DNA from: a virus
Lineage: Duplodnaviria; Caudoviricetes
Reading direction: 5' to 3' (one strand)
Virus record (IMG/VR): IMGVR_UViG_3300037783_000023
Coordinates: 1 to 56,706 of that record
DNA: 56,706 nucleotides
This document shows, piece by piece, positions 1 through 56,706 of the stretch; positions within the stretch are counted from its first letter, which is position 1; the number at the start of each line of letters is the position of its first letter. The position numbers and the translations under genes are program-made. The notes below the pieces were generated by a model, which worked only from the letters and a program-made list of their open reading frames with translations, ran no database searches and was not told the origin of the DNA.

Positions 1-127
1 AAGATCGACCGCCTTTACGAGTTCCTGCTCGACCGTTTTTCTGAGCCCCCCTCTACTGACCGCCGACGCTGAGGGCGGCGCAGGACGCCCACTGTGGCGC
101 GCCTGCTAAAATCTCGGCTCCCCCCCC
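1..127 (+). repeat. Terminal direct repeat, copy 1 (contig circularisation overlap)
   Basis: Identical to 56580-56706; 127 bp is a common assembler k-mer size; cuts through the holin-like gene. Confidence 0.95.
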
Positions 128-180
128 TGAAAAGTGCTAAGGCGCGCTGCTGCGAGCCTCTGGCGCGCGGAGACCCCACT

Positions 181-1116
181 ATGACCCCCTATGCAATCGC
201 ACAGAGCTACATCGGCACCACCGAGGGCCCCGGTCCCGAGGACAACCCGGTGATTGTCGAGATGTATTCGACCGTCGGCCATGATTGGGTCGAGCATGAC
301 AGCGTGGCGTGGTGCGCCGCCTTTGTCGGCCACTGCCTTGAGCGCGCCGGTCTGCGCTCCACCCGCAAGCTCAACGCCCGGTCCTATCTGGATTGGGGCG
401 TGCCGGTCGATCTGGCGGACGCGCAGGAGGGCGACATCGTCGTCTTCACTCGTGGCAACCCGAACGGCTGGCAGGGCCATGTCGGCTTCTATGCCGGGGT
501 CACGGGCAATTCGATTGAGGTGCTCGGCGGCAATCAGGCAGACGCGGTCAACGTGCGCCGGTATTCCAAGTCCCGGCTCCTCGGCGTCCGCCGGTCTGGC
601 AACGTAGCCCCGGCCGCACCCCTGACCGTGCTGCAAGCGCAGCAGCGCCTGAGCGCCCTCGGCTACCATGAGGTCGGCAAAGCCGACGGCATCATGGGGC
701 CCCGCACCCGCGCGGCAATCCTCGCGTTCCGGGACGACAACGATCTGCCCCGCGTGCCCATCATCGACGTCGCTCTGGCGGAGGCGCTGGACCGTGCGCG
801 CCCCCGGGCAATCGCCCCCGAGCGTGCGGCCGGAGCGCCCGAGAGCAGCCGGATCGTGAACGCAGCGAACGCGCAGATCGGCCTCGGCGTCTTCGGGGCT
901 GTCGGCACTGTCGGGTCGCAGCTCGCCCCGGTGGTCACAGAGCTGGAGCAGGCGCGCGACACGGTGCAGCGTGCCCTCGCTGCCGTGGGGCTGGACGGAT
1001 GGCTGGCGACGGTCAGCCCGTGGCTCGGCGCAGCGATGTTCGTCGGCGTCGTGGTCTATGCGTTTAAGGCCCGCAGCGCCCGCATCGAGGACCACCGGAC
1101 CGGGCGGACGATGTGA
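181..1116 (+). CDS. Endolysin: TIGR02594/NlpC-P60(CHAP)-like catalytic domain + peptidoglycan-binding domain + hydrophobic C-terminal helices
   Basis: AWCAAFV...QGHVGF...LGGNQ catalytic motifs; QQRLSALGY...DGIMGPRTRAAI PG-binding motif; GGAG RBS before ATG 181; next to spanins. Confidence 0.85.
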   Translation: MTPYAIAQSYIGTTEGPGPEDNPVIVEMYSTVGHDWVEHDSVAWCAAFVGHCLERAGLRSTRKLNARSYLDWGVPVDLADAQEGDIVVFTRGNPNGWQGHVGFYAGVTGNSIEVLGGNQADAVNVRRYSKSRLLGVRRSGNVAPAAPLTVLQAQQRLSALGYHEVGKADGIMGPRTRAAILAFRDDNDLPRVPIIDVALAEALDRARPRAIAPERAAGAPESSRIVNAANAQIGLGVFGAVGTVGSQLAPVVTELEQARDTVQRALAAVGLDGWLATVSPWLGAAMFVGVVVYAFKARSARIEDHRTGRTM

Positions 1117-1331
1117 TGTGGGTCTACATTCTGCTCGTGTGCATGTCGGTCCCGACCGGGGCTGACTGCTTTGGCGGCGTGAGCCCGGTCGAGTATCGGA
1201 GCGAGCGTGAATGCGAGGCGGCGGCGGCCCGCCAGCATGACCACGCCGAGGCGGTGGCGTCGCAGGGCGCGGTGCCGCTGCTTTTTGTCCAGACCCGATG
1301 CGTCGAGCTAGAGCGGGAGGCCATGTCGTGA
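1113..1331 (+). CDS. Small Cys-containing protein with hydrophobic N-terminus, in lysis cassette
   Basis: GTGA overlap with endolysin stop; MMWVYILLVC; four Cys. Confidence 0.6.
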   Translation: MMWVYILLVCMSVPTGADCFGGVSPVEYRSERECEAAAARQHDHAEAVASQGAVPLLFVQTRCVELEREAMS

Positions 1332-1573
1332 TCGGGCTGTGGATCCGGGCTGGCAGGTGGGCCGCGTTCGCCGGAGCGATCGTCGTCGCTGTGGCTGCGG
1401 CGGTGCTGGTCTTGATCCGGCGGGGCCGACGAGAGGCCGAGGCCGATTTCGCCGTGCGCCGGGCTGACGCCCGCGTGCGGGCCATCCAGACCGAACGGGA
1501 GGTGCGGCGCAATGTGGAGGGCTTGGATAGCTCTGAGCTGGGCGCTCGCGCTGACCGCTGGATGCGCGATTGA
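1328..1573 (+). CDS. Putative inner-membrane spanin (Rz-like)
   Basis: GGAGG RBS, GTG start overlapping previous stop; N-terminal TM segment then helical periplasmic region; overlaps a lipoprotein gene. Confidence 0.7.
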   Translation: MIGLWIRAGRWAAFAGAIVVAVAAAVLVLIRRGRREAEADFAVRRADARVRAIQTEREVRRNVEGLDSSELGARADRWMRD

Positions 1574-1712
1574 GCCCGGGCAATATCGGGAGACCTGCGA
1601 TTGGGCGGAGCCGATCCGCCCCTCGCGCGCCGACGTTCTGACCGAGGGCACGCTGGCGCAGATCGTCATACATAATGAAATCGGGGAGCGTCTGTGCGGA
1701 TGGAGCCCATGA
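1512..1712 (+). CDS. Putative outer-membrane spanin lipoprotein (Rz1-like)
   Basis: Signal peptide with lipobox LTAG-C; overlaps 3' end of the i-spanin gene in another frame. Confidence 0.75.
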   Translation: MWRAWIALSWALALTAGCAIEPGQYRETCDWAEPIRPSRADVLTEGTLAQIVIHNEIGERLCGWSP

Positions 1713-2107
1713 GTAAAAGTGCGCCCGACGCCCGGACGCTGACTTGGTGCCGCCCTGTCGGCGGCATCGACTTCGAGACCACGAAAGAGCTGCGCTGGGA
1801 AATCGGCCGACCGGGCTCGGGCGTGTGGATGCCTGCCGTGCCCCCGGGGTTCCGTTTCCAAGCGTCCATCCCGCGCCCTCTGCGCTGGCTCTGGTCCCCG
1901 CTAGACCGGCGATACCTGCGCGCGGCCTGCCTGCATGACTACGGCCTGCACGTCCTGAAATGGGACCGCGTGTCTGCGGCCGCCCCATTCGCCTCCTGTC
2001 TGCAGGAGGATGGCGTCCACCGCTGGCAGGCGCTCGCATTCACCGTCGCGGTGATCGCGTATAAATGGTGGCAGCAGAGGCACCAGCCCTCACCGGCTGG
2101 CAAGTGA
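1709..2107 (+). CDS. DUF1353 family protein
   Basis: VPPGFRFQASIPR..W...RAACLHDY motif; ATGA overlap with o-spanin stop. Confidence 0.7.
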   Translation: MSKSAPDARTLTWCRPVGGIDFETTKELRWEIGRPGSGVWMPAVPPGFRFQASIPRPLRWLWSPLDRRYLRAACLHDYGLHVLKWDRVSAAAPFASCLQEDGVHRWQALAFTVAVIAYKWWQQRHQPSPAGK

Positions 2108-2199
2108 TCCCCTCGCGGGGATAGCGCGCGGCCGCCGGTCGCTGGCTGTGTGGGGGCAGGCATGCCACCCGGCGGTCGCCGCGCTTCAAATTCCTTGGG

Positions 2200-2248
2200 A
2201 AACGCCCCGCCTCGGCTTCGTGCCGGGCGGGGCGTTTTTTGCGTTTTT
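2200..2248 (+). terminator. Rho-independent terminator ending the late operon (possibly bidirectional)
   Basis: AAACGCCCCGCC...GGCGGGGCGTTT stem followed by T6 and T5; lies between convergent genes. Confidence 0.85.
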
Positions 2249-2251
2249 GGG

Positions 2252-3586
2252 CTATCTGTCCGGGGAAAAGAACCGGGCGATGCCGGTGTTGATCCGCGTG
2301 CCGCTTTCCGCGAAGGCGCCGACCGGCAGGTCCTCCCAAAAGTCGTGCCCCCACCGACCGGGCTCGACATATCCGTGATCTGTCACCGCTGTGATTGGGA
2401 GGATGGCGTAGAGCACGCCCCCGGGCTTGAGGAACCGCCGGGCGTGCTCGACGTGCTTCTGATAGTGCTGACCGTAGAACGGGGGGTTCATGAGGACCAT
2501 GTCGAATTCGGGCTGCGGCGGGACCTCAAGGAAATTGCGGCGCAGCACACCGAAGCCTTCGGCCTTTGCCTGCTCTGCACGGTCCGGGTGGATTTCGTAG
2601 CCTGCGGCCATGATCCCGCTGATGCGATTGTCGGTGGCGTGCCTGCGGATCGCGGCAAGGATGGACCCGTCGCCGCAGGAGGGTTCGAGGATCTTCATCC
2701 CTTCGCGCGGCCATGCCTTCTCGACCAGCCGGTCCGCGATGGTGTCCGGCGTCCGGTAGAATTGCAGGTCGCGCGCCACCTCGGTCCCGGGCTGGCGCTG
2801 AGCTTCCTCGTCCGGTGTATCGGGCAGCACCTCCCCATAGTATTCGGCGAGCCCCCGGTTCACGACGTCGAGCGCGTGCCGGTCAAAAAACAGGTGCGCA
2901 TTCCCGTTCTGGAATACGCGCAGCTTGCCGCCCCACCACATCGCCTCGCCAGCCTTGCGCGCCTCTTGCGCAAGCTCGCTTATGTCCCCATCGCGGACGT
3001 GTGGCTTGCCATCGAGCGACGACATTGCGTTCAGCATGTCCTTGAGCCGCTCTTGCCCCCAAGAGCCGAATGAATACTCACCAAAGCCGGACAGGATTAT
3101 GCGCTTGGGAAGGGCGCTTACTCCGATCTTGACCTTGCTGTGAGACTTGAACGCCGGGTCAAGCTGGCTGAACACCTCGGCCAGACCCCTGAGGACGTGT
3201 TCGCGCGGGTCCAGCAGATAGCGGCCGAAATTAGCCCTGATATTGTCGATGGTAAACTCCGGCGGGTTTTCCAGCTCGCGGTCATAGCGCGCCCGGTCGC
3301 TGGCCGGGGCAATGCGCCCGATGTTGAGCCCGTCGTAGACGTGCCGCCACGCAGAGCGCAGCAGGGCGGCTTCAAGGTCGCGTTGCGTGACGTGCGATGG
3401 GCTGCCGGTTCGGCCCCATATCGAATGGGTGTAGGTGCCCCCGATGGTGGCGCCGAGCTCGATGGCGGTCTGCGCAGCCTTAAGCTCTGCCATCCGCTCG
3501 GGGATAGCCTCGCGCTTGCTTTCATACTCCTCGACCAGCGCGGAAAGCGAGCGCAGGGGTGCGGGCATGTTTGATTGATCTGTCAT
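2252..3586 (-). CDS. DUF4942-like domain fused to an amino (N6-adenine/N4-cytosine) DNA methyltransferase
   Basis: QFYRTP, ILEPSCGDG (SAM-binding) and MNPPF (catalytic) motifs; N-terminal region ending FQNGNAHL resembles DUF4942. Confidence 0.8.
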   Translation of the reverse strand: MTDQSNMPAPLRSLSALVEEYESKREAIPERMAELKAAQTAIELGATIGGTYTHSIWGRTGSPSHVTQRDLEAALLRSAWRHVYDGLNIGRIAPASDRARYDRELENPPEFTIDNIRANFGRYLLDPREHVLRGLAEVFSQLDPAFKSHSKVKIGVSALPKRIILSGFGEYSFGSWGQERLKDMLNAMSSLDGKPHVRDGDISELAQEARKAGEAMWWGGKLRVFQNGNAHLFFDRHALDVVNRGLAEYYGEVLPDTPDEEAQRQPGTEVARDLQFYRTPDTIADRLVEKAWPREGMKILEPSCGDGSILAAIRRHATDNRISGIMAAGYEIHPDRAEQAKAEGFGVLRRNFLEVPPQPEFDMVLMNPPFYGQHYQKHVEHARRFLKPGGVLYAILPITAVTDHGYVEPGRWGHDFWEDLPVGAFAESGTRINTGIARFFSPDR

Positions 3587-3637
3587 GGTTTTCTCCGTGG
3601 AATTGCGCCGCCCCTTAGATCGGGGCGGAGGTGGTGG

Positions 3638-3904
3638 TCATTGATCCAGCGCGTCGACAAGGTCGCTTTGCAGCGTGCCGAGCAGAGCGTTCGCCTGACG
3701 GCAGGCCTCCTGTATCCGTCGCCGGTCAGCGATGACCGCATCGTCCGGGCGGGAGAGGTGCTGGCAGTTTCGGCCGTTCGCCACGTCGCGCAGCAGCTTC
3801 AAGGCGGCCTCGTCGATAGCCGTGCGGGCGTTTTCGAGGGCGGCAAAAGCGGCCACGAAGTCCTCGCGGGTGTTGCCGTTCTGGTTCGGTCTTGCTCGGA
3901 TCAT
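3638..3904 (-). CDS. Hypothetical protein
   Basis: ATGA-coupled member of leftward operon. Confidence 0.65.
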   Translation of the reverse strand: MIRARPNQNGNTREDFVAAFAALENARTAIDEAALKLLRDVANGRNCQHLSRPDDAVIADRRRIQEACRQANALLGTLQSDLVDALDQ

Positions 3905-4158
3905 GTCGGGACCTGCGCGGCTTTGAGGCGGACCCGGATGCGGTAGAGGACGCCCGGGCCGGGGGCGCTCCCCTCTATGACCGGGTCAGAATAGAAAACC
4001 CGGCCATCAGCGAAGCGATAAGCCGAAACAGTCGCCTCTCCTGTCTCCCAAACGCGCGCTTGCGTCGCCCTGCGGCCGAGGACCATTTCGGACCATCTCA
4101 ATCCCTGCGGTCGAGCCATCCACCGGCGGCGCTGGAAGTCGTAGTGCCGTGCGTTCAT
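3901..4158 (-). CDS. Hypothetical protein (MNARHYDF...)
   Basis: GGAGG RBS and ATGA overlaps at both ends. Confidence 0.65.
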   Translation of the reverse strand: MNARHYDFQRRRWMARPQGLRWSEMVLGRRATQARVWETGEATVSAYRFADGRVFYSDPVIEGSAPGPGVLYRIRVRLKAAQVPT

Positions 4159-4388
4159 GCGGCGGCCTCCCATGCGAGCGTGCCCACCTCCCCGCTGCGC
4201 AGGCAGGTGACGCGATAGCGGCCGCGACCGAGGCGCTCCAAGCGGCGCAACGGGCCGCCCATCGAGGTCCGCTGGCGGGAAGTGTTGCGCCACGCCCGGA
4301 GCAGGCGCAGGGCGCGCTCCGAGGTCATGAGGCGGTCTGGCTGCGGGGCGTATTGGTTCCACGCCCATGTGAATGTCCGGGGCTTCAT
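4155..4388 (-). CDS. Hypothetical protein
   Basis: GGAGG RBS, ATGA overlaps. Confidence 0.65.
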   Translation of the reverse strand: MKPRTFTWAWNQYAPQPDRLMTSERALRLLRAWRNTSRQRTSMGGPLRRLERLGRGRYRVTCLRSGEVGTLAWEAAA

Positions 4389-4807
4389 GCTGGCACCTCC
4401 GCGCAGTTAGGGCAGTCCTCGTGGTCGTCGCTGCCGGGGTGGCCGCAGGCGCGGCAGGTCGGCAGGTCGTGGCCGTCGCCGTCGGGGCCTTGGGCTTCGA
4501 GGGCGCGTTCCTCCTTCTCCGCATCTTCGGCGCATCCGTCGCAGAGGCTGGCGAAGCCGAGGGTGCGCGTGGCCGGGGCCTCGCCGCAGCTCTCGCACCA
4601 GAGCGTCTCCGGCTCGTCTCCGATGAAATGGAACACCGCCGGCGCGTGCGCCCTCATCCCCGCCTCAAGGCTGAGATAGTCGGCCGAGCTGCTGCGCTCG
4701 CCGGGAGGGCCGTCCGAGAATTGCCACTCAATGTCCCCGAGCTTCGCTTGGTAGCCGTGGGCCTCGGGATCAGTCACGGCCCCCTTCACAATCCAGATCG
4801 CTTTCAT
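4385..4807 (-). CDS. Hypothetical zinc-ribbon protein
   Basis: CESC, CDGC, CRAC, CPNC motifs; coupled overlaps. Confidence 0.65.
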   Translation of the reverse strand: MKAIWIVKGAVTDPEAHGYQAKLGDIEWQFSDGPPGERSSSADYLSLEAGMRAHAPAVFHFIGDEPETLWCESCGEAPATRTLGFASLCDGCAEDAEKEERALEAQGPDGDGHDLPTCRACGHPGSDDHEDCPNCAEVPA

Positions 4808-5229
4808 TCGCCTGTCCCCTCGGAAATGACCTGAGCAAGGCTGCGGTCGCCCCAAAACAGGTCTTCGGGGTCGATCTGGCCGCGCTCGGTCGCTCGCTCA
4901 CAGATGTCCGCCAGCGTGGCGACCACTCCAAAGCCGCTGCCGTCCCAAAGCGCCTCGGCCTCGTCTCCTGTGCGGGCGAAGTGCGCGATGGCCTCCATTA
5001 TCTCCCGCGATGTGCAGCGGCTCTCACCCGAGGCAATGAAGTCCTCGCGCCCCGCATCCCACGCAGCACGATCAGCCTGATCGTTTGTCCCCGCCTCGTA
5101 TGCGGTCAAGCCCTCGGTGTTGCCCTCGGTCCCGACCGCATCGGCGCAAGCCTGCAACGCTGCCTGAGCGTCGTCTGCGTCGTGGGTCCCGAAGAACGTG
5201 CCGTTTGCGAATATGTGGAATTTAGCCAT
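4804..5229 (-). CDS. Hypothetical acidic protein (MAKFHIFANG...)
   Basis: AGGAG RBS; overlapping neighbours. Confidence 0.65.
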   Translation of the reverse strand: MAKFHIFANGTFFGTHDADDAQAALQACADAVGTEGNTEGLTAYEAGTNDQADRAAWDAGREDFIASGESRCTSREIMEAIAHFARTGDEAEALWDGSGFGVVATLADICERATERGQIDPEDLFWGDRSLAQVISEGTGE

Positions 5230-5452
5230 TTGTTTGCTCCTTCGGCTGGTGGATGCGACGGAGCGTGCCGTCGCTGTTGAAAACGTGGGTCGGGAGGTCG
5301 GGGTGGTAGCGGCGTGCGGCGGTGATCGCGTCGCGCTGGCGATAACAATAAGCGGCCTCACCGATCTGGTTCCCGTCGGCGTCGAACGGGGCGTAGGCCC
5401 ACCCCGTCGCGCGGTCGATGTGGAACACCTCGGTCCGGACGGGGGCGCTCAT
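5222..5452 (-). CDS. Hypothetical protein
   Basis: ATGA overlap with upstream gene. Confidence 0.6.
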   Translation of the reverse strand: MSAPVRTEVFHIDRATGWAYAPFDADGNQIGEAAYCYRQRDAITAARRYHPDLPTHVFNSDGTLRRIHQPKEQTNG

Positions 5453-5694
5453 GCTGCCCACCCGTTTTCGTACGCGACCGACCCGGTCCAGTTCCCGTGC
5501 TGGTCGTAGTTCAGCAGCCCGGGGGTGAAGTCGTAGACCGCGTGGATCAGGTCGAGGTGGGCGTCGCCCCCGACATCCTCAAGCAGGTGCAGGGCCGCGA
5601 TGCAGGTGCCGGGCGTGTCGAGCAGGCGGTCGCGCTCGGAGCCATCCTTCGTCAGCGCGATGGCGATTTCGTGGGCTTTGGAAAAGTTCATCAT
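5449..5694 (-). CDS. Hypothetical protein
   Basis: Preceded by TCCACGGAGA RBS element. Confidence 0.65.
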   Translation of the reverse strand: MMNFSKAHEIAIALTKDGSERDRLLDTPGTCIAALHLLEDVGGDAHLDLIHAVYDFTPGLLNYDQHGNWTGSVAYENGWAA

Positions 5695-5744
5695 GGTCGT
5701 GTCTCCGTGGAAAGATGGGGCGGGGCTCGCACCCCGCGTTTGAA

Positions 5745-5885
5745 TTATGCGGCGGCGGCTGTCTTCCAGCCGTCCACCCATGCCTCGATGCGGTTCTGAC
5801 GTGTGAACGGGCACACCCGGCGACCTGCGGCATAGTCAGCTTGACCGCGTTCAAAGGCTGTAAGGTTCTGCATTGCGATGGTCAT
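5745..5885 (-). CDS. Ribosome modulation factor (Rmf/CrpP-fold)-like 46-aa protein, not in supplied ORF track
   Basis: Hand translation MTIAMQNLTAFERGQADYAAGRRVCPFTRQNRIEAWVDGWKTAAAA; matches the Rmf pattern A..RG..(A)..G...CP[YF]...W..GW; TCCACGGAGA RBS. Confidence 0.7.
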   Translation of the reverse strand: MTIAMQNLTAFERGQADYAAGRRVCPFTRQNRIEAWVDGWKTAAAA

Positions 5886-5909
5886 GGTCTGTGTCTCCGT
5901 GGAAGTGCG

Positions 5910-6131
5910 TTAGAGCGGGCGGAATTCGATATTCTCGAAGTCGGCGATTTCGAAGCCTTCATCCTCGAAGGCGGCGAGGATCGCGGTCGGGCTGCGGTCG
6001 GTCTTGAAGAAGAACCCGCCCATCAGGTGTTGCGCGGTAGCATGTTCGCTGGCCTCAAGAACCAAGTTAAAGACACGCTCAAGGGTTTCGCGGCTGTATG
6101 TCTTAAAGCGGATGGTGCACTCGATGGTCAT
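5910..6131 (-). CDS. Hypothetical protein, first gene of attP-distal operon
   Basis: TCCACGGAGA RBS before ATG 6131. Confidence 0.65.
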   Translation of the reverse strand: MTIECTIRFKTYSRETLERVFNLVLEASEHATAQHLMGGFFFKTDRSPTAILAAFEDEGFEIADFENIEFRPL

Positions 6132-6166
6132 GTTCAGGTCTCCGTGGATGCGTTTGTGCATACAGG

Positions 6167-6217
6167 GACATTCCACTGACTTTCAGCGGGCGTCTACGAA
6201 AAAAACACTTTTTGTTG
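6167..6217 (-). promoter_or_regulatory. Putative leftward promoter with operator-like site
   Basis: -35-like TAGACG (6191-6196), 17 bp, GAATGT; upstream ACACTTTTTGTTG (6205-6217) resembles operator ACACAAATTGTTG (18808-18820) at the same offset from -35. Confidence 0.45.
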
Positions 6218-6256
6218 ATTTTTTTTTCGGGCTTAAAAGGGACTTGACCCCTGAAA

Positions 6257-6450
6257 AGGTGCGGGCGGCCTGTAAAAATCTTATTTGATTTCAATGGGGT
6301 CTAATTGCCCGCACTTCGCGCCAAGCGATTGTTTTTGTTGACAGGTAGCCGCCCCCTACGGGCTGCCACTACGCCAATTCCCCGCCTTTATCGCTTTGAT
6401 TTTGCGCCACTTTTCCAAAGGTGCGGGCGCGCTGGTCTCAGGTGCGGGCG
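6257..6450 (+). repeat. Integrase arm-type direct repeats AGGTGCGGGCG flanking attP core
   Basis: Exact copies at 6257-6267, 6419-6429, 6440-6450; inverted variant near 6305-6316. Confidence 0.7.
6353..6368 (+). other. attP core: 3' end of a tRNA (CCCCTACGGGCTGCCA), likely tRNA-Glu
   Basis: Ends in CCA, lies just downstream of int between arm repeats; matches my recollection of the Rhodobacteraceae tRNA-Glu 3' end. Confidence 0.7.
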
Positions 6451-6463
6451 AACCCGCCCCCGC

Positions 6464-7486
6464 TCAGCTGCGCGTCCAGCCCTTGAGCGCCAGCCTCCGG
6501 CGGCTCGCTGATTTGGTGTAGTGCAGGGCCATTGTGCCGCCCTCCCAGCCAAACATCGCCTCAAGCTCGTGGACCGTGGCACCCGCCTCGGCCGCCCGGA
6601 CAGCCGCGATCTTGCGCAGCCCGTGGGCCGTCTTATCGACCCCGGCCTCGCGGCACGCCCGGCGAAACATATTGCCGAAGCTCTCCTTGGTCAGCGGCCG
6701 ACCGTTCGCCCCGACGATGAAGTGCATGTCGCCCGTGGGGCCCGCGTCCAGCGTGGCGCGCAGCGGGGCCAATATCGGGATGATCACCTCGGTCCCGGTT
6801 TTCTCGGTCCGGATCGTCGCCACCCCCTCGCGGACGTGCTGGCGGCCGAGCGTCACAGCATCGCCCCGACGGAGCCCGGTGTAGAGGAGGACGTCCATCC
6901 AGACGCGCTCACGGGTCCCGAGCGCCCATCGCTCGTGGTAGCGCGTGACCTCCTCGTCGGTCCACACGGCAAAGCCCCCGGCCGACTTCGCCTTGGGCGC
7001 GCGGACCCCGAGCGTCGGGTCCTCGGCCACATGGCCCATCGCCAGCGCCCACTTGAACAGGCCGGACATGGTCTTGCGGAACGACGTCGCGGTGCCGGGC
7101 TTGTTCGCCCGGCGCTCGATCCCCTCGGCGATGGCCTGCCGGTCGATGGTCGAGAACGGGGCGTCTCCGGCGCTCTCAATCACACCCCGCAGGATCAGCT
7201 CGCGCTGGCGCTGGGTGGAGGGCGCGAGGTCTCGAAATGCCGTGGACCGCCGATACTGGTCGACCAACCACTCAAGCGATTTAGTATCCACCCGCCTCGG
7301 GGCTGGCGCTGGGCCCGCACCGCCCGTCAGCGCGGCCATGTAGGCGGCGTCAAAGCCCGGGTCATAGAGGTCGGGCAGGCGCACGCGCGGGCCATGCTGG
7401 CGGCGGAAATAATAGCAGACGCGGCCGTGCCGGGTCCGCTCGCGGGATACATAGGGCGGGATCTTCTTGGGCATGCCGTCCATCAC
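6464..7486 (-). CDS. int: Tyrosine integrase
   Basis: YTGLRRGD (R), TEKT (K), HGLRK (HxxR), FGW, HYT (Y) catalytic motifs. Confidence 0.95.
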   Translation of the reverse strand: MMDGMPKKIPPYVSRERTRHGRVCYYFRRQHGPRVRLPDLYDPGFDAAYMAALTGGAGPAPAPRRVDTKSLEWLVDQYRRSTAFRDLAPSTQRQRELILRGVIESAGDAPFSTIDRQAIAEGIERRANKPGTATSFRKTMSGLFKWALAMGHVAEDPTLGVRAPKAKSAGGFAVWTDEEVTRYHERWALGTRERVWMDVLLYTGLRRGDAVTLGRQHVREGVATIRTEKTGTEVIIPILAPLRATLDAGPTGDMHFIVGANGRPLTKESFGNMFRRACREAGVDKTAHGLRKIAAVRAAEAGATVHELEAMFGWEGGTMALHYTKSASRRRLALKGWTRS

Positions 7487-7686
7487 AGCCGCGGCCTCCT
7501 GACAATGTCAAGCGCCTCCGATGGGCTGGCTGGCTCCTCCGTTTGGGGAGCAGGCTCCCCCATCGGCTCGACGATCATCCTGCCGTCGCGCTCGAATACG
7601 AGCCGGAGGTCGCCCCCGGCGTCCTTGATCGCCCGCATGACGCGGGCCGCGTCCGCTTGAGTAAATTTAGCTGCTGTTCTTGCCAT
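7483..7686 (-). CDS. Putative excisionase / recombination directionality factor
   Basis: Small gene overlapping int start; FTQADAARVMRA motif common upstream of alphaproteobacterial integrases. Confidence 0.55.
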   Translation of the reverse strand: MARTAAKFTQADAARVMRAIKDAGGDLRLVFERDGRMIVEPMGEPAPQTEEPASPSEALDIVRRPRL

Positions 7687-7802
7687 ATCGTTTTCTATTG
7701 CGCCCGGGCCTCCCCGGTCCTATTTTGGCTCTCGCACAGATGCTCCGTGGAAAGACTGTCGTGCACCGGGGGAGCGGCAGCGATGCAGCTCCCCCATCCT
7801 TT

Positions 7803-8132
7803 TTACCGCTCGCCTTGGAGAACGATCAGCCCGGCCGCCCGGCGGCGCTGCTGCGTCCGGATCAGCGCGAGCAGAATGTCCTCCGCAGACACACGCGGCC
7901 CCGAGCTCCGGCGGTCGAGCGCGTCGTGGCACTGGTCGCAGGCGTCCACGAGGAACAGATCGTCCGGCTTCTGCGCCATCCCTGCGAGGTTGAACATCCG
8001 CAGGTGCGCGCCGACGGTATATGCCGGGTCCTCCCGGCAGACCTCGGGCAGGCGCAGGGTGCAGTCCTGACCGGCCGAGGCCTTGCGGATCGCGTCGGAG
8101 GCGGCGTTGCCGGACTTGATGTTTTCGTTCAT
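7803..8132 (-). CDS. DUF1364 (YbcO-like) Zn-binding putative nuclease
   Basis: AGQDCTLRLPEVC...AHLR...KPDD...ACDQCHDALD. Confidence 0.8.
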   Translation of the reverse strand: MNENIKSGNAASDAIRKASAGQDCTLRLPEVCREDPAYTVGAHLRMFNLAGMAQKPDDLFLVDACDQCHDALDRRSSGPRVSAEDILLALIRTQQRRRAAGLIVLQGER

Positions 8133-8133
8133 C

Positions 8134-8382
8134 TCACCGGGTTCCTGTCTTTGGTGGGGCTGGCGTTGTGGGGGCCGCAGGCTGTGGCTGTCGGGGAGGG
8201 GAAAAGCCCGGCAAGGTCTTCATCTTAGGTGCCCATCGCCAAGGGCCGCAGCGACCGCAGGTGCACTCCTCCCTCCATCGCGCGGTGAAAATCCCGCGCT
8301 TCATCCACCGCATTTGCAGCCCGCAAACGCAGTCACTTCGCACATGGACCCGAGCTGCTCCGGTGATACTGTTTCTGGGCAT
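8134..8382 (-). CDS. Hypothetical Cys-rich protein
   Basis: GGAGG RBS; CVCG and CTCGRC motifs. Confidence 0.5.
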   Translation of the reverse strand: MPRNSITGAARVHVRSDCVCGLQMRWMKRGIFTARWREECTCGRCGPWRWAPKMKTLPGFSPPRQPQPAAPTTPAPPKTGTR

Positions 8383-8383
8383 G

Positions 8384-9103
8384 TTAGCCTCCCATCTGGT
8401 CGATGTTGCCGCGATGAACGTCGACGCTGTAGGCCGCGACCCACGGGTTCTGATCCCATGCGTCGGGGCCGTTGATGCTGTCCCAGAGGGTGCGGAAGCC
8501 GCGCGCATACGCATCGGGATCAAGACCCGCCCAAGCATACATTCCGGCCATTCCTCCGCCGTAACGGTCGGGCCTTGCGCCCTCTGCCTTGGCATCCATT
8601 TCGCTGATCTCCTGCAACCGCTGCACCCGCACGTCCGTGACCATCAGTGTCAGGCGGGACGCCCAGCGGGGCATGTGGATAGAGGATCGGGTGCGGCCTA
8701 GCTCGATCAGTGTGCCCTTGTTGTCATCGGCCTCGTACCAGACGCCAATCGCGCTCTTTGCGCCTTCATCCTCTCCGATCTTAGTGGGTGACAGGTGGTT
8801 AAACTCGGACCTTACGCGCCACGTCTCCTTGACCCAAAGGCGATCACCGGGAGCGATGGGGATGCGCTGTGGGCAAACGTGTAGCGCGCCCGGTTCGATT
8901 TGGCGACTTTCGAACGTGGCCCCCAATTTGCCCTTTGCAGAGGGCTTTGCCATGTACCCAAGCGGTCCGACATTATGCAGCGACCACGCATCGGGGTTTT
9001 CGTTGACATCGGCCAGACCAGACGTGCGCCGGGTCTGGGTCTTAGTGCCGGCCAGCAAAGCGCGGATCATCGGGGCGGAAAAGAGGATGGGCTTGTCATT
9101 CAT
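8384..9103 (-). CDS. ASCH/PUA-like phage protein
   Basis: PILFSAPMIRALLAGTKTQTRR ... GDRLWVKETW ... SIHMPRWASR ... NPWV signature. Confidence 0.7.
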   Translation of the reverse strand: MNDKPILFSAPMIRALLAGTKTQTRRTSGLADVNENPDAWSLHNVGPLGYMAKPSAKGKLGATFESRQIEPGALHVCPQRIPIAPGDRLWVKETWRVRSEFNHLSPTKIGEDEGAKSAIGVWYEADDNKGTLIELGRTRSSIHMPRWASRLTLMVTDVRVQRLQEISEMDAKAEGARPDRYGGGMAGMYAWAGLDPDAYARGFRTLWDSINGPDAWDQNPWVAAYSVDVHRGNIDQMGG

Positions 9104-9104
9104 G

Positions 9105-9278
9105 TCAGGTGTCCTCGTTGCGATTAGTGCGCAAAACAGACGCGGCCAAAAGGGCGAGCGCTGCGCCTGTCGGGGGGTGGTGCGCAATGGTGGCGACCTG
9201 TCTGCGCTTTGGCGCGGTCGCCGTCTGCTTGGCCTTGCGGGCTTTGGTTCGGTTCTTCTGCGATGACTTGCGGGGCAT
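9105..9278 (-). CDS. Small basic hypothetical protein
   Basis: GGAGG RBS; TGATG overlap. Confidence 0.45.
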   Translation of the reverse strand: MPRKSSQKNRTKARKAKQTATAPKRRQVATIAHHPPTGAALALLAASVLRTNRNEDT

Positions 9279-9577
9279 CACGCCTCCCCCTCTGCGATAG
9301 CGCGGAGGGCGGTGCGGGCAATCTGACGGCACTCCTGCACAAGCGCTCCCGGCTTCCCGTCTGTCGTGTCAACAACTGCTTCCAGCGCAGCCCGCAAGGC
9401 ATCGCGTTCGGCGGCGAGGGCGTCGAGGGCTACATCATACACAAGAACATCACCGCGATCCGCCAATCGGGCTGCGACCTTGATCGCATCTTTAAGGCAG
9501 TTTTCTTTGTTGACCTTTATACCCTCAGCCATCAGTCTGCCGTTTCTGTATCTGTCAAATCGGTAAGGTGCGCTCAT
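9278..9577 (-). CDS. Hypothetical protein
   Basis: Coupled in early operon. Confidence 0.6.
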   Translation of the reverse strand: MSAPYRFDRYRNGRLMAEGIKVNKENCLKDAIKVAARLADRGDVLVYDVALDALAAERDALRAALEAVVDTTDGKPGALVQECRQIARTALRAIAEGEA

Positions 9578-9798
9578 TTAATCGTTCCCTTTCGTGTGTT
9601 CCATGTCTCCGATGCCGCGTCGTTACTCAGCATCCTGACTTGAGCGTGACCTTTCGGGCAGGCTATGATGCGGTATTGATACGGGTCGCCATGCAACTGA
9701 CAGTGCTTGATCTTGGACAGCATCCAGTGGGGCGATGCGCCGCAGAACGGACACGGCAGCAATTCGGGCTTCGGGCCGGAAAGTAGCGCGTCATCCAT
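9574..9798 (-). CDS. Lar-family restriction alleviation-like protein
   Basis: ELLPCPFCG ... ETWNTR signature; GGAG RBS. Confidence 0.65.
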   Translation of the reverse strand: MDDALLSGPKPELLPCPFCGASPHWMLSKIKHCQLHGDPYQYRIIACPKGHAQVRMLSNDAASETWNTRKGTIK

Positions 9799-10057
9799 CG
9801 CTCTGCTCCTTTGTGGCTTGGTAGGCGGCGAGGGCAATTCGCTGGTCCGCGACTTGGTCAATACCAATGGTGACGGATATTCCATTGGGCGCAGGCACAA
9901 ACGGCGTGCGGCGTATCAATCGCTCCATCTCGTCCGCCAGCGCGTCCGCCTTGGCGAGTTGCGCCTCAAGGGCTTCGATGCGGGTTAGTGCTTGCGGTAT
10001 CAAATGTCCGGGGTCGTACTCCCACCATTCCCTCATTCGCTCTTTAAGATCATCCAT
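9791..10057 (-). CDS. Hypothetical coiled-coil protein
   Basis: AAGGA RBS; MDDLKERM...IEALEAQL. Confidence 0.6.
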   Translation of the reverse strand: MDDLKERMREWWEYDPGHLIPQALTRIEALEAQLAKADALADEMERLIRRTPFVPAPNGISVTIGIDQVADQRIALAAYQATKEQSDG

Positions 10058-10086
10058 CACAAAATCCTTAGTTGTAGCGGGGCATG

Positions 10087-10509
10087 TCAGCTGTCCTCCG
10101 CGACCGCCCGCAGTGCGGCTTTGAGCGCGCTGCGGGCTTCCGATACCGTCGTCCAGTGCTCTGCGTCGTCTGAGGCATTGAGCACCCGGAACATGGCGTT
10201 CAGGGCGACCCGCCACACTTCGCCGTCGTCGATTATCTCGAGCAGGGTCACGGCCGCGCGCCGAGCCTCCCGCCTCTTGGCCGATGGGGCCGTTCGGACG
10301 CTGCGAAACATCGGGCCTCGGATCGCGGCCGCCTCCCGCAGCGCTTCCTCCCGCGCAGGCTCAAGGGCTGCGATGGCGGCGTCGGCTTTGGATAGTGCGA
10401 TCTCCTGACAGCACTTGAGGTATTCTTGGCAATCTTCGCAGTCGCAGTTTGCGGCTGTATCAAAGGCGTCAGGGTCGATAGCCCGCGCGACACGTTCCCG
10501 CTTATCCAT
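10087..10509 (-). CDS. Hypothetical protein
   Basis: ERVARAI...ADAAIAAL motif common in phage early genes. Confidence 0.6.
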   Translation of the reverse strand: MDKRERVARAIDPDAFDTAANCDCEDCQEYLKCCQEIALSKADAAIAALEPAREEALREAAAIRGPMFRSVRTAPSAKRREARRAAVTLLEIIDDGEVWRVALNAMFRVLNASDDAEHWTTVSEARSALKAALRAVAEDS

Positions 10510-10897
10510 CGGTCTTGTCCTTCGTGATGAGGGCGAGGATGGCGGAGGTATCTGCGGTGCCCACCCCGCTCAGCCGCTCAAATAGAGCGATCAGCTCCTC
10601 CTCTATCGCCTGTAGCGTGATGTCGCGTTCCTCGTGGCCGCGACACGGGCGGCATCCGCAGGTCCGCATCCGGTCGATCAAATCGAGCATCCACCGGCGC
10701 TCGTGGGCGAGCTGGCCGCGCGGCCGAATGACCGCCTCGTGGGTGGTCGCGCAGGTCGCGCAGAGCACCGCGATCCCGATGGCGGGGGTCTCCTCGCTAG
10801 GGTCCCACGTCGCGCAGTATGCGGGGTCCGAGATATTCGCGTCATAAAACGCCTTGCCACCGCAGCGGCCGCACTTTGCATAGTCAGCCATCGCCAT
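10502..10897 (-). CDS. Hypothetical zinc-binding protein
   Basis: CGRC, CATC, CGCRPC motifs; TGATG overlap. Confidence 0.6.
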   Translation of the reverse strand: MAMADYAKCGRCGGKAFYDANISDPAYCATWDPSEETPAIGIAVLCATCATTHEAVIRPRGQLAHERRWMLDLIDRMRTCGCRPCRGHEERDITLQAIEEELIALFERLSGVGTADTSAILALITKDKTDG

Positions 10898-11112
10898 CAC
10901 TTGCCGCCTTTCGCGCGATGCGCGGCCAGCGCCTCGCGCCCCTTGTCGGTGATCGCGGTAACGAAAAAACCGCACGGGACGAGGTATCCGGCGTCCAGCA
11001 AGCGGTGGAAAACATCATCCCGAACGCGGTTTGCCTTCCAGTTATGGGCTCTCCCGTCCTCCCATTTTGCGAGGGCGACCGCTTGCGGTTTCGTCAGATT
11101 GCGTGTCGTCAT
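10897..11112 (-). CDS. Small winged-helix-like hypothetical protein
   Basis: LTKPQ...LLDAGYL...ITDKGREAL. Confidence 0.55.
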   Translation of the reverse strand: MTTRNLTKPQAVALAKWEDGRAHNWKANRVRDDVFHRLLDAGYLVPCGFFVTAITDKGREALAAHRAKGGK

Positions 11113-11693
11113 GTCGTCTCTCCTTTCGCGCGGGCAATGGCGGCAATGGCGGCCGCCATTGCCAGCAACATCGGTTCCATAGAGTGGAGGCGGAAATCGT
11201 CGTGCTCTTTTGACAGGCGGACAGCTCGTCTTGCGACTGCGACCAGTTCCTCGAGCGCTTCGAGCAGATTTGGCGCGGCAGCGTCCGGCTCCTTGACCAG
11301 CTCCATCGTCCGCGGGAATACGGCTGCCAGCATCCTCCGCTTCTCGTCGTCCGTGAGCAGCTTGCTCGCGAGCAGCGAGTTCATCGTTTTGGGGTCAACA
11401 TACTCCGGCGCGACCAGAGGGGTCGTCACCGCCGGGGGGCCGTTTCTGGGGGTTTCGGCAGTCGGAAACGCGAAAACGACCTTGAATTTCCCATCGCCAA
11501 CAATCTCTGCACGGGGCTTGCCCGTGAAATGAGCGAGCCGGGCCGCGACTTTGACGTCTGGGTGATCCATGCAGGCGCGACGGACAAAGTCCGCCCTTTC
11601 GTCCGCCAGAGCCTTCTCGCGGTCTGAGATACTTTTGAATTCGGCCTTTTGATCGTCCGTCATGCGGATGAAGATCTCGATTTGGTGCGTCAT
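11109..11693 (-). CDS. Hypothetical protein with C-terminal AAAPxLLEAL phage motif
   Basis: AGGAG RBS; ATGA overlaps. Confidence 0.6.
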   Translation of the reverse strand: MTHQIEIFIRMTDDQKAEFKSISDREKALADERADFVRRACMDHPDVKVAARLAHFTGKPRAEIVGDGKFKVVFAFPTAETPRNGPPAVTTPLVAPEYVDPKTMNSLLASKLLTDDEKRRMLAAVFPRTMELVKEPDAAAPNLLEALEELVAVARRAVRLSKEHDDFRLHSMEPMLLAMAAAIAAIARAKGETT

Positions 11694-12103
11694 GCCTGTG
11701 CTCCTTTCTGCCGAGCCGCGAGCAGCGCGTCGGCGTATTGATAAGCATTGGTTGCCATATCCTCCGGGGTCGGGAGGCCTGCGTCCGGAGTGGCCCAAGC
11801 GCCGGCGACGATCCCGACCAGCACCCGGATCGCGATTTCATCGCGCAGCTCGGCGTCGTCGAGCGATGGCGGCTCGGATTGGCGCGGGCGGTCGGCGTGG
11901 GTCTCCGCCAGCTCGCGCAGCACCCGGTTCTGTGCCTCGGCAATCTCGCGCCACGTCTTGCCGCCCGCATTGCGCAGCGCGCGGACGTCGCCCTCGCGGA
12001 CGTCCAGCAGCTCTGCGGCCGAGGTCACGCCGAGCTGTCGCAGGGCAGCCATTGCTCGGATTGAGAGCTCAAGGTCGTCGGGCCACTTTTCAATTTTACT
12101 CAT
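11690..12103 (-). CDS. RNA polymerase alpha-CTD-like domain fused to an RD.xA...AY..ADA.. module
   Basis: DDLELSIRAMAALRQLGV...LRNAGGKTWREI aligns by eye with RpoA CTD (DDLELTVRSANCL...PNLGKKSLTEI); TCCACGGAGA RBS. Confidence 0.75.
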   Translation of the reverse strand: MSKIEKWPDDLELSIRAMAALRQLGVTSAAELLDVREGDVRALRNAGGKTWREIAEAQNRVLRELAETHADRPRQSEPPSLDDAELRDEIAIRVLVGIVAGAWATPDAGLPTPEDMATNAYQYADALLAARQKGAQA

Positions 12104-12165
12104 GTATCGTCTCCGTGGATTGGTGCGGGGCCGGAGCCCCGCGATTTCGTTCAGCTCGGGTGAGC

Positions 12166-12468
12166 TCAGTTCGTGCCGGCCTTCGCCCGGTAGCAGCCGG
12201 TCTCCCAAATCGCTCGATAGTCCTCGACTTCGCGCGCCTGATATTCCTCGGACGTGAAGCGGGGCCGCTCGTAGGCCATCAGCAGCATTTGGACGTAGCG
12301 CTCGCCGCGCGCTGCCATGTCGGGCATCAGCGTAGAGATTGCGGTTCCGGCCTGCCGCGCGACCATCACGGCTGCGGCGTCGTCACCGGCCTCGCGGCAC
12401 TCGTCTGCGGTGGCCGCGGTGCTGGCTGCGAGGGTCAGAACGGTGGCAATTGCGAACATCGTTTTCAT
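12166..12468 (-). CDS. Small secreted protein
   Basis: MKTMFAIATVLTLAASTAATA signal peptide; two Cys; AAGGA RBS. Confidence 0.7.
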   Translation of the reverse strand: MKTMFAIATVLTLAASTAATADECREAGDDAAAVMVARQAGTAISTLMPDMAARGERYVQMLLMAYERPRFTSEEYQAREVEDYRAIWETGCYRAKAGTN

Positions 12469-12535
12469 AGGGTCAGTCCTTTTGTTTGCGAGCTGTTGCT
12501 CAGGGGGTTTGTGGGGCGCAGGCCCCGCAACGGGC

Positions 12536-12745
12536 TCACGCCCATTGTTCGTCATTGGTCTGTTCTCGGTGGGCGCTGCGCGCCCGGCGGACATAGGGCC
12601 AGTCGTCGCCGAGCAGGAGCGCACGGTCGCGCAGGGCCTCGGATTGATAGTGGAAACCGAGCCACGACCACGTCACGTCGTCGGTCTCGCCCCGGCCGGA
12701 GAGGTGCAGGTATCGGCGCGTCTCCGGGTTCCAGAGGCGGTGCAT
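12536..12745 (-). CDS. Hypothetical protein
   Basis: GAGG RBS; could alternatively start at GTG 12784. Confidence 0.5.
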   Translation of the reverse strand: MHRLWNPETRRYLHLSGRGETDDVTWSWLGFHYQSEALRDRALLLGDDWPYVRRARSAHREQTNDEQWA

Positions 12746-12780
12746 CCGCGGGTCCTCTTTGCTGGTGAACGGCTTTAGCG

Positions 12781-13302
12781 TCACTCGCTGTCCTCCTGCT
12801 CTGGCGCGTGGCGCAGCATGTAGCTGGCCAGCAGTATTTTCTGGATTTCTGGCCAGTGCTCGCTCCCCTCGATCCACGGGACGAGGTGGTCGCGGACGTA
12901 GGCCATCGCGTCGTCCATGAATGCCGAGAATTCATCCCCGCTCATCGCCCCGAAACTGGTCGAGACCGGCCGCGCGATTATGGCGACCGCCCCCTCGGGG
13001 ACGTCGTGGCGCACGCGCTCCATGCGCGTCATGGGGCGGCTGCGTGTTCGGCCGGTGGCGACGACGAGGTCGTCTTTGACGCTCTCTGCTGTCCACGTCG
13101 CCCCCGCCGGGCCGCTATTAAGCGCCTCGGCGACGTAGGTAACAAACGCCCAAAAAAGGCGGTGCTGCTCAGGGCTGCGGGGGCGCTTCGGCTCGATCTT
13201 GTAGATCGACCCAAACTTGAGCTTCTCGATTGCGAGCTGGCCCGCCTTCGAGGTCGGGACCAGCACGTTCTCGATCCGCCGCACGAAGAACGGGTAGGCC
13301 AT
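12781..13302 (-). CDS. DUF1367/NinB(Orf)-like recombination accessory protein
   Basis: PRSPEQHRLFWA ... STSFGAMS..EFS motif; near ssb/recT. Confidence 0.65.
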   Translation of the reverse strand: MAYPFFVRRIENVLVPTSKAGQLAIEKLKFGSIYKIEPKRPRSPEQHRLFWAFVTYVAEALNSGPAGATWTAESVKDDLVVATGRTRSRPMTRMERVRHDVPEGAVAIIARPVSTSFGAMSGDEFSAFMDDAMAYVRDHLVPWIEGSEHWPEIQKILLASYMLRHAPEQEDSE

Positions 13303-13493
13303 CAGATCAGCTCCTTCTCACGAGCCACGCGCTCCGGCATCCGCGCAACGTAGACCCCGCCATAGGCGGTCGGGTTCAGCGTCACGGTGGAGAGGGGCAG
13401 CCAGACGGCTGCCTCCTTGATCCCGGTGTGAAGCAGCACCTCGGTCGCGGTGCGCTCCTCCACCGCGACGGTCACATCGACGAGCCTGCTCAT
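13302..13493 (-). CDS. Conserved small phage protein
   Basis: VWLPLS...[12 protein letters not shown] motif; coupled to ssb. Confidence 0.6.
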
Positions 13494-13975
13494 GCGCGAC
13501 ACTCCGGTGCGAACGGGATTTCATCGTCAATGACGCCGCCCGGGCGGCCGCCGGAGCCGTAGCCCGAGCCACCGCCGGAGCTGCCCCCATATCCGCCGGA
13601 TGATCCGCCCCCGTCGCCGTCTCTGCGGCTGTCCAGCAGCGTCAGCGTCCCTCGGTAGGGCCGGAGGACCACTTCGGTCGTGTAACGGTCCTGACCGGAT
13701 TGGTCCTGCCACTTGCGCGTCTCAAGCTGGCCCTCGATGTAGACCTTCGAGCCCTTGGCGAGATACTGCTCAGCGATGTTGGCTAACGGCTCGGAGTGGA
13801 TGGCAACGCTGTGCCACTCGGTCCGCTCCTTGCGCTCGCCAGAATTGCGGTCCTTCCAGCTCTCGGACGTGGCGATCCGCAGGTTGCAGACCTTGCCCCC
13901 GTTCTGGAACGTGCGGACCTCCGGGTCGCGGCCGAGGTTGCCCACGATAATGACCTTGTTCACTGATCCAGCCAT
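13490..13975 (-). CDS. ssb: Single-stranded DNA-binding protein
   Basis: [21 protein letters not shown]...DDEIPF. Confidence 0.97.
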
Positions 13976-14212
13976 CTATTCGTCTCCCTGCGCTGTCGGT
14001 GTGGGGGTCGGGTGAACCAGCTCCATTGCGCGAGCGCGGCCCCTCATGCGGCGGATGGCCCCTCGCTCCTCCAGCTGCAGCAGGATGCGGTGGACGCCGG
14101 ATTTGCCCATGTTCAGCGCGTCGGCAATCTCGTCGAGCGATGGGGCGTACTCGTGTTTTTTGATGTAGCCCGCGATAAAATCGCGGGCCTCCATTTGCCG
14201 GGGCGTCAGCAT
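13976..14212 (-). CDS. Stand-alone LexA N-terminal DNA-binding domain (no peptidase domain)
   Basis: MLTPRQ...PSLDEIADALN..KSGVHRIL..LEERGAIRR...RARAMELV resembles alphaproteobacterial LexA N-terminus; 78 aa; TGATG overlap with recT. Confidence 0.85.
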   Translation of the reverse strand: MLTPRQMEARDFIAGYIKKHEYAPSLDEIADALNMGKSGVHRILLQLEERGAIRRMRGRARAMELVHPTPTPTAQGDE

Positions 14213-15417
14213 CACTGCCCCCCCTTCCCGGCGCTCTCGGCCGCCCGGTAGATTTTGGCCTGCGCCCCCTCGGGCAGCGTGGCGATCTGGTCGTCCCACA
14301 AAGCGAGGACCGCGTCGGCGGCATCCGGCGTGTCGCACTCGCCAATGTCCGACATGATCCGGTCGACTAAGCCGCTCGCCTCGTCAGCGTCGGGCTCAGC
14401 CGCTTGGGTGCTCTCCTGCTCCGGCTCCTGCTTCGGCTCCGCCTGTGCCTGTGCCTTTTCGCGCTCCGCAGGCTGCGCCGCCTCCTTCGCCTCGGATTGC
14501 TCCTTGGGGGCGCTGTCCTGCGGCGCCGACTGAGCGGCCTCTGCCGCCTGACCATCGTCCTCGGGTGTGACGTCGCTGGCGGCACCTTCGGCCTCTACGG
14601 CCTCCGCGTCGATGGTTTGACCGGCCTCGTCGTCCTCGGGTGTGACGTCGAGTTCCTGAGCGGGGTTCATGGCGAAATTGGCGAAATCTGCCTGCCCGCC
14701 ATCGACCGTGAGGGCGTCCCGGAATTCGACCGAGAGCGGGAGGTATTTCGCCAGCGCGCGGATGGCGGTTTTCTTCGCCATCTCGTCCTCATGGGTGTGC
14801 CACGGGGATTTCGCGGTCGATCCGAATTTGACGGCTGTCTGCCACCCCTGCGAGCCGTCGCGGATTTTGAGCACCTTCGACCAAGGCAGGACGACGTAGG
14901 CGTGCCCTCCGTCGCGGAATTTGGCGATGGCGTAGGCGTGCAATTTGTCGCCAGCCTGCGCGCCCGGGACGTGGCGCAGGCGCGCTTCGGTCCCCTCCTC
15001 GTATTCCCACACGTCGTCGTCCGAATAATGGACGTTCGCACTGATGGACGTGATGTGCCCGGACCGGCGCGCGAGGTCGATCAAGCCCTTGTAGCCGACG
15101 ACCAGCTGGACCTCCGTGATCTTCTTGCGATTGTTTTTGAAGGGGATCAGGTAGGCGTGGCCCATGATAGTGTTCGGCTCAAGCCCGAGCCCGGCGCAGG
15201 TCATGAGCCCCCCGAGGAGGCTCATGGGGTCGCACTCGGCGAGTTTCGGCGTCGTGCGCATGGCGTTCGCCATGAGGCGCATCATGCGCTCCGGCTTCAT
15301 GTGCGCAGCCGCGACCTGCTGCAGCTGCGCCTTGGCCTGCTCATTCCAGAGAAGCTCCTTCACGTTTGTGACCTGCGTGAGGGGCTTGGATTTGATCTTC
15401 TCGATGGCGGTGCTCAC
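14212..15417 (-). CDS. recT: RecT-family single-strand annealing protein with acidic C-terminal extension
   Basis: LGLEP...AYLIPF...GYKGLIDLARRSG...EMAKKTAIR. Confidence 0.9.
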   Translation of the reverse strand: MSTAIEKIKSKPLTQVTNVKELLWNEQAKAQLQQVAAAHMKPERMMRLMANAMRTTPKLAECDPMSLLGGLMTCAGLGLEPNTIMGHAYLIPFKNNRKKITEVQLVVGYKGLIDLARRSGHITSISANVHYSDDDVWEYEEGTEARLRHVPGAQAGDKLHAYAIAKFRDGGHAYVVLPWSKVLKIRDGSQGWQTAVKFGSTAKSPWHTHEDEMAKKTAIRALAKYLPLSVEFRDALTVDGGQADFANFAMNPAQELDVTPEDDEAGQTIDAEAVEAEGAASDVTPEDDGQAAEAAQSAPQDSAPKEQSEAKEAAQPAEREKAQAQAEPKQEPEQESTQAAEPDADEASGLVDRIMSDIGECDTPDAADAVLALWDDQIATLPEGAQAKIYRAAESAGKGGQ

Positions 15418-16166
15418 AGCTTCGGCTCCTCAATAATCTCGATGCCGGGGATGGTGATGTCCGCGCCCTTGGCGGCGCGAATATCGGCGTTCGCCAGCCG
15501 GGTGATGCAGTCGATCAGGTCGGGGTGCCCCCGGTAGTGCAGCATCGCCTGATTGATATTGGTGATCCGTGCGGAGCGGACCGTCCGCAGGCTGGTGCTC
15601 TTGGACCCGGTGCCTGTGGCGGAGCTGACCTTGAGCTTGCGCTCGGCTTCTGCGGCCTTTTGGGCGGCTGCGGCCTGCGCAGCCTTTTCCTCGGCCTCGA
15701 CCATCGCGGCCGCATTGGCATTGCGCTCGGCAATCTGGCGCTCGCGCTCGGCCTCCTCAGCGGCCTTGCGCGCCGCCTCCTGCTCCGCCCGGCGGCGCTC
15801 CTCGGCGATCTTCTCTTGCTCCTTGAGGTAGGCTTCCAACGGGGCCTTCGCGAGCCTGCCTGCCCTTTCGATCACTTCCGTGATGCGCTTGTAAGCGGCG
15901 TCGACCGCTCTGCCCGCATCAAGGTGGGGTTTTTTGTCCGCCGTCCGGCGCTCATCAATTTCTTTCAAGCGCTTGCGGGCCGCGTCCAAGAAATCCTTAA
16001 GTTCACCGGCCTTGGTCTCGGTCTCGATCTTGGCCTTGGCCCATTCGCCAGCTGCGTCAGCGATGCGCTCGGCCTCCGCCATCATGGCAGCCACCGCCTC
16101 CTCGTCATAGGCGGGCGGGCGATTGTGGCCGATTGCGGCGGCGGTGGTGGGGGTCGTCTCTGTCAT
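15414..16166 (-). CDS. Coiled-coil protein (Gam/Gp157-like context)
   Basis: IGHNRPP start, long EAAR coiled coil, IPGIEI end; coupled to recT. Confidence 0.6.
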   Translation of the reverse strand: MTETTPTTAAAIGHNRPPAYDEEAVAAMMAEAERIADAAGEWAKAKIETETKAGELKDFLDAARKRLKEIDERRTADKKPHLDAGRAVDAAYKRITEVIERAGRLAKAPLEAYLKEQEKIAEERRRAEQEAARKAAEEAERERQIAERNANAAAMVEAEEKAAQAAAAQKAAEAERKLKVSSATGTGSKSTSLRTVRSARITNINQAMLHYRGHPDLIDCITRLANADIRAAKGADITIPGIEIIEEPKL

Positions 16167-16180
16167 AAATTGCCTTTCGG

Positions 16181-16561
16181 TTAGGGTCGGATTTGATCGG
16201 CGCGCAGCCGGATCGGGGCGTGGGTCGCCGCCATTTCGGGATGGCGACGCTGTAGGTCTTTAAGTTCGAGGTATTCAGCCCGACTGATCGGGCGCTTGCA
16301 GACGGAGAGCCACGCCCGGCGGGGGTCGCGCGGCTCGCCGTTGATTTCGCAGACCATGCGCTCGTCGCAGGTCAGCTCCCCGTGCTCGTCCACCTCGCGG
16401 ACGATTGAGATTGAGGCGGGGACGAACGGGCCGCCTTTGACGAGCCGGGTTTTATACCAGCCGCAATGGGGCTCCCCCTCGTGGATGGGGACTGGCGCCC
16501 CGGCCAGCGCAGCACGATGCCACGCATACAGCCGGGAAACGGGGGTCGGCTGGCGGATCAT
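16181..16561 (-). CDS. Hypothetical protein
   Basis: GWYKTRLVKGGPFVP motif; coupled. Confidence 0.65.
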   Translation of the reverse strand: MIRQPTPVSRLYAWHRAALAGAPVPIHEGEPHCGWYKTRLVKGGPFVPASISIVREVDEHGELTCDERMVCEINGEPRDPRRAWLSVCKRPISRAEYLELKDLQRRHPEMAATHAPIRLRADQIRP

Positions 16562-16872
16562 TTTCCGCCCCCCTCAGCCGCGATCATGGCGTCGGCGACA
16601 GCGTAGCAGCCCTGAGCAAGCCTCTCCGGGGTCAGCTGATTTTCCGGGTGCGCGCTCAGAAGTGCTTGCATCGCCAATTCCGCAAGACGCTTGCGCTCCG
16701 CGGCCTTGCCGTTCTGCCGGGTCAATTCGCCTGAAAGGTAGAGCTTAAGCGCGTGGTTGATCTCAGTGCTCATCGACCGGCTGTTCTGATCGGCCGAAGC
16801 CGCCACCCGCTCCTTGAGCTCGGGCGCCATTCGCAGCCCATAGGGCGCGACCTGTTTGCTCTCCGCGCTCAT
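16558..16872 (-). CDS. Arc-family ribbon-helix-helix protein + C-terminal shared module
   Basis: YGLRMAPELKERV...NSRSMSTEI; C-term CYAVADAMIA. Confidence 0.8.
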   Translation of the reverse strand: MSAESKQVAPYGLRMAPELKERVAASADQNSRSMSTEINHALKLYLSGELTRQNGKAAERKRLAELAMQALLSAHPENQLTPERLAQGCYAVADAMIAAEGGGK

Positions 16873-17459
16873 GGCTTGCGCTCCCTTTCGGCCATCATCG
16901 CGTCGGCGATCAGGTAGGCTTTGCGCGCGACGAGGGTGTCTTGCGCGCAGAGGTCCGCAAGGCCTACGAGCGCGGCCTCGGCGAAGCGGTCGCGCATGTC
17001 TGCTGCAGGAGCGTTGTTGTAGTGGGCGTCCAAAGCCTCGCAGATTTCTGCGTTGACGGACTTCTCTCCCGACGCCGCAGATACCTGCTCATAAAGCGCC
17101 TGCGGGACGCGGATCGTGTAGCGCGTGTATTCCTGCTGGCGCGCCGATTGACCGCCAAGGTGCGCCTGCAATGCGAGAACGATCTCCCCGTTCATCGTTC
17201 TGTTCGCCTCAGATGCTTTTGACTTAACTCCATCCCGCAGGTCGTGCGGGATGCGAATGCGAAGCTCTGCGTCTCCACGCGCCATGTGGTCGTCTCCCTG
17301 AATTTCGTGATTGATCGCCGCGCTCAAGATTTGAACGATCTCGGCGTTCATTGAGCGGCCCGCTTTGCGGGCCCGCTTTTTGATCTCGTCGCGCATCCCG
17401 CCCGGAAGGCGGACCATCATTTTGGGCAAATGCCGTGATGGGCTGTCTTGAACGCTCAT
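16869..17459 (-). CDS. Triple Arc-domain protein + C-terminal shared module
   Basis: MVRLP...RSMNAEI; LRIRIP...RTMNGEI; YTIRVP...KSVNAEI; then MRDRFA...AYLIADAMM. Confidence 0.8.
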   Translation of the reverse strand: MSVQDSPSRHLPKMMVRLPGGMRDEIKKRARKAGRSMNAEIVQILSAAINHEIQGDDHMARGDAELRIRIPHDLRDGVKSKASEANRTMNGEIVLALQAHLGGQSARQQEYTRYTIRVPQALYEQVSAASGEKSVNAEICEALDAHYNNAPAADMRDRFAEAALVGLADLCAQDTLVARKAYLIADAMMAERERKP

Positions 17460-18580
17460 ACAGACACCAGATCGAGCAGCTTGCCGCCCTTGCGCTCGAG
17501 TGCGACCCGGGCGTCCTGATGCTCGATGCTCTTTGCGTGGGCTGTGACGCCGGTCACCGCGTCCCACACGGTCTCAATTGGGCGGCTCTCCTCCCGCTCA
17601 TGCGCCGCCTTGATCGCGGTCGCCTCCGGCCGCGTGAAACGCTTAAGCAAAAAGGCGTCGAGGTCGTCGTCCACCCGCTTCTGCTGCGCCTCCCGGATGG
17701 TCTGCTCGATGGGCGCGGCGCTGGCGGCTGAATACTCCATCAGCACCGGGCTGATTTCCTCCAGCCAGCGGTCAGGAGCCGATGCGGTGTGGCGGAGCCT
17801 GATTTCCTTGAAGCCCTCGGCTCCCCACACGATGCGGTTTGAGCAGGCGTAGTCGAACAAGAAAAAGGCGGCCCCGATGGACTGGCTGCCGACCTCGCTG
17901 TTCCAGACAAAGAAACCGCGAGCCAGCGAGCCGGAGCGCCCGTTCCGGCGGTTCGGCATCTCGACCCGGTTCACCTCGTCGGCCAAGAACACGAAGATGT
18001 CACGATCTGATCCATAAATGGTGGTGTTCGCCTTGGTGATCGGCACGGCCTGTCCGAATTCGCCCGGCACCCGGAAGTCGCCGGTGCGGCCGTCACCGAA
18101 TTTGTCCGTAAGGGCGGTCACGATTTCCTCGTTCCACACCCTGCCGTAACGAGGCCCTGTCGCGGCGCGCAGTTCGTTGTGCGCAATAAGCTCGCCGCCC
18201 ATTGCGACCGGCTCGTTCTCGGTCCGCAGCAGCCCGACCTCCTCAGCGTCGCGATGGAACCGCAGGCAATAATTGAGGGCGTCGGCCGCAATCGGCGCAG
18301 GCAGTTTGCGCAGCTCGCGCGCCGAGAACCCTGCGAGCGAGGCGAGCTGGCCGAATGACCAGTGCGTCGGGTCGACGATCGTCCCCTCGTTATCGATTGT
18401 GAGGCCCCACTTGGGGTCTGCCGGGTGCGGCTGGACCTCAATGCGGCGGGTGGTCGTCACCGAGGCGACGGAGCGTTCGCGCTGCCCGGCGACCGCGTCG
18501 CGCAGGTCGGTCAGGCTCAAGAACCGCTCGTCGGCCGGGCGCGAGGCCCACTGGCGGGATGCGTGCATAAGTGTCGTCAT
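17456..18580 (-). CDS. DUF932-family protein
   Basis: QWASRPADERFLSL...THWSFGQL...GFFVWNSEVG...CSNRIVWG. Confidence 0.75.
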   Translation of the reverse strand: MTTLMHASRQWASRPADERFLSLTDLRDAVAGQRERSVASVTTTRRIEVQPHPADPKWGLTIDNEGTIVDPTHWSFGQLASLAGFSARELRKLPAPIAADALNYCLRFHRDAEEVGLLRTENEPVAMGGELIAHNELRAATGPRYGRVWNEEIVTALTDKFGDGRTGDFRVPGEFGQAVPITKANTTIYGSDRDIFVFLADEVNRVEMPNRRNGRSGSLARGFFVWNSEVGSQSIGAAFFLFDYACSNRIVWGAEGFKEIRLRHTASAPDRWLEEISPVLMEYSAASAAPIEQTIREAQQKRVDDDLDAFLLKRFTRPEATAIKAAHEREESRPIETVWDAVTGVTAHAKSIEHQDARVALERKGGKLLDLVSV

Positions 18581-18610
18581 GTTCGTGTCTCCGTGGATTT
18601 GGGGGTGGGC

Positions 18611-18748
18611 TCAGTTCAGGCCGAGCCCGTGGCCGATCAGCAGGGCCAGCCAGCCCGTGCCGAAAATCGAAAGCGCGCCGATCAGGTCGCCGAGCAGCTC
18701 GGCGTAGCGGCCGCGCTGAGAGTGGGGGGTGGTCGGTTTGTGTTCCAT
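18611..18748 (-). CDS. Small membrane protein, first gene of PL operon
   Basis: GGAGG RBS; single hydrophobic helix. Confidence 0.6.
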   Translation of the reverse strand: MEHKPTTPHSQRGRYAELLGDLIGALSIFGTGWLALLIGHGLGLN

Positions 18749-18750
18749 AC

Positions 18751-18765
18751 GTTCCTCCGTTGTTC
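18751..18765. promoter_or_regulatory. Alphaproteobacterial LexA (SOS) box over PL start region/RBS
   Basis: GTTC-CTCCGTT-GTTC, exact GTTC-N7-GTTC. Confidence 0.65.
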
Positions 18766-18769
18766 GCGG

Positions 18770-18820
18770 AACATAACCAACAATTTGTGGATCAGACAAG
18801 CGAAAAAACACAAATTGTTG
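18770..18820 (-). promoter_or_regulatory. PL-like promoter with two repressor operators
   Basis: TTGTCT (18794-99)-N18-TATGTT (18770-75); operators CAACAATTTGTGG (18778-90) and ACACAAATTGTTG (18808-20). Confidence 0.7.
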
Positions 18821-18856
18821 AAATTAAATTTTGAGGCTGGACACAGATCTAGACTT

Positions 18857-18871
18857 GTTCTTAATTCGTTC
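18857..18871 (+). promoter_or_regulatory. LexA (SOS) box immediately upstream of ORF 18874
   Basis: GTTC-TTAATTC-GTTC, overlapping a -10-like TTAATT 17 bp after TGGACA (18838-43). Confidence 0.75.
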
Positions 18872-18873
18872 TC

Positions 18874-19065
18874 ATGTGCAGGACTTACAACGACACAGAG
18901 CTAGACCGTCGCCTCGATCGCATGATTGAGGTGGCAACCGAGCTCGGGTGTCCGCTGGACCATGTCGTCGAGCACATGGGGCGGTGCGATCAAAGTGATT
19001 TTCGGAGGTTCTCCGGTAGCCCGTCGCTTCTGCCCCGGTACACGAAGTCAAGCGTGACGCCGTAA
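18874..19065 (+). CDS. Small SOS-regulated protein, candidate antirepressor
   Basis: ATG 2 bp after LexA box; likely leaderless; 3' end overlaps the repressor gene convergently. Confidence 0.55.
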   Translation: MCRTYNDTELDRRLDRMIEVATELGCPLDHVVEHMGRCDQSDFRRFSGSPSLLPRYTKSSVTP

Positions 19066-19247
19066 CGAGCGCAAAGCTCTATCGCTGCCTCCACCGGGAT
19101 GCGGCGAAACCCGCGTTCCCAGTTATTATATTGAGCCAAGTTAAAGCGGTTCTTGAGCGCCCAATCTTTTTGATTGAGGTCCGAAAAGGCCCTGCGGATG
19201 CGTACCAGACGCTGCCCGATCTCATGGTGTTCAAACGTGTCACTCAT
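18990..19247 (-). CDS. Prophage repressor, HTH_XRE only (85 aa)
   Basis: IGQRLVRIR...NQKDWA...YNNWERG...YGVTLDFVY; divergent from cro; no S24 autopeptidase. Confidence 0.85.
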   Translation of the reverse strand: MSDTFEHHEIGQRLVRIRRAFSDLNQKDWALKNRFNLAQYNNWERGFRRIPVEAAIELCARYGVTLDFVYRGRSDGLPENLRKSL

Positions 19248-19531
19248 GGTCGAGTGATCCACGAAATGTGAACCGCCAAGCAAGCAACCACTTGTGGGCT
19301 TGCATTTTCCCACAATTTGTTGATTTTGAGGGGATGCAGACAGCTAAAGAAATCTCCGCCCGCTTCGGGCAAAGAACCATCGCCGCAACGCTGGGCGTCA
19401 GCGTCGGGGCGGTCAGCAACGCCGTTGTCCGGGGTCAGTTCCCGGCGAGCTGGTACGTCGCAATTCAAAGCCTGTGCAACCGTGACGGCGAGCTCTGTCC
19501 CGTCGAGGCATTCGCTTTCAAACCTATTCAT
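19244..19531 (-). CDS. Possible antisense ORF (95 aa) opposite cro, stop overlapping repressor start
   Basis: GGAGGAGG-N7-ATG within hairpin+TCCACGGAG element; TGA overlaps repressor ATG (ATGA). Confidence 0.35.
   Translation of the reverse strand: MNRFESECLDGTELAVTVAQALNCDVPARRELTPDNGVADRPDADAQRCGDGSLPEAGGDFFSCLHPLKINKLWENASPQVVACLAVHISWITRP
19259..19330 (+). promoter_or_regulatory. OR/PR-like region with operator repeats
   Basis: CCACAATTTGTTG (19310-22), CAACCACTTGTGG (19285-97), degenerate CCACGAAATGTGA (19259-71); TTGCAT -35 at 19300-05. Confidence 0.7.
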
Positions 19532-19681
19532 CAGTGCGCCTCCTCCGTGGAAAGTGAAGCGGGCGACGGCGCTTGTTCTGCCGCCCTGATAAACATTGTC
19601 CCAGCGAGTTCGGGCGAAAGTCAATCTAAAGAAACTTTTTGTCAGCCCAACCACGACAAATCGCTTCGGGGCGCGCTGTGA
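19334..19681 (+). CDS. Cro-like HTH protein
   Basis: FGQRTIAATLGVSVGAVSN...GQFPASWY; divergent from repressor. Confidence 0.75.
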   Translation: MQTAKEISARFGQRTIAATLGVSVGAVSNAVVRGQFPASWYVAIQSLCNRDGELCPVEAFAFKPIHQCASSVESEAGDGACSAALINIVPASSGESQSKETFCQPNHDKSLRGAL

Positions 19682-19682
19682 C

Positions 19683-19907
19683 ATGCCGTGTCACTTCTGC
19701 GGCGCAGCACTGGCCCCCTACGGCTACGGGCTGCCCGGGCTGCGCACTGACAAGCCAGAGGGCCGTCGCGGCTATCTGTGGGCGTGCGCGGATCACCGGG
19801 ACGCCGCTGAGCACAAACGAAATCAGGCAATCGGTGTCGGCCTGTCCGGAGCGCGCCAAGCGCCCCGGGGAAACGACACTTCCCCCACGCAACAAGGTGA
19901 AACATGA
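19683..19907 (+). CDS. Small zinc-finger protein
   Basis: CHFC ... CADH. Confidence 0.6.
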   Translation: MPCHFCGAALAPYGYGLPGLRTDKPEGRRGYLWACADHRDAAEHKRNQAIGVGLSGARQAPRGNDTSPTQQGET

Positions 19908-20245
19908 CCTATCCCCACAATTCTGATTTTTCGGTCAGCGACACGCAGCTGATGGCCCACCTCGCGGAGATTGAGAGCGCGAAGGACGAGGTCAGCAGCG
20001 CCAGCGGCGACCTGCGCTCCACGATCAAGCGCATCCTCGAGGACGCGGGCTACGAGAAGGGGGCGCTGCAGATGGTGCGCGACCTCGACGCTCTCAGCGA
20101 CACAAAGCTCGCCGACCGCCTCCGCACGCTGTGGCCGATGCTGGACGCCATGCGGCCGCATTGGGAGGAGCGCATCCGCGACATGCTCGACCGCAAGGCG
20201 TCCGAGACCGGCGACATGGACGCTGACATGCAGGGCGGCGCCTGA
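19904..20245 (+). CDS. Hypothetical protein, weakly GapR/DUF2312-like
   Basis: HNS...QL...IE...AGY..GAL..V helical pattern. Confidence 0.5.
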   Translation: MTYPHNSDFSVSDTQLMAHLAEIESAKDEVSSASGDLRSTIKRILEDAGYEKGALQMVRDLDALSDTKLADRLRTLWPMLDAMRPHWEERIRDMLDRKASETGDMDADMQGGA

Positions 20246-20391
20246 TGGCGGCTGCGGCCATGCAGGGGCGCTTTCGGCGCCTCCCGGGGTGGGGCAAGCG
20301 GCGGCTGCCTCGGTTCCGCACGGTGATTACCTACACCGGGCAGACAAAGCGACTTCAGCTGCACGCCACGCGCGGCTGGAAGGTCTGCTGA
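20245..20391 (+). CDS. Small basic protein (48 aa), not in ORF track
   Basis: TGATG overlaps at both ends; MAAAAMQGRFRRLPGWGKRR...LHATRGWKVC. Confidence 0.5.
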   Translation: MAAAAMQGRFRRLPGWGKRRLPRFRTVITYTGQTKRLQLHATRGWKVC

Positions 20392-20870
20392 TGATCGTCG
20401 CCGGGCTGGACCTCGCAACCATGACCGGCGTCGCGGTCGGCCCCCTCGGGGGTCGCCCTGCGCTGTGGTCGGAGGACCTGAAATCCTGCGACGAGCTGCC
20501 CCTTCATGGGTCGCGCCTCATGGCTGTGCAGGGTCTCACGCATCGGCTGATCACTGAATACGGTGTCCGGGCTATCGCCATCGAAAAGCCGTTTGTCGCG
20601 GCGCACAATAATTGGGAGACCACCCTTCTCACGATGGGGCTGACAGCCTGCGTGGTGAGCTGGGCGGCGCGCAAGGGGGTGCCGGTGGCGGTCTACCCCT
20701 CGCAGACCGTGGCGAAGCACCTCGTCGGCTCGGGCAAGATGCCCCGGGCCGAAAAGAAGGAGGCGATCCTTGCCGAGTGCCGTGCGCGCGGCTGGGACCC
20801 CCGAGACGACAATCAGGCGGACGCAGCGGCGGTGTGGAGCCTCGCCTGCGCCCGTTTTTCCACGGAGTAA
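20391..20870 (+). CDS. RuvC-like Holliday junction resolvase
   Basis: IVAGLDLA..TG, IAIEKP, DDNQADA acidic catalytic motifs. Confidence 0.8.
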   Translation: MIVAGLDLATMTGVAVGPLGGRPALWSEDLKSCDELPLHGSRLMAVQGLTHRLITEYGVRAIAIEKPFVAAHNNWETTLLTMGLTACVVSWAARKGVPVAVYPSQTVAKHLVGSGKMPRAEKKEAILAECRARGWDPRDDNQADAAAVWSLACARFSTE

Positions 20871-20873
20871 CCT

Positions 20874-21785
20874 ATGAGCCACTACATGACCGCTCTGGCC
20901 ATGCAGCAACGAGGTCTTAAACCGGCCGCGAAAATCGTGCTGTATTGGCTGGCGGATCACCACAATCAGCAGACCGGGCTGTGTTTTCCCAGCCTGAGCA
21001 CGCTCGTCGACGAGTGCGAAATGGACCGCTCGACGGTGATAAAGCACCTGAAGTCGCTTGAGCGAGACGGGCTGATCCGAAAGGAGCATCGGACCCGTGA
21101 CAACGGGTCAATCACAAGCAACGCTTACACCCTGCTGCTGCGCGAGCGAACCACCGAAAAGGCCGCTTCGTCCAACAAAACAGCTAGTGGAGAAACGCCA
21201 CCCCCCCTAGTGGAAATTTCCCACCCCCCTAGTGGAGAAACGCCACCCCCCCTAGTGGAAATTTCCCACCCCCATAACCTTGGAAATAATAACCTTGGAA
21301 ATGAACAAGAAGATGGCGACCGCGATGCGGCCGCCCCGACTTCGCTGACCGATCTGGAAGGGACAGCACCGGCTGAGCCTCAAAAGCCCAAGTCGCCACC
21401 GAAGATCGTCGGCGGGCTTTACGACGGGTGCCGTTCGCTGGACCAAGAGTTCGAGCGGGTTTGGGTCCAGCACCCGCGCAAGGTCGGGAAAGGCGCGGCC
21501 CGCTCGGCGTGGGGTCGGGCGCGGTCAAAGGCCTCGTTCGAGGAGATTGCCCGCCCCCTCGCGGTCTGGATCAAGCTGCAGGCCGGCTCTGAGCCCAGCT
21601 TCATCTGCCACTTCTCGACATGGCTGAACGAGGAGCGCTGGCTGGACGACCAGACCCACGCCCTCAATCGCAGACAGACGACGTCCGACCGCCTGCGGCG
21701 GCTCGGCGCTTCCACGGAGGCCGGTGACGACACGCTCGCCGGTCCAAGAACCCCCCCGCAAATCGAGCTGAGGATGGACCCATGA
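20874..21785 (+). CDS. Replication initiator with N-terminal HTH_36
   Basis: KIVLYWLADHHN...CFPSLSTL...STVIKHLKSLE..GLI...SNAY; PRKVGK..A..AW; STWLNEERW. Confidence 0.85.
   Translation: MSHYMTALAMQQRGLKPAAKIVLYWLADHHNQQTGLCFPSLSTLVDECEMDRSTVIKHLKSLERDGLIRKEHRTRDNGSITSNAYTLLLRERTTEKAASSNKTASGETPPPLVEISHPPSGETPPPLVEISHPHNLGNNNLGNEQEDGDRDAAAPTSLTDLEGTAPAEPQKPKSPPKIVGGLYDGCRSLDQEFERVWVQHPRKVGKGAARSAWGRARSKASFEEIARPLAVWIKLQAGSEPSFICHFSTWLNEERWLDDQTHALNRRQTTSDRLRRLGASTEAGDDTLAGPRTPPQIELRMDP
21184..21302 (+). repeat. Iterons and AT-rich repeats: probable replication origin
   Basis: Four CTAGTGGA...CCAC units (21184, 21207, 21229, 21252), i.e. two exact 45-bp repeats, then ATAACCTTGGAAAT twice. Confidence 0.8.
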
Positions 21786-22480
21786 GCGGAATGACCTATG
21801 AGCAGCGCAAGCGCGCGATATTTGATTTCCTTTACCGCGAGCCCGGCGGCCTGCTGCATCGCTATCGGCTGCCGGAGCACCTGTCGGACGACGCACTCCG
21901 GGACGAGGTGAACATGCTGGTGGACGACGTGAACGGTCTGATCCCGAGCGATTTCACCGAGACCGAGCTGCGGCTCCTTCTGCCCGACGTCAACACCGCG
22001 ATCCGTAGGCGGCACGGCGCGCAGGGCTGGCCCCCGGCAAAAGTGTTCATGGCTGCTACCGAGGACGCGCTGGCTGCTGCCGCGAAGCGGAAGGCGGCCG
22101 CCGAGCCCGCACTCGCGCAGCGAAAAGACCCCTTCGAGCTGACTGCGGCCGCGATGAAGGCCGGGCAGCCTGTGGCCGAGCACTTCCTTTGGGGCAGGCA
22201 GGCGGTCGAAATGATCGCGCGTGGTCTGGTCGATCAGGACACGATGGCCCGTTATCGGTCAGGCATATTCGCGGCCCTGCGGGACCAGTATGGCGAGCAG
22301 CGCGCGCAGGCTTGGGAGGCCGAGGCCAAGGCGCGGCACCAGTCTGCGAAGGCGGCTTACCTCGATCGGCGGGATGGCCGCGAGATTGACCCCGCGACGA
22401 TGGAGCGGCTGCAATCGGAGCTGGCGGTGGTCGGCTCCGGGCTCGACCGTCGGGCCGACGACATGCGTAGGTTCGCATGA
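21782..22480 (+). CDS. Hypothetical protein, probable replication accessory factor
   Basis: ATGA-coupled to initiator. Confidence 0.65.
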   Translation: MSGMTYEQRKRAIFDFLYREPGGLLHRYRLPEHLSDDALRDEVNMLVDDVNGLIPSDFTETELRLLLPDVNTAIRRRHGAQGWPPAKVFMAATEDALAAAAKRKAAAEPALAQRKDPFELTAAAMKAGQPVAEHFLWGRQAVEMIARGLVDQDTMARYRSGIFAALRDQYGEQRAQAWEAEAKARHQSAKAAYLDRRDGREIDPATMERLQSELAVVGSGLDRRADDMRRFA

Positions 22481-22692
22481 CCCGGCTCGTGTCTGGCATC
22501 TACGGTCGCGGCCCGAGCGAATACGCCGAGCAGCGCCGGGCGCAACAGGTCCGCGAGCAGTCAGAGCGGGCATGGCGCGAGCGGGGCATCGCGGTGATCC
22601 CGGTCGACGAGCTGGTGAGCGATTGGGACCGGCAGGCGGTCACGAACATCGCAAATCGGCTCTATGGGGGGCGGCGCGATGGCAAGAGCTAA
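22477..22692 (+). CDS. Hypothetical protein
   Basis: ATGA overlap. Confidence 0.6.
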   Translation: MTRLVSGIYGRGPSEYAEQRRAQQVREQSERAWRERGIAVIPVDELVSDWDRQAVTNIANRLYGGRRDGKS

Positions 22693-23170
22693 CCGATCGA
22701 CCGAGGCCCACGCCGACCAATGGACCCCAAAGCTTGTTCGGGAGCGAATGATCGAGGCGGTGCGGTGGGCGAGACACAACGCCGGGCCCACTGGCCCTGC
22801 GCCGATCCGGTCGGCGATGCCGGGCTACACCCCAACCCTTGAGGACCACCTAGCCGAAGGGTGGGGCTTTCCCGAGCAGGCCGAGGGCGTGGCCGACGGT
22901 GACAATGTGGTCCGGCTGTCACTGCCGCCTCACAAGATCGACCAGCTGGCGGACGCGCTCGATTGGTGCCGTCGCTATCTGGTGCACGACCACCCGGGCG
23001 ACGCCGTGATCCTGAACCTATGGCTGCGCTGCAAGGTCTACCGCGGCAATTTCGAGGCGGCGCTCAAGGCGCGCGGCTTCCCCATGAGCCGACGGCACGC
23101 TGACCGCATGCGCGACCGCGCGCTGTCAATCATCGCACAAAAACTGGACGAGGAGGGCCGCACGCCATGA
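22679..23170 (+). CDS. Putative late-gene regulator (DUF6362-like)
   Basis: WTPKLVRERMIEA N-terminus, C-terminal HTH-like region; position after replication genes. Confidence 0.5.
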   Translation: MARANRSTEAHADQWTPKLVRERMIEAVRWARHNAGPTGPAPIRSAMPGYTPTLEDHLAEGWGFPEQAEGVADGDNVVRLSLPPHKIDQLADALDWCRRYLVHDHPGDAVILNLWLRCKVYRGNFEAALKARGFPMSRRHADRMRDRALSIIAQKLDEEGRTP

Positions 23171-23607
23171 CCGACCGAAGATCAGAGAACCTCCGCCGAC
23201 TGCACGAGGACCCCGAGTTCGCGGCCGCTCGTGACGCCCGAGCGCGGGAGCGGTTCATCGCCGACAATGACCGGCTGCAGCGCTTAGCGAATGTGGCAAA
23301 GCGTGGATGCGAGGTCCCGCCGGAGCGCGAGGCCGACTGGCAGGCGCTCAAGAGCAAGATGATCCCGAACAGAGAGGCCGCCCGGATGCTGGGGCTGACG
23401 TGGCTGGGCGGCCCCGAGGACGAGGCCGAGGCCCGATGGAAGGTGCGGACCACATCGCGGATCGCGGACGAGCTGATCGAGTATGTCGAGACCGCGTGCC
23501 TGTCGGGGCAGCTAGACCCGGATCACTCGTGGGAGATCATCGAGCGGCTCAAGCGGGCCAAGCGGGTGCTGGCGTGGAATTCGGAGGCTGACGATGCGGG
23601 TGCCTGA
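23167..23607 (+). CDS. Hypothetical protein
   Basis: GGAGG RBS, ATGA overlap. Confidence 0.6.
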   Translation: MTDRRSENLRRLHEDPEFAAARDARARERFIADNDRLQRLANVAKRGCEVPPEREADWQALKSKMIPNREAARMLGLTWLGGPEDEAEARWKVRTTSRIADELIEYVETACLSGQLDPDHSWEIIERLKRAKRVLAWNSEADDAGA

Positions 23608-23860
23608 GATACAGAACCGCTTGCGCGAGCTGGCGGCGGAGCATGACATTCCGGAGCTGGACGCGCTGGCATCCGAGCTATCCCGGCGCTCCCCAATCCG
23701 CCGATCAAAACAGCGCAGCCCATCCATGACCGACCATTTGCGAGATGCAATCCGGCGTTTGGCGGCACACCAGCCTGAGTTGACGCAAACTGAAATAGCA
23801 GCCCGGTTCGGGGTCAACCCCGGTCGGGTATCCGAGGCACTGAGAGGGACGCGGCAATGA
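23594..23860 (+). CDS. HTH DNA-binding protein
   Basis: LTQTEIAARFGVNPGRVSEAL. Confidence 0.7.
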   Translation: MRVPEIQNRLRELAAEHDIPELDALASELSRRSPIRRSKQRSPSMTDHLRDAIRRLAAHQPELTQTEIAARFGVNPGRVSEALRGTRQ

Positions 23861-24087
23861 TTGATCTAACCAAAGAACCTAAAGGCGCGCTGACGAAGGC
23901 GCTTCGCGCAGCTGAGCCCGGCACGCGCTTTCGGTATGCAACGGGTGAGCTCTGCTCTGGCCCGCTGCGCGAGGAGGCGGGCGCGGCCTCGGAGGCAGGG
24001 ATAGCCCTCCTGTTCAAGCGTCGCCTCGGGGAGCGCATGTTCGAGTATATCGCGGTCCGCAGCAAAACACAGGTCCGCCATGACTGA
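23857..24087 (+). CDS. Hypothetical protein
   Basis: ATGA overlap. Confidence 0.6.
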   Translation: MIDLTKEPKGALTKALRAAEPGTRFRYATGELCSGPLREEAGAASEAGIALLFKRRLGERMFEYIAVRSKTQVRHD

Positions 24088-24247
24088 GCCGGAGAACGAC
24101 GCGCAGGCGCAGCTGGACGCGCTGCGCAAAGAGACCCGACTGCTGCGCGAGGTCGTCGTCGGGGCGCTGAACGGTCACATGGGCTGGCGGTCGAAAGCCG
24201 AGCGGCTGCTGGGCTACAGCAAGAGGGAGCCCCATGAGCCTAAATAG
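24080..24247 (+). CDS. Small hypothetical protein (55 aa), not in ORF track
   Basis: Hand translation MTEPENDAQAQLDALRKETRLLREVV...; overlaps neighbours. Confidence 0.5.
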   Translation: MTEPENDAQAQLDALRKETRLLREVVVGALNGHMGWRSKAERLLGYSKREPHEPK

Positions 24248-24443
24248 CGCCCGAGCCCACCTCGTCGCGCTGGCGCAGGACATGAGGGCGTCGCGACTGG
24301 ACTATCACGCGGAGCACCTAGAATGGGTGCTCCGTTCTGTTTTGCCCATGCCGGACCCTGCGGCCGAGGCGTCCGATTTGGACATTTGCAATTCTACGTC
24401 GCCAGATTTGGCGGAGACCCCGCCCGGAACCCACAATAGATAG
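24234..24443 (+). CDS. Hypothetical protein
   Basis: GGGAG RBS. Confidence 0.5.
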   Translation: MSLNSARAHLVALAQDMRASRLDYHAEHLEWVLRSVLPMPDPAAEASDLDICNSTSPDLAETPPGTHNR

Positions 24444-24621
24444 GCCCAGCCCGCTCCATATTGCGCCGCGTAAATACTAGGTCCGCGAGGCGCGCTATTG
24501 CTGCAACCGCTCTAAATCGGGCAATACTCGTGTGCGGCGGCCAATAGCGCCCGCCAGACAAAAAAATCCATACAGGCGAAACAAAAAAACGCCCGGCAAA
24601 ATAGGCCGGGGCGGAGGGCGC

Positions 24622-25182
24622 ATGGTTGTAATCGTGATCCGGGACCTCGACCAGACCCGGCGGCATTTTGAAAACGCCGTCCGGCTGGTCGGGGAGGACC
24701 GGGCGAAAGTGGCCTTCAACCGGGCGCTCAACAGCGAGGGCCAGAAGGTCCGGACACTGGTACGCCGTGAGCTGCGAAAGCAGACCGGGGCAAAGGCGGA
24801 GCTGATCGCCCGAGAGACCAAGGGCATCCGATCCACATTCTCGACGATGGCGTACACAATCGAAGCCAAGGGCGGGTTCCTCGGGCTGTCTCACTTCAAC
24901 CCCCGCCAGTTCAGCTATGGGGTGAGGGCGAAGCCGTGGGGCCGCAGCCAGCGGTTCGAGCGCGCCTTCATCGTGTCCAAGCTCAGCGGTAACGTGTTCA
25001 CCAATACGCGCGAATACAGCGAGACGTCAGGCCGTAACAATAAGCTCGGCAAGATGTTTGGCCCGGCCATCCCGCGAGAAATGGTGCGGGACGCAACGCG
25101 CGACGCATTCGAGAAGGCACAGCCCGACGTGCTGACCGAGGCGCGACGCCAGCTGCAGCGCATGATCGAAGGCGCTCGCTGA
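24622..25182 (+). CDS. Lambda gpZ-like minor tail/neck protein
   Basis: AFNRALN...GPAIP motifs; GGAGG RBS; upstream of cos. Confidence 0.6.
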   Translation: MVVIVIRDLDQTRRHFENAVRLVGEDRAKVAFNRALNSEGQKVRTLVRRELRKQTGAKAELIARETKGIRSTFSTMAYTIEAKGGFLGLSHFNPRQFSYGVRAKPWGRSQRFERAFIVSKLSGNVFTNTREYSETSGRNNKLGKMFGPAIPREMVRDATRDAFEKAQPDVLTEARRQLQRMIEGAR

Positions 25183-25319
25183 CCCGCAACGGGCGGCACG
25201 CGCACAGCGCCGCACAGCGAGCCACTGGCGCGCGCAAGGTCTGGTGGCACCCCCACCGAGGGCCGAGGCCGAGGAGCGCCTGTGCGGCCCGCAGGGGCGG
25301 TGTCAGCCCCCTCCCCCTT

Positions 25320-25366
25320 GGGTCCCCTCCGGGGGACCTCCCTGTCGCGGGGCCGCCGCCGCGCCG
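25320..25366 (+). other. Lambda-like cos site (cosQ + cosN)
   Basis: GGGTCCC (25320-26), 23 bp, then GGGCCGCCGCCG (25350-61) flanked by CG/CGC; same spacing as lambda GGGTCCT...GGGCGGCGACCT, 8/12 identity. Confidence 0.7.
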
Positions 25367-25433
25367 TGCGCCCGCGTTTTTTTTTATTCGCACTCGCCGC
25401 TTTCATTTTCACTGACGTCCCTCCCCTGACCCC

Positions 25434-26051
25434 ATGCCGGAGCCCCTGATGACCCCGTCCGTTGACCTGCTGCCCGCCGCAGACCTCGCACCGTATGAGG
25501 CGAACGCTCGCATCCACACGCCAGAAGCGATCGAACGGCTGGTCTCCATCATCGAGGAGATGGGCTGGACCGCCCCGATCCTTGTGGACGCCGACGGTGT
25601 GGTCGCTGGTCACAAGCGGCGTCTTGCCGCCCTGACAATTTACGAACGCGGGGGAGTGATCCGCCTGCCGTCCGGAGAGGCTTTGCCGCAGGGCATGGTG
25701 CCCGTCATAGACGTGTCCGGGTGGAGCGAAGCTCAGCGACGCGCGTACATCATCGCGGACAATCAGACGACGCTGGAAAGCAGCTGGGACGAGGGCGTCC
25801 TGCGCTTGGAACTGGAATGGCTCAGCGAAACCGCTGAGATTGAAATGGAAGTTACGGGGTTCTCCGGCGACATGCTGGCGGACATTCTGACGCCGTGGGA
25901 AAGCGACATAGAGGCGCTCGAAAGCAAGGGTGCCCACGTCGAGGGCATCGTGAAGCCGATCACTGTGCGGGTCGCGCAAGAGCACAAGCCGGACGCCATC
26001 GCTGCAATCAAGGAAGCGCTCTCCAAGCTGGAAATCGAGTTTGAGCTGTGA
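25434..26051 (+). CDS. ParB/Srx N-terminal domain protein
   Basis: LAPYEANARIH...GWTAPILVD..GVVAGHKR...AYIIADNQ. Confidence 0.85.
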   Translation: MPEPLMTPSVDLLPAADLAPYEANARIHTPEAIERLVSIIEEMGWTAPILVDADGVVAGHKRRLAALTIYERGGVIRLPSGEALPQGMVPVIDVSGWSEAQRRAYIIADNQTTLESSWDEGVLRLELEWLSETAEIEMEVTGFSGDMLADILTPWESDIEALESKGAHVEGIVKPITVRVAQEHKPDAIAAIKEALSKLEIEFEL

Positions 26052-26884
26052 AAGAGCCAAGCAAGCTAAACATTTTGATCGCCTACCCCTATTTCAAAGG
26101 GGCCACAGTCAACACTGTTATTGAGGCGCAAGAGAAAATCCGTCTCGTCGTGGACAGTGGAGCATTCACCGCTTGGAAGGCTGGCAAGCCGATTGAGCTA
26201 GACGACTATTGCAGGTTCCTTGAGGGTCTGCCCGTTGAGCCGTGGCGCTATTTCACGCTCGACGTGATCGGCGACCCCGGCGCGACACTCAAGAATTACG
26301 AGACAATGCTGCGACGTGGGTTCAAGCCCGTGCCGATCTTTACGCGCGGCGAAGACCCGTCCGTCCTTGACGACCTTTACAAGACCTCAGACGTGGTGGG
26401 CGTCGGGGGGCTGGTCGGCACTCAAGGCAACGCTGAGTTCGTTAGCGGGATCATGGCCCACGCGGCCGGCCGACGTGTCCACCTCCTCGGCTTCACTCGC
26501 ATGGCCCATCTTCGGGCCTTTCGGCCGTATATGTGTGACGCCTCCTCTTGGGAGAGCGGTGCGCGTTATGCCTCTTTGCCGCTTTATCTTGGCTCCGGTA
26601 AAATCAAGGTCGTGGGCAAGCAGGATTTCAGGTCTCGCCCTTCCCAAGAAATTTGCCGTGCCATCTGTCGGCTCGGTGTCGATCCGCGATTGCTTGCGAT
26701 GGCTGGCGCTTGGACTGGCGGCTACTCGGTGAGCAGGCGGCTTTGCGCGCTGTCTGGCGTGGCTTTGAGCCGTGATGTGCAGCGCAACTTGGGCACAAAT
26801 TATTTTCTCGCCGTCGCGGCGGATTGCGGATTGCGGCTCTTGATCGAGGCGCATGACTTCTTCACACAAGGACCCCCCCCATGA
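26048..26884 (+). CDS. dpdA: DpdA-like (TGT-fold) deazapurine DNA transglycosylase
   Basis: VDSGAFTAW, LDVIGD, PVPIF, GVGGLV, VHLLG, DASSW motifs; adjacent to que genes. Confidence 0.7.
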   Translation: MKEPSKLNILIAYPYFKGATVNTVIEAQEKIRLVVDSGAFTAWKAGKPIELDDYCRFLEGLPVEPWRYFTLDVIGDPGATLKNYETMLRRGFKPVPIFTRGEDPSVLDDLYKTSDVVGVGGLVGTQGNAEFVSGIMAHAAGRRVHLLGFTRMAHLRAFRPYMCDASSWESGARYASLPLYLGSGKIKVVGKQDFRSRPSQEICRAICRLGVDPRLLAMAGAWTGGYSVSRRLCALSGVALSRDVQRNLGTNYFLAVAADCGLRLLIEAHDFFTQGPPP

Positions 26885-27633
26885 GTAAATCTGCTTTGGT
26901 GGTCCTGTCCGGCGGACAGGACAGCACGACCTGCCTATTTTGGGCGAAACAGAATTTCGACACGGTTCACGCCGTGACCTTCGACTATGCGCAGCGGCAC
27001 AGCCGCGAGATTGAGGCCGCACGCAAGGTCGCGGAGCTGGCCGTCGTGGACAGCCATACGGTCCTAAGCGTGGGGCCGCTGCTCGGTGGCCGCTCCCCCC
27101 TCACCAATGCGGACGAGGAGCTGGAAACCTATAACGACTTCGAGGAGATGGACGCGGTGATCGGCGACCGGGTGGAGCTCACCTTCGTCCCGATGCGGAA
27201 TGCTTTTTTCCTCACGCTCGCCGCGAATGTGGCGGTGGTTCGAGACGTGTTCGACTTGGTGACAGGCGTTTGCCAGCAGGATAACGCCAATTATCCGGAC
27301 TGCCGACAAGGCTTCATCGACGCGCAGGAGGCGACCATCAACGCGGCTCTCGGGATCGATCGCTTCCGCATCCACACGCCGCTGATGGATATGACCAAGG
27401 CCGAGACAGTCCACTTGGCGAAGTCCCTGCCCGGGGCTTATGAGGCGCTGGCGCACTCGCACACGGCGTATTCCGGCGAGTATCCGCCGATCACTCGTGA
27501 CCATGCAACGGTTCTACGCGAGCAAGGGTTTCTTGAGGCCGGTCTTCCTGATCCCCTGATCGTCCGCGCGTGGCGCGAGGGTCTTATGGACCTGCCCCTG
27601 ACTGAAAATTATTCAGAGCTGCGTGAGGCTTAG
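26881..27633 (+). CDS. queC: 7-cyano-7-deazaguanine synthase, variant lacking C-terminal Zn cysteines
   Basis: SGGQDSTTC, FDYAQRH..E, TFVPMRN, YPDCR. Confidence 0.92.
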   Translation: MSKSALVVLSGGQDSTTCLFWAKQNFDTVHAVTFDYAQRHSREIEAARKVAELAVVDSHTVLSVGPLLGGRSPLTNADEELETYNDFEEMDAVIGDRVELTFVPMRNAFFLTLAANVAVVRDVFDLVTGVCQQDNANYPDCRQGFIDAQEATINAALGIDRFRIHTPLMDMTKAETVHLAKSLPGAYEALAHSHTAYSGEYPPITRDHATVLREQGFLEAGLPDPLIVRAWREGLMDLPLTENYSELREA

Positions 27634-27726
27634 CCGTTGCTCGGCTGGCCTTGGCTCTTGGTGGACGCCGCACAGCAACACGCGGCGTCGCCAGATCAAA
27701 ATGACTTCTCGCCCCCGGAAAAACAC

Positions 27727-28404
27727 ATGCCCCGACAAAATCAAATCGACCAGCTAAAGCGACGGCTTGTTGCCAATGGTGCGAGCTATTTTGCAAACGA
27801 CAATATCGCCGACCACCTTGAGCGGGGCGATTTGGACGCCATCGAGGCCGAGGTCGCCGAGCGCATGCGTTCTGTGCTGGACGCTCTCGTGATTGACGTC
27901 GAGGCCGATCATAACACTCAGGACACCGCCCGCCGGGTCGCAAAAATGTTCGTGCGCGAGGTGTTCGCCGGGCGTTATGAGCCTCGCCCGAAAATGACCG
28001 ATTTCCCGAACGCAAAGCAGCTGGACGAAATGTATGTCGTTGGCCCCATCGCGGTTCGTTCGGCTTGCTCACATCACCTGACCCCCATCATGGGCGAGGC
28101 GTTTGTGGGTGTGATCCCGGGGAGCCGGGTGATCGGGTTATCCAAGTTCAACCGGCTGGCCTATTGGATCATGGCCCGTCCTCAAATTCAGGAGGAGGCG
28201 GTGGTCCAGCTGGCGGACGAGCTCGAGGGCATCATCGCCCCGAAGGCGCTCGGCGTCGTGGTCCGGGCACGGCACTTCTGCGGGTGCTGGCGCGGCGTGA
28301 AGGACGACACCCTCATGACCACCTCGGTGATGCGCGGCCTGTTCCGTGACAGCCCACACGCCCGCGCTGAGTTCATGGAATGGGTGAAAGGCAGCTCGAA
28401 ATGA
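27727..28404 (+). CDS. folE: GTP cyclohydrolase I
   Basis: DTARRVAKMF, SACSHH, GLSKFNR, RPQIQE, HFC..WRGV. Confidence 0.92.
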   Translation: MPRQNQIDQLKRRLVANGASYFANDNIADHLERGDLDAIEAEVAERMRSVLDALVIDVEADHNTQDTARRVAKMFVREVFAGRYEPRPKMTDFPNAKQLDEMYVVGPIAVRSACSHHLTPIMGEAFVGVIPGSRVIGLSKFNRLAYWIMARPQIQEEAVVQLADELEGIIAPKALGVVVRARHFCGCWRGVKDDTLMTTSVMRGLFRDSPHARAEFMEWVKGSSK

Positions 28405-28847
28405 AGTTCACATCGACCAAGACATACGGCCACGAAATCGGTCTGTCCGCAGCCTTCCGCCAGTGGAAGGCGGACAGCCATTGCCGGTTTTTGCACGGCT
28501 ACGCGCTCGCCGTGCGCTTTGAGTTCGAGAGCGAGGATCTGGACGCCCGGAATTGGGTCGTGGATTTTGGCTCGCTGAAATCCCTTAAGGCTCGGCTGCA
28601 AGACACTTTCGACCACAAGACGCTCGTCGCCGAGGACGACCCTCACATGGCTTGGTTCGAGGAGGCCCATCAACGCGGGATCGTTGATCTGGTCAAGGTC
28701 CCAGCCACCGGCTGCGAGCGGTTCGCTGAGATGATTTTCGAGGTGACGGAGCTTTGGCTGATCGACAATGGTTACGCCCCCCGGTGCCGGGTGGCAGCCG
28801 TAGAAGTCCGCGAGCACGGCGCGAACAGCGCAATCGTGAGGGCATGA
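28401..28847 (+). CDS. queD: 6-carboxy-tetrahydropterin synthase
   Basis: HCRFLHGY, WVVDFG..K, FDHK, GCE, VREH..NSA. Confidence 0.9.
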   Translation: MKFTSTKTYGHEIGLSAAFRQWKADSHCRFLHGYALAVRFEFESEDLDARNWVVDFGSLKSLKARLQDTFDHKTLVAEDDPHMAWFEEAHQRGIVDLVKVPATGCERFAEMIFEVTELWLIDNGYAPRCRVAAVEVREHGANSAIVRA

Positions 28848-28848
28848 C

Positions 28849-29511
28849 ATGCTGATCGGAGTGAATGAGGTCTTCGAGACGGTGCAGGGCGAGGCGTTTT
28901 TCACCGGCTCCCCGGCTGTCTTCGTGCGCCTACAAGGGTGCCTTGTCGGGTGCCCGTGGTGCGATACGAAGCACACATGGGCGGTCGACAAGCGGGACGA
29001 GGTCTCGCAGGCGTCGATGATGCAAAAGACCCAAGACGCCCCGACCCATGCGCGAATGGCTCCGTGGCGAGTGGCAAACATGGTCGCGGGGTTCAAATCC
29101 CGTTTGGTCGTGATCACGGGCGGTGAGCCTGCCTTTTGGCCGCTGCGCGAGCTTTGCGAGCAGATACAGTCCAAGGGCAAGGTGGTTCAGATTGAGACCA
29201 GCGGCACGGAGCCAGTCGAGGTGCCGGATGGGGTGTGGGTCACAGTGTCGCCGAAAATTGGGATGCCGGGCGGCAAGGCAATCGTCGGGTCGGCGGTCAG
29301 CCGGGCAAACGAAATCAAGATGCCGGTCGGCAAGCCCGCGGACGTGGACAAGCTGATCGCGTTCATCGACGAGTTCGGGGCCCATGATAAGCTGATTTGG
29401 CTGCAACCGCTCAGTCAAAGCGTCAAGGCGACCGAGCTCTGCCTGAGTGCCGCTCGCGAGCATGGCTGGCGGGTGAGCATCCAGACCCACAAGTTCCTAG
29501 GGGTTCGCTGA
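28849..29511 (+). CDS. queE: 7-carboxy-7-deazaguanine synthase (radical SAM)
   Basis: FETVQGE, CLVGCPWCDTK, ITGGEP, ETSG, TVSPK, QTHK. Confidence 0.93.
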   Translation: MLIGVNEVFETVQGEAFFTGSPAVFVRLQGCLVGCPWCDTKHTWAVDKRDEVSQASMMQKTQDAPTHARMAPWRVANMVAGFKSRLVVITGGEPAFWPLRELCEQIQSKGKVVQIETSGTEPVEVPDGVWVTVSPKIGMPGGKAIVGSAVSRANEIKMPVGKPADVDKLIAFIDEFGAHDKLIWLQPLSQSVKATELCLSAAREHGWRVSIQTHKFLGVR

Positions 29512-30008
29512 TGGCCGACGATCCGCAGCGACCAAACGATGAAATCACCACGGCCGTCGCGGCTCGCCTCTTGGAATTGACCCCGCAGCGGATCACTCAG
29601 CTAATCAGCTCGGGCCACATTCATCGTCACCGCCACGGCCACACGACGATCTCCTCGGCTGTGCGGGGCTACATTCGGTTCTTGAAAGAGGAGAACAGCC
29701 GAAACAGCGCCAGCGCAGAGCTCCGGCGTGGGCAGGAGGCTCGGGCGCGTGAAATCGAGCTGCGCACGCAGCTCAGGGCGCGCGAGGTTATCCCGATTGA
29801 GGACGCGAGGGCGGTGGTGGCAATGCTTTGCGGCCTGTTCCGGTCTGAGTTCGAAGGGCTGCCGGCCGCTTACACGCGCGACCTCGAACAGCGGCGGCGC
29901 TTAGAGCAGGAAGTCCATGCAAGATTTGACCGACTATCTGCAAGGACCGAAAAAGCAGGGGTCGCTCTTGAAACTGGCGGCCTCGATTTGGAGGCCGAGC
30001 AGCTATAG
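29511..30008 (+). CDS. terS: Terminase small subunit (Nu1-like)
   Basis: N-terminal HTH (AARLLELTPQRITQL); overlaps terL; TGATG-coupled to queE. Confidence 0.8.
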   Translation: MADDPQRPNDEITTAVAARLLELTPQRITQLISSGHIHRHRHGHTTISSAVRGYIRFLKEENSRNSASAELRRGQEARAREIELRTQLRAREVIPIEDARAVVAMLCGLFRSEFEGLPAAYTRDLEQRRRLEQEVHARFDRLSARTEKAGVALETGGLDLEAEQL

Positions 30009-31950
30009 CACCCCCGCTCAGTGGGCGTATGAGAACCGCGTATATCCCGAAACGGCCGGTATTCCCGGCCCTCGGAACCCTTGGCTGACCCCCTACATGA
30101 TCCCTTGGACAAGCGCGGTCCATGACGGCACACACCGGCGGGTCGTGGCGGTAACGTCTGCGCAGTCTGGTAAGACTGACGGGATGCTGGACGTGATCGG
30201 CGCACGGCTCGACCAGCGCCCAGCGCCGATAATCTACGTCGGGCCGACAAAAGACTTCCTGACCGACCAGTTCGAGCCCCGGCTTATGGGGCTGCTGGAC
30301 GAGGCGGAGACGCTGCGGAACAAGGTGGTGCGCGGCCGCCGGATGAAAAAGACCCTAAAGCACGTCGCTGGCGTGCGGGTGCGCCTCGCGCACGCGGGCT
30401 CGTCCTCGGCGCTCAAGTCCGACCCGGCGGCGCTGGCGCTGGTCGATGAATACGACGAGATGATGGCGAACGTGAAGGGCCAAGGCGACGTTCTCGGCTT
30501 GGTGGAGGCCCGTGGGGAGACCTACGCGGACTTCGTGACGGCGATCACCAGCACACCGGCGAGGGGCCTCGTGGAGATAGAATTGGACGAGGAGACCGGG
30601 CTGGAGTTCTGGTCCCGGTCGGAGCCGGACGATCTGGAAAGCCCGATCTGGAAGCTCTGGCAGGAGGGGACGCGGCATCATTGGGCGTGGCCCTGCCGTC
30701 ACTGTTCGGAATACTTCATCCCCCGGTTTAAGCAGCTGCATTGGCCCAAGAACGCCACCCCTGCGCAGGCCAAGCGGGCGGCCTATCTGAGCTGCCCCCG
30801 CTGCGGCGGCGTCCACACCGACGACGACAAGCCGTGGATGAACGAGCGCGGGGCAATGGTAGCCCCGGGACAGCAGGTGGCGCTCAAGGACGACGCAGCG
30901 CATGTGACGGGCGCTCCGGCGGAAAGCTCGACGCTGTCGATGTGGACCTCTGGCCTATGCTCGCCTTTCGTGACGTGGGGCCAGCGGGCGGAGACGTATC
31001 TGACGGCGCTGCAATCCGGCGATCACGACCGGATGCAGACCGCCATGAACGCCTCGTTCGGCGAGTGCTATTCCATGACCGCCTCGGGCGACGTGCCTGA
31101 GTGGGAGGAAATCATGGAGCGGCGTCAGCCCTACCTGCCGGGCACGGTGCCTGCCGGGGGGCTGCGGCTCGTCATGGGCGTGGACGTCCAGAAGTTCAGC
31201 CTCGTCTACGTGATCCGGGCTTTCGGCGCTCGGGGCTCGTCGTGGCTGGTGGACAATGGCCAGCTTTACGGACCGACCGACGACGACGAGGTGTGGTCAT
31301 CTTTGGCCGACCTGATGCTTGAGCCTATCGGCGGGATGCAGATCGAAAAGGTGTTTATTGACAGCGGCTTCCGGCCGGACAAGCCGGAGCAGGGAAACGA
31401 GCACAAGGTCTATGAGTTCTGTCGGCGCTATAGCTGGCTTTGCTCGCCCACCAAGGGGCGGGCCGTCCAGAGCCCACCCTACCGGGTGTCGAAGATCGAG
31501 GTGAAGCCAGACGGCAAGAAGGCGCTTTATTCGATCGACCTCGTCACCCTGTCCACCGACTTCTTCAAGTCGCTCGTGGTCTCGCGCATCCGCACGCCAA
31601 TGGACGTGGCGGGGGCGTTTCACGTCCATGAGCAGGTCTCGGAGGATTATTGCAAACAGCTGACCTCGGAGGCCCGCGTGGTGGTCGAGGGCAAGCCGGT
31701 GTGGGTCAAACGCTCACGCCACAACCACTTCCTCGATTGCGAGGCGCTCTGCGCAGCCATTGGCTACGCGATGAACGTCCAGCGCATCCCCGAGGGCGTC
31801 GAGCGCCGGACGGCGGCTGAGCTTCCGGCCGACCCCGGCGACCCGTCCGCGGGTGATCCCCCGTCGCCGCCCCCACCTCCTCCCGGGGGCGGCGGCGCTG
31901 GCGGGGCCCGGCGGCGCTTCGCGGGGATAGGTAACAGACTGAACAGGTGA
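29917..31950 (+). CDS. terL: Terminase large subunit (lambda GpA family)
   Basis: SAQSGKT Walker A, VDEYD Walker B, CRHC/CPRC, GVDVQ, IDSG, NHFLDC; exact start uncertain. Confidence 0.95.
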   Translation: MQDLTDYLQGPKKQGSLLKLAASIWRPSSYSTPAQWAYENRVYPETAGIPGPRNPWLTPYMIPWTSAVHDGTHRRVVAVTSAQSGKTDGMLDVIGARLDQRPAPIIYVGPTKDFLTDQFEPRLMGLLDEAETLRNKVVRGRRMKKTLKHVAGVRVRLAHAGSSSALKSDPAALALVDEYDEMMANVKGQGDVLGLVEARGETYADFVTAITSTPARGLVEIELDEETGLEFWSRSEPDDLESPIWKLWQEGTRHHWAWPCRHCSEYFIPRFKQLHWPKNATPAQAKRAAYLSCPRCGGVHTDDDKPWMNERGAMVAPGQQVALKDDAAHVTGAPAESSTLSMWTSGLCSPFVTWGQRAETYLTALQSGDHDRMQTAMNASFGECYSMTASGDVPEWEEIMERRQPYLPGTVPAGGLRLVMGVDVQKFSLVYVIRAFGARGSSWLVDNGQLYGPTDDDEVWSSLADLMLEPIGGMQIEKVFIDSGFRPDKPEQGNEHKVYEFCRRYSWLCSPTKGRAVQSPPYRVSKIEVKPDGKKALYSIDLVTLSTDFFKSLVVSRIRTPMDVAGAFHVHEQVSEDYCKQLTSEARVVVEGKPVWVKRSRHNHFLDCEALCAAIGYAMNVQRIPEGVERRTAAELPADPGDPSAGDPPSPPPPPPGGGGAGGARRRFAGIGNRLNR

Positions 31951-31954
31951 CCGA

Positions 31955-33580
31955 ATGTCGATCTTCTCGCGCGTCCGTGACGCTCTATCAGGCGGCGGCC
32001 TGCCTGCTCCGGCAGAGACCGGCGGCGCTGTCGGCCGCCCGAGCAGCCAATACATGCGCGGCGGCCGGGGCGTGACCTTTGCTGGCTGGCGTCCGGCGCT
32101 GCGCGAGCAGCAGGACGACATTGCCGATGCGTGGGACGACGCGGCCGCTCGGGTCTCTGACCTGCTGCACAATAACGGCTGGCTCTCGGGCGCGGTCGAT
32201 CAGGCTGTCGCCAATACGGTCGGAACCGGCCTGCGGCTCAAGTGCCTGCCCGAGAGCGAGACCTTCGGCATGTCCTCCGCCGAGGCGTCCGATTGGGCCA
32301 AGATGGTCGAGCGGCGGTTCGAGCTCTGGTCGCGCAACGCTCAGGAGTGCGACATTCAGGGCTTGCGCACGTTTGGGCAGATGCAGGCTGCGGCGTTTCG
32401 GTCGTGGCTGGTGACGGGGGAAATCCTCGCCGAGCTGCCTTTCCGGCGCAGGGCTTGGAACCGCTACGGGACGAAGGTGCGCCTACTGCCTTCGCACCGC
32501 CTGTCGCGCAAGACCGAAAGCATGAAGCGGCTGATCAACGGGGTCTACACCGACCCCGACGGCATGCCCATCGGCTACCGGGCGATCCGCAAGGACCTGT
32601 TTCGTCATGATGTGGAATATGACGTGCGGGCGCGGGACCGAGCCGGGCGGCCGAAGGTGATCCATGTCTTCGAGGGGCTGCCGGGCACCCATCGCGGGAT
32701 TTCCCCGATGGCTCCCGCATTGCAGGTCGCGCGGCAGTTTGACCAGCTGGCAGACGCGACGCTGATGGCGGCAATCGTGCAGACGCTCTTTGCGGTGACG
32801 ATCACCTCGGACGAGCCGACCGAGCAGGTGCTGGCGGGTCTGCTGACGCCGCAGGAGCAGGCGCGGATGATGGCCGACGGCGTGACGCCGATGGAGGCGT
32901 ATATGGACATGGTGGCGGGCTACTATGAGGGCAGCTCGCTCAACGTCGGGATCAACGGCCGCCTGTCCCATCTGTTCCCGGGGCAGGAGCTCAACTTCCA
33001 CACCAGCAATCACCCGAGCTCCGATTACAAAGAGTTCTCGAACCACCTCCTGCGCGAGCTGGCGAGGTGCCTCGGGCTGACCTACGAAAGCGCTACCGGC
33101 GACAACGTGGGCGCGACCTACTCCTCGCTGCAGGCGGCGACGACGGAGATATTCGCAATCACCAAGGCGCGGCGCGAGAACATCGTCGCCCCGTTTTGCC
33201 AGCCGGTCTATGAGGCGTGGCTGGAGGAGGAAATCGCCAGCGGCGGCATCCCGTTCCCCGGCGGCTACCAAGGCTTCCTCGCCAACCGGACGGCAGCGTG
33301 CCGGGCGGAGTGGCGCGGAGCCCCGAGGCCCACGGCCGACGACCTGAAGAAAGCCAAGGCGCATGAGGTCTGGAAACGGCTCGGCGTCATGTCGGACGCG
33401 ATGATCTGCAACGATCTCGGGGCTGACGTGGACGACGTCTACCAGCAGCTCGCGCAGGAGAAGGCGTTGCGCGCTGAGTATGGCTTGCCCGAGCCGCAGA
33501 TGATGGGGTCGCAGGGCGGCGCTCCGGCGGCCGCTGAGGACGATCCAGAGGAGGCGGACGCCGATGGCGCTGACGATTGA
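31955..33580 (+). CDS. Portal protein (lambda family)
   Basis: VGTGL, RGIS, LGLTYE..TGD...TYSS motifs. Confidence 0.92.
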   Translation: MSIFSRVRDALSGGGLPAPAETGGAVGRPSSQYMRGGRGVTFAGWRPALREQQDDIADAWDDAAARVSDLLHNNGWLSGAVDQAVANTVGTGLRLKCLPESETFGMSSAEASDWAKMVERRFELWSRNAQECDIQGLRTFGQMQAAAFRSWLVTGEILAELPFRRRAWNRYGTKVRLLPSHRLSRKTESMKRLINGVYTDPDGMPIGYRAIRKDLFRHDVEYDVRARDRAGRPKVIHVFEGLPGTHRGISPMAPALQVARQFDQLADATLMAAIVQTLFAVTITSDEPTEQVLAGLLTPQEQARMMADGVTPMEAYMDMVAGYYEGSSLNVGINGRLSHLFPGQELNFHTSNHPSSDYKEFSNHLLRELARCLGLTYESATGDNVGATYSSLQAATTEIFAITKARRENIVAPFCQPVYEAWLEEEIASGGIPFPGGYQGFLANRTAACRAEWRGAPRPTADDLKKAKAHEVWKRLGVMSDAMICNDLGADVDDVYQQLAQEKALRAEYGLPEPQMMGSQGGAPAAAEDDPEEADADGADD

Positions 33581-33824
33581 CGAGAACGACCCCTGCGCGG
33601 CCGCTGTGGCGCTGCGCGGGGCCTATGCGCAGCTCGTGGCCGGGCAGGCTTCGATGATCGTGACATTCAAAGCCGGGGCCTCGGGCGTCGAGCGGTCGGT
33701 CACATTCCACCGGGCCCATCCAGACCGGCTGCTGATGCTGGTGCGCGAGTATGAGGCCCGGTGCGCGCAGGCGCAGGGGCGCAGGCCCACGCGCTTCGCG
33801 ATTGGGACAGGAGGTGTCCGGTGA
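33564..33824 (+). CDS. Head-tail joining protein (gpW-like)
   Basis: Small ORF with L..AY..L..G...RSVTF; GGAGG RBS. Confidence 0.65.
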   Translation: MALTIDENDPCAAAVALRGAYAQLVAGQASMIVTFKAGASGVERSVTFHRAHPDRLLMLVREYEARCAQAQGRRPTRFAIGTGGVR

Positions 33825-35146
33825 GTGAATTGGAGCACATGCAGCAAGCACAGGACGGCCCCTCCCTGACGCAGATCGCGTCGCGGGTTCTCAACCGGCC
33901 CCTGCTGCTACACCCGACAAAAGCTGAAATCGTTTTGCAGGTCTTGCACGGGAGGCTGCCGATTGACGGGGCCAATGTCGCGGGGCTGCGGCCTGACGCG
34001 AACCGATTTCTCGGCTCCGCGATGGGCGAGGACGGGCGGCGGCGTAAATACGCGGTCGCAAACGGGGTCGCGACGATCCCGATTGTCGGCTCGCTGGTCA
34101 ACCGGGGCGCGTGGATCGGTGCCTATTCCGGGATGGTCTCTTACGAGGGCATCGCGGCACAGCTGCGCGACGCGGCGGCAGACCCCGAGGTCTCGGCGGT
34201 GCTGCTCGACATTGACAGCCCGGGCGGAGAGGCGACGGGCATGTTCACGGTCGCCGAGCAGGTCCGGGCGCTGGCGGCTGAGAAGCCGGTCACAGCGTTT
34301 GTCAACGACATGGCGGCTTCGGCCGCCTACGGCATCGCCAGCGCAGCGACGGAGATTGTCGTCTCCCCCACCTCTGTCGTGGGCTCTATCGGTGTCGTCC
34401 TCACGCACCTCGATCGCTCCGGCGAGCTTGAGCAGAAGGGCGTGAAGGCGACCCTGATCTACGCGGGCGCGCACAAGGTAGACGGCAACCCGTTTGGGCC
34501 GCTGTCGGACGCGGTGCAGGCCGATCTGCAGGACGAGGTGATGAAGTTCTACGACCAGTTCGTCGGGCTCGTCGCGCGTGGGCGGGGCGGCATGACCGAG
34601 GAGGCCGTTCGCGCCACCGAGGCCCGCACCTTCCTCGGGCAGGAGGCCATCGACCGTGGGCTTGCTGACCGCATCGCCACGCTGGACACGGTCCTCGCCG
34701 AGTTTTCAACCACGGCCCTCGGGGCCAATACAGGAGAGGGATTTGCCATGAGCAATAGCACCCAAGCCCAAGCCCCGCAGGCTGAAAACGCGGGCATCAC
34801 CGACGCGCAGATGGCCGCAGCGGTGGACGCAGCTCGCGTCGAGGGCCAGACCCAAGGCGCGGCCGAGGCGACGGCCCGGATCAAGTCGATCCTGACCAGC
34901 GACGAGGCGAAAGGCCGCGAGGCTACCGCAATGTCGCTGGCGTTCGACACCGACCTGAGCCCCGACGCGGCGATCAAAGTGCTGGGCACCACCGCAAAGG
35001 GCACGCCGCTCGGCTCTATCGAGCAGCGCCTCGCAGGTGAGGCCGAGTTCGGCGGCGACGCCTCCGGCGCTCTCGGTGCATCGGGGGAAAAGGTGGCGAG
35101 CGGCTGGGCCGCAGCCGTCGCAAACGCAAACGCGCGGTTCGGCTGA
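33821..35146 (+). CDS. S49 prohead protease (lambda gpC-like)
   Basis: DIDSPGG, AASAAY, VGSIGV, AGAHK. Confidence 0.93.
   Translation: MSELEHMQQAQDGPSLTQIASRVLNRPLLLHPTKAEIVLQVLHGRLPIDGANVAGLRPDANRFLGSAMGEDGRRRKYAVANGVATIPIVGSLVNRGAWIGAYSGMVSYEGIAAQLRDAAADPEVSAVLLDIDSPGGEATGMFTVAEQVRALAAEKPVTAFVNDMAASAAYGIASAATEIVVSPTSVVGSIGVVLTHLDRSGELEQKGVKATLIYAGAHKVDGNPFGPLSDAVQADLQDEVMKFYDQFVGLVARGRGGMTEEAVRATEARTFLGQEAIDRGLADRIATLDTVLAEFSTTALGANTGEGFAMSNSTQAQAPQAENAGITDAQMAAAVDAARVEGQTQGAAEATARIKSILTSDEAKGREATAMSLAFDTDLSPDAAIKVLGTTAKGTPLGSIEQRLAGEAEFGGDASGALGASGEKVASGWAAAVANANARFG
34748..35146 (+). CDS. In-frame nested scaffolding protein (Nu3-like)
   Basis: Internal AGGAGAGGG RBS before in-frame ATG; Ala/Gln-rich helical sequence. 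Confidence 0.65.
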   Translation: MSNSTQAQAPQAENAGITDAQMAAAVDAARVEGQTQGAAEATARIKSILTSDEAKGREATAMSLAFDTDLSPDAAIKVLGTTAKGTPLGSIEQRLAGEAEFGGDASGALGASGEKVASGWAAAVANANARFG

Positions 35147-35173
35147 GCCACCCGCAACACAGGAGAATAGAAC

Positions 35174-35545
35174 ATGACAGTTCTCACCGAAGGCCGGCAC
35201 CCCGGCGAGTTCCTTATGAGCGAGGCCAACCGCCAGCGTTCACGGGACAATATCACCGTCGCCAGTGGCGCGGGCGTGATCGCCCCCGGCACAGTGCTGG
35301 GCAAGGTCACGGCCTCCGGCAAGTATCTCGCCAGCGCGGCAGGGGCGGACGATGGCAGCCAGACAGCCGTCGCCGTGGCTCTTTACGGCTGCGACGCCAC
35401 GTCGGCCGACGCGAACATCGCCGCCATCGTGCGCGACGCGGAGGTCAACGGCTCAGTCCTGACCTATCACGCAGACCGCGACCAGCCTGCCGAGAAGGCA
35501 GCCGCCAACGCGGCCCTCGCGGCTGTGGGCATCATCGTCCGCTGA
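35174..35545 (+). CDS. Head decoration protein (gpD-like)
   Basis: PGTVLGK...DGSQTAVAV; between protease and capsid. Confidence 0.85.
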   Translation: MTVLTEGRHPGEFLMSEANRQRSRDNITVASGAGVIAPGTVLGKVTASGKYLASAAGADDGSQTAVAVALYGCDATSADANIAAIVRDAEVNGSVLTYHADRDQPAEKAAANAALAAVGIIVR

Positions 35546-35573
35546 TCGCGGCTTAGACCAAGGGAAAAGATCA

Positions 35574-36608
35574 ATGTCGGTCCTCAACGTATTCAATCAG
35601 GACGCATTCAGCGTCATGCGCCTCACGGACGCGCTTCGTGAAATCAAGTATGTGCCGTCCCGCATCGGGCAGCTCGGCCTGTTCGCCACCACCAGCATCG
35701 ACACGCTGGACATTGCCATCGAAAAAGACCGCGAGCAGAACCAGATCCTCATCGGCTCTACCCCTCGCGGTGGCCCGGGCCAGACGTTCGGCAAGAACGG
35801 CCGCTCGCTGCGGACGCTGCGCGTGCCGCATTTCCAAGTGGACGATGCCATCATGGCCGACGAGGTCCAGCAGGTCCGCGCGTTCGGCTCTGAGGTTTCC
35901 GTCGAGCGGCTGCAGCAGAAGATTGCCGACCGAGCGGCCGAGGCCAGCCAGTTCTTCGCTTTGACCGAGGAGTTTCACCGCCTGAACATCCTCAAGAGCG
36001 GCAAGCTGCTCGACGCTAACCAAGAGGTGATCTTCGATTACTTCACCGAGTTTGGCGAGACTGCACCGGCCGAAATCGACTTCGATCTAGACAACGCGAA
36101 CCCGGCGGAGGGTGCCCTGCGCAAGAAGTGTGTCGGCGTGGTTCGCCAAATGGCTGCCATCCTCGACGGCCTGCCGTACACCGGCATCCACGCTTTCTGC
36201 GGGGACGCCTTCTTCGATGACCTGATCGCCCATCCGGAAGTGCGCGAGACCTACAAGGGCTTCGCCGAGGCTTCGACGCTTCGCTCCGCCTATGCAAGCG
36301 CCAACGGTCAGCAGGGCACTTTCGGCACTTTTGAGTTCGGCGGGATCACCTTCGAGAATTATCGCGGCGGCGGCTCCATCGGCATCGACACCAACAAATG
36401 CCACATTTTCCCGCTCGGCGTGCCCGGCCTGTTCCGCACGGTCTATGCCCCGGCCGATTACATCGAGACGGTGAACACTCAGGGGCAGCGCCTCTATGGC
36501 AAGCAATACGAGATGCAGAACGGCAAGGGTGTGAACCTCGAGTTCCAGATGAACGCCCTGCAATACTGCACCCGTCCGCGCGTGCTGATCCCGGGCAAGC
36601 GCACCTAA
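35574..36608 (+). CDS. Major capsid protein (gpE family)
   Basis: Position and motifs (FSVMRLT.A, RGGPG, APADY.ETVNT, CTRPRVL). Confidence 0.9.
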   Translation: MSVLNVFNQDAFSVMRLTDALREIKYVPSRIGQLGLFATTSIDTLDIAIEKDREQNQILIGSTPRGGPGQTFGKNGRSLRTLRVPHFQVDDAIMADEVQQVRAFGSEVSVERLQQKIADRAAEASQFFALTEEFHRLNILKSGKLLDANQEVIFDYFTEFGETAPAEIDFDLDNANPAEGALRKKCVGVVRQMAAILDGLPYTGIHAFCGDAFFDDLIAHPEVRETYKGFAEASTLRSAYASANGQQGTFGTFEFGGITFENYRGGGSIGIDTNKCHIFPLGVPGLFRTVYAPADYIETVNTQGQRLYGKQYEMQNGKGVNLEFQMNALQYCTRPRVLIPGKRT

Positions 36609-36636
36609 TCGGTCGCGCTCCTAAAGGACACAAAAC

Positions 36637-37053
36637 ATGGCCTCTCCGTTTGACGATCTTGACGCGCTGGTCTCCGGCGCGATTGGCGACGCATTCGGGG
36701 AGGTCGCGGTCCTGCGCCCCCGTATCTCCTCGCAGTATGTGGAGCGCGCAGACGACCCATCCCGCCCGATTGCAACCGTGACCGGCGTGTTCTCGGCGGG
36801 GCCCGCAGACGACAAGCTCAAGGGCGGTTCGGCGGGCAGCGAGTTTTCAGGCGGCACGCGCGTCGTGTCGCAAAGCGCCGAGTTCTGGCTCCCTGCGGAG
36901 CAGGTTCGGGCGCTGGTCGCGCGACCTGTAAAGGGCGACGCGCTGACGCTGACCGGGCGCGATGGCGCGCCGGTCTATTCGATTTCACAGGTCCACCCCT
37001 CGGACATGGGCGACCTGAATTTGATCTTGACGTGGGAGGACCAGCCGACATGA
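36637..37053 (+). CDS. Head-tail joining/closure protein
   Basis: Position after capsid; FGE...KGD.L..Y pattern. Confidence 0.6.
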   Translation: MASPFDDLDALVSGAIGDAFGEVAVLRPRISSQYVERADDPSRPIATVTGVFSAGPADDKLKGGSAGSEFSGGTRVVSQSAEFWLPAEQVRALVARPVKGDALTLTGRDGAPVYSISQVHPSDMGDLNLILTWEDQPT

Positions 37054-37856
37054 GCCTGACACGCCTCGCCATGCGCCTCGCGGCGGCCCGGGCGCTGCGG
37101 GACAAAACGCTGGCCGGGGCGCGCGTCTTTGACAGCGCGGTGGACCCGATTGACCAGACTATCCGCGAGCAGCGTTTGCCCCTGCTGGTCCTTACTACCG
37201 ACGAGCACGAGCTCGGGGTGATAGGCCGCGACATGAATAGCGGGGATCATCGCTGCGATCTGGTGATTGAGCTCGCCATTGCCTCGCGCGTCGAGGTGCC
37301 GGCCGAGGACGGCGACGGCGGCGACATAACGATTGCCATACCCCACACAGACGAGGGCATGGAGCTAACGCTGGACCTGATGGAGCATCAGGTGGTCTCG
37401 GCGCTGACGCGAGATGACGGGGCTTGGTCCGGAGCGTGGATGATGTTGGTGCCGCGGATCACGCGGCAGGTGTCCCGGCGCGGGGCCTCCGCTGAGAATG
37501 GTGTGCGCTTCGCGGCGCGTCAGCTGACCCTGAGCTGCGACCTGATCGACGCCCCCGCCCCCGGCGCTGCGCTACCTGCGGCCGGGGCGTGGTCAAAGGT
37601 GCTGGCGCTCATGGAGGCGGACCCGGCGATGGCAGGTATCGCATCCCTTATCCGGGCAGAAATTGAGGGCGAGCTGGTGGCCGAGTGGCAGCGGGCCGCC
37701 CACGACCTCGGTGTGCCGCTGGGCGTCTCTGACGGCCTCGGCCTCGGGCCGAATGGCGACCTGTCTTCCGACCCAGCGGCATTTATCGCTGCTGCTATCA
37801 GCGGAGGCGCCGACGACGTGAACGTGACCGAGGACGAGCCCGATGGCGGTGCGTGA
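37050..37856 (+). CDS. Tail completion/terminator-like protein
   Basis: TLAGARVFDS motif; position before gpV. Confidence 0.55.
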   Translation: MSLTRLAMRLAAARALRDKTLAGARVFDSAVDPIDQTIREQRLPLLVLTTDEHELGVIGRDMNSGDHRCDLVIELAIASRVEVPAEDGDGGDITIAIPHTDEGMELTLDLMEHQVVSALTRDDGAWSGAWMMLVPRITRQVSRRGASAENGVRFAARQLTLSCDLIDAPAPGAALPAAGAWSKVLALMEADPAMAGIASLIRAEIEGELVAEWQRAAHDLGVPLGVSDGLGLGPNGDLSSDPAAFIAAAISGGADDVNVTEDEPDGGA

Positions 37857-38355
37857 ATTGGTGGAGCTGGTCTCCCGGGTGGCTGAGCTTGAGCGGCGTT
37901 TCGCTGGCGTGATGCGCCACGGCACGGTCGCCGAGGTAGACCCCGAGCGCCAGCGCGTCCGGCTGGACCTTGGGCCTGCCCACGGGGGCGAAGGACGGTT
38001 CCTGTCGCCTTGGGTGCCCTACGCTCAGTTCTCGGGCGCTCTGCGCGTGCACACGCCCCCGACGGTGGGCCAGCAGCTCACGGCCATGTCTCCGACCGGC
38101 GACTTCCAGCAGGCGGTGGCGCTGCCCCTGACGCACCACACCGGCAACCCAAGCCCGTCCACGGCGGGCGACGAGAACGTCGTCACCTATGGCAACGTGC
38201 GCATGACGCTGGCGGATGATCTGGTCCGGGTCGATGTGGGCGGCACGCTGTTCGAGCTGACCTCGGCGAAGATCACGCTGTCCACGGGCGGCAGCAGCAT
38301 CGAAATGACCGACGCGGGCGTAAAGGTCAAAGGCGCGCGCATCGACCTCAACTGA
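37843..38355 (+). CDS. Baseplate spike/assembly protein V (P2 gpV-like)
   Basis: GTVAEVD..RVR...SPWVP...PTVGQQ. Confidence 0.85.
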   Translation: MAVRELVELVSRVAELERRFAGVMRHGTVAEVDPERQRVRLDLGPAHGGEGRFLSPWVPYAQFSGALRVHTPPTVGQQLTAMSPTGDFQQAVALPLTHHTGNPSPSTAGDENVVTYGNVRMTLADDLVRVDVGGTLFELTSAKITLSTGGSSIEMTDAGVKVKGARIDLN

Positions 38356-38366
38356 CGGAGGCGCAA

Positions 38367-38663
38367 ATGCCAGCGGTCGCGAGGATCGGGGACCCGTTCT
38401 CTACGGGGCACCCCTGTGATGGGGCGAGCACGATTGCCGGGGGCAGCCCAAACGTCTTTGCCAACAGCATCAGCGTGTCCCGCCGGGGCGACCCGTCGGC
38501 CTCGCACACGCTCTTGGTGGGCGATGTGTGCGTGCCCCACACGGTCCCGATCATCGGCGGCAGCGCCAGCGTGTTCGTCAACGGAATTGCAATCGCCCGG
38601 GTCGGTGACGCCATCGACAAGGGCTCAATCACCGGCGGCTCGCCGGACGTCTTCGCAGGATAG
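38367..38663 (+). CDS. PAAR-domain spike tip
   Basis: PAVARIGD, SRRGD, IARVGD, GSPDVF repeats. Confidence 0.9.
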   Translation: MPAVARIGDPFSTGHPCDGASTIAGGSPNVFANSISVSRRGDPSASHTLLVGDVCVPHTVPIIGGSASVFVNGIAIARVGDAIDKGSITGGSPDVFAG

Positions 38664-38674
38664 AGGAGGGCAGG

Positions 38675-38914
38675 ATGCCACGCTACGCGATCACCGAGAA
38701 GGCCGGACGCTTCGTCGCCGGGACCAATAACACAGGGGTCGGCACGGTGCTGAACCTGACCGAGAAGCAGGCGGAGCACGAGGTTCGCCTCGGCGCGCTG
38801 CGGCCGCTTGACGGCCCGCAGCCCGAGCCTGTCGAGCAGAAGGCCGAGGGGCAGACCGGCGTCGAGCCGGAAAAGGCCACGAAGCAGGCGGCCCCCAAGG
38901 GCGCGAAGAAGTAA
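38675..38914 (+). CDS. Hypothetical tail-region protein
   Basis: GAGGAGG RBS. Confidence 0.65.
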   Translation: MPRYAITEKAGRFVAGTNNTGVGTVLNLTEKQAEHEVRLGALRPLDGPQPEPVEQKAEGQTGVEPEKATKQAAPKGAKK

Positions 38915-38928
38915 CTCGGGGCTGACCG

Positions 38929-39351
38929 ATGGAAACGACGTATTCGAGCCCGTCGGTCGGCCTAAACGCGGCCACCGGCGGCACGATTGAGGGCTGGTCG
39001 CACGTCGCGCAGTCGTTGCAATCGGTGTTCACTACCCGGTTCGGCGAGCGCGTCATGCGAGAATGGTTCGGCTCTTTCGTGCCGACGCTGCTCGGACGAA
39101 ACATCAATCAGGCAGAGCTGCCGCTGTTCTACGCTGCCTTCACTTCGGCCATCGAGCAATGGGAGCCCCGCTATTCGGTCACGGAGGTGGGGGTCCTAGA
39201 GGTCTCGCGGGCTGGCGTGGTGCGGCTGTCGATCACAGGCGAATATCGGCCTCGGGCCCTGCTCGGGGACCTGACCTCGGCCGGGCTGCGCAGCCTCGTG
39301 ATCAGCGCGACCGACGCGGGGCTCATAATTGACGAAGGCGGCATCGCATGA
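38929..39351 (+). CDS. Baseplate wedge gpW/gp25-like protein
   Basis: HVAQS...TTRFGERVMR..FGS...WEPR. Confidence 0.85.
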   Translation: METTYSSPSVGLNAATGGTIEGWSHVAQSLQSVFTTRFGERVMREWFGSFVPTLLGRNINQAELPLFYAAFTSAIEQWEPRYSVTEVGVLEVSRAGVVRLSITGEYRPRALLGDLTSAGLRSLVISATDAGLIIDEGGIA

Positions 39352-40202
39352 GCAACATCAGCACGATTGACCTGTCCTCTCTGCCGCCCCCGGGCGTGAT
39401 CGAGGAGCTGGACTTCGAGGTTATCCTTCGGGCGATGCGCGACGATCTGGTGGCGCGCTTCCCCGCGATTGAGCCGGTGATCGACCTTGAGAGCGAGCCT
39501 GCGCGCAAGCTGCTTGAGGTCTGCGCCTATCGCGAGCTCTTGCTTCGGCAACGGGTCAACGATGCGGCGCGCGCCAACCTGCTGGCCTTTTCCGGGACCA
39601 CCGACCTTGACCATCTCGCCAGCTTCTATGGTGTCACCCGCCTGACGGACGAGACCGACACCGCCCTGCGCCTGCGGGTGCAGCAACGCATTCAGGGCTG
39701 GTCCAATGCGGGCGGCGCTGCGCACTATCGCTATTGGGCCCTGACGTCGGACGAGCGCGTCTCTGACGCGGCTGTCTCCTCCCCAAGCGCAGGCATCGTG
39801 CGGATTGCCGTGCTCTCGGCCGAGGGGGATGGCGGGGCGTCAGATGAATTGCTGGCCTCTGTGCGGGCGACGGTCCTGCGCGACGACATTCGCGTCCTGA
39901 CGGACACGGTCGATGTCGTCTCCGCCAGCATTGTTCCGGTCGATGTCACCGCCACGGTTTATCTCTATCCGGACACCCCGGCAGAGGTGATCGAGCAACT
40001 GCGCGCCGATTTCCCGGTGCGCTTTGCCGCGGCGCGCGGGCTTGGGTGGGATTTGACCCGGTCGTGGGTGAGCGCGCAGCTCCACCCGTCCGGGGTGCAG
40101 CGCGTCGAGCTGGCATCGCCATCAGGCGACACGATCATCGACGATGAACAGTGCGTCGCGCTGGGCGCGACGGAAATCATCTTCGGAGGACGCGACCGAT
40201 GA
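39348..40202 (+). CDS. Baseplate J-like protein
   Basis: IDLSSLPPP.VIEELDFE, ESEP..KLLE..AYRE, NAG...HY. Confidence 0.92.
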   Translation: MSNISTIDLSSLPPPGVIEELDFEVILRAMRDDLVARFPAIEPVIDLESEPARKLLEVCAYRELLLRQRVNDAARANLLAFSGTTDLDHLASFYGVTRLTDETDTALRLRVQQRIQGWSNAGGAAHYRYWALTSDERVSDAAVSSPSAGIVRIAVLSAEGDGGASDELLASVRATVLRDDIRVLTDTVDVVSASIVPVDVTATVYLYPDTPAEVIEQLRADFPVRFAAARGLGWDLTRSWVSAQLHPSGVQRVELASPSGDTIIDDEQCVALGATEIIFGGRDR

Positions 40203-41644
40203 ACGTGCAATCGCTGCTCCCATCGGGCTCGACCGAGTTTGAGCTGGCGATGGAGGCGGCGACGGCGCTGGACGCCAGAGCCCCGGCCATCCGGCCCAAC
40301 GCCCGGGCAAAGCTCGACGGGTTCGACCCCTTCGTGCCGTGGCTGATTTGGGAGTACGGGCTCGGAGAAATCCTGCCGTTCCTGAGCGATCCGCAGCGGG
40401 CGCTGCGCGAGGGGGTGCAATGGCAACGCCTGCGCGGCACGCCGGAGGCCCTGCGTATTGCCTTCTCGTGGCGTGATTTGGACGGGGTTCAGGTCTATCA
40501 GGAGGAGCCCGGCCAACACTTCGCCGCGTTCCAGATCGACACAAACGCAGTCCCGCCGGTCGAGGACATTGACGATCTGATCGCGCTCGCTCGCCTGTCG
40601 GCACCGGCGCGGTCGCGGCTGGCTCGTATCTTTCACGGCTATGACCTGCGGCGGATCAAGCTGGACGACACGCGGCTCGGGGACGGGCTGCTCAGCGATT
40701 ACAGCGGCGTTCTGCACACGGACGGGCGAACCCGCCTGTCCTTTGGGCGCTCAGTGCGGGCAACGGTGCCTGCGCCAGAGGCCCGGACGCACACAGGCAT
40801 CTTCGTCGACCATGTCGGGCGCGCGTTCCTGCCGGGCCGGTTTGTTCTGTCGGACAGCAGGCTTGACGACGACCGGGCGACGCCCAACCCGTTTATCTAC
40901 CACTCGCACCTCTTTACGCTGGCCAACGCTGCCGGGGTTCCGGACGAGCCCGCCGAATTCCTGCCGACGCGCAAGTTCCAGCGGGCGCAGGTGGTGCTCT
41001 CAGAGGGGATGCGCCTCGGCGACCTGAACAGCAGGACGCCCCCGGTGGATTGGGTTTTCTACGAGGGCCGCAAGCGGCTTTCCGAGGAGGCTGCGGTCTC
41101 CGGCAACCCGGCCGAGCTGCGGCGCACCCGGCGCACGGAAATGTTCGAGCGACGGGCGGCGGGTGCGGCTCTGGCGCCTTCGCCATCGGTCGCTGCTCGC
41201 TGGGGCCACGTCCTGCGCACCCACGCCTTCGGCGGCCGGTCGCAGGTTTACCGCCTGTCGGACACTGTCCGCCAGCTCCCGCCGGTCTGGTACGCTCAGC
41301 CTTCGCGGGCGCTTGCAGCCGAGACCTATCAGGTGGCGATGCGCGTGCGGGACGCGGTGCGTGCCGACGCTCGCGTTTCTGAGGCGCAGCGGTTTACTCC
41401 CGGGCAGGTGCGGCGAGCTGATGCGCGTGCGGTGGGCGACGGCCTCGCTTTAACGCCGACCAACCCGTCTCGGGCGCTTCTGCCTGAGCTCTACGACCCG
41501 GCGGCGCTCCCGACGCGGTCCAGCGAGGTCACAGGCGATGTGGCCTACTCCGGGCAGTTCTGGCTGCCCCTCTACTATGTGGACCAGCCGTGGTCCGATG
41601 TGCAGGTCCTCGTGGGGGCCATGCACCGAACCGACGACACCTAA
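40199..41644 (+). CDS. P2 gpI-like tail protein with long C-terminal extension
   Basis: SLLPSGST.FE, PWLIWEYG, RGTP.AL. Confidence 0.8.
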   Translation: MNVQSLLPSGSTEFELAMEAATALDARAPAIRPNARAKLDGFDPFVPWLIWEYGLGEILPFLSDPQRALREGVQWQRLRGTPEALRIAFSWRDLDGVQVYQEEPGQHFAAFQIDTNAVPPVEDIDDLIALARLSAPARSRLARIFHGYDLRRIKLDDTRLGDGLLSDYSGVLHTDGRTRLSFGRSVRATVPAPEARTHTGIFVDHVGRAFLPGRFVLSDSRLDDDRATPNPFIYHSHLFTLANAAGVPDEPAEFLPTRKFQRAQVVLSEGMRLGDLNSRTPPVDWVFYEGRKRLSEEAAVSGNPAELRRTRRTEMFERRAAGAALAPSPSVAARWGHVLRTHAFGGRSQVYRLSDTVRQLPPVWYAQPSRALAAETYQVAMRVRDAVRADARVSEAQRFTPGQVRRADARAVGDGLALTPTNPSRALLPELYDPAALPTRSSEVTGDVAYSGQFWLPLYYVDQPWSDVQVLVGAMHRTDDT

Positions 41645-41656
41645 CAGGAGGCCGCG

Positions 41657-42352
41657 ATGGCTATTATGACGCGCTCGGGTCGTGCTGCTCTGGCAGACGC
41701 GATCCGCCAGCGCCCGCTTCACCTCGCATGGGGGACGGGCAATACAGAATGGGACACCGCCGCTCCGCAGGCCACACTCGCATTCGGCGAGAACGATGTG
41801 CTGCAGCTGCCTCACGCTTACGTCTCAGGCGTGGTTCTGTCGTCAGCCGATGGGAATACGACCTATTCGGCCGGGACCGACTATAGCGCGGACGGATCGA
41901 CCGGCCGCGTGACGCGGATCGTCACTGGCGGCATCGCTGCCGACGCAACAGTTCGGGCGGACTATACCATCGAAACGCCTCCGCCCGACGTGGCGCAGAC
42001 CGCCCTGCTGGGTGAGCTTGGCCGCCGGGCGGTGGACGAGGTCGCCTTCGTGGTCGCGGACGACGAGGGGGCTATCGTGGCTCCGACCGGGCGCTTCACA
42101 CTGTCGGCTGATCCGACAAATCACCTCTTTGTTCGGGTGCGCTTCGAGTTCGAGGACGCCCCTGACGCTGTGATCCGTGAGCAAGGCCTCTTTGTCGGCA
42201 CGGCCACCGATCCCGCCCTCCCGGCGGGGCTGCGGTATTTTGAGCCCGCAGCCATCACCGATCCCGGCATCCTGCTGATCGTGCAGAACACTGTGCCGAT
42301 CATCCGCCAACCCTCGACCCGCGAGACCTTCGAGTTCGTGGTCACGTTCTAA
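41657..42352 (+). CDS. Baseplate/tail-fibre attachment protein
   Basis: AIMTRSGR...LAWGTG...IREQGLF...ETFEFVVTF. Confidence 0.6.
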   Translation: MAIMTRSGRAALADAIRQRPLHLAWGTGNTEWDTAAPQATLAFGENDVLQLPHAYVSGVVLSSADGNTTYSAGTDYSADGSTGRVTRIVTGGIAADATVRADYTIETPPPDVAQTALLGELGRRAVDEVAFVVADDEGAIVAPTGRFTLSADPTNHLFVRVRFEFEDAPDAVIREQGLFVGTATDPALPAGLRYFEPAAITDPGILLIVQNTVPIIRQPSTRETFEFVVTF

Positions 42353-42367
42353 TCAGGAGGGCACCCC

Positions 42368-45300
42368 GTGTCGCTTGACCGCTATTACAACCTCTACAAC
42401 GCTGCGACCGGATACTCGGACCTGATGTTCCGGGCCGGTGACGGCCTGCAAAGCCGTGAGCTCAACGAAATGCAGACGTGGCTCGCGGACCGCCTCGCAA
42501 GGATCGGCGACGCCATCTTCAAGGAGGGCGACCTGATCCGCGACGGCGACGTCTCCGTCAACCCCGACACCGGCGAGGTCAATCTGGCCTCGGGCATCGT
42601 CTACCTGCGCGGCGCAGCCCGCCCCGTCGGCGCTGCAAACTTCGTGATCCCGGTGGACCGGACGGTGGCGCTCGGCGTGCGCTTTGTCGAGACCATCGTC
42701 ACCGAGCTTGAGGACCCCGCCCTGCGGGACCCGGCCGTGGGCACCCGCAATTATCAGGAGCCCGGGGCAGCCCGTCGCAAGGAGCAGATCGTTTGGGGCT
42801 GGGAAAGCGCCAATCAAAACGACGGCGGCGAAGGCCAGTTCAACGCGATCTACACGGTGACAAACGGGTCGCTGGACAGCAAGGTGCAGCCCCCCGAGCT
42901 TGACGCGGTGCTGCAAACTGTGGCGCGCTATGACCGCGAGGCGAATGGCTCGTATGTCGCGAGCGGCTTGGACCTGACCTACCTGACCCGCGACGATGCG
43001 GCGGCGGAATATGTCTTTTCGCTGGCCGAAGGTGTCGGCAACGTCGGCGGCCTCAAGGTCGAGCGGCCGCAGTCTACCCGCCTCCGCTGGTCGATTGATC
43101 CCGACCTGCGGGCGGTCAATGCTGAGCCACATGGCTTTGCAGATGGCGGCACCGGCACGGCCGTTATCCCGGTCAACCTTGCCCCCATTGCAGAGGTCAC
43201 GGACGTGACCATCACCCGCGAGACGACCGAAACTGTCACGCACGGGGCATTCACCGGCGCATCCGACCCGCTTGAATTTAGCACTGTCGTATCTGTTCTG
43301 ACCGTTGAGCAGGGCGGCACAGCCTACACCGAAGGCGTGGACTTTGTCGTGAGCGGTGGCCAGATCGACTGGTCCCCGGGCGGTGCCGAGCCTGCGCCGG
43401 GCTCGACCTATTCTGTGACCTATCGGTACATTGACAGCATCACTCCCGACGAGGTGACAGATGAAACCGTGACGGTCTCCGGCGCGGTCACGGGCACCAC
43501 GGTGTTCATCGACTATGCCTACAAGCTGCCGCGCGTCGATGTGCTGGTGATGAACGCGGACGGGCAGCTCTCGCGGGTGCGCGGCGTATCGCAGACCATC
43601 AACCCGCAGCCTCCGCAGGTCCCCGGCGGGGTTCTGCAACTGGCAGAGGTGGCGCTTGATTGGTTCGCCGACCGTCGGCCTCAGGTGCGGAACACCGCGA
43701 CCCGGGCTGTGCCCTTTGCGGACCTCGCCTCGATGCAAACGCAGATCAGCAGCCTTTTCCAGCTGGTCGCGGTGGAGCGCCTGCGCAATGACGCCAACAT
43801 CACCGACCCGACCTCGAAGCTCGGCGTTTTCGTGGACCCGTTCCTCGACGACGACCTGCGCGATCAGGGCGTGCCGCAGACTGCGGCGGTGCTGTGGGGC
43901 GAGCTGACCCTTCCCATCACAGCTGCGGTTCAAGACCCACCGCAGGGAGCGGCGGCGACGTGGACGCTCAACTATGAGCTGACGCCGGTGCTTGAGCAGC
44001 TGGCCGGCACGCGGGCGATGAAGATCAACCCCTACATGAATTTCGAGCCGGTGCCGGCGGCGGTCACGCTGGTGCCGTCGGTGGACAACTGGACCACGGT
44101 GGAGACGCAATGGACCTCCGCCATCACCCGGGCCTTCACCTCGGGTTCCGGGCGCTTGTCCAGCACGTCGGTGTCTACCAGCACCCAACTGGTCTCGTCG
44201 ACCTCGCGCGCTGCGCTTGAAATCCGCCAGCGGTCGGTCGCCTTCACGCTGCGCGGCATGGACCCGAACGAGGGCTTGTCCCGTGTCGAGTTCGATGGGC
44301 TCGACGTCACGCCTGATCCAGCTCCTTCCGCAGATGCGGCGGGGGTTCTGACTTCCTCCTTCCAGATCCCTACTGGTGTCCCCACGGGGTCGAAGGGGGT
44401 GACGTTCCTCGGCGAGAATGGCTCGTTCGGTCAAAGCACCTATACATCAAACGGGACCATCATCACCAACACCTTCCGCAGTGTCACAACGCGGCGGACG
44501 GTGCGGTGGAACCCTCCGCCGCCCCCACCGCCGCCGCGCATCGTGACTACGGCTGGGTGGGACCCGCTGGCGCAGACGTTCGTGCTCGATTTCGACACGG
44601 TGGTCGGGGGAGTTGACGTTTGGTTCGACGCCATTGGAAACCCCGATGCGCCGACGATTGTGCAAATCCGAGAGACCACGGTCGGCTTTCCGAACGCAAA
44701 TATCGTCAGCTCAGGTGAGGTCGATATGGCGTCGGTCACGCTTGGCGGTTCCACGAGGGTGGATTTCGCGCCCACGCTTTTGCGCGCGGGGCGGGAATAC
44801 GCGCTGGTCTTCCTGACCGACGATCCGGACCACGCGCTGCGGGTGGCAGAGCTGGGCAAGTATGACGCTGAGACGGAAACGTGGGTGACTGCGCAGCCGT
44901 ATCGGATCGGCGTGTTGCTGTCCTCCTCCAACGCCTCGACTTGGACCCCGCATCAAGAGCGGGACCTTAAGTTCCGGTTGCTGGCGGCGCGGTTCACCGA
45001 GACGACGCGGACGGTGGCGCTTGGAGAGATCACGGTCTCGGAGAGCACCGACTTCATCGCCCTCGCGGGCGTGGAGCGCATGTCCTCGGAAACTGATGTG
45101 ACCTTCGTGCTGCGTGACAGCGGTGGGCAGGTGTTCCGCATGACCGAAGGCGCGGCGCTCAATCTGGCGTCTCGTGTTTCGGACACGCTGACCGTGGAAG
45201 CGGTGCTCTCGGGCTCAGAGCGGTTCACGCCGGTCCTGTTCCCGGGGGTTCAGGTGCTCAATGGGGCGCTTGCCACCGAGGCGGATTATGTCAGCCGGGC

Positions 45301-45577
45301 GATCCCGGCAGCGGCGTCCTTCGACGTTTCGGTCTATCTCGACACGCTGATCCCCCCGGGGGCCGGTGTGGCGGTGTTCGCCGAGACCGACACCGGCTGG
45401 ACTGAGCTGACACTGGACAGCGGCCAGCCCATCGAGAACGGGGCCGAGGAGCGCCACTATGTCGGGGCAGAGCTCGCCGGGGTCGGCGCGGCCAACATCA
45501 CCCGCATCAAGATCGAGCTGTCGGGCACTCCGGCGGCTCGGCCTTTTGTCAGCGCCCTGCGCGCCATCATCAAGTGA
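42368..45577 (+). CDS. Large DUF4815-like baseplate/receptor-binding protein
   Basis: LQSRELNEMQ, GVFVDPF, DPLAQTF motifs; 1069 aa; AGGAGG RBS. Confidence 0.7.
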   Translation: MSLDRYYNLYNAATGYSDLMFRAGDGLQSRELNEMQTWLADRLARIGDAIFKEGDLIRDGDVSVNPDTGEVNLASGIVYLRGAARPVGAANFVIPVDRTVALGVRFVETIVTELEDPALRDPAVGTRNYQEPGAARRKEQIVWGWESANQNDGGEGQFNAIYTVTNGSLDSKVQPPELDAVLQTVARYDREANGSYVASGLDLTYLTRDDAAAEYVFSLAEGVGNVGGLKVERPQSTRLRWSIDPDLRAVNAEPHGFADGGTGTAVIPVNLAPIAEVTDVTITRETTETVTHGAFTGASDPLEFSTVVSVLTVEQGGTAYTEGVDFVVSGGQIDWSPGGAEPAPGSTYSVTYRYIDSITPDEVTDETVTVSGAVTGTTVFIDYAYKLPRVDVLVMNADGQLSRVRGVSQTINPQPPQVPGGVLQLAEVALDWFADRRPQVRNTATRAVPFADLASMQTQISSLFQLVAVERLRNDANITDPTSKLGVFVDPFLDDDLRDQGVPQTAAVLWGELTLPITAAVQDPPQGAAATWTLNYELTPVLEQLAGTRAMKINPYMNFEPVPAAVTLVPSVDNWTTVETQWTSAITRAFTSGSGRLSSTSVSTSTQLVSSTSRAALEIRQRSVAFTLRGMDPNEGLSRVEFDGLDVTPDPAPSADAAGVLTSSFQIPTGVPTGSKGVTFLGENGSFGQSTYTSNGTIITNTFRSVTTRRTVRWNPPPPPPPPRIVTTAGWDPLAQTFVLDFDTVVGGVDVWFDAIGNPDAPTIVQIRETTVGFPNANIVSSGEVDMASVTLGGSTRVDFAPTLLRAGREYALVFLTDDPDHALRVAELGKYDAETETWVTAQPYRIGVLLSSSNASTWTPHQERDLKFRLLAARFTETTRTVALGEITVSESTDFIALAGVERMSSETDVTFVLRDSGGQVFRMTEGAALNLASRVSDTLTVEAVLSGSERFTPVLFPGVQVLNGALATEADYVSRAIPAAASFDVSVYLDTLIPPGAGVAVFAETDTGWTELTLDSGQPIENGAEERHYVGAELAGVGAANITRIKIELSGTPAARPFVSALRAIIK

Positions 45578-45585
45578 GGTGACGC

Positions 45586-45777
45586 ATGAGCAACGGCGTA
45601 AACCGGGACGAGCGAACGGAGGGGCGGGGCTACCCGCTCCCCCATCCTGACAACACGATGCAGGCGGACATTGAGCGGCTGCGGACCACGCTGGTCGCCG
45701 CTGACGCAGACGTCGTTGACCAGATCGCCGAGACCCGGCGGCGCTGGGTTCACGACTTCATCGGACTGAAACTGTGA
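45586..45777 (+). CDS. Small tail-associated protein
   Basis: GAGGT RBS; YPLPHPDN..DIERLR. Confidence 0.6.
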   Translation: MSNGVNRDERTEGRGYPLPHPDNTMQADIERLRTTLVAADADVVDQIAETRRRWVHDFIGLKL

Positions 45778-45784
45778 GGCACCC

Positions 45785-46273
45785 ATGACTGACATCATGC
45801 TCCGGGGCGCGCTAAACGCCCTCAAGACCAAGATCGAGGCGCTGGCAGCCTCGGAGACGGCCTCGGCCGAAGACCTCGCGATGCTGGGCACCGCCCTTGA
45901 GCGCATCGCGGGCAAGACCACCGCCATCGAAGTGGAGATGGTCGGCGAGGAGCAACGCGCTGCGTTGACCTCGGACGCGGCAGCAGCGCGCGAAAATGCC
46001 TTGCAGGCCATCGCGTCCGCTCTGTCGGCCGCCGACGAGGCACTGGCCCACCACGTCAGTACCATCAACGCAGCTGGAGCGGCGGCCATTACACCTATCA
46101 CGGACGCAGGGGGCGCTGCGTTGACAGCGATCCAAGCCGAGCGGCAGGAGGCGTTGACGGCCCTCGCGGAAAGCACGGAGGACGCGGTCGCCGAGGTGAG
46201 CGGGACTTTGCTGGCTGCGGTGACAACCGCCTCCGGCCTGACCGCAACGTCCTTCTTTCTCAACCAACTTTAA
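45785..46273 (+). CDS. Ala-rich helical tail-associated protein
   Basis: In tail fibre block; GAGG RBS. Confidence 0.6.
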   Translation: MTDIMLRGALNALKTKIEALAASETASAEDLAMLGTALERIAGKTTAIEVEMVGEEQRAALTSDAAAARENALQAIASALSAADEALAHHVSTINAAGAAAITPITDAGGAALTAIQAERQEALTALAESTEDAVAEVSGTLLAAVTTASGLTATSFFLNQL

Positions 46274-46285
46274 GGGCCAAGCGAC

Positions 46286-47050
46286 ATGAGTATCCTTGCA
46301 AATCAGATGAGCGCAGCGAACGCTGCGGTCGAAGTTCTCACCGTGCCTGCTGGGCGCAGAACCACAATCAATTTCAATGCGGTGAACACCGGCTCCGAAG
46401 TGGCGACCGTCACTTTGTTTGCCGCCTCGCGGGACGCAGTGCGCGTCACTTCGATCGCTGTAACGAATGGCGGCGCGAGCTACGTCGCAATCCCGCAAGT
46501 CACGGTCGAGGGAGGCGGTGGCGAAGGCGCGCAAGCGATTGCCAGAATGGCCGCTGACAGCGTAACGATCTCGGACGCGGGGACAGGCTATAGCGTCGGC
46601 GATGAGCTGACGGCCGTGGTCGCAGACCAGACGGCTGCGGTTCTTACTGTGACCGATGTAGATGGGGCCGGTGCAATCCAAGCGGTGGAGCTCACCTCCG
46701 GCGGGGACTATGCGGCTCTCCCGGACAGCCCGACCCCCGCCAGTGGTGGGACCGGCTCGGGGGCTGCTTTTGTTCTGACGTTCTCTGTCCTGAGCGTTTC
46801 TGTGACCTCCCAAGGAGGTGGCTTCTTGGAGGCCCCGACCGTCTCGTTCAGCGGTGGCGCTGCGGCTGCCACGGCTACGATTTCGGTTGTCTTGGAGGCC
46901 AAGCACACCTTCGAGCACGCGGTGGCGCTCAACCCGGGCGGCATCATCTACCGCACCGCGCTGATCCTTGGACCGGGCGACGGTCTCTACGCTCAGGCGG
47001 ACACCGACACGGTGGCTGTGACCGCTTGGGGCGTCTCCGCGCTGATTTAA
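46286..47050 (+). CDS. Tail fibre-associated beta-rich protein
   Basis: Repeated xxGxGY motifs (TNGGASY, DAGTGY, TSGGDY). Confidence 0.6.
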   Translation: MSILANQMSAANAAVEVLTVPAGRRTTINFNAVNTGSEVATVTLFAASRDAVRVTSIAVTNGGASYVAIPQVTVEGGGGEGAQAIARMAADSVTISDAGTGYSVGDELTAVVADQTAAVLTVTDVDGAGAIQAVELTSGGDYAALPDSPTPASGGTGSGAAFVLTFSVLSVSVTSQGGGFLEAPTVSFSGGAAAATATISVVLEAKHTFEHAVALNPGGIIYRTALILGPGDGLYAQADTDTVAVTAWGVSALI

Positions 47051-47072
47051 CCTCACACGAAAGGAGGCAAGC

Positions 47073-48203
47073 ATGTCTCGTGTTATTTCAAATCCCGGCG
47101 CGCAGGCGAGCGGCAACAACGGCGTCGGTCCCTTTAATCAACTGGCGATGTTCAACGTGGCGGGGACCTTTGATTGGGTCGTCCCTGCGAACATTGACCC
47201 CAACGTCCCCTTGCGCGTTCGTGTCTGGGGTGCGGGCGGTGCAGGTGGTCTACAATCCAGCAACACTGGCAATTCTCGGGGTGGCGGCGGCGGCGGTCTC
47301 GCCATCTCGGAAATCCCTATCTCTGAGCTCGCCATCGGTGGGTCCGTCTCCCTGATCATCGGTGCAGGGAGCAAGAATTACCAAGCGCAGGGCGGCACGT
47401 CCTCGTTCGGCGCGTTCCTGTCGGCCACCGGGGGCAACTCCGGGGCGACGTTGGACGGCGTGGGCGGCGAAGGCGTCGGCGGCGACATCAACCGCGTCGG
47501 CGGTCAGGGCGGCAGCGGGAGCAATAATTCGTCTTCAGGCTATGGTGGCGGCGGCGGTTCGGCTCCGCACCCCGACGGACACCTCAACGGGTTTGCAGGC
47601 GGCGCCGGCAATAGCCACTCCGGTGGAGGCGGCGCATCTATCGCTTACGCTGGGGCCCGCCCTCACACCAGCCAAACGTCGGTCGGCGGTTCCGGCACCG
47701 CTGGCCCGGGCACGTCTTCGGCGAATTCTAGCTCCAGTTACGCCTATGGCGGCCAAGGCGGCGCGGGCATCCTCGGCGCGGGCGGGGCTGGCGCGCAAGC
47801 AAACACCTATTCAAACTATGCCATCGGCACGACCACTGCGGCGGACGGCGGCGGCACCGCAATATTGGAGCCGAACAAAATCCTGTTTGGAGGCGGGGGC
47901 GGCGGCGGTAATGCGGCGACTTATCAATCATCTGAAAGGGGCGGCACGAACGCGGGCAACGGCGGCCCCGGCGCGGGTGGCGGTTCCGCGCACGCCTACA
48001 ACTCAAGCAATAATCACACCTACATGGGCGCGGGCAATGGCGGGATGCTGGGTGGCGGCGGCGGTGCGGGGCAATACTGCTTCCCCGGCCACGGCGGCAA
48101 CGCGGGCGGCGGCGGCGCGAGCGGCTATCAGCATGGCCCCGGCACCGGGCATGGCTTCGGCGGCGACGGCCTGATCCTCATTCAATACGCGCTGATCCTG
48201 TAA
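47073..48203 (+). CDS. Glycine-rich tail fibre / receptor-binding protein
   Basis: VWGAGGAGG, GGGGGG, GGTSSFG, GGDGLILIQY. Confidence 0.75.
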   Translation: MSRVISNPGAQASGNNGVGPFNQLAMFNVAGTFDWVVPANIDPNVPLRVRVWGAGGAGGLQSSNTGNSRGGGGGGLAISEIPISELAIGGSVSLIIGAGSKNYQAQGGTSSFGAFLSATGGNSGATLDGVGGEGVGGDINRVGGQGGSGSNNSSSGYGGGGGSAPHPDGHLNGFAGGAGNSHSGGGGASIAYAGARPHTSQTSVGGSGTAGPGTSSANSSSSYAYGGQGGAGILGAGGAGAQANTYSNYAIGTTTAADGGGTAILEPNKILFGGGGGGGNAATYQSSERGGTNAGNGGPGAGGGSAHAYNSSNNHTYMGAGNGGMLGGGGGAGQYCFPGHGGNAGGGGASGYQHGPGTGHGFGGDGLILIQYALIL

Positions 48204-48213
48204 GGGGGCACTC

Positions 48214-48642
48214 ATGAGCAAGTTTGCAAAAGTCGTGAACGACACGGTCGTCGAGGTGCTGGACGCCCTTGAAGGCCGCATTCACCCCGCGCTGCACGGC
48301 GATTATGTGCAGGTTCCGGACACGGTCGAGCCCGGCATGGTCAAAAACGGGCGCAAGTTCGAGGCTCCCGAGCCCGTTGCGCCGGTGGAGGCGGAGGCTC
48401 AGCCGGTCGCGCTGGACACGCGCGTTTCGCGTGTGGAGTTCCTGCGCAGGTTCAAGCGCGCCGAGCGCATTGCGCTCCGTGGAGCTGAGACAAAAGACCC
48501 CGTGATCGGGGACTTCATGCTGATGCTCAACCTCGCTGACGAGGTAGACCTTTCGGGCGAGGACGTCGTCGAGGGGCTCGCCTATCTGGAGGCGCAGAAC
48601 CTTCTGCCCAAGGGGCGGCGCGAGGAAATCCTCGCGGGCTGA
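48214..48642 (+). CDS. Tail fibre assembly chaperone-like protein
   Basis: Follows fibre; EFLRRF...ER; GR.EEIL end. Confidence 0.55.
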   Translation: MSKFAKVVNDTVVEVLDALEGRIHPALHGDYVQVPDTVEPGMVKNGRKFEAPEPVAPVEAEAQPVALDTRVSRVEFLRRFKRAERIALRGAETKDPVIGDFMLMLNLADEVDLSGEDVVEGLAYLEAQNLLPKGRREEILAG

Positions 48643-48649
48643 CCCTGCT

Positions 48650-48682
48650 GTCGCTGCGCCCGTCTTCGGGCGCGGCGACTTG
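48650..48682 (+). terminator. Strong hairpin between fibre block and sheath gene
   Basis: GTCGCTGCGCCCG-TCTT-CGGGCGCGGCGAC; weak U-tract. Confidence 0.4.
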
Positions 48683-48761
48683 TCGGTGCTGACCGGCGGC
48701 CCCCCCTACCTGAAATTTTCGGCCCCTGCGCGGCGGCCTCTTAACGCAAAGGACAAGCGAA

Positions 48762-50009
48762 ATGTCTGACCCTACCTTTGGGCTCTCCATCCAGCGCATC
48801 GACAATGAGCCCCGCCCCCCGGTGGCGAGCGATATGTCGGTCGTCGGGATCATCGGCACCGCATCGGACGCGGACGCCTCGGCCTTTCCCCTGAATACTC
48901 CTGTCTTCCTCTACTCGGATGACGCCACCAAGCTCACTGCCCTTGGCGCAGCGGGCACCCTGCGCGATGCGATTACGCTTGTGAACGCGCAGCTGGGGTC
49001 CTTCCAAGCCGCTGCGAAGGTGGTCGTGGTGCGCGTCGAGGACGGTGCGGACGCGGCAGGGACCATCGCCAACATCGTCGGCGACGGCGTCTCGACCGGC
49101 CTCAGCGCGTTCTTGAACGCTGGCGCTGAGCTGGGCGTGATCCCCCGCCTGCTGTGCGCCCCGGGCTTCACCAGCCAGCGCACCGCTCCGGACGCGAACG
49201 CGGTCTGCGCAGCGCTTCCTCCGATCTGCGAAAAGCTGCTGGCGCACGCGGTTGTCGATGGCCCAGCGACCACCTTGCAGGACGCGCTCGACTGGCGCGA
49301 GACGATTTCCCATTACCGCCTGATCCCGGTGGACCCGGCGGTGCGCGTGCTGGACGGCGGTGTGACCGTGGTGCAGCCGCTCTCCCCGGCCGTGATCGGT
49401 GTCGGCGTGCGCCGCGACCACGAGTTCCAAGGCCGCCCGTTCCATAGCTGGGCGAACCAGCCGGTGCAGGGCATCGTCGGCCCGTCGCGCCCGATCAACT
49501 TCTCGCTCACCGACGGCGCGACCGAGGGGCAGAGCCTCCTCGCGGCCAATATCGGCGTGCTGCTGCGCGGTGAAATGGGCGTGGAAAGCGCCATCGGTCA
49601 GGGCGGCTTCATCTTCGTCGGCACCGACAACGCAGGCGAGGACGACCTTTGGCGGTTCTACAACGTCACCCGCGGGCGCGATTACATGCACCTCATGATG
49701 CTGCGCACGCTGCGGTTCTACCTTGGCCGCTTCAACATCACCGGCCAGACCATTCAGGCCGTGCTGAACACGATGGAGACTGCGCTGCGCAACCTCAAGG
49801 CTGACGGCGACATTCTCGGCTTCGAGGTCAAGTTCCTGCCTGCGCAGAACAGCCCCGAGGAGCTGCGGCAGGGCCGCTTCGTGGTCAACTTCGCGGCCGA
49901 GGAGGCCCCGGTGCTGCGTTACCTCGGCATCCAGTCCGCCCGCTATCGCCCGGCGCTCGACGCGCTGCTTGACGAGCTGCTCTCGCAGGTCGGCACGATC
50001 ACCGGCTAA
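48762..50009 (+). CDS. Tail sheath protein (P2 FI-like)
   Basis: VVGIIGTA..ADA..FPLNTPV, PRLLCAPGF, HSWAN. Confidence 0.9.
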   Translation: MSDPTFGLSIQRIDNEPRPPVASDMSVVGIIGTASDADASAFPLNTPVFLYSDDATKLTALGAAGTLRDAITLVNAQLGSFQAAAKVVVVRVEDGADAAGTIANIVGDGVSTGLSAFLNAGAELGVIPRLLCAPGFTSQRTAPDANAVCAALPPICEKLLAHAVVDGPATTLQDALDWRETISHYRLIPVDPAVRVLDGGVTVVQPLSPAVIGVGVRRDHEFQGRPFHSWANQPVQGIVGPSRPINFSLTDGATEGQSLLAANIGVLLRGEMGVESAIGQGGFIFVGTDNAGEDDLWRFYNVTRGRDYMHLMMLRTLRFYLGRFNITGQTIQAVLNTMETALRNLKADGDILGFEVKFLPAQNSPEELRQGRFVVNFAAEEAPVLRYLGIQSARYRPALDALLDELLSQVGTITG

Positions 50010-50038
50010 AGCCACCCGCCACACAAGGAGACGCTCGC

Positions 50039-50575
50039 ATGAGCAATATCTATCTTATGGAGGCCGCGAACCTGTTTTGCGGCGACGACGATCCCACCGG
50101 GTCCAAGCACTTGACCCTGAGCGAGCTGCAGCTGCCGAATTTGCAGGAGAATTTTCAGGACTATCAGCCCGGCGGCTCGCGCGTCGGGATTGAGGTCGCT
50201 GTCGGCATCCAGAAGCTCGAGGCCGGCTTCAAGCTCGCAGGCTGGGACCCCGACCTGCTGGCGCAGTTCGGTCTCGGGGCCTCCGCCCGCAAGAAGTTCA
50301 CAGCCTACGGTGTGATCCGCAACAAGCGCAGCGGTGAAGCGATCGAGGCCAAGGCGGTGCTTGAGGGCCGCCTCGGCTCGGTCAGCCCCGAGGCGTTTAC
50401 GCGCGGCGAGCTGCAGGGCTTCGACTATTCGATCTCGGAAATCATGCACTACGAGCTGTATTTCGAGGGCGCGGAGAAGCTCTATTGGGATTTCTTCACG
50501 TCAGACTGGCGCGTCAACGGCGCGTCTCAAAACGCGGATGAGCGGTCGATCCTGCGCATCCCCGGCGGCCTGTGA
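50039..50575 (+). CDS. Tail tube protein (P2 FII-like)
   Basis: Follows sheath; LPNL...PGG...KLE...HYEL...RVNG. Confidence 0.85.
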   Translation: MSNIYLMEAANLFCGDDDPTGSKHLTLSELQLPNLQENFQDYQPGGSRVGIEVAVGIQKLEAGFKLAGWDPDLLAQFGLGASARKKFTAYGVIRNKRSGEAIEAKAVLEGRLGSVSPEAFTRGELQGFDYSISEIMHYELYFEGAEKLYWDFFTSDWRVNGASQNADERSILRIPGGL

Positions 50576-50583
50576 GGTAAGCC

Positions 50584-50931
50584 ATGACTGCCCCCAAAAC
50601 AAAAACAGTCACGCTTCAATTCCCGATCACCGTGGACGGCCGCGAGGTGTCGGAGGTGACGATCACCCGCCCCAAGGTGAAGGACCTCAAGGCGATGGAC
50701 GCGGCGCTGGACGGCATCACCGACAAGCTCGATCAGGGCATCATCATGGTGTCGGTTCTGACCGGGCTGTCGCACGACGCGGTAGAGGAGCTGGACGCCG
50801 ACGACTTCACCGAGCTGTCGGAGGTGGTGGCCGGTTTTTTCCCGCAGGCCAAGGCCCCCGGCAATGGCGCTCCGTCATTGCCGAAACCGCCCACTGGCTC
50901 AACACCCCCATCACCGCCTTCGACGACATGA
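50584..50931 (+). CDS. Tail assembly chaperone (gpE/gp41-like)
   Basis: TLQFPI...RPKVKDL...ELDADDF. Confidence 0.85.
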   Translation: MTAPKTKTVTLQFPITVDGREVSEVTITRPKVKDLKAMDAALDGITDKLDQGIIMVSVLTGLSHDAVEELDADDFTELSEVVAGFFPQAKAPGNGAPSLPKPPTGSTPPSPPSTT

Positions 50932-50996
50932 CATGGTCAGAGGTCGTGCTCTGGCACAATGAAGCCCGGCGTCTGGCCGGGGCAAAACGGAGGTGA
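50835..50996 (+). other. Programmed -1 frameshift (T TTT TTC) giving the E+E' extended chaperone
   Basis: Slippery heptamer 50835-50841; -1 frame open to 50996 with W..VIAE.AHW...MTWSEV..W pattern. Confidence 0.8.
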
Positions 50997-50999
50997 TCC

Positions 51000-53900
51000 A
51001 TGTCCACGCTCACGTCTCAGCTGATCATTTCCCTGATCGACCGGGTCTCAGGCCCGGCTCGCGCTGCGGCGGGTGCGCTGGGCGGCATCACCCGGACCAT
51101 CGGAGAGGCTAACCGCCTCCCGGTGGCCTTCTCGGACCGGCTGGACGGGGCGCTGGCAAGCAATCGGCGCTCGCTGGATAGCGCCCGGGCTGGAGTTCTG
51201 GACGCGGTCGGCGGTTTCTACGCGCTGCGCGAGGCTCTCGGCGGCCCGATCATGGCTGCGGCCGAGTTCGAAAGCGCGATGGCCGACGTCCGCAAGGTGG
51301 TGGACTTCCCCACGCCGGAGGCGTTCGCGCAGTTCCGCGACGACCTGATGGGGCTCTCCCGTGAAATCCCCACTTCGGTCAACGGTCTGGCGGAGATTGC
51401 CGCAGCGGCCGGTCAGGCGGGCATCGCCGGGGACGACCTGATCCGGTTCACGGAGGCGGCGTCCAAGATCGGTGTCGCCTTCGACATTGGCGCCGATCAG
51501 GCCGGTGGGTCGATGGCGAACCTTATGACCGCCCTCGGTATGACGATTGACGAGACGGTGCTCCTCGCGGATGCGATGAACCACTTGTCGAACAATCAGG
51601 CATCCAGCGCGGCCGAGATTTTGGACGTGGTGCAGCGCGTCGGCGCGCAGGCCAGCATGTTCGGCTTCACGGCAGAGCAGACGGCGGCGTTCGCCTCGGC
51701 AATGGTGGCGGCGGGCGCGCAGTCCGATGTGGCGGCCACGTCCTTCCGCAACATGGGCGCGGCCCTGACGCGGGGCGCATCGGCCACTAGCACACAGCGG
51801 TCCGCGTTCCGGGCGCTGGGCTTGGACGCTGAGCAGGTCGCGCGGTCCATGCAGGAAAACGCGGTGGAGACGACCACCGACGTCTTGCGCCGGATTGCGC
51901 AGCTGCCCGCGGAACAGCAGGCGGCTATCTCGTCGCAGCTTTTCGGCAACGAGGCCCGGGCTCTTGGCCCCCTGCTCACGAACCTTGATCTGGTCGACGA
52001 AACCCTCGGATTGATCGCGGATCAATCGCAGTATGCCGGGTCAGCGTTCCGCGAGTTCATGGCGCGAAACGACACGTTCCTTGCCAACATGCAGCGCTTC
52101 AAAAACGTGGTCACCGGGCTGGGCATCGCTATCGGTGACGCGCTGCTGCCCGCAATATCGCGGCTGGCGGAGATGATCACGCCGGTGATCATCCGGCTGA
52201 CCGAGCTGGCCACCGCTTATCCCGAGGTCACAACGGCCATCGCCGGTTCGGCGGCGGCGTTTGTCGGGTTCGGCGCGGCAATGGCCGGCCTCCGTTTCGC
52301 CGGGCTGCTCGGGGCGAACGGGGCGCTGTCGCTCCTCGCCGGGGCTTTCCGGAGCATCAGCCTTGTCGCCCGTGCCGGTCCGCTGCTGGCCGTGGGCGCG
52401 GCGCTGTCGTTCCTGCGTCAGAATTGGGACGGCATTGTCTCCGGTGCGGCGGCTTTCCGCGACGCCTTCGCTGGCGGCATCGAGGCGGCGGGGCCTGCTA
52501 TGGCTTCTGTCTCCTCGGCGGTGCAGGACGCGCTCGGGTGGCTTGAGGCCCTAACAGGCCCCATCGACCCGGCGCGCTGGCAGAGCTGGGGCGCGGCGGC
52601 GGGCTCTGCGGCAGCCGAGGTGGTCTCGGCCCTTTCGCGGGCGGTCGTCGGCGCTGTGGAGTTCGGGCGCGAGCTTGTAATCGACCCCGGCGCTGCGCTG
52701 GCCCGGGCGGCGGAGAGCGGCAGGGCCATCGCTCAGGGCGTTCTCGACGGGCTGTCTGCCCGGTGGGCGGCGGTCGCCGAGTGGCTGTCCGGGCTTGATC
52801 TGGACTTTGGCAGTCTGGCCGCCAGCGCGGGCGTGTCGCTCGGGGCCTTGGGTGCTGACGTGGCGAACACGGCCATTGCTGCTATTGGCTCCGGATGGGC
52901 TTCGCTGACTGCGTACATCGAGGGGCTGAATATCGACTGGCCTACTGTCGGCGCGTCGTTCGGGGCTTGGCAGGCTGACGTGGCGAACGCGGCGATCGCT
53001 GCAATCGGCTCCGGCTGGACGTCGCTCATGGCCTACATCGACGGGCTGAATATCGACTGGTCCACTGTGGGTGCTTCGGTCGCGGGAGGCGTGGTTGCCA
53101 TCGCCAGCGGTGTCGGTGAGGCGGCCATCGCTGCCATCACCTTCTCGTGGTCATCCCTATCCACATTCGTCAGCGGTCTCGACATCGACTGGTCACAGGT
53201 CGCAGCCAACATCATCCTCGGGGTGCCGTCGGTCGCATACGGCCTCGGCTCTGCCTTGGTGCAGGCGATGGCTGGTGCCTATAGCGCGGTCCACGATTGG
53301 GCGTCCACTGTGACGGTCGATTGGGGCGCGGTGGGCGAAACGATTGGCTCCGGTGTGGGCAAGCTCGTCGGCGTGGTCGGCGGCTTTCTTTACGACACGT
53401 TCACGGAGATCTGGACCGGCGTGTCCACATGGCTCGCCAGCGATGGGCCGGGCGTGGATTGGGGTGGGGCTGCAAGTGCGCTCGTCGATGCCGTGTTTGA
53501 TGGTATCGGCGCAGCATGGGGCGCTTACTCTGACTTCGTGATGGGGCTCTTGCGAGGCCTCTTTGGCGAAATACCGCCAGAGGTGTTCGAGGCAGGGGCC
53601 AACCTGATCCAGCGGCTCAAGGACGGCGCGGTCCAGCAATTCGACGACTTCCTGAGCTGGGTGGGGGGCATCCCCGGCCGGATCATCGAGGCCATCGGTA
53701 GCATCGACCTATCGAGCCTGATCGACTTTGGCGAGCCTCCGCGCTGGCTGAAATGGCTCATGGGCGAGGATGAGGGGTCTGGCCCGCCTTCCCTTGAGGC
53801 TTTGCCCGCTGATCAGCGTGCGGCGGCGGATGCGCTGACCGCGGCTCGTGAAAGCGACGCATTGCCCAGCGCGGATTATCTGGCAGAGCTTGAGGCGCGA

Positions 53901-54554
53901 GCCGATGGGCAGCGTCAGATAATTGCCGAGCTTGAGGCCGATTTGGCGGCGTCGCCTGCGTGGACAGGTGTCGGCAATATGCTGGACAGGCGCGACGAGC
54001 GGCTGGACGGTGCGCGAGAGGAGCTGGCCGCGATCACGGCGGAGCAGGAGACAGCCCAAGCTAAGGCTGGTGAGTTGCAATCTGCGCTGGCGCTGCTCGG
54101 CAGCACTGAGGCTAATCCGGAGATAAGCACCGCTTCTATTGACGCGGCGCTGGCACAAGCGCGGGCCCTGTCGGCCGAGCTGCAAGGGCTGAACAGTCCG
54201 GCGGCTAATCCGGCGTCGTCCGGTGCGGAGATTGACGGAGCGCGGGCTAAGGGTGGTCCGGTAAGCCGTGGTGGCACCTATCTCGTGGGCGAGGAAGGCC
54301 CGGAGCTGATCACCGCGACCCGGAACGGCTATGTCCACCCGACCGGCGAGGGGCCTATGGCTCCCCCGGCGGCGGCATCGGCTCCCCCGTCGATCACGGT
54401 TCAGGTGGGCGACATTGTCGTTTCCCCGACCATCAGCACGACCGAGCGCGTTGATCCCGCTCAGCTCTCTCAAGAGCTGGCGCGGCAGATGCGCGACGAG
54501 GTGCGCGAGGCCTTCCGGGGCGTGTTCGCTGATACAGGCATGAGGTTTGCGTAA
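51000..54554 (+). CDS. Tape measure protein (TP901 family)
   Basis: FESAMADVRKVVDF; 1184 aa; Trp-spaced repeats; RAKGGPV..YLVGEEGPEL. Confidence 0.95.
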   Translation: MSTLTSQLIISLIDRVSGPARAAAGALGGITRTIGEANRLPVAFSDRLDGALASNRRSLDSARAGVLDAVGGFYALREALGGPIMAAAEFESAMADVRKVVDFPTPEAFAQFRDDLMGLSREIPTSVNGLAEIAAAAGQAGIAGDDLIRFTEAASKIGVAFDIGADQAGGSMANLMTALGMTIDETVLLADAMNHLSNNQASSAAEILDVVQRVGAQASMFGFTAEQTAAFASAMVAAGAQSDVAATSFRNMGAALTRGASATSTQRSAFRALGLDAEQVARSMQENAVETTTDVLRRIAQLPAEQQAAISSQLFGNEARALGPLLTNLDLVDETLGLIADQSQYAGSAFREFMARNDTFLANMQRFKNVVTGLGIAIGDALLPAISRLAEMITPVIIRLTELATAYPEVTTAIAGSAAAFVGFGAAMAGLRFAGLLGANGALSLLAGAFRSISLVARAGPLLAVGAALSFLRQNWDGIVSGAAAFRDAFAGGIEAAGPAMASVSSAVQDALGWLEALTGPIDPARWQSWGAAAGSAAAEVVSALSRAVVGAVEFGRELVIDPGAALARAAESGRAIAQGVLDGLSARWAAVAEWLSGLDLDFGSLAASAGVSLGALGADVANTAIAAIGSGWASLTAYIEGLNIDWPTVGASFGAWQADVANAAIAAIGSGWTSLMAYIDGLNIDWSTVGASVAGGVVAIASGVGEAAIAAITFSWSSLSTFVSGLDIDWSQVAANIILGVPSVAYGLGSALVQAMAGAYSAVHDWASTVTVDWGAVGETIGSGVGKLVGVVGGFLYDTFTEIWTGVSTWLASDGPGVDWGGAASALVDAVFDGIGAAWGAYSDFVMGLLRGLFGEIPPEVFEAGANLIQRLKDGAVQQFDDFLSWVGGIPGRIIEAIGSIDLSSLIDFGEPPRWLKWLMGEDEGSGPPSLEALPADQRAAADALTAARESDALPSADYLAELEARADGQRQIIAELEADLAASPAWTGVGNMLDRRDERLDGAREELAAITAEQETAQAKAGELQSALALLGSTEANPEISTASIDAALAQARALSAELQGLNSPAANPASSGAEIDGARAKGGPVSRGGTYLVGEEGPELITATRNGYVHPTGEGPMAPPAAASAPPSITVQVGDIVVSPTISTTERVDPAQLSQELARQMRDEVREAFRGVFADTGMRFA

Positions 54555-54988
54555 TGCTGATGATGCTGGGCCCGGTGCGGTTCGAAGTCGTGCCGTTCAA
54601 CGCGGGCAGCTATGACCACACCCATGCGGCCGGGTTCGCAGAGAAGCCGGTCCTTGGAGCCCGGCCCCCGCTTGAGTTCGTGGGGGCCGGGGCAGAGAGC
54701 TGGACGATCAAGGCGAAGCTCTTTCCCGAGAAATTCGGCGGGCTGGACGAGCTCGCGGCGCTGTATAGCGCCCGGGCGTCCGGTGAACCGCAATACATGA
54801 TGCGCGGCGACGGTGCCGTCATGGGGTGGGTCGTGATCCGCAACGTGACGGAGCGATCGAGCTATCTGGACGCAGGCGGTGTCGGCCGCGTGGTCGAGGT
54901 GGACATAGACGTATCGCGCAGCTCCGCACCAAAGCCCGCGAGCTTCTTCGGGCTGCTGGCGGGCGTATTCCTGCGAGGGCTTACATGA
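54554..54988 (+). CDS. Tail protein gpU-like
   Basis: MLMMLGPVRF...PPLEFVG..E. Confidence 0.8.
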   Translation: MLMMLGPVRFEVVPFNAGSYDHTHAAGFAEKPVLGARPPLEFVGAGAESWTIKAKLFPEKFGGLDELAALYSARASGEPQYMMRGDGAVMGWVVIRNVTERSSYLDAGGVGRVVEVDIDVSRSSAPKPASFFGLLAGVFLRGLT

Positions 54989-55212
54989 CAGACACGGCAG
55001 AGCGCGTGACCATCGAGGGCGATGGCCTGACGGTCTCGCTTATCGTTTGGCGACGGTTCCGGCAGCCTATGCCGGGGCTCGTCGAACAGATTTACCGGCT
55101 GAACCCCGGTCTGGCGGACCTTGGGGAGACGCTGCCGGTCGGCACGTCGTTCCTGCTGCCGATCCCGGCGGTCGAGCCTGAGCAGGCATTGGAGCCCATC
55201 CGGCTCTGGTAA
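54985..55212 (+). CDS. Tail protein X (P2 gpX/LysM-like)
   Basis: LNPGLADLG..LPVGT..LP...RLW. Confidence 0.85.
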   Translation: MTDTAERVTIEGDGLTVSLIVWRRFRQPMPGLVEQIYRLNPGLADLGETLPVGTSFLLPIPAVEPEQALEPIRLW

Positions 55213-55226
55213 CATCGGAGCGGTTC

Positions 55227-56309
55227 ATGCGCGCAGCGTTCAACGTCACGGTCGCCGGGACAAACATCACGACGGCGCTGCTCCCGGTGCTGGTGAGCCT
55301 GCGGGTCTCGGACAAGGTCGGCACCCACACGGACAGCGCCGAGCTTGAGATTGACGACACGGACGCCCGGATCGTCCTCCCCCGCAAGGGGGCGAAGGTC
55401 TCCATTAGCCTTGGCTGGCAGGGCGAAGGGATGCGCGAGGTGTTCCGCGGCACGGTGGACGAGGTGAAGTCCTCGGGCAGCCGGGGCTCGGGGCGGCGCC
55501 TTCGGATAAGCGCAAAGGGCATGGACACCACCGGCCCCGCCAAGGAGGGCCAGCAGCGCCATTGGGACGAGGCCACGGTCGAGACCATCCTGCGCGACGC
55601 GGCCGAGTTTGCCGGGGTCCCGAACGTCCAGATCGACCCGGCGCTGCGCAGCCTGTCCCGCAGTTACTTCGAGATGCGCGACGAGAGCTTCGCGGCGATG
55701 GGCGAGCGCCTGTCGCGTGAAATTGGTGCGAATTTCAGGATCGTGGACGACACGGTGATCCTGTCCAAGCGCAGCGCGGATTACGAGGCTGCGGTCCGGG
55801 CCGCGTGGGGCGAGAACCTGCATAGCTGGGACATTGCCCCGCAGCTCGGGCGGCCGCAGTTTAGCGGCGTCCGGTCCCGATGGTACGACGTCGAGAACAC
55901 GGGCTGGCAGATTGTGGAGCGGGCGACCGGGCTGGACGTCCGCGCGATCCACTCCGGCCGCCTGTCGCTGGCGGGACCGACCGAGGCCACGCAGCAGACA
56001 GACAGCGACGCGGCCACGGCCGAGCGCGACGCGGGCGAAGGCTCCGTCGTGATCGAGGGCAATACGGCGGCCATCCCTGACGGGCTGTGCATCGTCTCCG
56101 GCACCCGGCCGGGCGTGGACGGGTCGTATCGCATCGAGGCCGTGACCCACACGCTCAGCCGAGGCGGCGGCTTTGTGACCGCCCTTGAGCTGAAACAGCC
56201 ACGCGCAGGGGCCGGAGCCGACCCCCGCGAGGCCACGACTGCGCCGGTGGCTCAGGCCGAGCCAAGCGCGCCACCCACATTCGACCCGGACGTCTCCGGG
56301 CCTCAGTAA
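55227..56309 (+). CDS. Baseplate hub / late control D family protein
   Basis: D..G...DS.EL, LGWQG, GTVDEV, ES...RL, VTH..GGGFVT.LEL. Confidence 0.88.
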   Translation: MRAAFNVTVAGTNITTALLPVLVSLRVSDKVGTHTDSAELEIDDTDARIVLPRKGAKVSISLGWQGEGMREVFRGTVDEVKSSGSRGSGRRLRISAKGMDTTGPAKEGQQRHWDEATVETILRDAAEFAGVPNVQIDPALRSLSRSYFEMRDESFAAMGERLSREIGANFRIVDDTVILSKRSADYEAAVRAAWGENLHSWDIAPQLGRPQFSGVRSRWYDVENTGWQIVERATGLDVRAIHSGRLSLAGPTEATQQTDSDAATAERDAGEGSVVIEGNTAAIPDGLCIVSGTRPGVDGSYRIEAVTHTLSRGGGFVTALELKQPRAGAGADPREATTAPVAQAEPSAPPTFDPDVSGPQ

Positions 56310-56324
56310 AATAGGACTGACTTT

Positions 56325-56651
56325 ATGGCGCAGGATTGGGTCTCGGGCATCCCGACCGTGATTTACTTCATCATCGGGCTGGGGGGCGTCGCCGGCGCGA
56401 TCCTCGCCATGATTAAGCTCTGGCAGACGATCCGGCCAGAGCCGGACACCACCGAGCGCGACATTGAGATAATCCGCGACGACGTCCACGACATTCGCGG
56501 CCGGGTCGCGGCGCTTGAGCTTGAGGTCGCCAAGATCGACCAACCCGCCATCGTGAAGCGTTTTGACGGCATCGAGGGCAAGATCGACCGCCTTTACGAG
56601 TTCCTGCTCGACCGTTTTTCTGAGCCCCCCTCTACTGACCGCCGACGCTGA
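56325..56651 (+). CDS. Putative holin/membrane protein (one TM helix + coiled coil)
   Basis: N-terminal TM segment; directly upstream of endolysin across the contig junction. Confidence 0.5.
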   Translation: MAQDWVSGIPTVIYFIIGLGGVAGAILAMIKLWQTIRPEPDTTERDIEIIRDDVHDIRGRVAALELEVAKIDQPAIVKRFDGIEGKIDRLYEFLLDRFSEPPSTDRRR

Positions 56652-56706
56652 GGGCGGCGCAGGACGCCCACTGTGGCGCGCCTGCTAAAATCTCGGCTCC
56701 CCCCCC
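56580..56706 (+). repeat. Terminal direct repeat, copy 2
   Basis: Identical to 1-127. Confidence 0.95.

Follow-up and report, generated by a model that had tools for sequence, protein, structure and literature searches.

We analyzed a 56,706-nt stretch of viral DNA (hereafter the window; positions 1 to 56,706 of IMG/VR record IMGVR_UViG_3300037783_000023, Duplodnaviria; Caudoviricetes) in which the 9-nt sequence TCCACGGAG, here called the tag, occurs in 11 exact copies. Composition predicts 0.83 (sd 0.84), and none of 100 shuffles of the window reached at least 11 copies. Window genes were taken from a purpose-made codon-usage caller with five manual fixes; gene timing ('early') and the use of tagged ATGs as starts were read off the genome layout. 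For comparison we used two related phage contigs, A (55.8 kb, inside a 3.7 Mb MAG) and B (incomplete), each binned with a Rhodobacteraceae MAG, as well as two relatives of the window, G007 and G008, and an unrelated viral contig, G026. Both MAGs are incomplete, and host assignment for A and B comes from metagenomic binning only. The tag copies and upstream elements of the window are as follows.

3593..3601, minus strand: tag, 6 nt 5' of ATG 3586 of a DUF4942/N6-methyltransferase gene (2252-3586); the contig A orthologue is tagged too
3608..3628, minus strand: GC hairpin CGCCCC-7-GGGGCG, 6 nt 5' of tag 3593; -16.0 kcal/mol, z -3.4
5703..5711, minus strand: tag, 8 nt 5' of ATG 5694 of an 81-aa gene; metagenome-contig joints at 5713 and 5714
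5720..5737, minus strand: GC hairpin, 8 nt 5' of tag 5703; -14.6 kcal/mol, z -2.4
5895..5903, minus strand: tag without hairpin, 9 nt 5' of ATG 5885 of a 46-aa Rmf/CrpP-like gene and 6 nt past the stop codon of the upstream gene
6140..6148, minus strand: tag without hairpin, 8 nt 5' of ATG 6131 of a 73-aa gene, after a 332-nt gap
7743..7751, minus strand: orphan tag, not at a start, 57 nt 5' of ATG 7686, the start of a small gene that precedes the integrase
7768-7795, minus strand: hairpin upstream of orphan tag 7743
12111..12119, minus strand: tag, 7 nt 5' of ATG 12103 of an RNA polymerase alpha-CTD-like protein gene
12125..12142, minus strand: GC hairpin GCGGGGC-4-GCCCCGC, 5 nt 5' of tag 12111; -17.9 kcal/mol, z -3.0
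18589..18597, minus strand: tag, 8 nt 5' of ATG 18580 of a DUF932 gene, at the 5' edge of cassette 18580-16869
18607..18628, minus strand: hairpin spanning the stop codon of the upstream ORF; -16.2 kcal/mol, z -3.5
19543..19551, minus strand: tag, 11 nt 5' of ATG 19531 of a 95-aa ORF
19624-19595, minus strand: sigma-70-like promoter TTGACT-18-GACAAT, followed by leader hairpin 19561-19586, -13.1 kcal/mol
20859..20867, plus strand: tag, 6 nt 5' of ATG 20874 of the replication initiator gene (HTH_36); the G007 orthologue is untagged
21711..21719, plus strand: in-frame copy without start codon in the 3' portion of the initiator gene, with an orthologous counterpart in the initiator gene of G007
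48475..48483, minus strand: reverse-oriented copy, antisense within plus-strand late gene 48214-48642; absent from A and B

The original prediction had listed ten copies, all in the early half, with under one expected by composition. The ten are exact and correctly placed and the expectation holds, but the count was one short: the copy at 48475 falls in the late half, so the restriction to the early half is not strictly true. Eight copies stand 6-11 nt (mode 8) 5' of an ATG. The seven genes said to take the GGAG at their ribosome-binding site from the tag were all confirmed, and to these we add an eighth, the 95-aa ORF starting at 19531, which has a weak homologue in G007 and probably opens the leftward operon. 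No believable start follows the copies at 7743, 21711 and 48475, the last of which is probably due to chance. Only the exact sequence is overrepresented: allowing one mismatch yields 17 matches in the window, including the 11 exact ones, against 19 expected, and none of the six one-mismatch variants lies in the early region.

Tagged starts are confined to one class of genes. They head seven of 34 leftward genes, one of 19 rightward non-structural genes and none of the 34 late genes (Fisher p = 0.015), in agreement with the earlier claim that no late gene uses the element. All seven leftward cases fall among the 16 leftward genes with an upstream gap of at least 10 nt (Fisher p = 0.0017). In the window and its two relatives A and B, the tag is restricted to non-structural genes and precedes no virion gene; contig A carries 20 copies, 19 of them followed by an ATG and none within its structural genes (278-22898).

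The six GC-rich hairpins that had been proposed upstream of tags all fold as claimed. We extended this comparison to 36 sites with a following ATG, selected by regular expression from the window, A and B (48475 included, one N-containing site of B dropped). A fold of at least -10 kcal/mol in stability was obtained for the 40 nt upstream of the tag at 28 of these 36 sites, and for four of 19 upstream regions of control genes (Fisher p = 7e-5). The hairpin usually ends 3-15 nt before the tag. Its location is either intercistronic or immediately after a promoter, at the transcript's 5' end. Folding predictions leave the tag mostly unpaired, and the spacer between it and the ATG has much A and C but little G.

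The tag is a feature of the phage lineage and not a habit of the host. Of 27 copies in the 3.7 Mb MAG, 20 lie on contig A and seven elsewhere, against 10 for the reversed control; contig B holds four of the nine copies in the other MAG. Only three of the 12 copies elsewhere in the two MAGs precede an ATG, and a survey of 301 Rhodobacteraceae genomes, in which six of the high-count genomes were opened, revealed no other phage-type cluster. Taking the window, A and B together, 32 of 35 exact copies have an ATG within 4-11 nt, whereas just eight one-mismatch variants have such an ATG, six of them differing at position 1, and conservation falls sharply outside W-T-CCACGGAG-A. The orthologous methyltransferase starts of the window and A (70% protein identity) have an identical 9-mer with differing flanks, as does the junction at window 5895 and B 3140. 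Seven 80-nt promoter units of contig A, with a mean column identity of 70%, likewise contain an invariant 9-mer and a variable hairpin sequence. Even G026 has the core CCACGGAG at five starts, laid out as in the tag carriers (box, hairpin, CCACGGAG, ATG). G007 has no start-associated copies but does conserve those at 7743 and 21711, the former within a block, GGTGCA.GACA.TCTTTCCACGGAG, present at the orthologous place; the 9-mer therefore occurs in other conserved contexts too.

The suggestion that the signal is read at the level of mRNA or translation is borne out by the strict sense orientation, the 6-11 nt spacing, the GGAG core and the absence of the tag from late genes, and by the persistence of the exact tag in diverged relatives while its flanks change. 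We interpret TCCACGGAG as a start-associated sequence private to a phage lineage and placed at the starts of independently translated non-structural genes, a reading to which we assign a probability of roughly 55%. Within it, GGAG most likely serves as Shine-Dalgarno sequence, and the (T)CCAC half is equally invariant. The late genes of the window have AGGAGG-type sites, one of them GGAGGTGATCC, which argue for a canonical anti-Shine-Dalgarno sequence in the host, and the 3' tail of alphaproteobacterial 16S rRNA is conserved; neither MAG holding A or B includes a 16S gene. Judged by the late-gene sites and this tail, (T)CCAC should be unable to pair with the 16S rRNA and would thus be kept by something besides Shine-Dalgarno pairing. 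Hairpin, tag, spacer and ATG(ACC) could together form a portable, context-independent module for translation initiation, in which the hairpin would fence off upstream RNA and perhaps stabilize the mRNA end, and the single-stranded tag would recruit the 30S subunit. Many unrelated genes are headed by the same 20-25 nt block, which may therefore double as a seam for cassette swaps between phages. Several observations count against such a module: host genes lack the tag, unexpectedly for a sequence that would merely improve ribosome binding; G007 and G008 have the same replication and recombination genes as the window yet lack tagged starts; and three of the 11 window copies are not at starts.

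The closest known system is the SAS/ESAS of Cluster K mycobacteriophages, of which the tag would be a differently spelled analogue and not a sequence member. As far as the available text of these reports describes it, SAS is a short, asymmetric motif present 11-19 times per genome, located 3-9 nt before mostly ATG starts and combining a Shine-Dalgarno core with conserved bases unable to pair with 16S rRNA; it is limited to the non-structural half in one orientation apart from a lone reverse copy, marks genes with an upstream gap, and is absent from the host genome, and about half of the copies have an upstream extension with a putative promoter and an inverted repeat (PMC3203893, 2011; PMC11373665; PMC12699233). 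On that description, the tag resembles SAS in copy number, position before ATG, unpairable bases, non-structural restriction, orientation with a lone reverse copy, upstream gap and absence from the host, and contig A resembles ESAS in its upstream extension with promoter and inverted repeat. The sequences are unrelated (9 nt, TCCACGGAG, versus 13 nt, GGGATAGGAGCCC), the tag's conserved extension lies on the 5' side only, and its Shine-Dalgarno core is only 4 nt. Its usual partner on the upstream side is a GC hairpin of RNA type whose sequence varies, instead of a conserved 17-bp inverted repeat, and its hosts are probably Alphaproteobacteria instead of Actinobacteria. Cluster EF Microbacterium phages, as covered in the text available, have a SAS-like motif, GGGAAAGGACCCC, in ten copies, all ESAS-linked (Jacobs-Sera et al., 2020, PMC7302621); there too an unrelated phage group spells its own tag with a weakly conserved upstream partner, differing from ours in spelling and host phylum.

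The original prediction had also proposed a microhomology for shuffling cassettes, and breakpoints do occur at the tag. Between the window and B, homology stops right after the 5895 tag plus ATGACCA, and on either side of the 73-aa gene it begins and ends at a tag; gene order around this gene differs, and B has an extra gene between the tag (6140 in the window) and the 73-aa gene. Homology with G008 ends at a stop codon 13 nt before tag 18589, and the DUF932 and Arc cassette (18580-16869) is absent from G008; similarity to A in the methyltransferase gene starts at the tag; and of the joints in near-identical metagenome contigs, those at 5713, 5714 and 6152 lie 2-4 nt from a tag's 5' edge, with another at 6123. 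It is possible, if unlikely, that the tag is mainly such a seam, the 20-25 nt block (tag, ACACGACC and ATGACC) serving as short homology for swaps by the phage's RecT/exonuclease system or the host's; the window encodes RecT, an exonuclease, NinB, SSB and a RuvC-like resolvase. Identity among the copies would then follow from repeated exchange, without CCAC requiring a specific reader. However, phage mosaic joints fall at gene boundaries anyway, other joints in the same data are untagged (16560/17463, 9264/10077 and 8092/9225), and some of those beside repeated 20-nt blocks, such as 5720/18577, may be alignment artefacts. Homogenization should also keep the flanks alike, yet conservation drops outside the core and the repeat units of A have diverged around an invariant 9-mer, and neither the fixed ATG spacing nor the hairpin is explained.

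T4 provides the precedent for a trans-acting reader: its RegB endoribonuclease cleaves early ribosome-binding sites at GGAG, and early mRNAs are repressed by RegA. There too, a mark at the Shine-Dalgarno sequence singles out an early mRNA class for shared post-transcriptional control, although the T4 target is bare GGAG and not a 9-mer. A host or phage RNA-binding protein or endoribonuclease addressed to hairpin plus UCCACGGAG, switching tagged genes on or off together, would account for the invariance of CCAC, the sharp, binding-site-like edges of the element and the restriction to a class of non-structural genes, and the SAS authors raise the same possibility in the available text. We nevertheless regard it as unlikely, a shade more so than a recombination seam, though a host factor may yet act as the reader. 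No RNA-binding, RegB-like or RegA-like family was found among the 59 window proteins scanned against Pfam and 40 against PHROGs, and our search for a reader of TCCAC found no anti-tag RNA and no phage protein common to all carriers: the window and A share just five non-structural genes (the methyltransferase, the RuvC-like gene, 22748-23170, 24622-25182 and part of a ParB-like gene), and G026 shares none with the window, A or B. The proposed candidate reader at 8384-9103 has no Pfam hit, matches only PHROG families of unknown function and lacks a homologue in A or B. A Csr/Rsm site, suggested by the likeness of ACGGA to ANGGA sites, was not supported: CsrA (PF02599) was not found in the phage or the two incomplete MAGs and the GGA is single-stranded beside the hairpin, not in its loop. 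At the DNA level, TTCCACGGAG is an imperfect palindrome (TTCC-AC-GGAG) that might be an operator or the methylation site of the DUF4942 methyltransferase, which is common to the window and A and itself tagged; the copies conserved away from starts (7743 and 21711) fit this. It is nonetheless very improbable, since neither strict sense orientation nor 6-11 nt ATG spacing would be expected and G026 is tagged, yet has no similarity to any window protein, the methyltransferase included (B, being incomplete, was not judged). Least credible is a phage small RNA exposing CUCCGUGGA and pairing with all tagged ribosome-binding sites, for which the single reverse copy at 48475, on the late-gene sense strand, would be the candidate, Cluster K phages likewise having a single reverse SAS in the text available. 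Its complement is mostly base-paired on the plus strand in an ordinary fold (z -0.72), non-coding stretches of the window contain no complement of at least 7 nt apart from tag copies, 6-mers in 18 gaps are the opposite strand of tags or other Shine-Dalgarno sites, A and B have no independent anti-tag, and there are no Rfam hits; we consider this reading weakly refuted.

Antitermination, also suggested originally, appears unlikely given 11-20 copies per genome, some directly behind promoters. In T7, RNase III processing hairpins lie between early genes. The hairpins described here are similarly placed just upstream of ribosome-binding sites in successive early genes of one operon, but their stems, at 6-10 bp, fall short of a typical RNase III site, and some tag hairpins stand at 5' ends directly behind promoters.

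The phage record is complete: its 56,706 bp carry direct terminal repeats and have a G+C content of about 65%. Our own gene calls, combined with family scans of 59 proteins against Pfam and 40 against PHROGs, show a temperate tailed phage with the following layout; a tRNA search of the window found none.

29397 to the end, then 181-2107, plus strand: late and structural genes
About 19531 to 2252, minus strand: leftward non-structural block (DUF932, two Arc-like, exonuclease, RecT, SSB, NinB, alpha-CTD-like, YbcO, integrase and DUF4942 methyltransferase genes, and small ORFs)
19904-29511, plus strand: rightward non-structural block (RuvC-like, initiator, ParB-like, tgt-like, QueC, FolE, QueD and QueE genes)

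Both non-structural blocks are called early here, a timing we infer from the layout; a check of sequencing runs listed none from RNA that contains the phage.

The 9-mer TCCACGGAG, a TCCAC joined to GGAG at ribosome-binding sites that we call the tag, occurs 11 times in the window against 0.83 copies expected, a count reached in none of 100 shuffles. The ten positions of the original prediction all hold a copy, but its total was incomplete: it left out a minus-strand copy at 48475, antisense to the late gene 48214-48642 that contains it and probably a chance occurrence. Allowing one mismatch gives 17 matches, exact copies counted, where 19 are expected, and no variant falls in the early region; since that region contains only exact copies, an early start that lacks the exact tag uses a ribosome-binding site unrelated to it. 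An ATG follows at 6-11 nt, most often at 8 nt, in 8 of the 11 copies, and likewise in 19 of 20 copies on contig A and 4 of 4 on contig B, two related phage contigs binned with Rhodobacteraceae MAGs. The seven tagged genes named beforehand each have this arrangement, and the copy at 19543, before the ATG at 19531, adds an eighth. For annotation purposes, eight small genes have their start codons set by the tag. Two other copies lie elsewhere:

7743, minus strand: part of a conserved block, 57 nt from the small gene that it precedes upstream of the integrase, not at a start
21711, plus strand: in the initiator coding sequence, not at a start

Both have orthologous copies in G007, a related provirus with replication and recombination genes of the window's type and with no start-associated copies. 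Window positions 7700-7800 and a G007 locus (8860-8960) have in common a conserved non-coding block, GGTGCA.GACA.TCTTTCCACGGAG.ATC, upstream of the small gene next to the integrase; on the plus strand of the window, a T-run follows the hairpin at 7768-7795.

The tag stands at 7 of the 34 leftward genes, at one of the 19 in the rightward block and at none of the 34 late genes (Fisher p = 0.015, early versus late), in agreement with the earlier remark that no late gene uses the tag. Sixteen genes are separated from their upstream neighbor by at least 10 nt, and these include all seven tagged ones (Fisher p = 0.0017 among gapped genes); the initiator, tagged with a gap of 3 nt, is the exception to this preference. 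The tag is sense to transcription, and the single reverse copy in the window, 48475, is away from any start. Gapped late genes use AGGAGG-type sites, one of which, GGAGGTGATCC, is the full complement of the canonical 16S tail.

The pattern is real, and it is not confined to the window. A scan for the extended form in one genome per species returned 97 stretches, and of the 80 loci examined, two were multi-copy: contig A (55.8 kb, from a Loktanella MAG) and contig B (31.6 kb, from a Rhodobacteraceae MAG). Both share structural genes with the window, at about 40-70% protein identity for A and about 60-86% for B. Contig A has 20 exact copies, 19 of them before an ATG and none in its structural block (278-22898), and four additional ACCACGGAG variants, each before an ATG; each of the four copies on contig B, which is truncated at the integrase, also precedes an ATG. 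The 3.7 Mb MAG that includes contig A contains 27 copies, 20 on the contig and 7 in the other 3.64 Mb (0.36 versus 0.0019 per kb; reversed control, 10), and 4 of the 9 copies in the second MAG are on contig B. Of the 12 chromosomal copies in both MAGs, 3 precede an ATG. Because the tag is rare off the phage contigs, it is a phage feature rather than general host ribosome-binding-site context, with hosts assigned by binning. Equal frequency before late or host genes, which the original prediction had named as the sign of a generic context, is not what these counts show.

Wider searches returned few further carriers. A search with the DUF932 protein found one relative, an S-ESS1-like record with no tag copies, and relatives found through the terminase have 0-4 copies each (20 examined of the 80 loci returned). 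Extended-motif scans of viral contigs gave 2 and 65 loci, with at most three exact copies in each of the 20 records counted and a cluster in G026 only. This 27 kb contig has no protein similarity to the window or to contigs A and B; it has five (T/A)CCACGGAG starts, carrying the core of the tag, within 22.4-26.6 kb, two of them preceded by a GCTAACAT box and a hairpin. In a scan of 301 genomes of the family Rhodobacteraceae, with six of the high-count genomes examined, we saw no further phage-type cluster. We rejected G186 as a carrier, its 116 copies lying inside coding sequence and not at starts in the 20 places read; G082, in which an IS-like dispersed repeat with TCCACGGAGGGGAGCGGTCATG, likely to be where an insertion-sequence gene begins, occurs eight times over several contigs; and G110, G053, G331 and G068, with 0-4 ATG-linked copies. 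A candidate second tag in G007, ATTGAGGAG (six copies), proved to be part of a coding repeat, with about six 99-bp tandem copies inside a coding region at 33093-33544. The most frequent 9-mers were uninformative.

The six hairpins described upstream of the tag all fold as claimed, with most of the tag left unpaired in the predicted ensemble. We pooled 36 regex-selected, ATG-linked sites from the window and contigs A and B (including the doubtful 48475, with one N-containing site of contig B dropped). A fold of -10 kcal/mol or better in the upstream 40 nt is seen at 28 of these sites (mean -14.5, with a mean z of -2.07), compared with 4 of 19 leaders of untagged window genes (mean -8.2, z -0.17; p = 7e-5). 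The stems have 6-10 GC-rich pairs and end 3-15 nt before the tag; no U-tract follows them, and they are therefore not canonical intrinsic terminators. They differ from one another in sequence, leaving the tag as the sole common core.

On contig A, the tag also forms part of a larger element: between 22900 and 37263, seven 80-nt units each combine the tag with a promoter-like box, the ATAGGCAnATnGCCTAT palindrome and a hairpin that varies between units. Mean column identity across the units is 70%, with GCTT, GGCA.AT.GCCTAT and TCCACGGAG as invariant blocks and a hairpin whose shape is kept and whose sequence is changed. The unit reads as a putative sigma-70-like promoter (TTGCAC/CTTCC, about 16-17 nt, TATGTA) with the palindrome between the hexamers, and the hairpin is placed where the transcript should begin, followed by the tag. 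As an apparent operator, the palindrome would be common to seven small transcription units. In the window, a promoter-like TTGACT-18-GACAAT, a hairpin and the tag follow one another at 19624-19543, and the remaining copies lie between cistrons, behind a stop codon and hairpin.

The window and contig A have orthologous methyltransferases (70% protein identity), and the starts of the two genes carry the same 9-mer with a different hairpin, linker and spacer; the copies at 5895 in the window and 3140 in contig B are likewise identical within differing flanks. In a core-anchored alignment, where positions 1-8 are set by the search pattern, conservation drops sharply outside W-T-CCACGGAG-A. The window and the two contigs together contain 35 exact copies and eight ATG-linked one-mismatch variants, six of which differ at position 1. 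These comparisons show selection acting on the tag itself.

The closest known counterpart is the start-associated sequence (SAS), known in actinobacteriophages since 2011 (PMC3203893) and present with its own spelling in Cluster EF Microbacterium phages (PMC7302621). Papers from 2024 and 2025 still regard its function as unknown and assign a putative promoter to the extended form, ESAS (PMC11373665, PMC12699233). Spelling excepted, these properties of the tag are all given for the SAS and ESAS of Cluster K mycobacteriophages as well (PMC3203893): copy number, proximity to an ATG with a Shine-Dalgarno core, restriction to non-structural genes, orientation, rarity in the host (as assigned by binning), association with gapped genes, and an ESAS-like element at a subset of copies. 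This last likeness applies to the seven units of contig A and to the promoter-like site and hairpin at 19543, the other copies having a hairpin only. The Cluster K sequence family calls for GGGATAGGAGCCC at no more than two mismatches, and the tag shares only GGAG with it. On sequence comparison the tag is an analogue of the Cluster K SAS and not a member of its sequence family, differing from it in sequence, in a conserved extension confined to the 5' side, in an RNA-type hairpin partner and probably in host phylum. In the literature searched we found no description of SAS outside phages of Actinobacteria, and, among the matches listed, no published description of TCCACGGAG in phages or of such a ribosome-binding-site motif in Rhodobacteraceae prophages. 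An independent, differently spelled example, probably in Rhodobacteraceae phages, suggests a general phenomenon, and this Gram-negative, genetically tractable family would provide a second system for testing SAS.

The best reading is that the tag would act as a portable translation-initiation module that may also serve as a seam for cassette exchange. In contig B, an extra gene separates the tag from a 73-aa gene that directly follows it in the window; downstream, homology stops just past the tag and ATGACCA, and nearby gene order also differs. G008, another relative with replication and recombination genes of the window's type, matches the window up to the end of the upstream ORF at 18611 and then continues with the orthologue of 16181-16561, where the window has an insertion of the tag, DUF932 and two Arc genes. 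The DUF932 gene of the S-ESS1-like phage and the G007 initiator are untagged; since orthologues elsewhere lack the tag, it belongs to the lineage and not to the genes. In contigs of near relatives from pond and marsh metagenomes, joints fall at 5713, 5714 and 6152, 2-4 nt from the 5' edge of a tag, and another falls at 6123 (among 15 of 36 joints listed); one joint or more probably arose artefactually from the repeated block. The tag thus coincides with seams of mosaic exchange. The proposal that cassette breakpoints fall at the motif holds for several joints within 2-4 nt, but others in the same contigs are unrelated to the tag. Elsewhere in the leftward block, 9265-10076 is absent from one related metagenome contig, and 9533-10086 (554 nt) and 18749-19243 (495 nt) contain no called gene.

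Integron attC cassettes, which have an IntI integrase and hairpins with conserved core sites at their 3' ends, do not fit: the sole integrase is an ordinary phage-type tyrosine integrase and the variable hairpins have no common core but the tag. Sites of the lambda nut type would have boxA and boxB, occur once in each early operon and work with an N-like protein; they are made unlikely by the 11-20 copies of the tag and by its positions behind promoters and at every other gene. What reads the CCAC half has several candidates. TCCAC is invariant and has no match to the complement of the canonical 16S tail, the tail expected from the late site GGAGGTGATCC and from its conservation in Alphaproteobacteria; a 16S gene was looked for in both MAGs and none was found. 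The 16S tail thus probably does not read CCAC. The original prediction had noted that ACGGA resembles Csr/Rsm ANGGA sites, but the GGA is single-stranded beside the hairpin, not displayed in its loop, and no CsrA (PF02599) was found in the phage or in the two incomplete MAGs. For control of the T4 RegB/RegA type, homology searches with 59 proteins in Pfam and 40 in PHROGs returned no such family, though a non-homologous factor may act. The candidate protein at 8384-9103 has no homologue in contig A or B. More broadly, we found no phage protein common to all carriers (the window, A, B and G026). An anti-tag RNA would have as its sole independent 9-nt complement the copy at 48475 on the late mRNA, which is mostly paired in an ordinary fold (z -0.72); there is no other complement in the 18 non-coding gaps of the window and none in contig A or B, and an Rfam scan gave no hits. 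These results narrow the options to a tag that is linked to an RNA hairpin, is not a host habit and does not depend on a phage protein found in every carrier. The remaining candidates are a factor of the host, a property of the RNA acting in cis, and upkeep by recombination.

One further mechanism, which we consider unlikely, treats the tag as an address label: a trans-acting factor would re-tune initiation during infection, so that mRNAs with a hairpin and CCACGGAG are preferred or spared and ordinary Shine-Dalgarno-led host mRNAs are shut down. The factor would be a component that these hosts share or, in the window, a phage protein such as the 46-aa Rmf/CrpP-like one, and the core in G026 would reflect convergence on one host target. 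Rmf/CrpP relatives occupy the 30S pocket that holds the anti-Shine-Dalgarno sequence; in this reading, CCACGGAG supplies a minimal Shine-Dalgarno sequence of 4 nt. If true, it would be the first mechanism for SAS-type elements. The tagged 46-aa protein (5745-5885, minus strand) resembles ribosome modulation factor, with RMF as its best PDB matches (E 0.0077) and NCBIfam matches to RMF (E 4.7e-4) and the Rmf/CrpP family (E 0.0022), both below cut-offs; it has no Pfam hit and no homologue in contigs A and B or the other relatives.

Several other features of the window were seen along the way. ParB-like, tgt/DpdA-like, QueC, GTP cyclohydrolase I, QueD and radical-SAM QueE-like genes are clustered at 25449-29511 (plus strand) in what looks like a 7-deazaguanine DNA-modification module. 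The initiator gene (20874-21785) contains four alternating direct repeats of 22-23 bp at 21184-21273, CTAGTGGAGAAACGCCACCCCCC and CTAGTGGAAATTTCCCACCCCC, which by analogy with lambda O are probably replication-origin iterons. A tagged 137-aa protein (11690-12103, minus strand), whose residues 9-56 form an RNA polymerase alpha C-terminal domain, may interfere with host transcription.

What the first reader, a model, noticed from the sequence alone, without database searches (positions are those of the whole stretch)
11690..17459. Three different transcription modules share one C-terminal domain (Arc, 3xArc, RNAP alpha-CTD)
Seen: ORF 11690-12103 ends LRDEIAIRVLVGI...MATNAYQYADALLAAR, ORF 16869-17459 ends MRDRFAEAALVGL...VARKAYLIADAMMAER, ORF 16558-16872 ends RKRLAELAMQALL...LAQGCYAVADAMIAAE. 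This helical motif is familiar from small uncharacterised phage proteins, but here three copies in one operon are each fused to a DNA- or RNAP-related domain. Inference: the module may be a homo/hetero-oligomerisation tag that assembles a mixed complex, e.g. Arc DNA-binding heads carrying an alpha-CTD mimic to chosen promoters. I know of no description of such a system.
Basis: partly seen in the sequence, partly recalled or inferred. Interest (0 to 1): 0.78.

Follow-up and report, generated by a model that had tools for sequence, protein, structure and literature searches.

The report
Shared helical tail on phage regulators
Three DNA-binding proteins of one phage end in the same two-helix module, which is the core of a very large, unnamed family of small phage proteins and is probably a plug-in pairing domain, though nobody has tested its function.

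Summary
Three minus-strand genes of a complete 56.7-kb phage genome carry different DNA-binding heads: 11690-12103 has an RNAP alpha-CTD-like head, 16558-16872 has one Arc/RHH, and 16869-17459 has three Arc/RHH. All three end in one homologous module of about 45-55 aa. A profile built only from foreign standalone proteins finds just these three tails in the window (E 2e-11, 2e-11, 2e-8; next best 1.8).

The module is a helix-loop-helix hairpin. It is the core of a very large family of about 80-aa phage proteins (phrog_2201; 52,471 clusters at E<=1e-3). It has no Pfam or NCBIfam model, no solved structure by sequence, and no paper in six searches.

Fusions to DNA-binding heads recur elsewhere. 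Among the 120 best longer hits, 12 carry alpha-CTD (in both orders), 8 carry Arc and 2 carry HTH_3.

[quoted passage not shown] The support is independent tandem duplications, a compact four-helix AlphaFold2 model of a tandem form, and tails that are exchanged between relatives.

Nothing supports the mixed Arc/alpha-CTD complex. The three tails are only 38-43% identical. Two of them arrived in one recombination cassette, and a close relative has only two tailed proteins. One observation is unexplained: the alpha-CTD protein's tail shows dN/dS 1.7 against 0.14 for its head.

The parts
11690..12103 (-). P0001, 137 aa: alpha-CTD-like head + linker + module tail
   Evidence: Translation. Pfam PF03118 at 34 bits, cut-off 23.8. 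Orthologues P0004-P0007 have the same start. AF2 mean pLDDT is 84.
11936..12079 (-). alpha-CTD-like helix-hairpin-helix head of P0001 (aa 9-56)
   Evidence: Pfam match. Residue alignment to solved RpoA CTD chains, best E 3.8e-4.
11693..11857 (-). module tail of P0001 (aa 83-137): helix 83-104, loop, helix 113-136
   Evidence: pLDDT 85-96 over aa 81-130, 80 for the last block. dN/dS is 1.73 against the L032 orthologue.
16869..17459 (-). P0003, 196 aa: three Arc/RHH repeats + module tail
   Evidence: ATGA overlap with the DUF932 gene upstream.
17016..17438 (-). three RHH repeats of P0003 (aa 8-52, 63-104, 110-148)
   Evidence: Pfam Arc at 85.8 bits with 2 stretches, PHROGs with 3 stretches. Alignment A6 shows the repeats a, b and c.
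16872..17003 (-). module tail of P0003 (aa 153-196)
   Evidence: It is the same subtype as the tails of P0017, P0161, P0014 and the standalone P0011.
16558..16872 (-). P0002, 104 aa: one Arc/RHH + module tail
   Evidence: Homologues P0272 and P0273 carry a precomputed PF03869 hit. ATGA overlaps at both ends.
16561..16698 (-). module tail of P0002 (aa 59-104). It is the most divergent of the three and has a charge-swapped pair: D5 to K and R48 to E in profile positions.
   Evidence: It is the only one of 290 module instances with this double swap.
16561..17155 (-). 595-bp mosaic cassette relative to the close relative L032. It holds RHH repeat 3 and the tail of P0003, plus all of P0002.
   Evidence: The blastn alignment of the window and L032 breaks exactly here. 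L032 has 176 bp in its place, encoding a different tail.

Best explanation
The shared tail is an autonomous, swappable two-helix hairpin. Profile consensus: xLRD[YW]FAxxA[LM]xG, a variable loop, then AxxAYxxADAMLxxR. I propose that the hairpin pairs with a second copy to form a four-helix bundle.

On DNA-binding heads it would act as a plug-in dimeriser, in these ways:
- It would give the monomeric alpha-CTD-like head of P0001 two DNA-binding units on flexible linkers. That resembles the two CTDs of the RNA polymerase alpha dimer.
- It would link RHH units of P0002 and P0003 into assemblies that read adjacent operator sites cooperatively. [quoted passage not shown]

Shown:
- The three tails are homologous.
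- The family is very large.
- Fusions to DNA-binding heads recur.
- Tails are exchanged between relatives.
- AlphaFold2 predicts a hairpin fold.

Inferred:
- The pairing itself.
- The stoichiometry.
- DNA binding by the heads.
- Any effect on transcription.

The three proteins most likely act as separate regulators that use the same kind of tail, not as one mixed complex.
For: 1. Homology and autonomy. A foreign-only HMM finds the three tails at E 2e-11 to 2e-8. The same tail subtype sits on 1x, 2x and 3xArc heads, on an alpha-CTD head and on a standalone leader (P0161, P0017, P0003, P0014, P0011).

2. Fold. AF2 gives helix 83-104, a loop, and helix 113-136 in P0001, with pLDDT 85-96 over aa 81-130 and 80 for the last block.

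3. Pairing.
- Of the 150 best family representatives, 9 carry 2-3 module stretches, and 8 of these are true tandems.
- In the 7 tandems with two full-length copies, the two copies are 33-87% identical to each other. That points to several independent duplications.
- The tandem P0010 folds in AF2 into one compact four-helix unit, with pTM 0.75 and pLDDT 83.5.
- One phage record has two adjacent standalone module genes.

4. Partners. Among the 120 best hits of 108 aa or more:
- 12 carry alpha-CTD, 7 with the module N-terminal and 5 with it C-terminal.
- 8 carry Arc.
- 2 carry HTH_3.
All of these are DNA-binding heads that gain from dimerisation.

5. Swappability.
- The 92%-identical relative L032 has the same 2xArc head with a different tail.
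- P0274 has the head of P0002 with an unrelated C-terminus.

6. Precedent. [quoted passage not shown]
Against: - No experiment or solved structure exists.
- The tandem model is a single-chain prediction, and its alignment is deep for only one of the two repeats.
- Near-invariant polar residues fit a specific binding site at least as well as a generic bundle core. R4, D5, Y38, D42 and R48 are 96-100% conserved in 290 top-scoring instances, a sample biased to good matches.
- The tail of P0001 evolves with dN/dS 1.73, against 0.14 for its head and 0.05-0.11 for neighbouring genes. This rests on one pair of sequences and 55 codons, with Fisher p 0.006 for tail against head. A plain dimeriser would be expected to be under purifying selection.
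- Dimerisation alone does not explain what the far more common standalone proteins do. 55 of the 150 best carry a G[GQ]xAFP leader motif.
- It also does not explain the single fusions to MazG and to DUF551.
Confidence: 0.45

Rival explanations
1. The module is an adaptor that binds one conserved third party, for example a host protein of the transcription or replication machinery. Standalone proteins would occupy or inhibit that target. Fused forms would tether a DNA-binding head to it, or tether the target to DNA.
For: - Polar residues are near-invariant across phages of many proteobacterial hosts.
- dN/dS is 1.73 in the variable half of the P0001 tail, as in conflict or specificity interfaces.
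- The module is repeatedly fused to alpha-CTD in both orders. In P0177 the CTD part is 68-70% identical to annotated rpoA genes, which suggests a captured host domain.
- Standalone genes sit in early regions. Where neighbours are annotated, they are recombination or replication genes: 18 of 67 neighbours matched a PHROG, and RecT, Sak or exonuclease genes directly flank the module gene in 3 of 18 loci.
Against: - No target is identified.
- Nothing in PADLOC matches the module.
- The tandem duplications and the compact tandem model fit self-pairing more simply.
- Partners as different as Arc, HTH_3, alpha-CTD, MazG and DUF551 do not point to one machine.
Confidence: 0.25
2. The three tails cross-associate, so that Arc heads (P0002, P0003) carry the alpha-CTD-like P0001 to chosen promoters as one mixed complex.
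For: - Three copies in one phage is unusual. Of 10 other module-bearing phage records, 9 have one copy and 1 has two.
- The conserved face of the module is nearly identical in P0001 and P0003, so promiscuous pairing is conceivable.
Against: - The tails are only 38-43% identical and belong to different subtypes.
- P0002 alone has the K5/E48 charge swap.
- The two Arc tails arrived together on a cassette that the close relative L032 lacks. L032 keeps the alpha-CTD protein with one 2xArc protein that bears a third tail type.
- One record with an alpha-CTD+module protein has no second module gene, although that record is estimated at 72% complete.
- No co-variation of tails within genomes was seen.
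Confidence: 0.1
3. Only the adjacent, translationally coupled pair P0003 and P0002 forms a heterodimer through the tails. Three plus one RHH strands then give two complete RHH dimers. That matches a homodimer of the 2xArc+tail proteins found elsewhere. P0001 would act on its own.
For: - ATGA overlaps couple the two genes.
- They were acquired as one cassette.
- An odd number of RHH repeats cannot be satisfied within one chain (established RHH biology, own knowledge).
- Relatives carry 2xArc+tail.
- P0159 (2xArc+tail) and P0272 (95% identical to P0002) are both listed with a longest contig of 4226 bp. That is compatible with a donor gene pair, but not verified.
Against: - This is purely a parity argument.
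- A P0003 homodimer would also satisfy all RHH units (six strands, three dimers).
- The charge swap in the P0002 tail could equally well insulate it from the P0003 tail.
Confidence: 0.1
4. The shared tails are by-products of phage mosaicism and have no common function in these three proteins.
For: Recombination at domain borders is evident.
Against: - The core motif is conserved in all three tails.
- The same fusions recur in many lineages and in both orders.
- All reading frames are intact.
Confidence: 0.05

Closest known systems
phrog_2201 (with phrog_20565, 30599 and 37111): small phage proteins of unknown function, e.g. Burkholderia phage Bcep176 gp38
   Same: The three tails match the C-terminal module of these profiles. 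10 of 10 standalone representatives tested match phrog_2201 at E 1e-16 to 3e-29. Cultured phages of Burkholderia, Pseudomonas, Paracoccus, Rhizobium, Klebsiella and others carry the standalone form, annotated as 'hypothetical protein'.
   Different: The window's proteins lack the N-terminal G[GQ]xAFP leader and carry DNA-binding heads instead. PHROGs gives no function. phrog_30599 is labelled 'transcriptional regulator', presumably because of an Arc head.
Mnt repressor of phage P22 and AmrZ: an RHH head plus a C-terminal helical oligomerisation domain
   Same: The architecture and the proposed logic are the same: an RHH dimer plus a helical C-terminal domain that builds higher oligomers (PMC3325190, passages read).
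   Different: No sequence relation was detected. The profile search of solved structures gave only one chance-level match, E 0.63. Oligomerisation of the present module is inferred, not shown.
C-terminal domain of the bacterial RNA polymerase alpha subunit (Pfam PF03118)
   Same: The head of P0001 passes the Pfam cut-off and aligns to solved CTD chains. It keeps the Arg of the 'LS[IV]R' motif and the N-x-G-x-K motif. That these residues are the DNA-contacting ones is recalled, not tested.
   Different: There is no alpha N-terminal domain, so P0001 is not a polymerase subunit. The Asn-Cys that follows the Arg in the RpoA chains is Ala-Ala here. The head scores equally well against the CTD-like region of BREX PglW.

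Membership tests
phrog_2201-type helical module (unnamed family) | Profile match over helix 1 (LRD.FA..A) and helix 2 (A..AY..ADAML..R) | tested here: met
   An HMM built from foreign sequences only gives E 2.1e-11 (P0001), 2.1e-11 (P0003) and 2.3e-8 (P0002). P0002 departs at D5 (to K), A37 (to C) and R48 (to E).
phrog_2201-type helical module (unnamed family) | N-terminal G[GQ]xAFP leader of the standalone proteins | tested here: not met
   The leader is absent from P0001-P0003. It is present in 55 of the 150 best representatives, so it is a feature of the standalone form, not of the module.
RNA_pol_A_CTD (PF03118) | Pfam gathering score | tested here: met
   34 bits against a cut-off of 23.8, over aa 9-56.
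RNA polymerase alpha subunit (RpoA) | N-terminal dimerisation and assembly domain; NCBIfam equivalog score | tested here: not met
   The best rpoA equivalog scores 29 bits against cut-offs of 228-523, and only the CTD region is matched.
Arc/RHH (PF03869), P0003 | Pfam gathering score; repeated beta-strand-helix-helix units | tested here: met
   85.8 bits against a cut-off of 20.4. Three stretches in PHROGs 2685, 795 and 3178. Repeats a, b and c are aligned in A6.
Arc/RHH (PF03869), P0002 | Pfam gathering score | tested here: inconclusive
   20.1 bits against a cut-off of 20.4. RHH PHROGs match at E 4e-9. The 95%-identical P0272 carries a precomputed PF03869 hit.
Mnt-type C-terminal tetramerisation domain | Sequence or fold relation to the Mnt C-terminal domain; measured tetramer | not testable with these tools
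   No sequence match to any solved chain at a meaningful E-value. The oligomeric state needs an experiment.

The most novel reading that the evidence does not exclude
The module is a phage-wide pairing code. Because its conserved face is nearly invariant, free standalone modules and module-tagged DNA binders (Arc, HTH, captured alpha-CTD) can exchange partners. Small standalone proteins would then act as dominant-negative or recruiting partners of tagged regulators. This would be comparable to Id/HLH or bZIP networks in eukaryotes. In this phage an alpha-CTD decoy could be brought to Arc-bound operators. The fast-evolving variable half of the tail (dN/dS 1.7) would tune who pairs with whom, including between co-resident phages.
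Probability: 0.1. Interest if true: 0.85.

Novelty: new variant of a known kind. Interest (0 to 1): 0.58.

Why it matters
A family with at least 52,471 clusters at 50% identity has no Pfam or NCBIfam model, no solved structure and no paper that I could find. Small early phage proteins of this kind are the largest blind spot in phage genome annotation.

The fusions found here (captured alpha-CTD, Arc, HTH_3) give the first functional handle on the family: a link to DNA binding and transcription.

If the module is a portable dimeriser, it explains how phages build new regulators by swapping heads and tails, and it offers a very small natural dimerisation part. If instead it binds a host factor, the standalone proteins would form a large class of host-takeover proteins.

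Either answer can be reached with simple biophysics on 50-residue peptides.

Tried and rejected
- Complex prediction on the P0003 tail (aa 148-196) with the P0001 tail (aa 78-137), each with its own alignment. The verdict was 'no answer': score 0.02 in both runs against a mark of 0.32, and the controls were not run. It counts neither for nor against binding.
- Foldseek of the tandem model against PDB gave no match at E<=0.001. VIA-align against 48,161 chains gave a best Z of 7.5 (TFIIS domain II), within the range the tool calls a common helical arrangement.
- Foldseek of the P0001 model against BFVD gave no match at E<=0.001. The rows only show that phage proteins annotated as alpha-CTD exist.
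- The profile search of solved structures gave one chance-level row, AscG at E 0.63.
- The ESM Atlas look-up of a standalone member returned only 'hypothetical protein' viral clusters at score 0.90.
- Searches for close relatives of P0003, P0162 and P0002 in viral contigs, and of the 2xArc group in genome contigs, gave no locus that shows the donor arrangement.
- tblastn of P0001 against 50,697 phage records found only the tail in one phage, present as two records. None of 47 records covered 80% of the module-alpha-CTD fusion P0177.
- The scan's earlier findings held nothing related.
- Six paper searches found nothing on the module or on phage alpha-CTD fusions.
- I considered a Gam-like role, because the module gene lies between the exonuclease and annealase genes in three loci (L013, L015, L018; L013 and L018 are near-identical). 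I dropped it as too thin.


Full report
**What is there**

The window is a complete virus record of 56,706 bp with direct terminal repeats. Its leftward early gene string on the minus strand runs as follows:
- DUF932 (17456-18580)
- P0003 (16869-17459)
- P0002 (16558-16872)
- a 126-aa unknown protein
- an exonuclease-like protein (phrog_10477)
- RecT
- a protein with only a LexA-type DNA-binding domain
- SSB
- a 66-aa unknown protein
- a NinB-like protein
- a 152-aa protein of phrog_2315
- P0001 (11690-12103)
- further small genes, including a Lar-like one and YbcO
- an integrase

The DUF932 gene, P0003, P0002 and the next gene are joined by ATGA stop/start overlaps.

**The heads**

- P0001 has an alpha-CTD-like head at aa 9-56. 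It scores 34 bits on Pfam PF03118 against a cut-off of 23.8.
- P0001 aligns to solved RpoA CTD chains with a best E of 3.8e-4. It keeps the Arg of the LS[IV]R motif and the N-x-G-x-K motif, but has Ala-Ala where those chains have Asn-Cys. That these positions are the DNA-contacting ones is my recollection.
- P0003 has three RHH repeats. Pfam Arc scores 85.8 bits, and three stretches match in the PHROGs.
- P0002 has one RHH. Its Arc score is 20.1 bits against a cut-off of 20.4, and RHH PHROGs match at about 4e-9. Its 95%-identical homologue P0272 carries a precomputed Arc hit.

**The tails are homologous**

- All three tails match the C-terminal ends of phrog_2201, 30599, 20565 and 37111.
- None matches any Pfam model, even at E<=10.
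- BLASTP gives E 1e-4 for P0001/P0002 and 0.007 for P0001/P0003. It did not align the tails of P0002 and P0003 to each other.
- The cleanest test is an HMM built from 131 standalone proteins of other origin. Among the 1046 six-frame ORFs of the window it finds exactly these three tails, at E 2.1e-11, 2.1e-11 and 2.3e-8. The next best is E 1.8.
- Pairwise tail identities are 18/42, 17/41 and 15/39.

**What the module is**

A profile of 17 module sequences was made from the three tails and 14 viral loci. Scored against 1.84 billion cluster representatives, it gave 52,471 hits at E<=1e-3 and 2,527 at E<=1e-10.

Features of the best 150 hits:
- Their median length is 78.5 aa.
- The module usually sits at the C-terminal end. 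The median number of residues after it is 0, and only 3 of 150 have more than 15.
- 55 of 150 carry an N-terminal G[GQ]xAFP leader.

The consensus is xLRD[YW]FAxxA[LM]xG, a variable loop, then AxxAYxxADAMLxxR. That sample is biased towards good matches. The loop tolerates inserts of tens of residues.

What the databases hold on the family:
- Standalone members match no Pfam or NCBIfam model at curated level.
- 10 of 10 tested standalone members match phrog_2201, which has unknown function.
- No solved structure is related by sequence.
- Cultured phages of Burkholderia, Pseudomonas, Paracoccus, Rhizobium, Klebsiella, Hafnia and Acidovorax carry the standalone form as 'hypothetical protein'.
- Six full-text searches found nothing on the module.

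**Fusion partners**

A search for longer proteins (108 aa or more) gave 875 hits at E<=1e-3 among 8000 scored candidates. The 120 best were listed. Pfam domains in these 120:

| Partner | Count of 120 | Note |
|---|---|---|
| alpha-CTD | 12 | 11 at or above the cut-off, 1 just below |
| Arc | 8 | |
| HTH_3 | 2 | |
| MazG | 1 | |
| DUF551 | 1 | |
| no Pfam domain at E<=0.001 above its cut-off | 96 | includes one sub-cut-off SH3_15 hit (P0228); many are only standalone-type proteins with long leaders or long loops |

- The alpha-CTD lies C-terminal of the module in 7 proteins and N-terminal in 5. The fusion has therefore arisen more than once.
- In P0177 the CTD part is 68-70% identical to genes annotated as rpoA. 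That looks like a captured host domain.
- One protein that a source names 'prophage regulatory protein' (P0184) looks AlpA-like by eye only.
- The window's architecture is thus one instance of a general habit of this module. It is not a unique system.

**Structure**

- AlphaFold2 on P0001, with an 82-row alignment, gives mean pLDDT 84 and pTM 0.48.
- The tail forms helix 83-104, a loop, and helix 113-136. Its pLDDT is 85-96 over aa 81-130 and 80 for the last block.
- The low pTM fits a head and a tail on a flexible linker.
- The natural tandem protein P0010 has two modules in 104 aa. It is modelled as one compact four-helix unit, with pLDDT 83.5 and pTM 0.75. Its alignment is deep for the second repeat only.
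- Fold searches gave nothing beyond generic helical bundles.

**Evidence on pairing**

- Of the 150 best representatives, 9 have 2-3 module stretches. 8 of these are true tandems.
- In the 7 tandems with two full-length copies, the copies are 33-87% identical to each other, which points to several independent duplications. Such duplications fit a unit that works in pairs.
- One other phage record has two adjacent standalone module genes.
- A 45-aa hairpin is unlikely to be stable alone (general protein knowledge).

**History of the locus**

- A metagenome contig, L032, is syntenic with the window and about 92% identical in DNA.
- The alignment breaks at window 16561-17155 (595 bp), where L032 has 176 bp.
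- At this place L032 has one gene: the same first two RHH repeats followed by a different module tail. It is followed directly by the homologue of the 126-aa protein.
- The window's third RHH, the tail of P0003 and the whole of P0002 are therefore one imported cassette.
- The RHH arrays are modular. The forms [b][c]+tail, [a][b]+tail and [a][b][c]+tail all occur with the same tail subtype. That subtype also sits on a 1xArc head, on an alpha-CTD protein and on a standalone protein.
- P0274 has the head of P0002 with an unrelated C-terminus.
- Heads and tails are thus freely recombined.

**Copy number**

Of 10 other module-bearing phage records, 9 have one copy and 1 has two. This is not a random sample. 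The 20-kb locus L032 has two copies. Three copies, as in the window, is therefore unusual, but two of them came in together.

**Unexplained observations**

- Between the window and L032, the head of P0001 (codons 1-82) has dN/dS 0.14 with dS 0.158. Its tail (codons 83-137) has dN/dS 1.73 with dS 0.126.
- SSB, DUF932 and NinB give dN/dS 0.05-0.11.
- The counts of differing codons are 17 nonsynonymous and 3 synonymous in the tail, against 4 and 8 in the head (Fisher p 0.006).
- The changes sit in the C-terminal half of helix 1, in the loop, and at scattered positions of helix 2. The core motif is untouched.
- This rests on one sequence pair and 55 codons. Still, a plain dimeriser would be expected to be under purifying selection.
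- P0002 is the only one of 290 collected module instances with both D5 to K and R48 to E. This charge swap fits a contact between the two ends of the hairpin, within one chain or between two chains.

**Reading**

- Most likely (0.45): the tail is a portable self-pairing hairpin. [quoted passage not shown]
- Rival (0.25): the conserved face binds a third party, and the fusions tether DNA-binding heads to it. The invariant polar residues, the dN/dS result and the captured alpha-CTDs keep this open.
- The one complex prediction I could run gave no answer. It is reported only under Tried and rejected.

**Novelty**

The kind of protein is known: a DNA-binding head with a helical oligomerisation tail. 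The module itself is listed only as PHROGs of unknown function. Its size as a family and its recurrent fusions, including fusions to captured alpha-CTD, appear undescribed in the sources I could search.

Noticed in passing
window 11693-11857 (tail of P0001) compared with L032 10001-10411: The tail has dN/dS 1.73, while the head of the same gene has 0.14 and neighbouring genes 0.05-0.11, at similar dS. This suggests diversifying selection or relaxed constraint on the variable half of the module.
   Followed up: partly
proteins P0172, P0177, P0207, P0209, P0227, P0246, P0257 (not in the window): These are standalone-type module proteins with an alpha-CTD fused at the C-terminus. In P0177 the CTD part is 68-70% identical to annotated rpoA genes, as if a host domain had been captured.
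   Followed up: partly
window 18778-18820 and 19282-19325: Two inverted repeats share a CAACAATTTGTG-like arm. They lie on either side of the HTH repressor-like gene 18990-19313, one just 3' of it and one overlapping its 5' end. They are candidate operators of the immunity region.
   Followed up: no
window 13976-14338 (-): This gene lies between RecT and SSB. It encodes only a LexA-type winged-helix DNA-binding domain (Pfam LexA_DNA_bind, E 2.3e-13), with no peptidase domain.
   Followed up: no
L013 2899-3135, L018 227-463, L015 767-1111: In these viral loci the standalone module gene lies directly between a RecE-like exonuclease gene and a RecT-like gene (L013), directly before a RecT-like gene (L018), or between a Sak annealase gene and an exonuclease gene (L015). 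L013 and L018 are near-identical.
   Followed up: no
L031 9914-10120 and 10072-10281: Two adjacent, slightly overlapping small genes each encode a divergent copy of the module (E 4.7e-5 and 5.1e-16). They are the unfused counterpart of the tandem proteins.
   Followed up: no
fusion proteins P0186, P0184, P0260, P0263, P0204, P0172 (not in the window): The Met that begins many short standalone forms is kept at the internal start of the module in fusion proteins. It is M in 96% of 290 instances. This could be structural, or it could mark an internal translation start that yields free module.
   Followed up: no
protein P0274 (not in the window): It has the same Arc head as P0002 (75% identical over half the query) but an unrelated C-terminal region of about 110 aa in place of the module.
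   Followed up: no
window 12166-12624 (-): This 152-aa ORF (phrog_2315, unknown function) lies just upstream of P0001. It contains a hydrophobic, signal-peptide-like stretch, judged by eye.
   Followed up: no

Follow-up and report, generated by a model that had tools for sequence, protein, structure and literature searches.

The window, by which we mean the whole stretch of 56,706 bp that was analysed, is a complete IMG/VR virus record with direct terminal repeats and represents the genome of a lambdoid temperate phage of Rhodobacteraceae. Its annotation is based on PHROG and Pfam scans of a crude in-house gene call. The subject of this study is a small gene of the leftward early operon whose product is designated mini-LexA in the following. 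The features needed to locate it are:

6464-7486, minus strand: integrase (PHROG/Pfam scans)
12781..13302, minus strand: NinB/Orf-like recombination mediator (phrog_319, E 8.8e-15)
13490..13975, minus strand: ssb (PF00436, 126.9 bits; phrog_44), starting directly after the mini-LexA stop codon
13976..14212, minus strand, stop codon included: mini-LexA gene, 78-aa stand-alone LexA winged-helix DNA-binding domain
14212..15417, minus strand: recT, ssDNA annealing protein (PF03837, 150.5 bits; phrog_148), its stop codon overlapping the mini-LexA start
15414..16166, minus strand: exonuclease-like RecT partner (phrog_10477 "exonuclease", E 1.1e-28; no Pfam match)
about 18750 downward, minus strand: leftward early operon (DUF932 protein, two Arc-like proteins, exonuclease-like protein, RecT, mini-LexA, SSB, NinB)
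18990-19590: immunity region
rightward operon: O-like replication initiator, RuvC, queuosine/7-deazaguanine cluster, terminase, portal, protease, capsid, tail and lysis genes
29917-31950: large terminase

Megablast of positions 10000-20000 of the window against cultured phages yielded no match; hence, there is no close cultured phage at the DNA level. The nearest relative with a named host is a prophage of Thalassobacter stenotrophicus CECT 5294, whose RecT is 71% identical, while further-off elements reside in Jannaschia, Paracoccus and another Rhodobacteraceae genome. Since the nearest relatives with named hosts all belong to this family we assign the host of the phage to Rhodobacteraceae, which renders the wording "roseophage" of a preliminary description of this DNA reasonable.

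The mini-LexA reading frame extends from an ATG at 14212-14210 to a stop codon at 13978-13976. This ATG and the stop codon of recT overlap by a single base (TGATG), and the ATG of ssb (13975) comes immediately after the mini-LexA stop, so that recT, mini-LexA and ssb form one translational unit. With 0.80, the GC3 of the gene is similar to that of its neighbours. An alternative 120-aa reading from a GTG at 14338 was rejected as it adds nothing except the overlap with recT, the same domain still beginning at residue 44, and the homologues begin at the same MLT as the 78-aa protein. Pfam assigns residues 2-62 to positions 4-65 of the 65 positions of PF01726 (LexA_DNA_bind) with 51.4 bits (cut-off 23.7; E 9e-14), while no match to Peptidase_S24 (PF00717) is obtained for the 78-aa protein. 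The AlphaFold2 model, which was calculated from a 96-row alignment (pLDDT 85.6), consists of three helices (residues 4-20, 26-33 and 37-49) and a two-strand wing (53-55 and 63-65), followed by an acidic tail (66-78) which is predicted to be disordered. A Foldseek search of the PDB places LexA structures at all of ranks 1-9 (among them 3k2z, 3jso, 3jsp, 1jhh, 1jhf and 1lea) with rmsd values of 0.7-1.2 Å. The 78-aa protein thus consists solely of a LexA winged-helix DNA-binding domain. A homodimer prediction with two copies of it returned "no answer" (score 0.01, mark 0.42) and counts neither way.

These results bear out what the preliminary description had claimed of the gene, namely a 78-aa protein resembling the LexA N-terminus, with KSGVHR (K37 to R42) and RARA (R59 to A62), which lacks the cleavable peptidase/dimerisation domain and is encoded between recT and ssb. 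Both motifs are present, the protein ends at residue 78, and the flanking genes encode RecT and SSB. In agreement with its proposed expression from PL, the gene belongs to the leftward early operon downstream of a PL-like promoter, and no terminator-like site is found on the operon strand between 18750 and 13976.

Mini-LexA shares family and fold with the LexA of alphaproteobacterial hosts as well as the segments LEERG-IRR and RARA, the latter from the wing; 33 of 77 residues (43%) are identical to the N-terminal domain of Thalassobacter stenotrophicus LexA. Unlike host LexA, it possesses neither the linker nor the Ala-Gly cleavage site, the Ser/Lys domain of the S24 type or the dimerisation domain. 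The Thalassobacter LexA (locus L024), for comparison, has 230 aa including the cleavage-site region and the C-terminal domain. As these parts are absent, mini-LexA is not expected to be inactivated by RecA* and cannot dimerise in the manner of LexA. It thereby resembles the N-terminal fragments of LexA and CI which are left after cleavage and which, as free DNA-binding heads, still repress until they are removed by ClpX(P) (PMC10584840). In contrast to these fragments, mini-LexA is the product of a gene of its own, and its acidic, disordered tail is a different one.

To judge how firmly the gene belongs to its surroundings we analysed relatives of the phage. A scan of IMG/VR based on RecT resulted in 14 loci, to which a further 5 loci from host genomes were added. 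A mini-LexA homologue is present in nine out of nine loci which encode a RecT at least 71% identical and include the downstream DNA (L003-L011). These homologues, 77-78 aa in length and 52-57% identical to mini-LexA of the window, occupy the slot after recT (plus one extra 128-aa ORF) and before ssb or ninB. The gene is absent from L012, L014, L015 and L016 (RecT 56, 49, 35 and 34% identical), while the contig of L013, and likewise that of L021, ends inside recT. Within the five host-genome loci, the Thalassobacter prophage carries a mini-LexA gene and L018, L019 and L020 (RecT 47-50%) do not. In L025 a Sak4-like annealing protein takes the place of RecT, yet a 55%-identical mini-LexA is encoded directly before ssb and ninB. 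Where the homologues differ, the change is mostly at a third codon position (1, 3 and 13, or 6, 3 and 14, changes at first, second and third positions, for example), which shows the gene to be under purifying selection. Its presence in all nine close relatives, the preponderance of third-position changes and its retention in L025 characterise mini-LexA as a conserved and selected part of the recombination module. In the distant RecT-type relatives L012, L014, L018, L019 and L020 the slot is taken by unrelated small ORFs. The idea that the slot between recT and ssb always holds a winged-helix protein had to be abandoned, as the 76-aa slot ORF of L018 has no Pfam match and reaches an hhalign probability of just 0.1 against the mini-LexA alignment. 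This ORF recurs in L014 and a related one, also without Pfam match, is found in L020; the slot ORF of L019 has helix-turn-helix matches below threshold only.

The resemblance to host LexA might indicate that mini-LexA is a functionless fragment of host lexA which is passively carried along. The rarity of such genes in hosts would be in line with this: among 121 Rhodobacteraceae genomes, 115 contain one PF01726 gene, five contain none at E<=1e-6 and only one contains two, the latter being the Thalassobacter genome already known to carry the related prophage when it was included in the count. Given the intact frame, the translational coupling, the mostly third-position substitutions and the occurrence in nine of nine close relatives and in two recombinase contexts, we regard this explanation as very improbable. 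A recent acquisition is, in any case, not indicated since mini-LexA and host LexA by now share 43-55% of their residues.

Phages commonly encode stand-alone LexA domains, and proteins of this kind are known although almost unstudied. An exhaustive HMMER search produced 4503 cluster representatives at E<=0.001; the best 150 of these mostly comprise 70-140 aa, several being tandem two-head chains and a minority full-length LexA. In a word-indexed protein search, the "near" setting returned 2 close homologues and the "longer" setting none, which, in view of the 4503 HMMER matches, reflects a limit in sensitivity. By tblastn against IMG/VR 110 relatives were detected, 80 of which were kept; these represent 61 distinct sequences, 2 of them full-length LexA. 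The protein of a close relative is matched by 76 of 50,697 cultured-phage records, including pGIL01 ORF6, Bam35, AP50, coliphage mEp390 and Pelagibacter, Synechococcus and Pseudomonas phages, and the Atlas contains many virus-dominated clusters titled "LexA DNA binding domain-containing protein". None of the papers searched describes a mini-LexA from phages infecting roseobacters or any other Alphaproteobacteria.

The genomic contexts of these proteins differ. We surveyed 47 distant IMG/VR loci with 95 flanking ORFs by a crude longest-ORF call, omitting four loci and using the second instead of the first neighbour at some. In 12 of the 47 loci the gene lies just upstream of the large terminase gene and encodes a different helix, in 8 it adjoins a DNA methyltransferase gene, and others are next to genes for Holliday-junction resolvases, DnaB or a RecE-like exonuclease. 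A small-terminase role of mini-LexA was considered and dismissed, the large terminase gene of the window being far off. The domain-only architecture recurs in gp43 of mEp390 (SfV p42-like), in Bacillus phage 11143 and in the Pelagibacter phages HTVC104P and HTVC106P; in contrast to the window, other phage LexA-head proteins are encoded in the nin region, at the terminase side or at the methyltransferase side. As the LexA-head fold serves several jobs in phages, family membership alone cannot fix the function of mini-LexA.

The tight coupling to recT and ssb, the maintenance of the slot where Sak4 replaces RecT, and the family members adjoining Holliday-junction resolvase, DnaB, RecE-like exonuclease and methyltransferase genes could be accounted for if mini-LexA were a non-transcriptional DNA-binding accessory of recombination or replication which loads or targets RecT, Exo or SSB, or marks a site on the phage DNA. 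No known recombinase system, however, needs a LexA-type winged helix, the more distant RecT modules do without mini-LexA, and the conservation of sequence-specific contact residues described below points to operator recognition. We therefore consider such a role improbable.

We then inspected the control region of the operon, the features of which are the following:

18611..18748, minus strand: first gene of the left operon, 45-aa hydrophobic protein with homologues in relatives
18751..18765, minus strand: SOS-type box 1, GAACAACGGAGGAAC on the operon strand, in the left-operon leader and including the Shine-Dalgarno sequence of the first gene
18779..18820, no strand: operator-like 12-nt repeat in two inverted copies (18779-18791 and 18809-18820), read from the sequence
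18846..18871, minus strand: SOS-type array, GAAC-N7-GAAC-N7-GATC on the operon strand
18857-18871: box 2, within the array, separated by 2 nt from the start codon of the divergent 63-aa gene
18874..19065, plus strand: 63-aa gene, candidate LexA-controlled antirepressor, oriented away from PL and overlapping the cI-like gene at its 3' end in antisense
18990..19247, minus strand: cI-position repressor, 85 aa, helix-turn-helix only (HTH_3, 20.1 bits, below cut-off)
19311-19322: third copy of the operator-like repeat, between the cI-like and cro-position genes

The motif GTTC-N7-GTTC was defined as SOS box in Rhodobacter earlier than in Caulobacter. For the latter it is tabulated as such in PMC9578287 (Table 1). 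The upstream regions of lexA from Rhodobacteraceae invariably contain a perfect GAAC-N7-GAAC (22 of 22), 11 of them with overlapping tandem boxes, so that host lexA promoters carry tandem arrays similar to that at 18846-18871. In the window, three perfect boxes compare with 1.56 expected, a number which is reached in 20 of 100 shuffled sequences and is not significant. Their placement is a different matter. If one core mismatch is tolerated 32 boxes are obtained, of which only three, at 18751, 18846 and 18857, are intergenic, all of them within 18751-18871; boxes 1 and 2 are the only intergenic perfect boxes of the genome and both are located in the PL control region. Of 2000 Markov-simulated genomes, only 22 contain, at any position, a pair of perfect boxes within 150 bp. 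Thus, the placement of the boxes is significant while their count alone is not. The third perfect box (27238-27252) lies inside a QueC-like gene and is not conserved elsewhere, and we treat it as a chance occurrence.

Box 1 is situated between a promoter-like pair of hexamers and the ATG of the first gene. The hexamers were read by eye, as a consensus promoter scan found none; the spacer between them holds an operator-like palindrome. L004, L005/L017, L008 and L025 have a perfect box 1 at the corresponding position, though the sequence between its half-sites varies, and the full records of L004, L005 and L008 contain no other perfect box. The ribosome-binding site includes the second half of box 1, and the conservation of the box may be due to this. 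Box 2 is kept as GAAC-N7-CAAC in L004, L005 and L008. Both boxes are hence conserved in the relatives which share the immunity type, and the two SOS boxes of the preliminary description are to be taken as real. In L006, L009 and L010, each half-site of box 1 contains one change and there is no second box.

The immunity region provides indication of why host LexA should act here. Pfam detects no S24 domain in the 85-aa protein at the cI position which, as it comprises a helix-turn-helix only, should not be cleavable through RecA*. Homologues 73-74% identical are encoded at the same place in L004, L005 and L008. The divergent 63-aa gene is open in all four phages of this immunity type and exactly 63 aa in length in each; outside its overlap with cI it shows mostly third-position changes (1, 1 and 14 at first, second and third positions between L004 and L005), and its product has no family match. 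The 12-nt repeats nearby are presumed to be cI operators. L003 encodes a different short repressor (102 aa; HTH_3, 47 bits) and has a perfect box of its own 12 nt upstream of a different divergent ORF of 55 aa. The repressor of L006, L009, L010 and L025, in contrast, comprises 225 aa with a helix-turn-helix and an S24 domain, the latter identified by Pfam in L009 (PF00717, 53.2 bits) and read by eye in the other three, and these relatives lack the insert with the divergent gene. The rule that a perfect box at PL occurs only together with a non-cleavable cI does not hold, since L025 combines an S24-type cI with a perfect leader box. It holds only for the upstream box and the divergent small gene, both of which go with a short, non-cleavable cI and not with mini-LexA.

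Short cI, box and 63-aa gene together look like a LexA-controlled antirepressor module. Such modules are known from 186 (Tum), Gifsy and N15. In common with them, the main repressor of the window has no self-cleaving domain and a host-type SOS box precedes a small gene near the immunity region. This architecture makes it likely that host LexA really binds at the array.

Whether mini-LexA recognises the same sites can be judged from its recognition helix. In E. coli LexA, helix III contacts the operator via S39, N41, A42, E44 and E45 (PMC3091678). According to the HMMER alignment to 1lea, these positions correspond to K37, S38, G39, H41 and R42 of mini-LexA, while Thalassobacter and Paracoccus LexA have S, S, G, H and R. 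Mini-LexA thus agrees with host-type LexA at four of five contact positions, compared with an overall identity of 43%. The homologues in L003-L011 have N in place of the host G in the helix, and that of L004 additionally Y in place of the host H. A comparable situation is met in coliphage mEp390, whose gp43, a 106-aa LexA-head protein encoded beside rusA among early recombination genes, keeps S, N, A and E of E. coli LexA at four of five contact positions, E44 being replaced by A; counting by hand in the printed alignment gives identity to E. coli LexA at about 36 of 75 aligned residues. Phage mini-LexAs of two clades therefore seem to track the recognition helix of their own host while the rest of the domain drifts. 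This retention in two clades is our best, if indirect, argument for host-type operators as the target, and it suggests that mini-LexA binds GTTC-N7-GTTC as the preliminary description proposed. In the vicinity of mini-LexA genes encoding a host-like helix, the density of boxes is modestly raised, which would fit a LexA mimic acting on the host regulon: 7 boxes in 95 kb were counted versus 1 in the reversed control, and near those encoding other helices 13 in 298 kb versus 12, both comparisons being based on small numbers.

To our knowledge, gp6 of GIL01 is the only phage mini-LexA which has been characterised. This truncated LexA homologue of the Bacillus tectiviruses GIL01 and Bam35 is described as binding a palindrome of its own which overlaps the -35 region of promoter P3 and as activating this promoter, K38 being essential (PMC6182141). 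Like gp6, mini-LexA is phage-encoded, small (about 66-78 aa), confined to the LexA winged helix and encoded in an early operon of a phage whose switch is wired to host LexA. Both proteins share 26 of 66 residues (39%; pairwise E 4e-18), and the "LexA-like protein" of AP50 matches mini-LexA at 40% over 47 aa. They differ in exactly two contacts, the protein of the window having S38 and G39, as in alphaproteobacterial LexA, where gp6 has K and T. Furthermore, and unlike gp6, mini-LexA belongs to a tailed lambdoid phage which has a cI of its own, and is encoded there within the recT-ssb module.

Mini-LexA could accordingly be a phage-specific transcription factor of the gp6 kind, that is a captured LexA head which has drifted to an operator of its own, switches on or times another group of phage genes, for instance middle or late ones, and leaves SOS boxes alone. 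gp6, with its distinct palindromic site and the activation of P3, is exactly such a case (PMC6182141), and mini-LexA is 39% identical to gp6 and only 43% to host LexA. The exchange of G by N at a contact position in close relatives and the persistence of the gene in relatives devoid of intact boxes would fit this explanation, too. Mini-LexA lacks, however, the lysine corresponding to the essential K38 of gp6, being host-like at this position and the next, and the operator-like repeats spotted by eye occupy positions at which operators for cI would be expected. Moreover, the retention of the host helix in mEp390 favours specificity for host boxes. A gp6-like function hence appears rather unlikely to us, albeit by no means far-fetched.

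We tentatively prefer, at slightly less than an even chance, the explanation that mini-LexA is a RecA-insensitive LexA surrogate acting on host-type boxes. It would constitute a small, stable copy of the LexA DNA-binding head which the early-left operon supplies, along with RecT and SSB, upon entry into lytic growth. Most likely it would recognise the GTTC/GAAC half-sites of host alphaproteobacterial LexA, repeated 11 bp apart, with two or three copies side by side on a box or array. Once RecA* has triggered the cleavage of the real LexA, mini-LexA could stand in for it and keep the SOS promoters of the host shut. It might also shut the sites of the phage itself, namely the box in the PL leader and the array next to the divergent gene of 63 aa. 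The preference for these sites, the oligomeric state of the protein on DNA, its repressing effect and any advantage to the phage are inferences. Kim and Little reportedly observed in 1992 that the isolated head of E. coli LexA binds operators cooperatively. Phage superinfection is described to switch on recA and lexA in the roseobacter Sulfitobacter (PMC7305329). The exchange of RecT for Sak4 in L025 with mini-LexA kept beside ssb fits a role tied to functions which generate ssDNA, the signal for SOS.

Several observations speak against mini-LexA as a LexA surrogate. In the absence of a dimerisation domain, its affinity for a direct repeat may be low. Contact identity amounts to four of five and not five of five positions, and close relatives vary at one of these positions. 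L006, L009 and L010 have retained mini-LexA but not the boxes, several distant RecT-type relatives do without the protein and family members elsewhere are found in other contexts. Finally, as GIL01 gp6 binds a different site and activates, a different role is possible for mini-LexA as well.

If mini-LexA does act as a LexA surrogate, a damage-sensing loop is plausible in this phage. DNA damage would remove LexA, which would open the 63-aa gene and PL; mini-LexA made from PL would then re-occupy the sites at PL and at the antirepressor gene and shut both again. The preliminary description had suggested such a closed circuit on account of the co-occurrence of gene and boxes, and our results support it in part. 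That the boxes are conserved at PL and that the gene lies downstream of PL agrees with this suggestion, while the co-occurrence across relatives turned out not to be clean, because L006, L009 and L010 possess mini-LexA together with a mutated leader and lack box 2. As the gene persists in these three relatives without intact boxes, re-closing phage boxes is not its conserved function. Provided that mini-LexA is a LexA mimic, its general target would rather be the SOS regulon of the host since a conserved function cannot depend on the phage boxes.

A mobile element which damps the SOS response of its host while producing ssDNA would not be without parallel. The plasmid protein PsiB is an anti-SOS protein which acts on RecA by protein-protein contact and, like mini-LexA, is encoded beside ssb. 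GIL01 gp7 is an anti-SOS device which acts on LexA by protein-protein contact (PMC6182141). In contrast to both, the mechanism proposed for mini-LexA would consist in direct operator occupation. In its widest form, which we advance with distinct reserve, the proposal states that temperate phages of different clades encode RecA-proof LexA surrogates which keep the helix of their host, are made along with recombination genes that produce ssDNA and, once host LexA has been cleaved, re-repress the SOS regulon as well as switches under LexA control, both their own and those of rival prophages, the loop being closed in the present phage. If true, a virus would override the DNA-damage response by exchanging a cleavable repressor for an uncleavable head, with effects on mutagenesis, on the induction of co-resident prophages and gene-transfer agents and on the timing of phage early genes in abundant marine bacteria, and a large class of proteins annotated only as "LexA DNA-binding domain protein" would gain a function. 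If gp6-like instead, mini-LexA would be an ordinary phage regulator. The surrogate hypothesis is cheaply testable as a cultured lysogen exists: the prophage of Thalassobacter stenotrophicus CECT 5294 contains both the mini-LexA gene and the PL box.

Near the immunity region a conserved gene and an SOS-type array adjoin each other, the array ending 2 nt ahead of the gene start:

18846..18871, GAAC-N7-GAAC-N7-GATC array
18874..19065, + strand, conserved 63-aa gene, overlapping in antisense the 3' end of cI (85 aa, HTH only)

Taken together, they look like a candidate LexA-controlled antirepressor or convergent-transcription module. An analogous, non-homologous counterpart of the 63-aa gene, a 55-aa ORF with a perfect SOS-type box of its own, is found in L003, a close relative of the phage. 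By eye, a -35/-10-like pair is discernible at the 63-aa gene, the putative transcript of which would be leaderless.

A hint as to the working unit comes from several database relatives of the mini-LexA, namely P0004, P0006, P0008, P0010, P0026, P0037 and P0070. These proteins of 140-180 aa, which are devoid of any S24 domain, harbour two tandem LexA DNA-binding heads per chain and constitute single-chain "dimers", hinting at two heads per site.

Between the early-left promoter PL and the recombination genes the window carries the following genes:

16558..17285, - strand, two adjacent Arc-like ribbon-helix-helix genes
17456..18580, - strand, 374-aa DUF932 / phrog_1362 protein

All of these are missing from L004, L005 and L008, close relatives with window-type immunity, in which the distance from cI to the 126-aa gene amounts to only about 600 nt. 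Further along, recT and the mini-LexA gene overlap in the window, while in the close relatives L003-L011 they are separated by an extra 128-aa ORF (e.g. L009:7164-7550) which is absent from the window and for which a Pfam search gave no match. In the more distant RecT-type relatives L012 and L019, from which the mini-LexA is absent, genes for GapR-like DNA-binding proteins follow a short way downstream of recT (L012:7494-7934 and L019:3659-3949; PF10073, 101 and 105 bits). In L021, a 7.8-kb contig ending inside recT, the exo, p126 and recT genes are 69-94% identical to those of the Rhodobacteraceae-type window phage; the assignment of this contig to an uncultured Anaerolineales MAG in its record is doubtful.

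A third perfect box is situated within a queuosine-type gene cluster, whose presence suggests that the phage DNA carries a 7-deazaguanine modification:

25449..26051, ParB-like nuclease or methyltransferase-related gene, directly upstream of the cluster
26048..29511, + strand, queuine tRNA-ribosyltransferase-like, QueC-like, GTP cyclohydrolase, QueD-like and QueE-like genes
27238..27252, third perfect GTTC-N7-GTTC, within the QueC-like gene

This box has no counterpart in the relatives searched and probably occurs by chance.

Finally, in 12 loci (L039, L045, L052, L055, L056, L066, L072, L073, L084, L089, L090 and L098) a LexA-like winged-helix gene precedes the large terminase gene (phrog_38) immediately or one small ORF away. 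The encoded proteins, most of which carry a different recognition helix from the mini-LexA, may serve as late regulators or as small subunits of the terminase. The terminase ORF of L090 comprises 827 aa with its profile match split in two, and may hold an insertion.

Follow-up and report, generated by a model that had tools for sequence, protein, structure and literature searches.

A candidate LexA-controlled anti-repressor gene, convergent with the gene of an uncleavable repressor, in a lambda-like phage of probable Rhodobacteraceae hosts

A 63-aa gene that converges on the gene of an 85-aa repressor lacking a cleavage domain, and overlaps its 3′ end, is well supported by sequence comparison as a target of host LexA and is a candidate anti-repressor. 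On balance, we lean towards a model in which this LexA-gated small protein would inactivate the uncleavable repressor, with a second LexA lock at the early promoter PL. The window (the whole 56,706-nt stretch of DNA that was analysed, from a pond-metagenome phage) is, as read from its sequence, the full genome of a temperate lambda-like phage, whose immunity region is also of the lambda style. Its host is probably of the Rhodobacteraceae type, going by its relatives; 18 of 20 genome matches were to named Rhodobacteraceae or Rhodobacterales. The immunity region comprises the following features.

18611..18748, minus strand: first PL gene, 45 aa, with a single hydrophobic C-terminal helix (ORF translation)
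18751..18765, plus strand: box 1, exact GTTC-N7-GTTC, GTTCCTCCGTTGTTC (exact motif search)
18771..18799, minus strand: PL, predicted by hand, with -35 TTGTCT (18794–18799), a 17-nt spacer, and -10 TTATGT (18771–18776)
18778..18790, no strand assigned: predicted operator OL1, CAACAATTTGTGG (fit to MACNNNWTGTK)
18808..18820, no strand assigned: predicted operator OL2, ACACAAATTGTTG (fit to MACNNNWTGTK)
18838..18866, plus strand: small-gene promoter, predicted by hand, with -35 TGGACA (18838–18843), a 17-nt spacer, and -10 TTAATT (18861–18866)
18857..18871, plus strand: box 2, exact GTTC-N7-GTTC, GTTCTTAATTCGTTC, overlapping the predicted small-gene -10 (exact motif search)
18874..19065, plus strand: small gene, 63 aa, candidate LexA-controlled anti-repressor (homologues and substitution pattern)
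18990..19247, minus strand: HTH repressor of probable Xre type, 85 aa, without a cleavage domain (HTH matches alone)
19259..19271, 19285..19297, and 19310..19322, no strand assigned: three operator-like sites between the repressor and cro-like genes (fit to MACNNNWTGTK)
19334..19681, plus strand: cro-like HTH gene that opens the rightward operon (weak matches to YdaS, CI-HTH, Cro, and phrog_35)

Two nucleotides separate box 2 from the start of the small gene, whose 3′ part overlaps the convergent repressor gene by 76 nt; the layout is that described in the original prediction. Homology searches retrieved 58 homologues of the small protein at E ≤ 1e-3, which share the conserved core DRRLDRMIE-A--L---LDHVV-HMGRC, and 12 residues are invariant among 29 aligned sequences. 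Over the 26 codons that do not overlap the repressor gene, pairwise differences among 25 sequences were 0.25, 0.11, and 0.58 at codon positions 1, 2, and 3, respectively; the small-gene frame of the non-overlapping part had 3315 synonymous versus 1873 non-synonymous codon differences, compared with 2235 versus 2891 in the next-best frame. Because the ORF has 58 homologues and its substitutions outside the overlap fall mainly at third codon positions, this comparison identifies it as a real, conserved protein gene. The family is small: it forms 53 clusters among 1.84 billion representatives, is found in one deposited phage only, and consists of unannotated genes of 57–63 aa. The small-gene mRNA is probably leaderless because the ATG lies only 7 nt past the predicted -10.

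The original prediction had recognised no antirepressor family in this ORF, and the searches agreed: the small protein matched no family in Pfam, PHROG, or NCBIfam, and a Pfam scan of 13 distant or longer family members detected no domain. Its predicted model consists of three helices at moderate confidence (pLDDT 66). Foldseek against the PDB gave nothing usable (best E 4), the PDB sequence profile gave only an unrelated repeat protein (best E 0.024), and the ESM Atlas gave no usable match. Across Pfam, PHROG, NCBIfam, Foldseek, and the PDB profile, the small protein had no sequence or fold likeness to named anti-repressors, including Tum and Ant/AntC.

For comparison, 28 rows representing 25 distinct loci were assembled, nearly all named ones being Rhodobacteraceae; one Hyphomicrobiales MAG (L028; 50% identity over 26 aa, E 6e-4) was excluded from every count, and the repressor of L015, for which a wrong-frame ORF had been selected, was excluded from the repressor alignment (A3). 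A convergent repressor homologue overlaps the small ORF in all 28 rows, by exactly 76 nt in 24 of them, and the small gene is always paired with the same repressor family. In a marsh-metagenome relative, one contig has 309 unlike letters in place of 18851–19158, which we read from the sequence as a probable diverged allele of the cassette.

The motif search confirmed both predicted exact GTTC-N7-GTTC repeats, at 18751–18765 and 18857–18871. This motif, which the original prediction took to be the Rhodobacter/Rhizobium LexA box, is indeed documented as the alphaproteobacterial LexA box in PMC3323433, and all 5 of the related prophages' host genomes that were checked have it just upstream of lexA. 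A third repeat beside box 2 (beginning at 18846) is in phase and has one mismatch (GATC), and a third exact match (27238–27252) lies within the QueC gene and, by its position in the sequence, was taken as chance. The earlier claim that two boxes in this interval are unlikely to be random is borne out by their placement, which is significant. The window contains 3 exact boxes versus 1.56 expected, and 20 of 100 shuffles reached 3, so that the count is not significant; a pair of boxes no more than 150 nt apart occurred in 22 of 2000 simulated windows. When the 125-nt gap 18749–18873 was shuffled 200,000 times, 512 shuffles contained one box or more and 3 contained two or more. Allowing up to one mismatch, the whole window has 32 sites; 5 of them are outside gene models, and 4 of these 5 are in that gap. 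Near the late genes, the only extragenic box with up to one mismatch was a one-mismatch site at 55045.

Conservation among relatives points the same way for box 2. The GTTC/GAAC-N7 box was sought 15–150 nt upstream of the conserved RLDRM codons (a 136-nt window). An exact box was present in 15 of the 28 rows, corresponding to 15 of the 25 distinct loci, and a box with one mismatch in a core base was present in 7 further distinct loci; elsewhere in the loci, 10 boxes occurred in 150,351 nt, or 0.009 per 136-nt window. The exact boxes occur in both orientations in otherwise unrelated flanks. EBPR podovirus 2, L021, and L027 had no box within 170 nt upstream of the small gene. The small ORF and box 2 are hence both conserved in related prophages, one of the points on which the original prediction had been staked beforehand. 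LexA control of the small gene is well supported by these comparisons because of the excess of exact and one-mismatch boxes over background and the same box at the host lexA genes, and LexA would be expected to bind both boxes of the window. That the boxes arose by chance, or as a by-product of a ribosome-binding site or an AT-rich promoter, with no LexA role, is very improbable: it would accord with the raw window count, with the overlap between box 1 and a Shine-Dalgarno sequence, and with the 38% G+C of the gap holding box 2, but it is contradicted by the shuffles of the gap and by the recurrence of exact boxes before the small gene in both orientations and unrelated flanks.

Transcription of the small gene, rather than its product, could in principle be the main effector. 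SOS-released transcription would meet the repressor gene head-on, causing interference or antisense pairing over at least 76 nt, and might also act alongside the protein. The convergent layout with its fixed overlap (24 of 28 rows) and the LexA box at the small-gene promoter fit this scheme; coliphage 186 uses convergent-promoter interference, and the lambda OOP antisense RNA against cII is reportedly LexA-controlled. We nevertheless consider RNA as the main effector quite improbable. An RNA-only role needs neither protein-level selection on the non-overlapping part of the ORF nor invariant residues, both of which were found, and stopping new synthesis would leave the existing stable repressor protein in the cell. 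The hairpin at 19096–19119 is one of 2 terminator-like hairpins found versus 1.2 expected, within chance.

As predicted, the 85-aa repressor has HTH matches only, and because of its shortness no peptidase domain is possible. It matched Pfam HTH_3 (PF01381) with E 6.5e-4 and 20.1 bits, under the gathering cut-off of 23, and phrog_8 with 8.8e-6; by sequence, its nearest solved structure is the ICEBs1 Xre-family regulator 7t8i (E 8e-4). Its 21 homologues are all 84–96 aa. Five candidate operator sites matching MACNNNWTGTK lie within the two regulatory gaps flanking the cassette, and they supply 8 of the window's 10 matches; two operators at equivalent positions are present in aligned relatives too. 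OL1 lies in the PL spacer. The PL -10 is kept as TAATGT or TTATGT in L002–L004, and the T[AGT]GACA element of the small-gene promoter is aligned in 7 of 7 relatives. Both promoters are nonetheless predictions because they were read by hand and a sigma-70 consensus scan of 18500–19500 reported no promoter, neither PL nor that of the small gene. The first PL gene shares the C-terminal motif SIFGTG-L-LLIGHGLGLN with the 53-aa first PL gene of L002. Among sequencing runs, two pond-metagenome DNA runs contain the phage in full and may be where the record came from. In the single RNA-library run, contigs of a 95–99% relative covered 18300–18377 and 18513–18763 only, with DNA carry-over possible; one of them stops at 18763, near the predicted PL start. 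None of these run data served as evidence, since contigs cannot show a start and the missing coverage of the small gene and the repressor is uninformative.

In the model that we favour, (i) the 85-aa repressor would keep PL and PR closed through the five operators; (ii) the small-gene promoter, free of phage operators and with the host LexA box over its -10, would be silenced by host LexA in the lysogen; (iii) DNA damage would lead to RecA-stimulated LexA self-cleavage and release of this promoter; (iv) the small protein, probably made from a leaderless mRNA, would bind and inactivate the repressor so that PL and PR open; (v) in this lineage, box 1 over the PL transcript start would be an extra LexA lock on the early-left operon; and (vi) the PL operon would yield a truncated, uncleavable LexA DNA-binding protein, which may later re-occupy the boxes.

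We infer the anti-repressor activity of step (iv) from gene linkage, circuit logic, and a modelled complex. The predicted complex of small protein and repressor scored 0.54 (runs 0.54, 0.57, and 0.52) versus 0.00 for the best of 3 controls, a score band that is more often wrong than right absent prior likelihood; the runs had 100% contact agreement, and the partner pLDDT was at least 69. The calibration used 157 solved complexes, of which 116 reached the mark, and 215 mismatched pairs, of which 2 did so, and scores at or below 0.60 comprised only 18 of the 157 solved complexes plus both mismatches that passed, counts that are only roughly valid here because custom alignments were used in the complex prediction.

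The low complex score also suits a different scheme, in which the small protein is SOS-induced and has another target: LexA (as for the GIL01 co-repressor gp7), another phage regulator, or a host function such as cell division. LexA control is the sole well-supported property of the small gene, and the phage has a gp6-like truncated LexA that recalls the gp6/gp7 pair described in PMC6182141. We regard another target as unlikely. The small protein has no detectable likeness to GIL01 gp7 (hhalign probability 1.5%, 13 columns), and it is tied to the repressor at every locus, whereas the truncated LexA is present in just 4 of 16 elements. Moreover, a repressor without a cleavage domain requires some inactivator, and the window holds no other candidate with an extragenic LexA box.

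Steps (v) and (vi) of the favoured model involve box 1 and one further gene of the PL operon, which the original prediction had overlooked.

13976..14212, minus strand: truncated LexA of 78 aa that consists of the DNA-binding domain, encoded between the RecT and SSB genes of the PL operon

Box 1 falls at roughly +1 to +14 of the PL transcript as predicted by hand and spans the Shine-Dalgarno sequence (complement of 18754–18758) of the first leftward gene, whose start is at 18748. It is exact in 4 of the 25 distinct relatives, which form one subgroup, and is absent from the other 21. In this phage, L002, L003/L009, and L004, the eight core bases are invariant, and 3 of the 7 spacer bases and both flanks vary; a metagenomic relative has 9 substitutions between 18773 and 18809 and none in box 1. 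The ribosome-binding site overlapped by box 1 might limit variation in the spacer but would not do so in the GTTC cores. The truncated LexA matched PF01726 with 51.1 bits (cut-off 23.7) and has no peptidase S24 domain; it shares 48% identity with a host LexA over the N-terminal domain and 39% with GIL01 gp6 over 66 aa. Among the 16 elements checked, its gene occurs in all 4 distinct phages that carry box 1 and in none of the 12 elements that lack it. The conservation of box 1 and this co-occurrence are not phylogenetically independent because box 1 is limited to one clade.

The AND gate that had been proposed at PL thus stands in part: box 1 is exact at PL here, but its restriction to a single subgroup confines any such gate to this lineage. 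Since that subgroup alone encodes the truncated LexA, box 1 may be a site for the LexA-like protein of the phage itself no less than for host LexA. Box 1 might even be chiefly the operator of this protein, providing feedback on the PL operon instead of an AND gate on induction, a possibility that we consider real although doubtful. Box 1 and the truncated LexA occur together in all four phages and neither in the other 12 elements, and the phage truncated LexAs keep a recognition helix and wing near those of the host (SKSN[VI]HRL..ALEERG.IRRL). In the copy encoded by the window, however, the helix has diverged further, and the four phages are one clade, so their co-occurrence counts only once; binding may be weak for a domain that lacks the dimerisation part of LexA, and host LexA should recognise box 1 too. 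Any role for the truncated LexA is putative.

The favoured model, a LexA-gated anti-repressor acting on an uncleavable repressor, has precedents. Phages with uncleavable repressors carry LexA-controlled anti-repressors, such as Tum of 186, GfoA/GfhA of Gifsy (Salmonella), Ant of SPC32H, and AntC of N15. As in these systems, the phage described here has a repressor without a self-cleavage domain and a separate small gene with a host LexA box at its promoter, and the predicted chain runs, as for Tum and Ant, from LexA cleavage through the anti-repressor to repressor inactivation. The phage described here differs from the Tum/Ant-type systems in that (i) the small protein here has no sequence or fold likeness to theirs and is far smaller than Tum (146 aa); (ii) the candidate gene is fixed beside the repressor, convergent and with a 76-nt coding overlap, and does not lie elsewhere in the genome; and (iii) the box is the alphaproteobacterial direct repeat, and the anti-repressor activity is putative.

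At CTXphi, promoter PrstA is reportedly under dual control by RstR and LexA (Kimsey and Waldor 2009), and in the present lineage the early promoter PL likewise bears predicted phage-repressor operators and a LexA box. CTXphi is an unrelated phage type, however, and its box is the gammaproteobacterial LexA palindrome; the repressor here matched the RstR family model weakly (E 0.0028, 17.9 bits, cut-off 80). In GIL01 of Bacillus thuringiensis, host LexA acts with the co-repressor gp7, and gp6 is a truncated LexA that serves as a late activator, according to PMC6182141. The two phages are alike in having host LexA boxes at phage promoters and a LexA homologue reduced to its DNA-binding domain; GIL01, by contrast, lacks a dedicated repressor, which this phage possesses together with five predicted operators, and the small protein here is unlike gp7.

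True homologues of the gene pair are present in EBPR podovirus 2 (JF412295), where gp64 and gp65, whose annotations go no further than hypothetical protein and putative transcriptional regulator, have the same convergent 76-nt overlap (small protein 72% identical, repressor 61%). Unlike this phage, EBPR podovirus 2 has no GTTC-N7-GTTC in the 170 nt upstream of the small gene. A gamma/beta-type CTGT-N8-ACAG LexA box was sought upstream of gp64, and only a loose, unconvincing CTG-N10-CAG was found. In the literature on Rhodobacteraceae phages outside subscription journals, we found no description of the gene pair or of a LexA-controlled anti-repressor, and the text of PMC8224337 has 0 occurrences of LexA, SOS, or antirepressor.

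A more elaborate, speculative, and in our judgement unlikely three-part circuit would combine (i) a LexA-gated, leaderless anti-repressor interlocked with the repressor by the 76-nt antisense overlap, because of which protein and antisense RNA would hit the repressor together; (ii) the second LexA lock on PL; and (iii) a PL-made uncleavable LexA domain that would re-close the phage boxes, and possibly the whole host SOS regulon, while RecA is active. If true, it would give a self-limiting anti-repressor pulse, and the phage would thereby switch off both the damage response of its host and any rival SOS-inducible prophages.

A close relative of this phage (locus L009) resides in a cultured lysogen, the non-pathogenic Thalassobacter stenotrophicus CECT 5294, and the predictions are therefore directly testable. 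L009 carries box 1, box 2 with one mismatch, a small gene of 79% identity, and the truncated LexA. Short Xre-type repressors that lack a cleavage domain are found in many marine and freshwater Rhodobacteraceae prophages. According to PMC7305329, the switch proteins of at least one roseobacter model are not known. With the truncated LexA, the rare gp6-like phage LexA homologues gain a second case, from another phylum and phage type. The small protein would represent a new family of anti-repressors, unusual for its fixed antisense overlap, and the unannotated gene that travels with the repressor and bears the host SOS box is a candidate answer to the question of the switch for one widespread repressor family.

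The small gene (63 aa) and the repressor that it adjoins lie in a complete virus genome (56,706 bases, direct terminal repeats, estimated completeness 100%), and the source assembly of the record came from pond metagenomes. It is organised like a temperate lambda-like phage, with two operons:

Leftward operon: small membrane protein, DUF932, Arc-like proteins, RecT, SSB and tyrosine integrase
Rightward operon: cro-like gene, RuvC, replication protein, QueC/FolE/QueD/radical-SAM cluster and large terminase

The gene run at 26881–29511 (+), upstream of the terminase, encodes QueC, GTP cyclohydrolase I, a 6-pyruvoyl-tetrahydropterin synthase (QueD-like) and a radical-SAM protein (QueE-like), and looks like a 7-deazaguanine DNA-modification module. 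On the leftward side, (i) an early-left gene at 11690–12208 (−) encodes a product with an RNA polymerase alpha C-terminal domain (PF03118, E 3e-8), which is uncommon in phage genes; (ii) two neighbouring genes of the early-left promoter (PL) operon, 16869–17567 (−) and 16558–16872 (−), encode Arc/ribbon-helix-helix proteins, the larger of which has two Arc-like repeats (PF03869, E 3.5e-24); and (iii) the gene at 2252–3586 (−), near the integrase end of the arm, encodes a DUF4942 and N6-DNA-methyltransferase fusion. The switch region itself contains the following features:

18751–18765, box 1, exact GTTC-N7-GTTC on the PL side
18857–18871, box 2, exact GTTC-N7-GTTC before the small gene
18874–19065, plus strand, small gene, starting 2 nt past box 2 and overlapping the end of the repressor gene by 76 nt
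18990–19247, minus strand, repressor (85 aa), with HTH matches only, all weak
PL, leftward, read by hand: TTGTCT, a 17-nt spacer containing the operator OL1, TTATGT
Small-gene promoter, rightward, read by hand: TGGACA, 17 nt, TTAATT

The motif search and the gene calls bear out the original prediction of two exact boxes, an HTH repressor that lacks an autopeptidase domain, and a small ORF that converges on and overlaps the repressor 3' end. A third exact box (27238–27252) is located within QueC. The number of boxes is unremarkable by itself (3 observed versus 1.56 expected; 3 or more in 20 of 100 shuffles), whereas their placement is remarkable: two boxes were at most 150 nt apart in 22 of 2000 simulated windows, and two fell within the shuffled 125-nt gap in 3 of 200,000 shuffles. 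There are 32 sites with at most one mismatch in the window, 5 of them outside genes, and 4 of these 5 are in the 125-nt gap. The earlier claim that two boxes here are unlikely to be random is thus upheld by placement and not by raw count.

The small protein is encoded at 7 loci in IMG/VR and 20 in genomes. Of the genome records, 18 carry a Rhodobacteraceae or Rhodobacterales name; the other two are an unclassified Pseudomonadota MAG and a weak Hyphomicrobiales match, which was excluded from the counts that follow. EBPR podovirus 2 is the sole carrier in a set of 50,697 deposited phages; its small gene is the hypothetical gp64, convergent on gp65, annotated as "putative transcriptional regulator".

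The small ORF is a real gene. Its product has 58 homologues, mostly of 57–63 aa; the family accounts for 53 representative clusters among 1.84 billion, and an alignment of 29 sequences has 12 invariant residues. Differences at codon positions 1, 2 and 3 were 0.25, 0.11 and 0.58 (26 codons outside the overlap, 25 sequences), and outside the overlap synonymous differences (3315) exceeded non-synonymous ones (1873), with all other frames scoring worse. The structural model consists of three helices (residues 7–24, 28–35 and 40–48) and a disordered tail (pLDDT 66). Distant members retain the N-terminal core RLD-MI--A----G--LD-VV, even with a different C-terminus. No Pfam, PHROG or NCBIfam family was matched, in keeping with the earlier failure to recognise a known anti-repressor family. 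A repressor homologue converges on the small gene in all 28 rows compared (duplicate loci included); with L015 not counted, 24 of these share an overlap of exactly 76 nt, and L016, L020 and L027 have overlaps of 52, 79 and 61 nt, respectively. One relative from a marsh metagenome follows the window up to 18850 and resumes at 19159; the 309 unlike letters in between (18851–19158) suggest that the small gene and the C-terminal part of the repressor have been exchanged for another allele or have diverged strongly.

GTTC-N7-GTTC is documented as the alphaproteobacterial LexA site (PMC3323433), and all five host genomes checked have this motif directly upstream of lexA, often in tandem, which supports the original identification of the boxes. 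Box 2 is also conserved in related prophages: 15 of the 28 rows have an exact copy of the motif, in one orientation or the other, 15–150 nt before the conserved RLDRM codons. Three row pairs are duplicates, so these are 15 of 25 distinct loci. The sequence around these boxes is otherwise unrelated between loci. The background was 10 boxes in 150,351 nt of remaining locus sequence (0.009 per interval of equal length), 5 of which are copies of box 1. In seven further distinct loci a single core base is mismatched; five of these read GTTGCT..., the positional homologue of our box 2. No upstream box was found in three distinct loci (EBPR podovirus 2, L021 and L027). In L021, a Gemmobacter MAG prophage, the region upstream of the small gene (~800–866) has a TGGACA-N17-CTATAG promoter-like site without a LexA box, followed by the AT-rich near-palindrome CTATAGAAAAATTTTATAG; this small gene may have passed to another regulator. 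At the level of sequence, the predicted LexA gating of a conserved small gene adjoining an uncleavable repressor is well supported.

The pattern MACNNNWTGTK has 10 matches in the window. Eight of them belong to five operator-like 13-mers (cores at 18779, 18809, 19260, 19286 and 19311), which are confined to the two gaps bordering the cassette. Box 1 spans approximately +1 to +14 from PL and the ribosome-binding site of the 45-aa membrane-protein gene. This first PL gene (18611–18748 (−) in the window; 2711–2872 (−) in the related locus L002) encodes a 45–53-aa protein with a variable N-terminus and a conserved hydrophobic C-terminus (SIFGTG-L-LLIGHGLGLN) and, with a LexA box over its ribosome-binding site, resembles genes of SOS-induced small membrane proteins. 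Box 2 overlies the −10 of the small-gene promoter, and the ATG follows the −10 by 7 nt, a spacing that points to a leaderless mRNA. Neither promoter was reported by the consensus promoter scan, and we therefore infer both. The −35-like element of the small-gene promoter aligns in all seven relatives compared, and the phage operators are upstream of it. Silencing of this promoter therefore need not involve the phage repressor; LexA would do it.

The small protein is likely an anti-repressor, as judged from the uncleavable repressor, the invariable gene pairing, and a promoter closed by LexA and not by the phage repressor. The single predicted complex of repressor and small protein scored 0.54 (runs 0.54, 0.57 and 0.52) versus 0.00 for the highest-scoring of three controls, with contacts 100% alike between runs and a partner pLDDT of at least 69. 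In the calibration of the tool on 157 solved complexes and 215 mismatched pairs, the mark was reached by 116 and 2, respectively, counts that hold only roughly because our own alignments were used; of those that reached it, 18 solved complexes and both mismatched pairs scored at most 0.60. The prediction supports the proposed interaction weakly. The convergent overlap also permits an antisense or interference effect, which may add to the action of the protein but could not account for the protein-level selection on the small gene.

Exact box 1 occurs only in the window, L002, L003/L009 (L009 is a locus of Thalassobacter stenotrophicus CECT 5294) and L004; in these four phages the GTTC cores are invariant, while substitutions occur in the flanks and at 3 of the 7 spacer positions. 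All four, and 0 of 12 other elements checked, encode a 77–78-aa LexA DNA-binding domain protein without the cleavage/dimerisation domain. The four form one clade, so that this co-occurrence counts as one event. The gene in the window was absent from the original prediction:

13976–14212, minus strand, stand-alone truncated LexA (78 aa), in the PL operon between RecT and SSB

The protein matches PF01726 (51 bits versus a cut-off of 23.7) and shares 48% identity with the N-terminal domain of a host LexA and 39% with gp6 of the Bacillus thuringiensis phage GIL01; the recognition helix and wing of its relatives are nearly those of host LexA. GIL01 gp6, the one truncated phage LexA characterised so far, activates a late promoter (PMC6182141). 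The truncated LexA is gp6-like; no relationship was found between the small protein and the GIL01 LexA co-repressor gp7. The co-occurrence suggests that box 1 is part of a circuit with the phage's own LexA-like protein, and not solely of a host-LexA AND gate at PL as originally proposed. The proposed gate is lineage-specific, and a phage-encoded LexA mimic may be involved.

A roseobacter phage study gives its switch proteins as unknown (PMC7305329); the phages of that study lack the small gene, as EBPR podovirus 2 alone among deposited phages carries it. Literature searches found no description of the small gene/repressor module. Phages 186 and N15, the Gifsy phages and SPC32H use LexA-controlled anti-repressors, and the switch logic here matches theirs. 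Unlike in those phages, (i) the protein family is new and unannotated; (ii) the coding sequences of the small gene and the repressor are interlocked by a conserved antisense overlap; (iii) the SOS box is of the alphaproteobacterial direct-repeat type; and (iv) one lineage only has an extra PL box and a truncated LexA.
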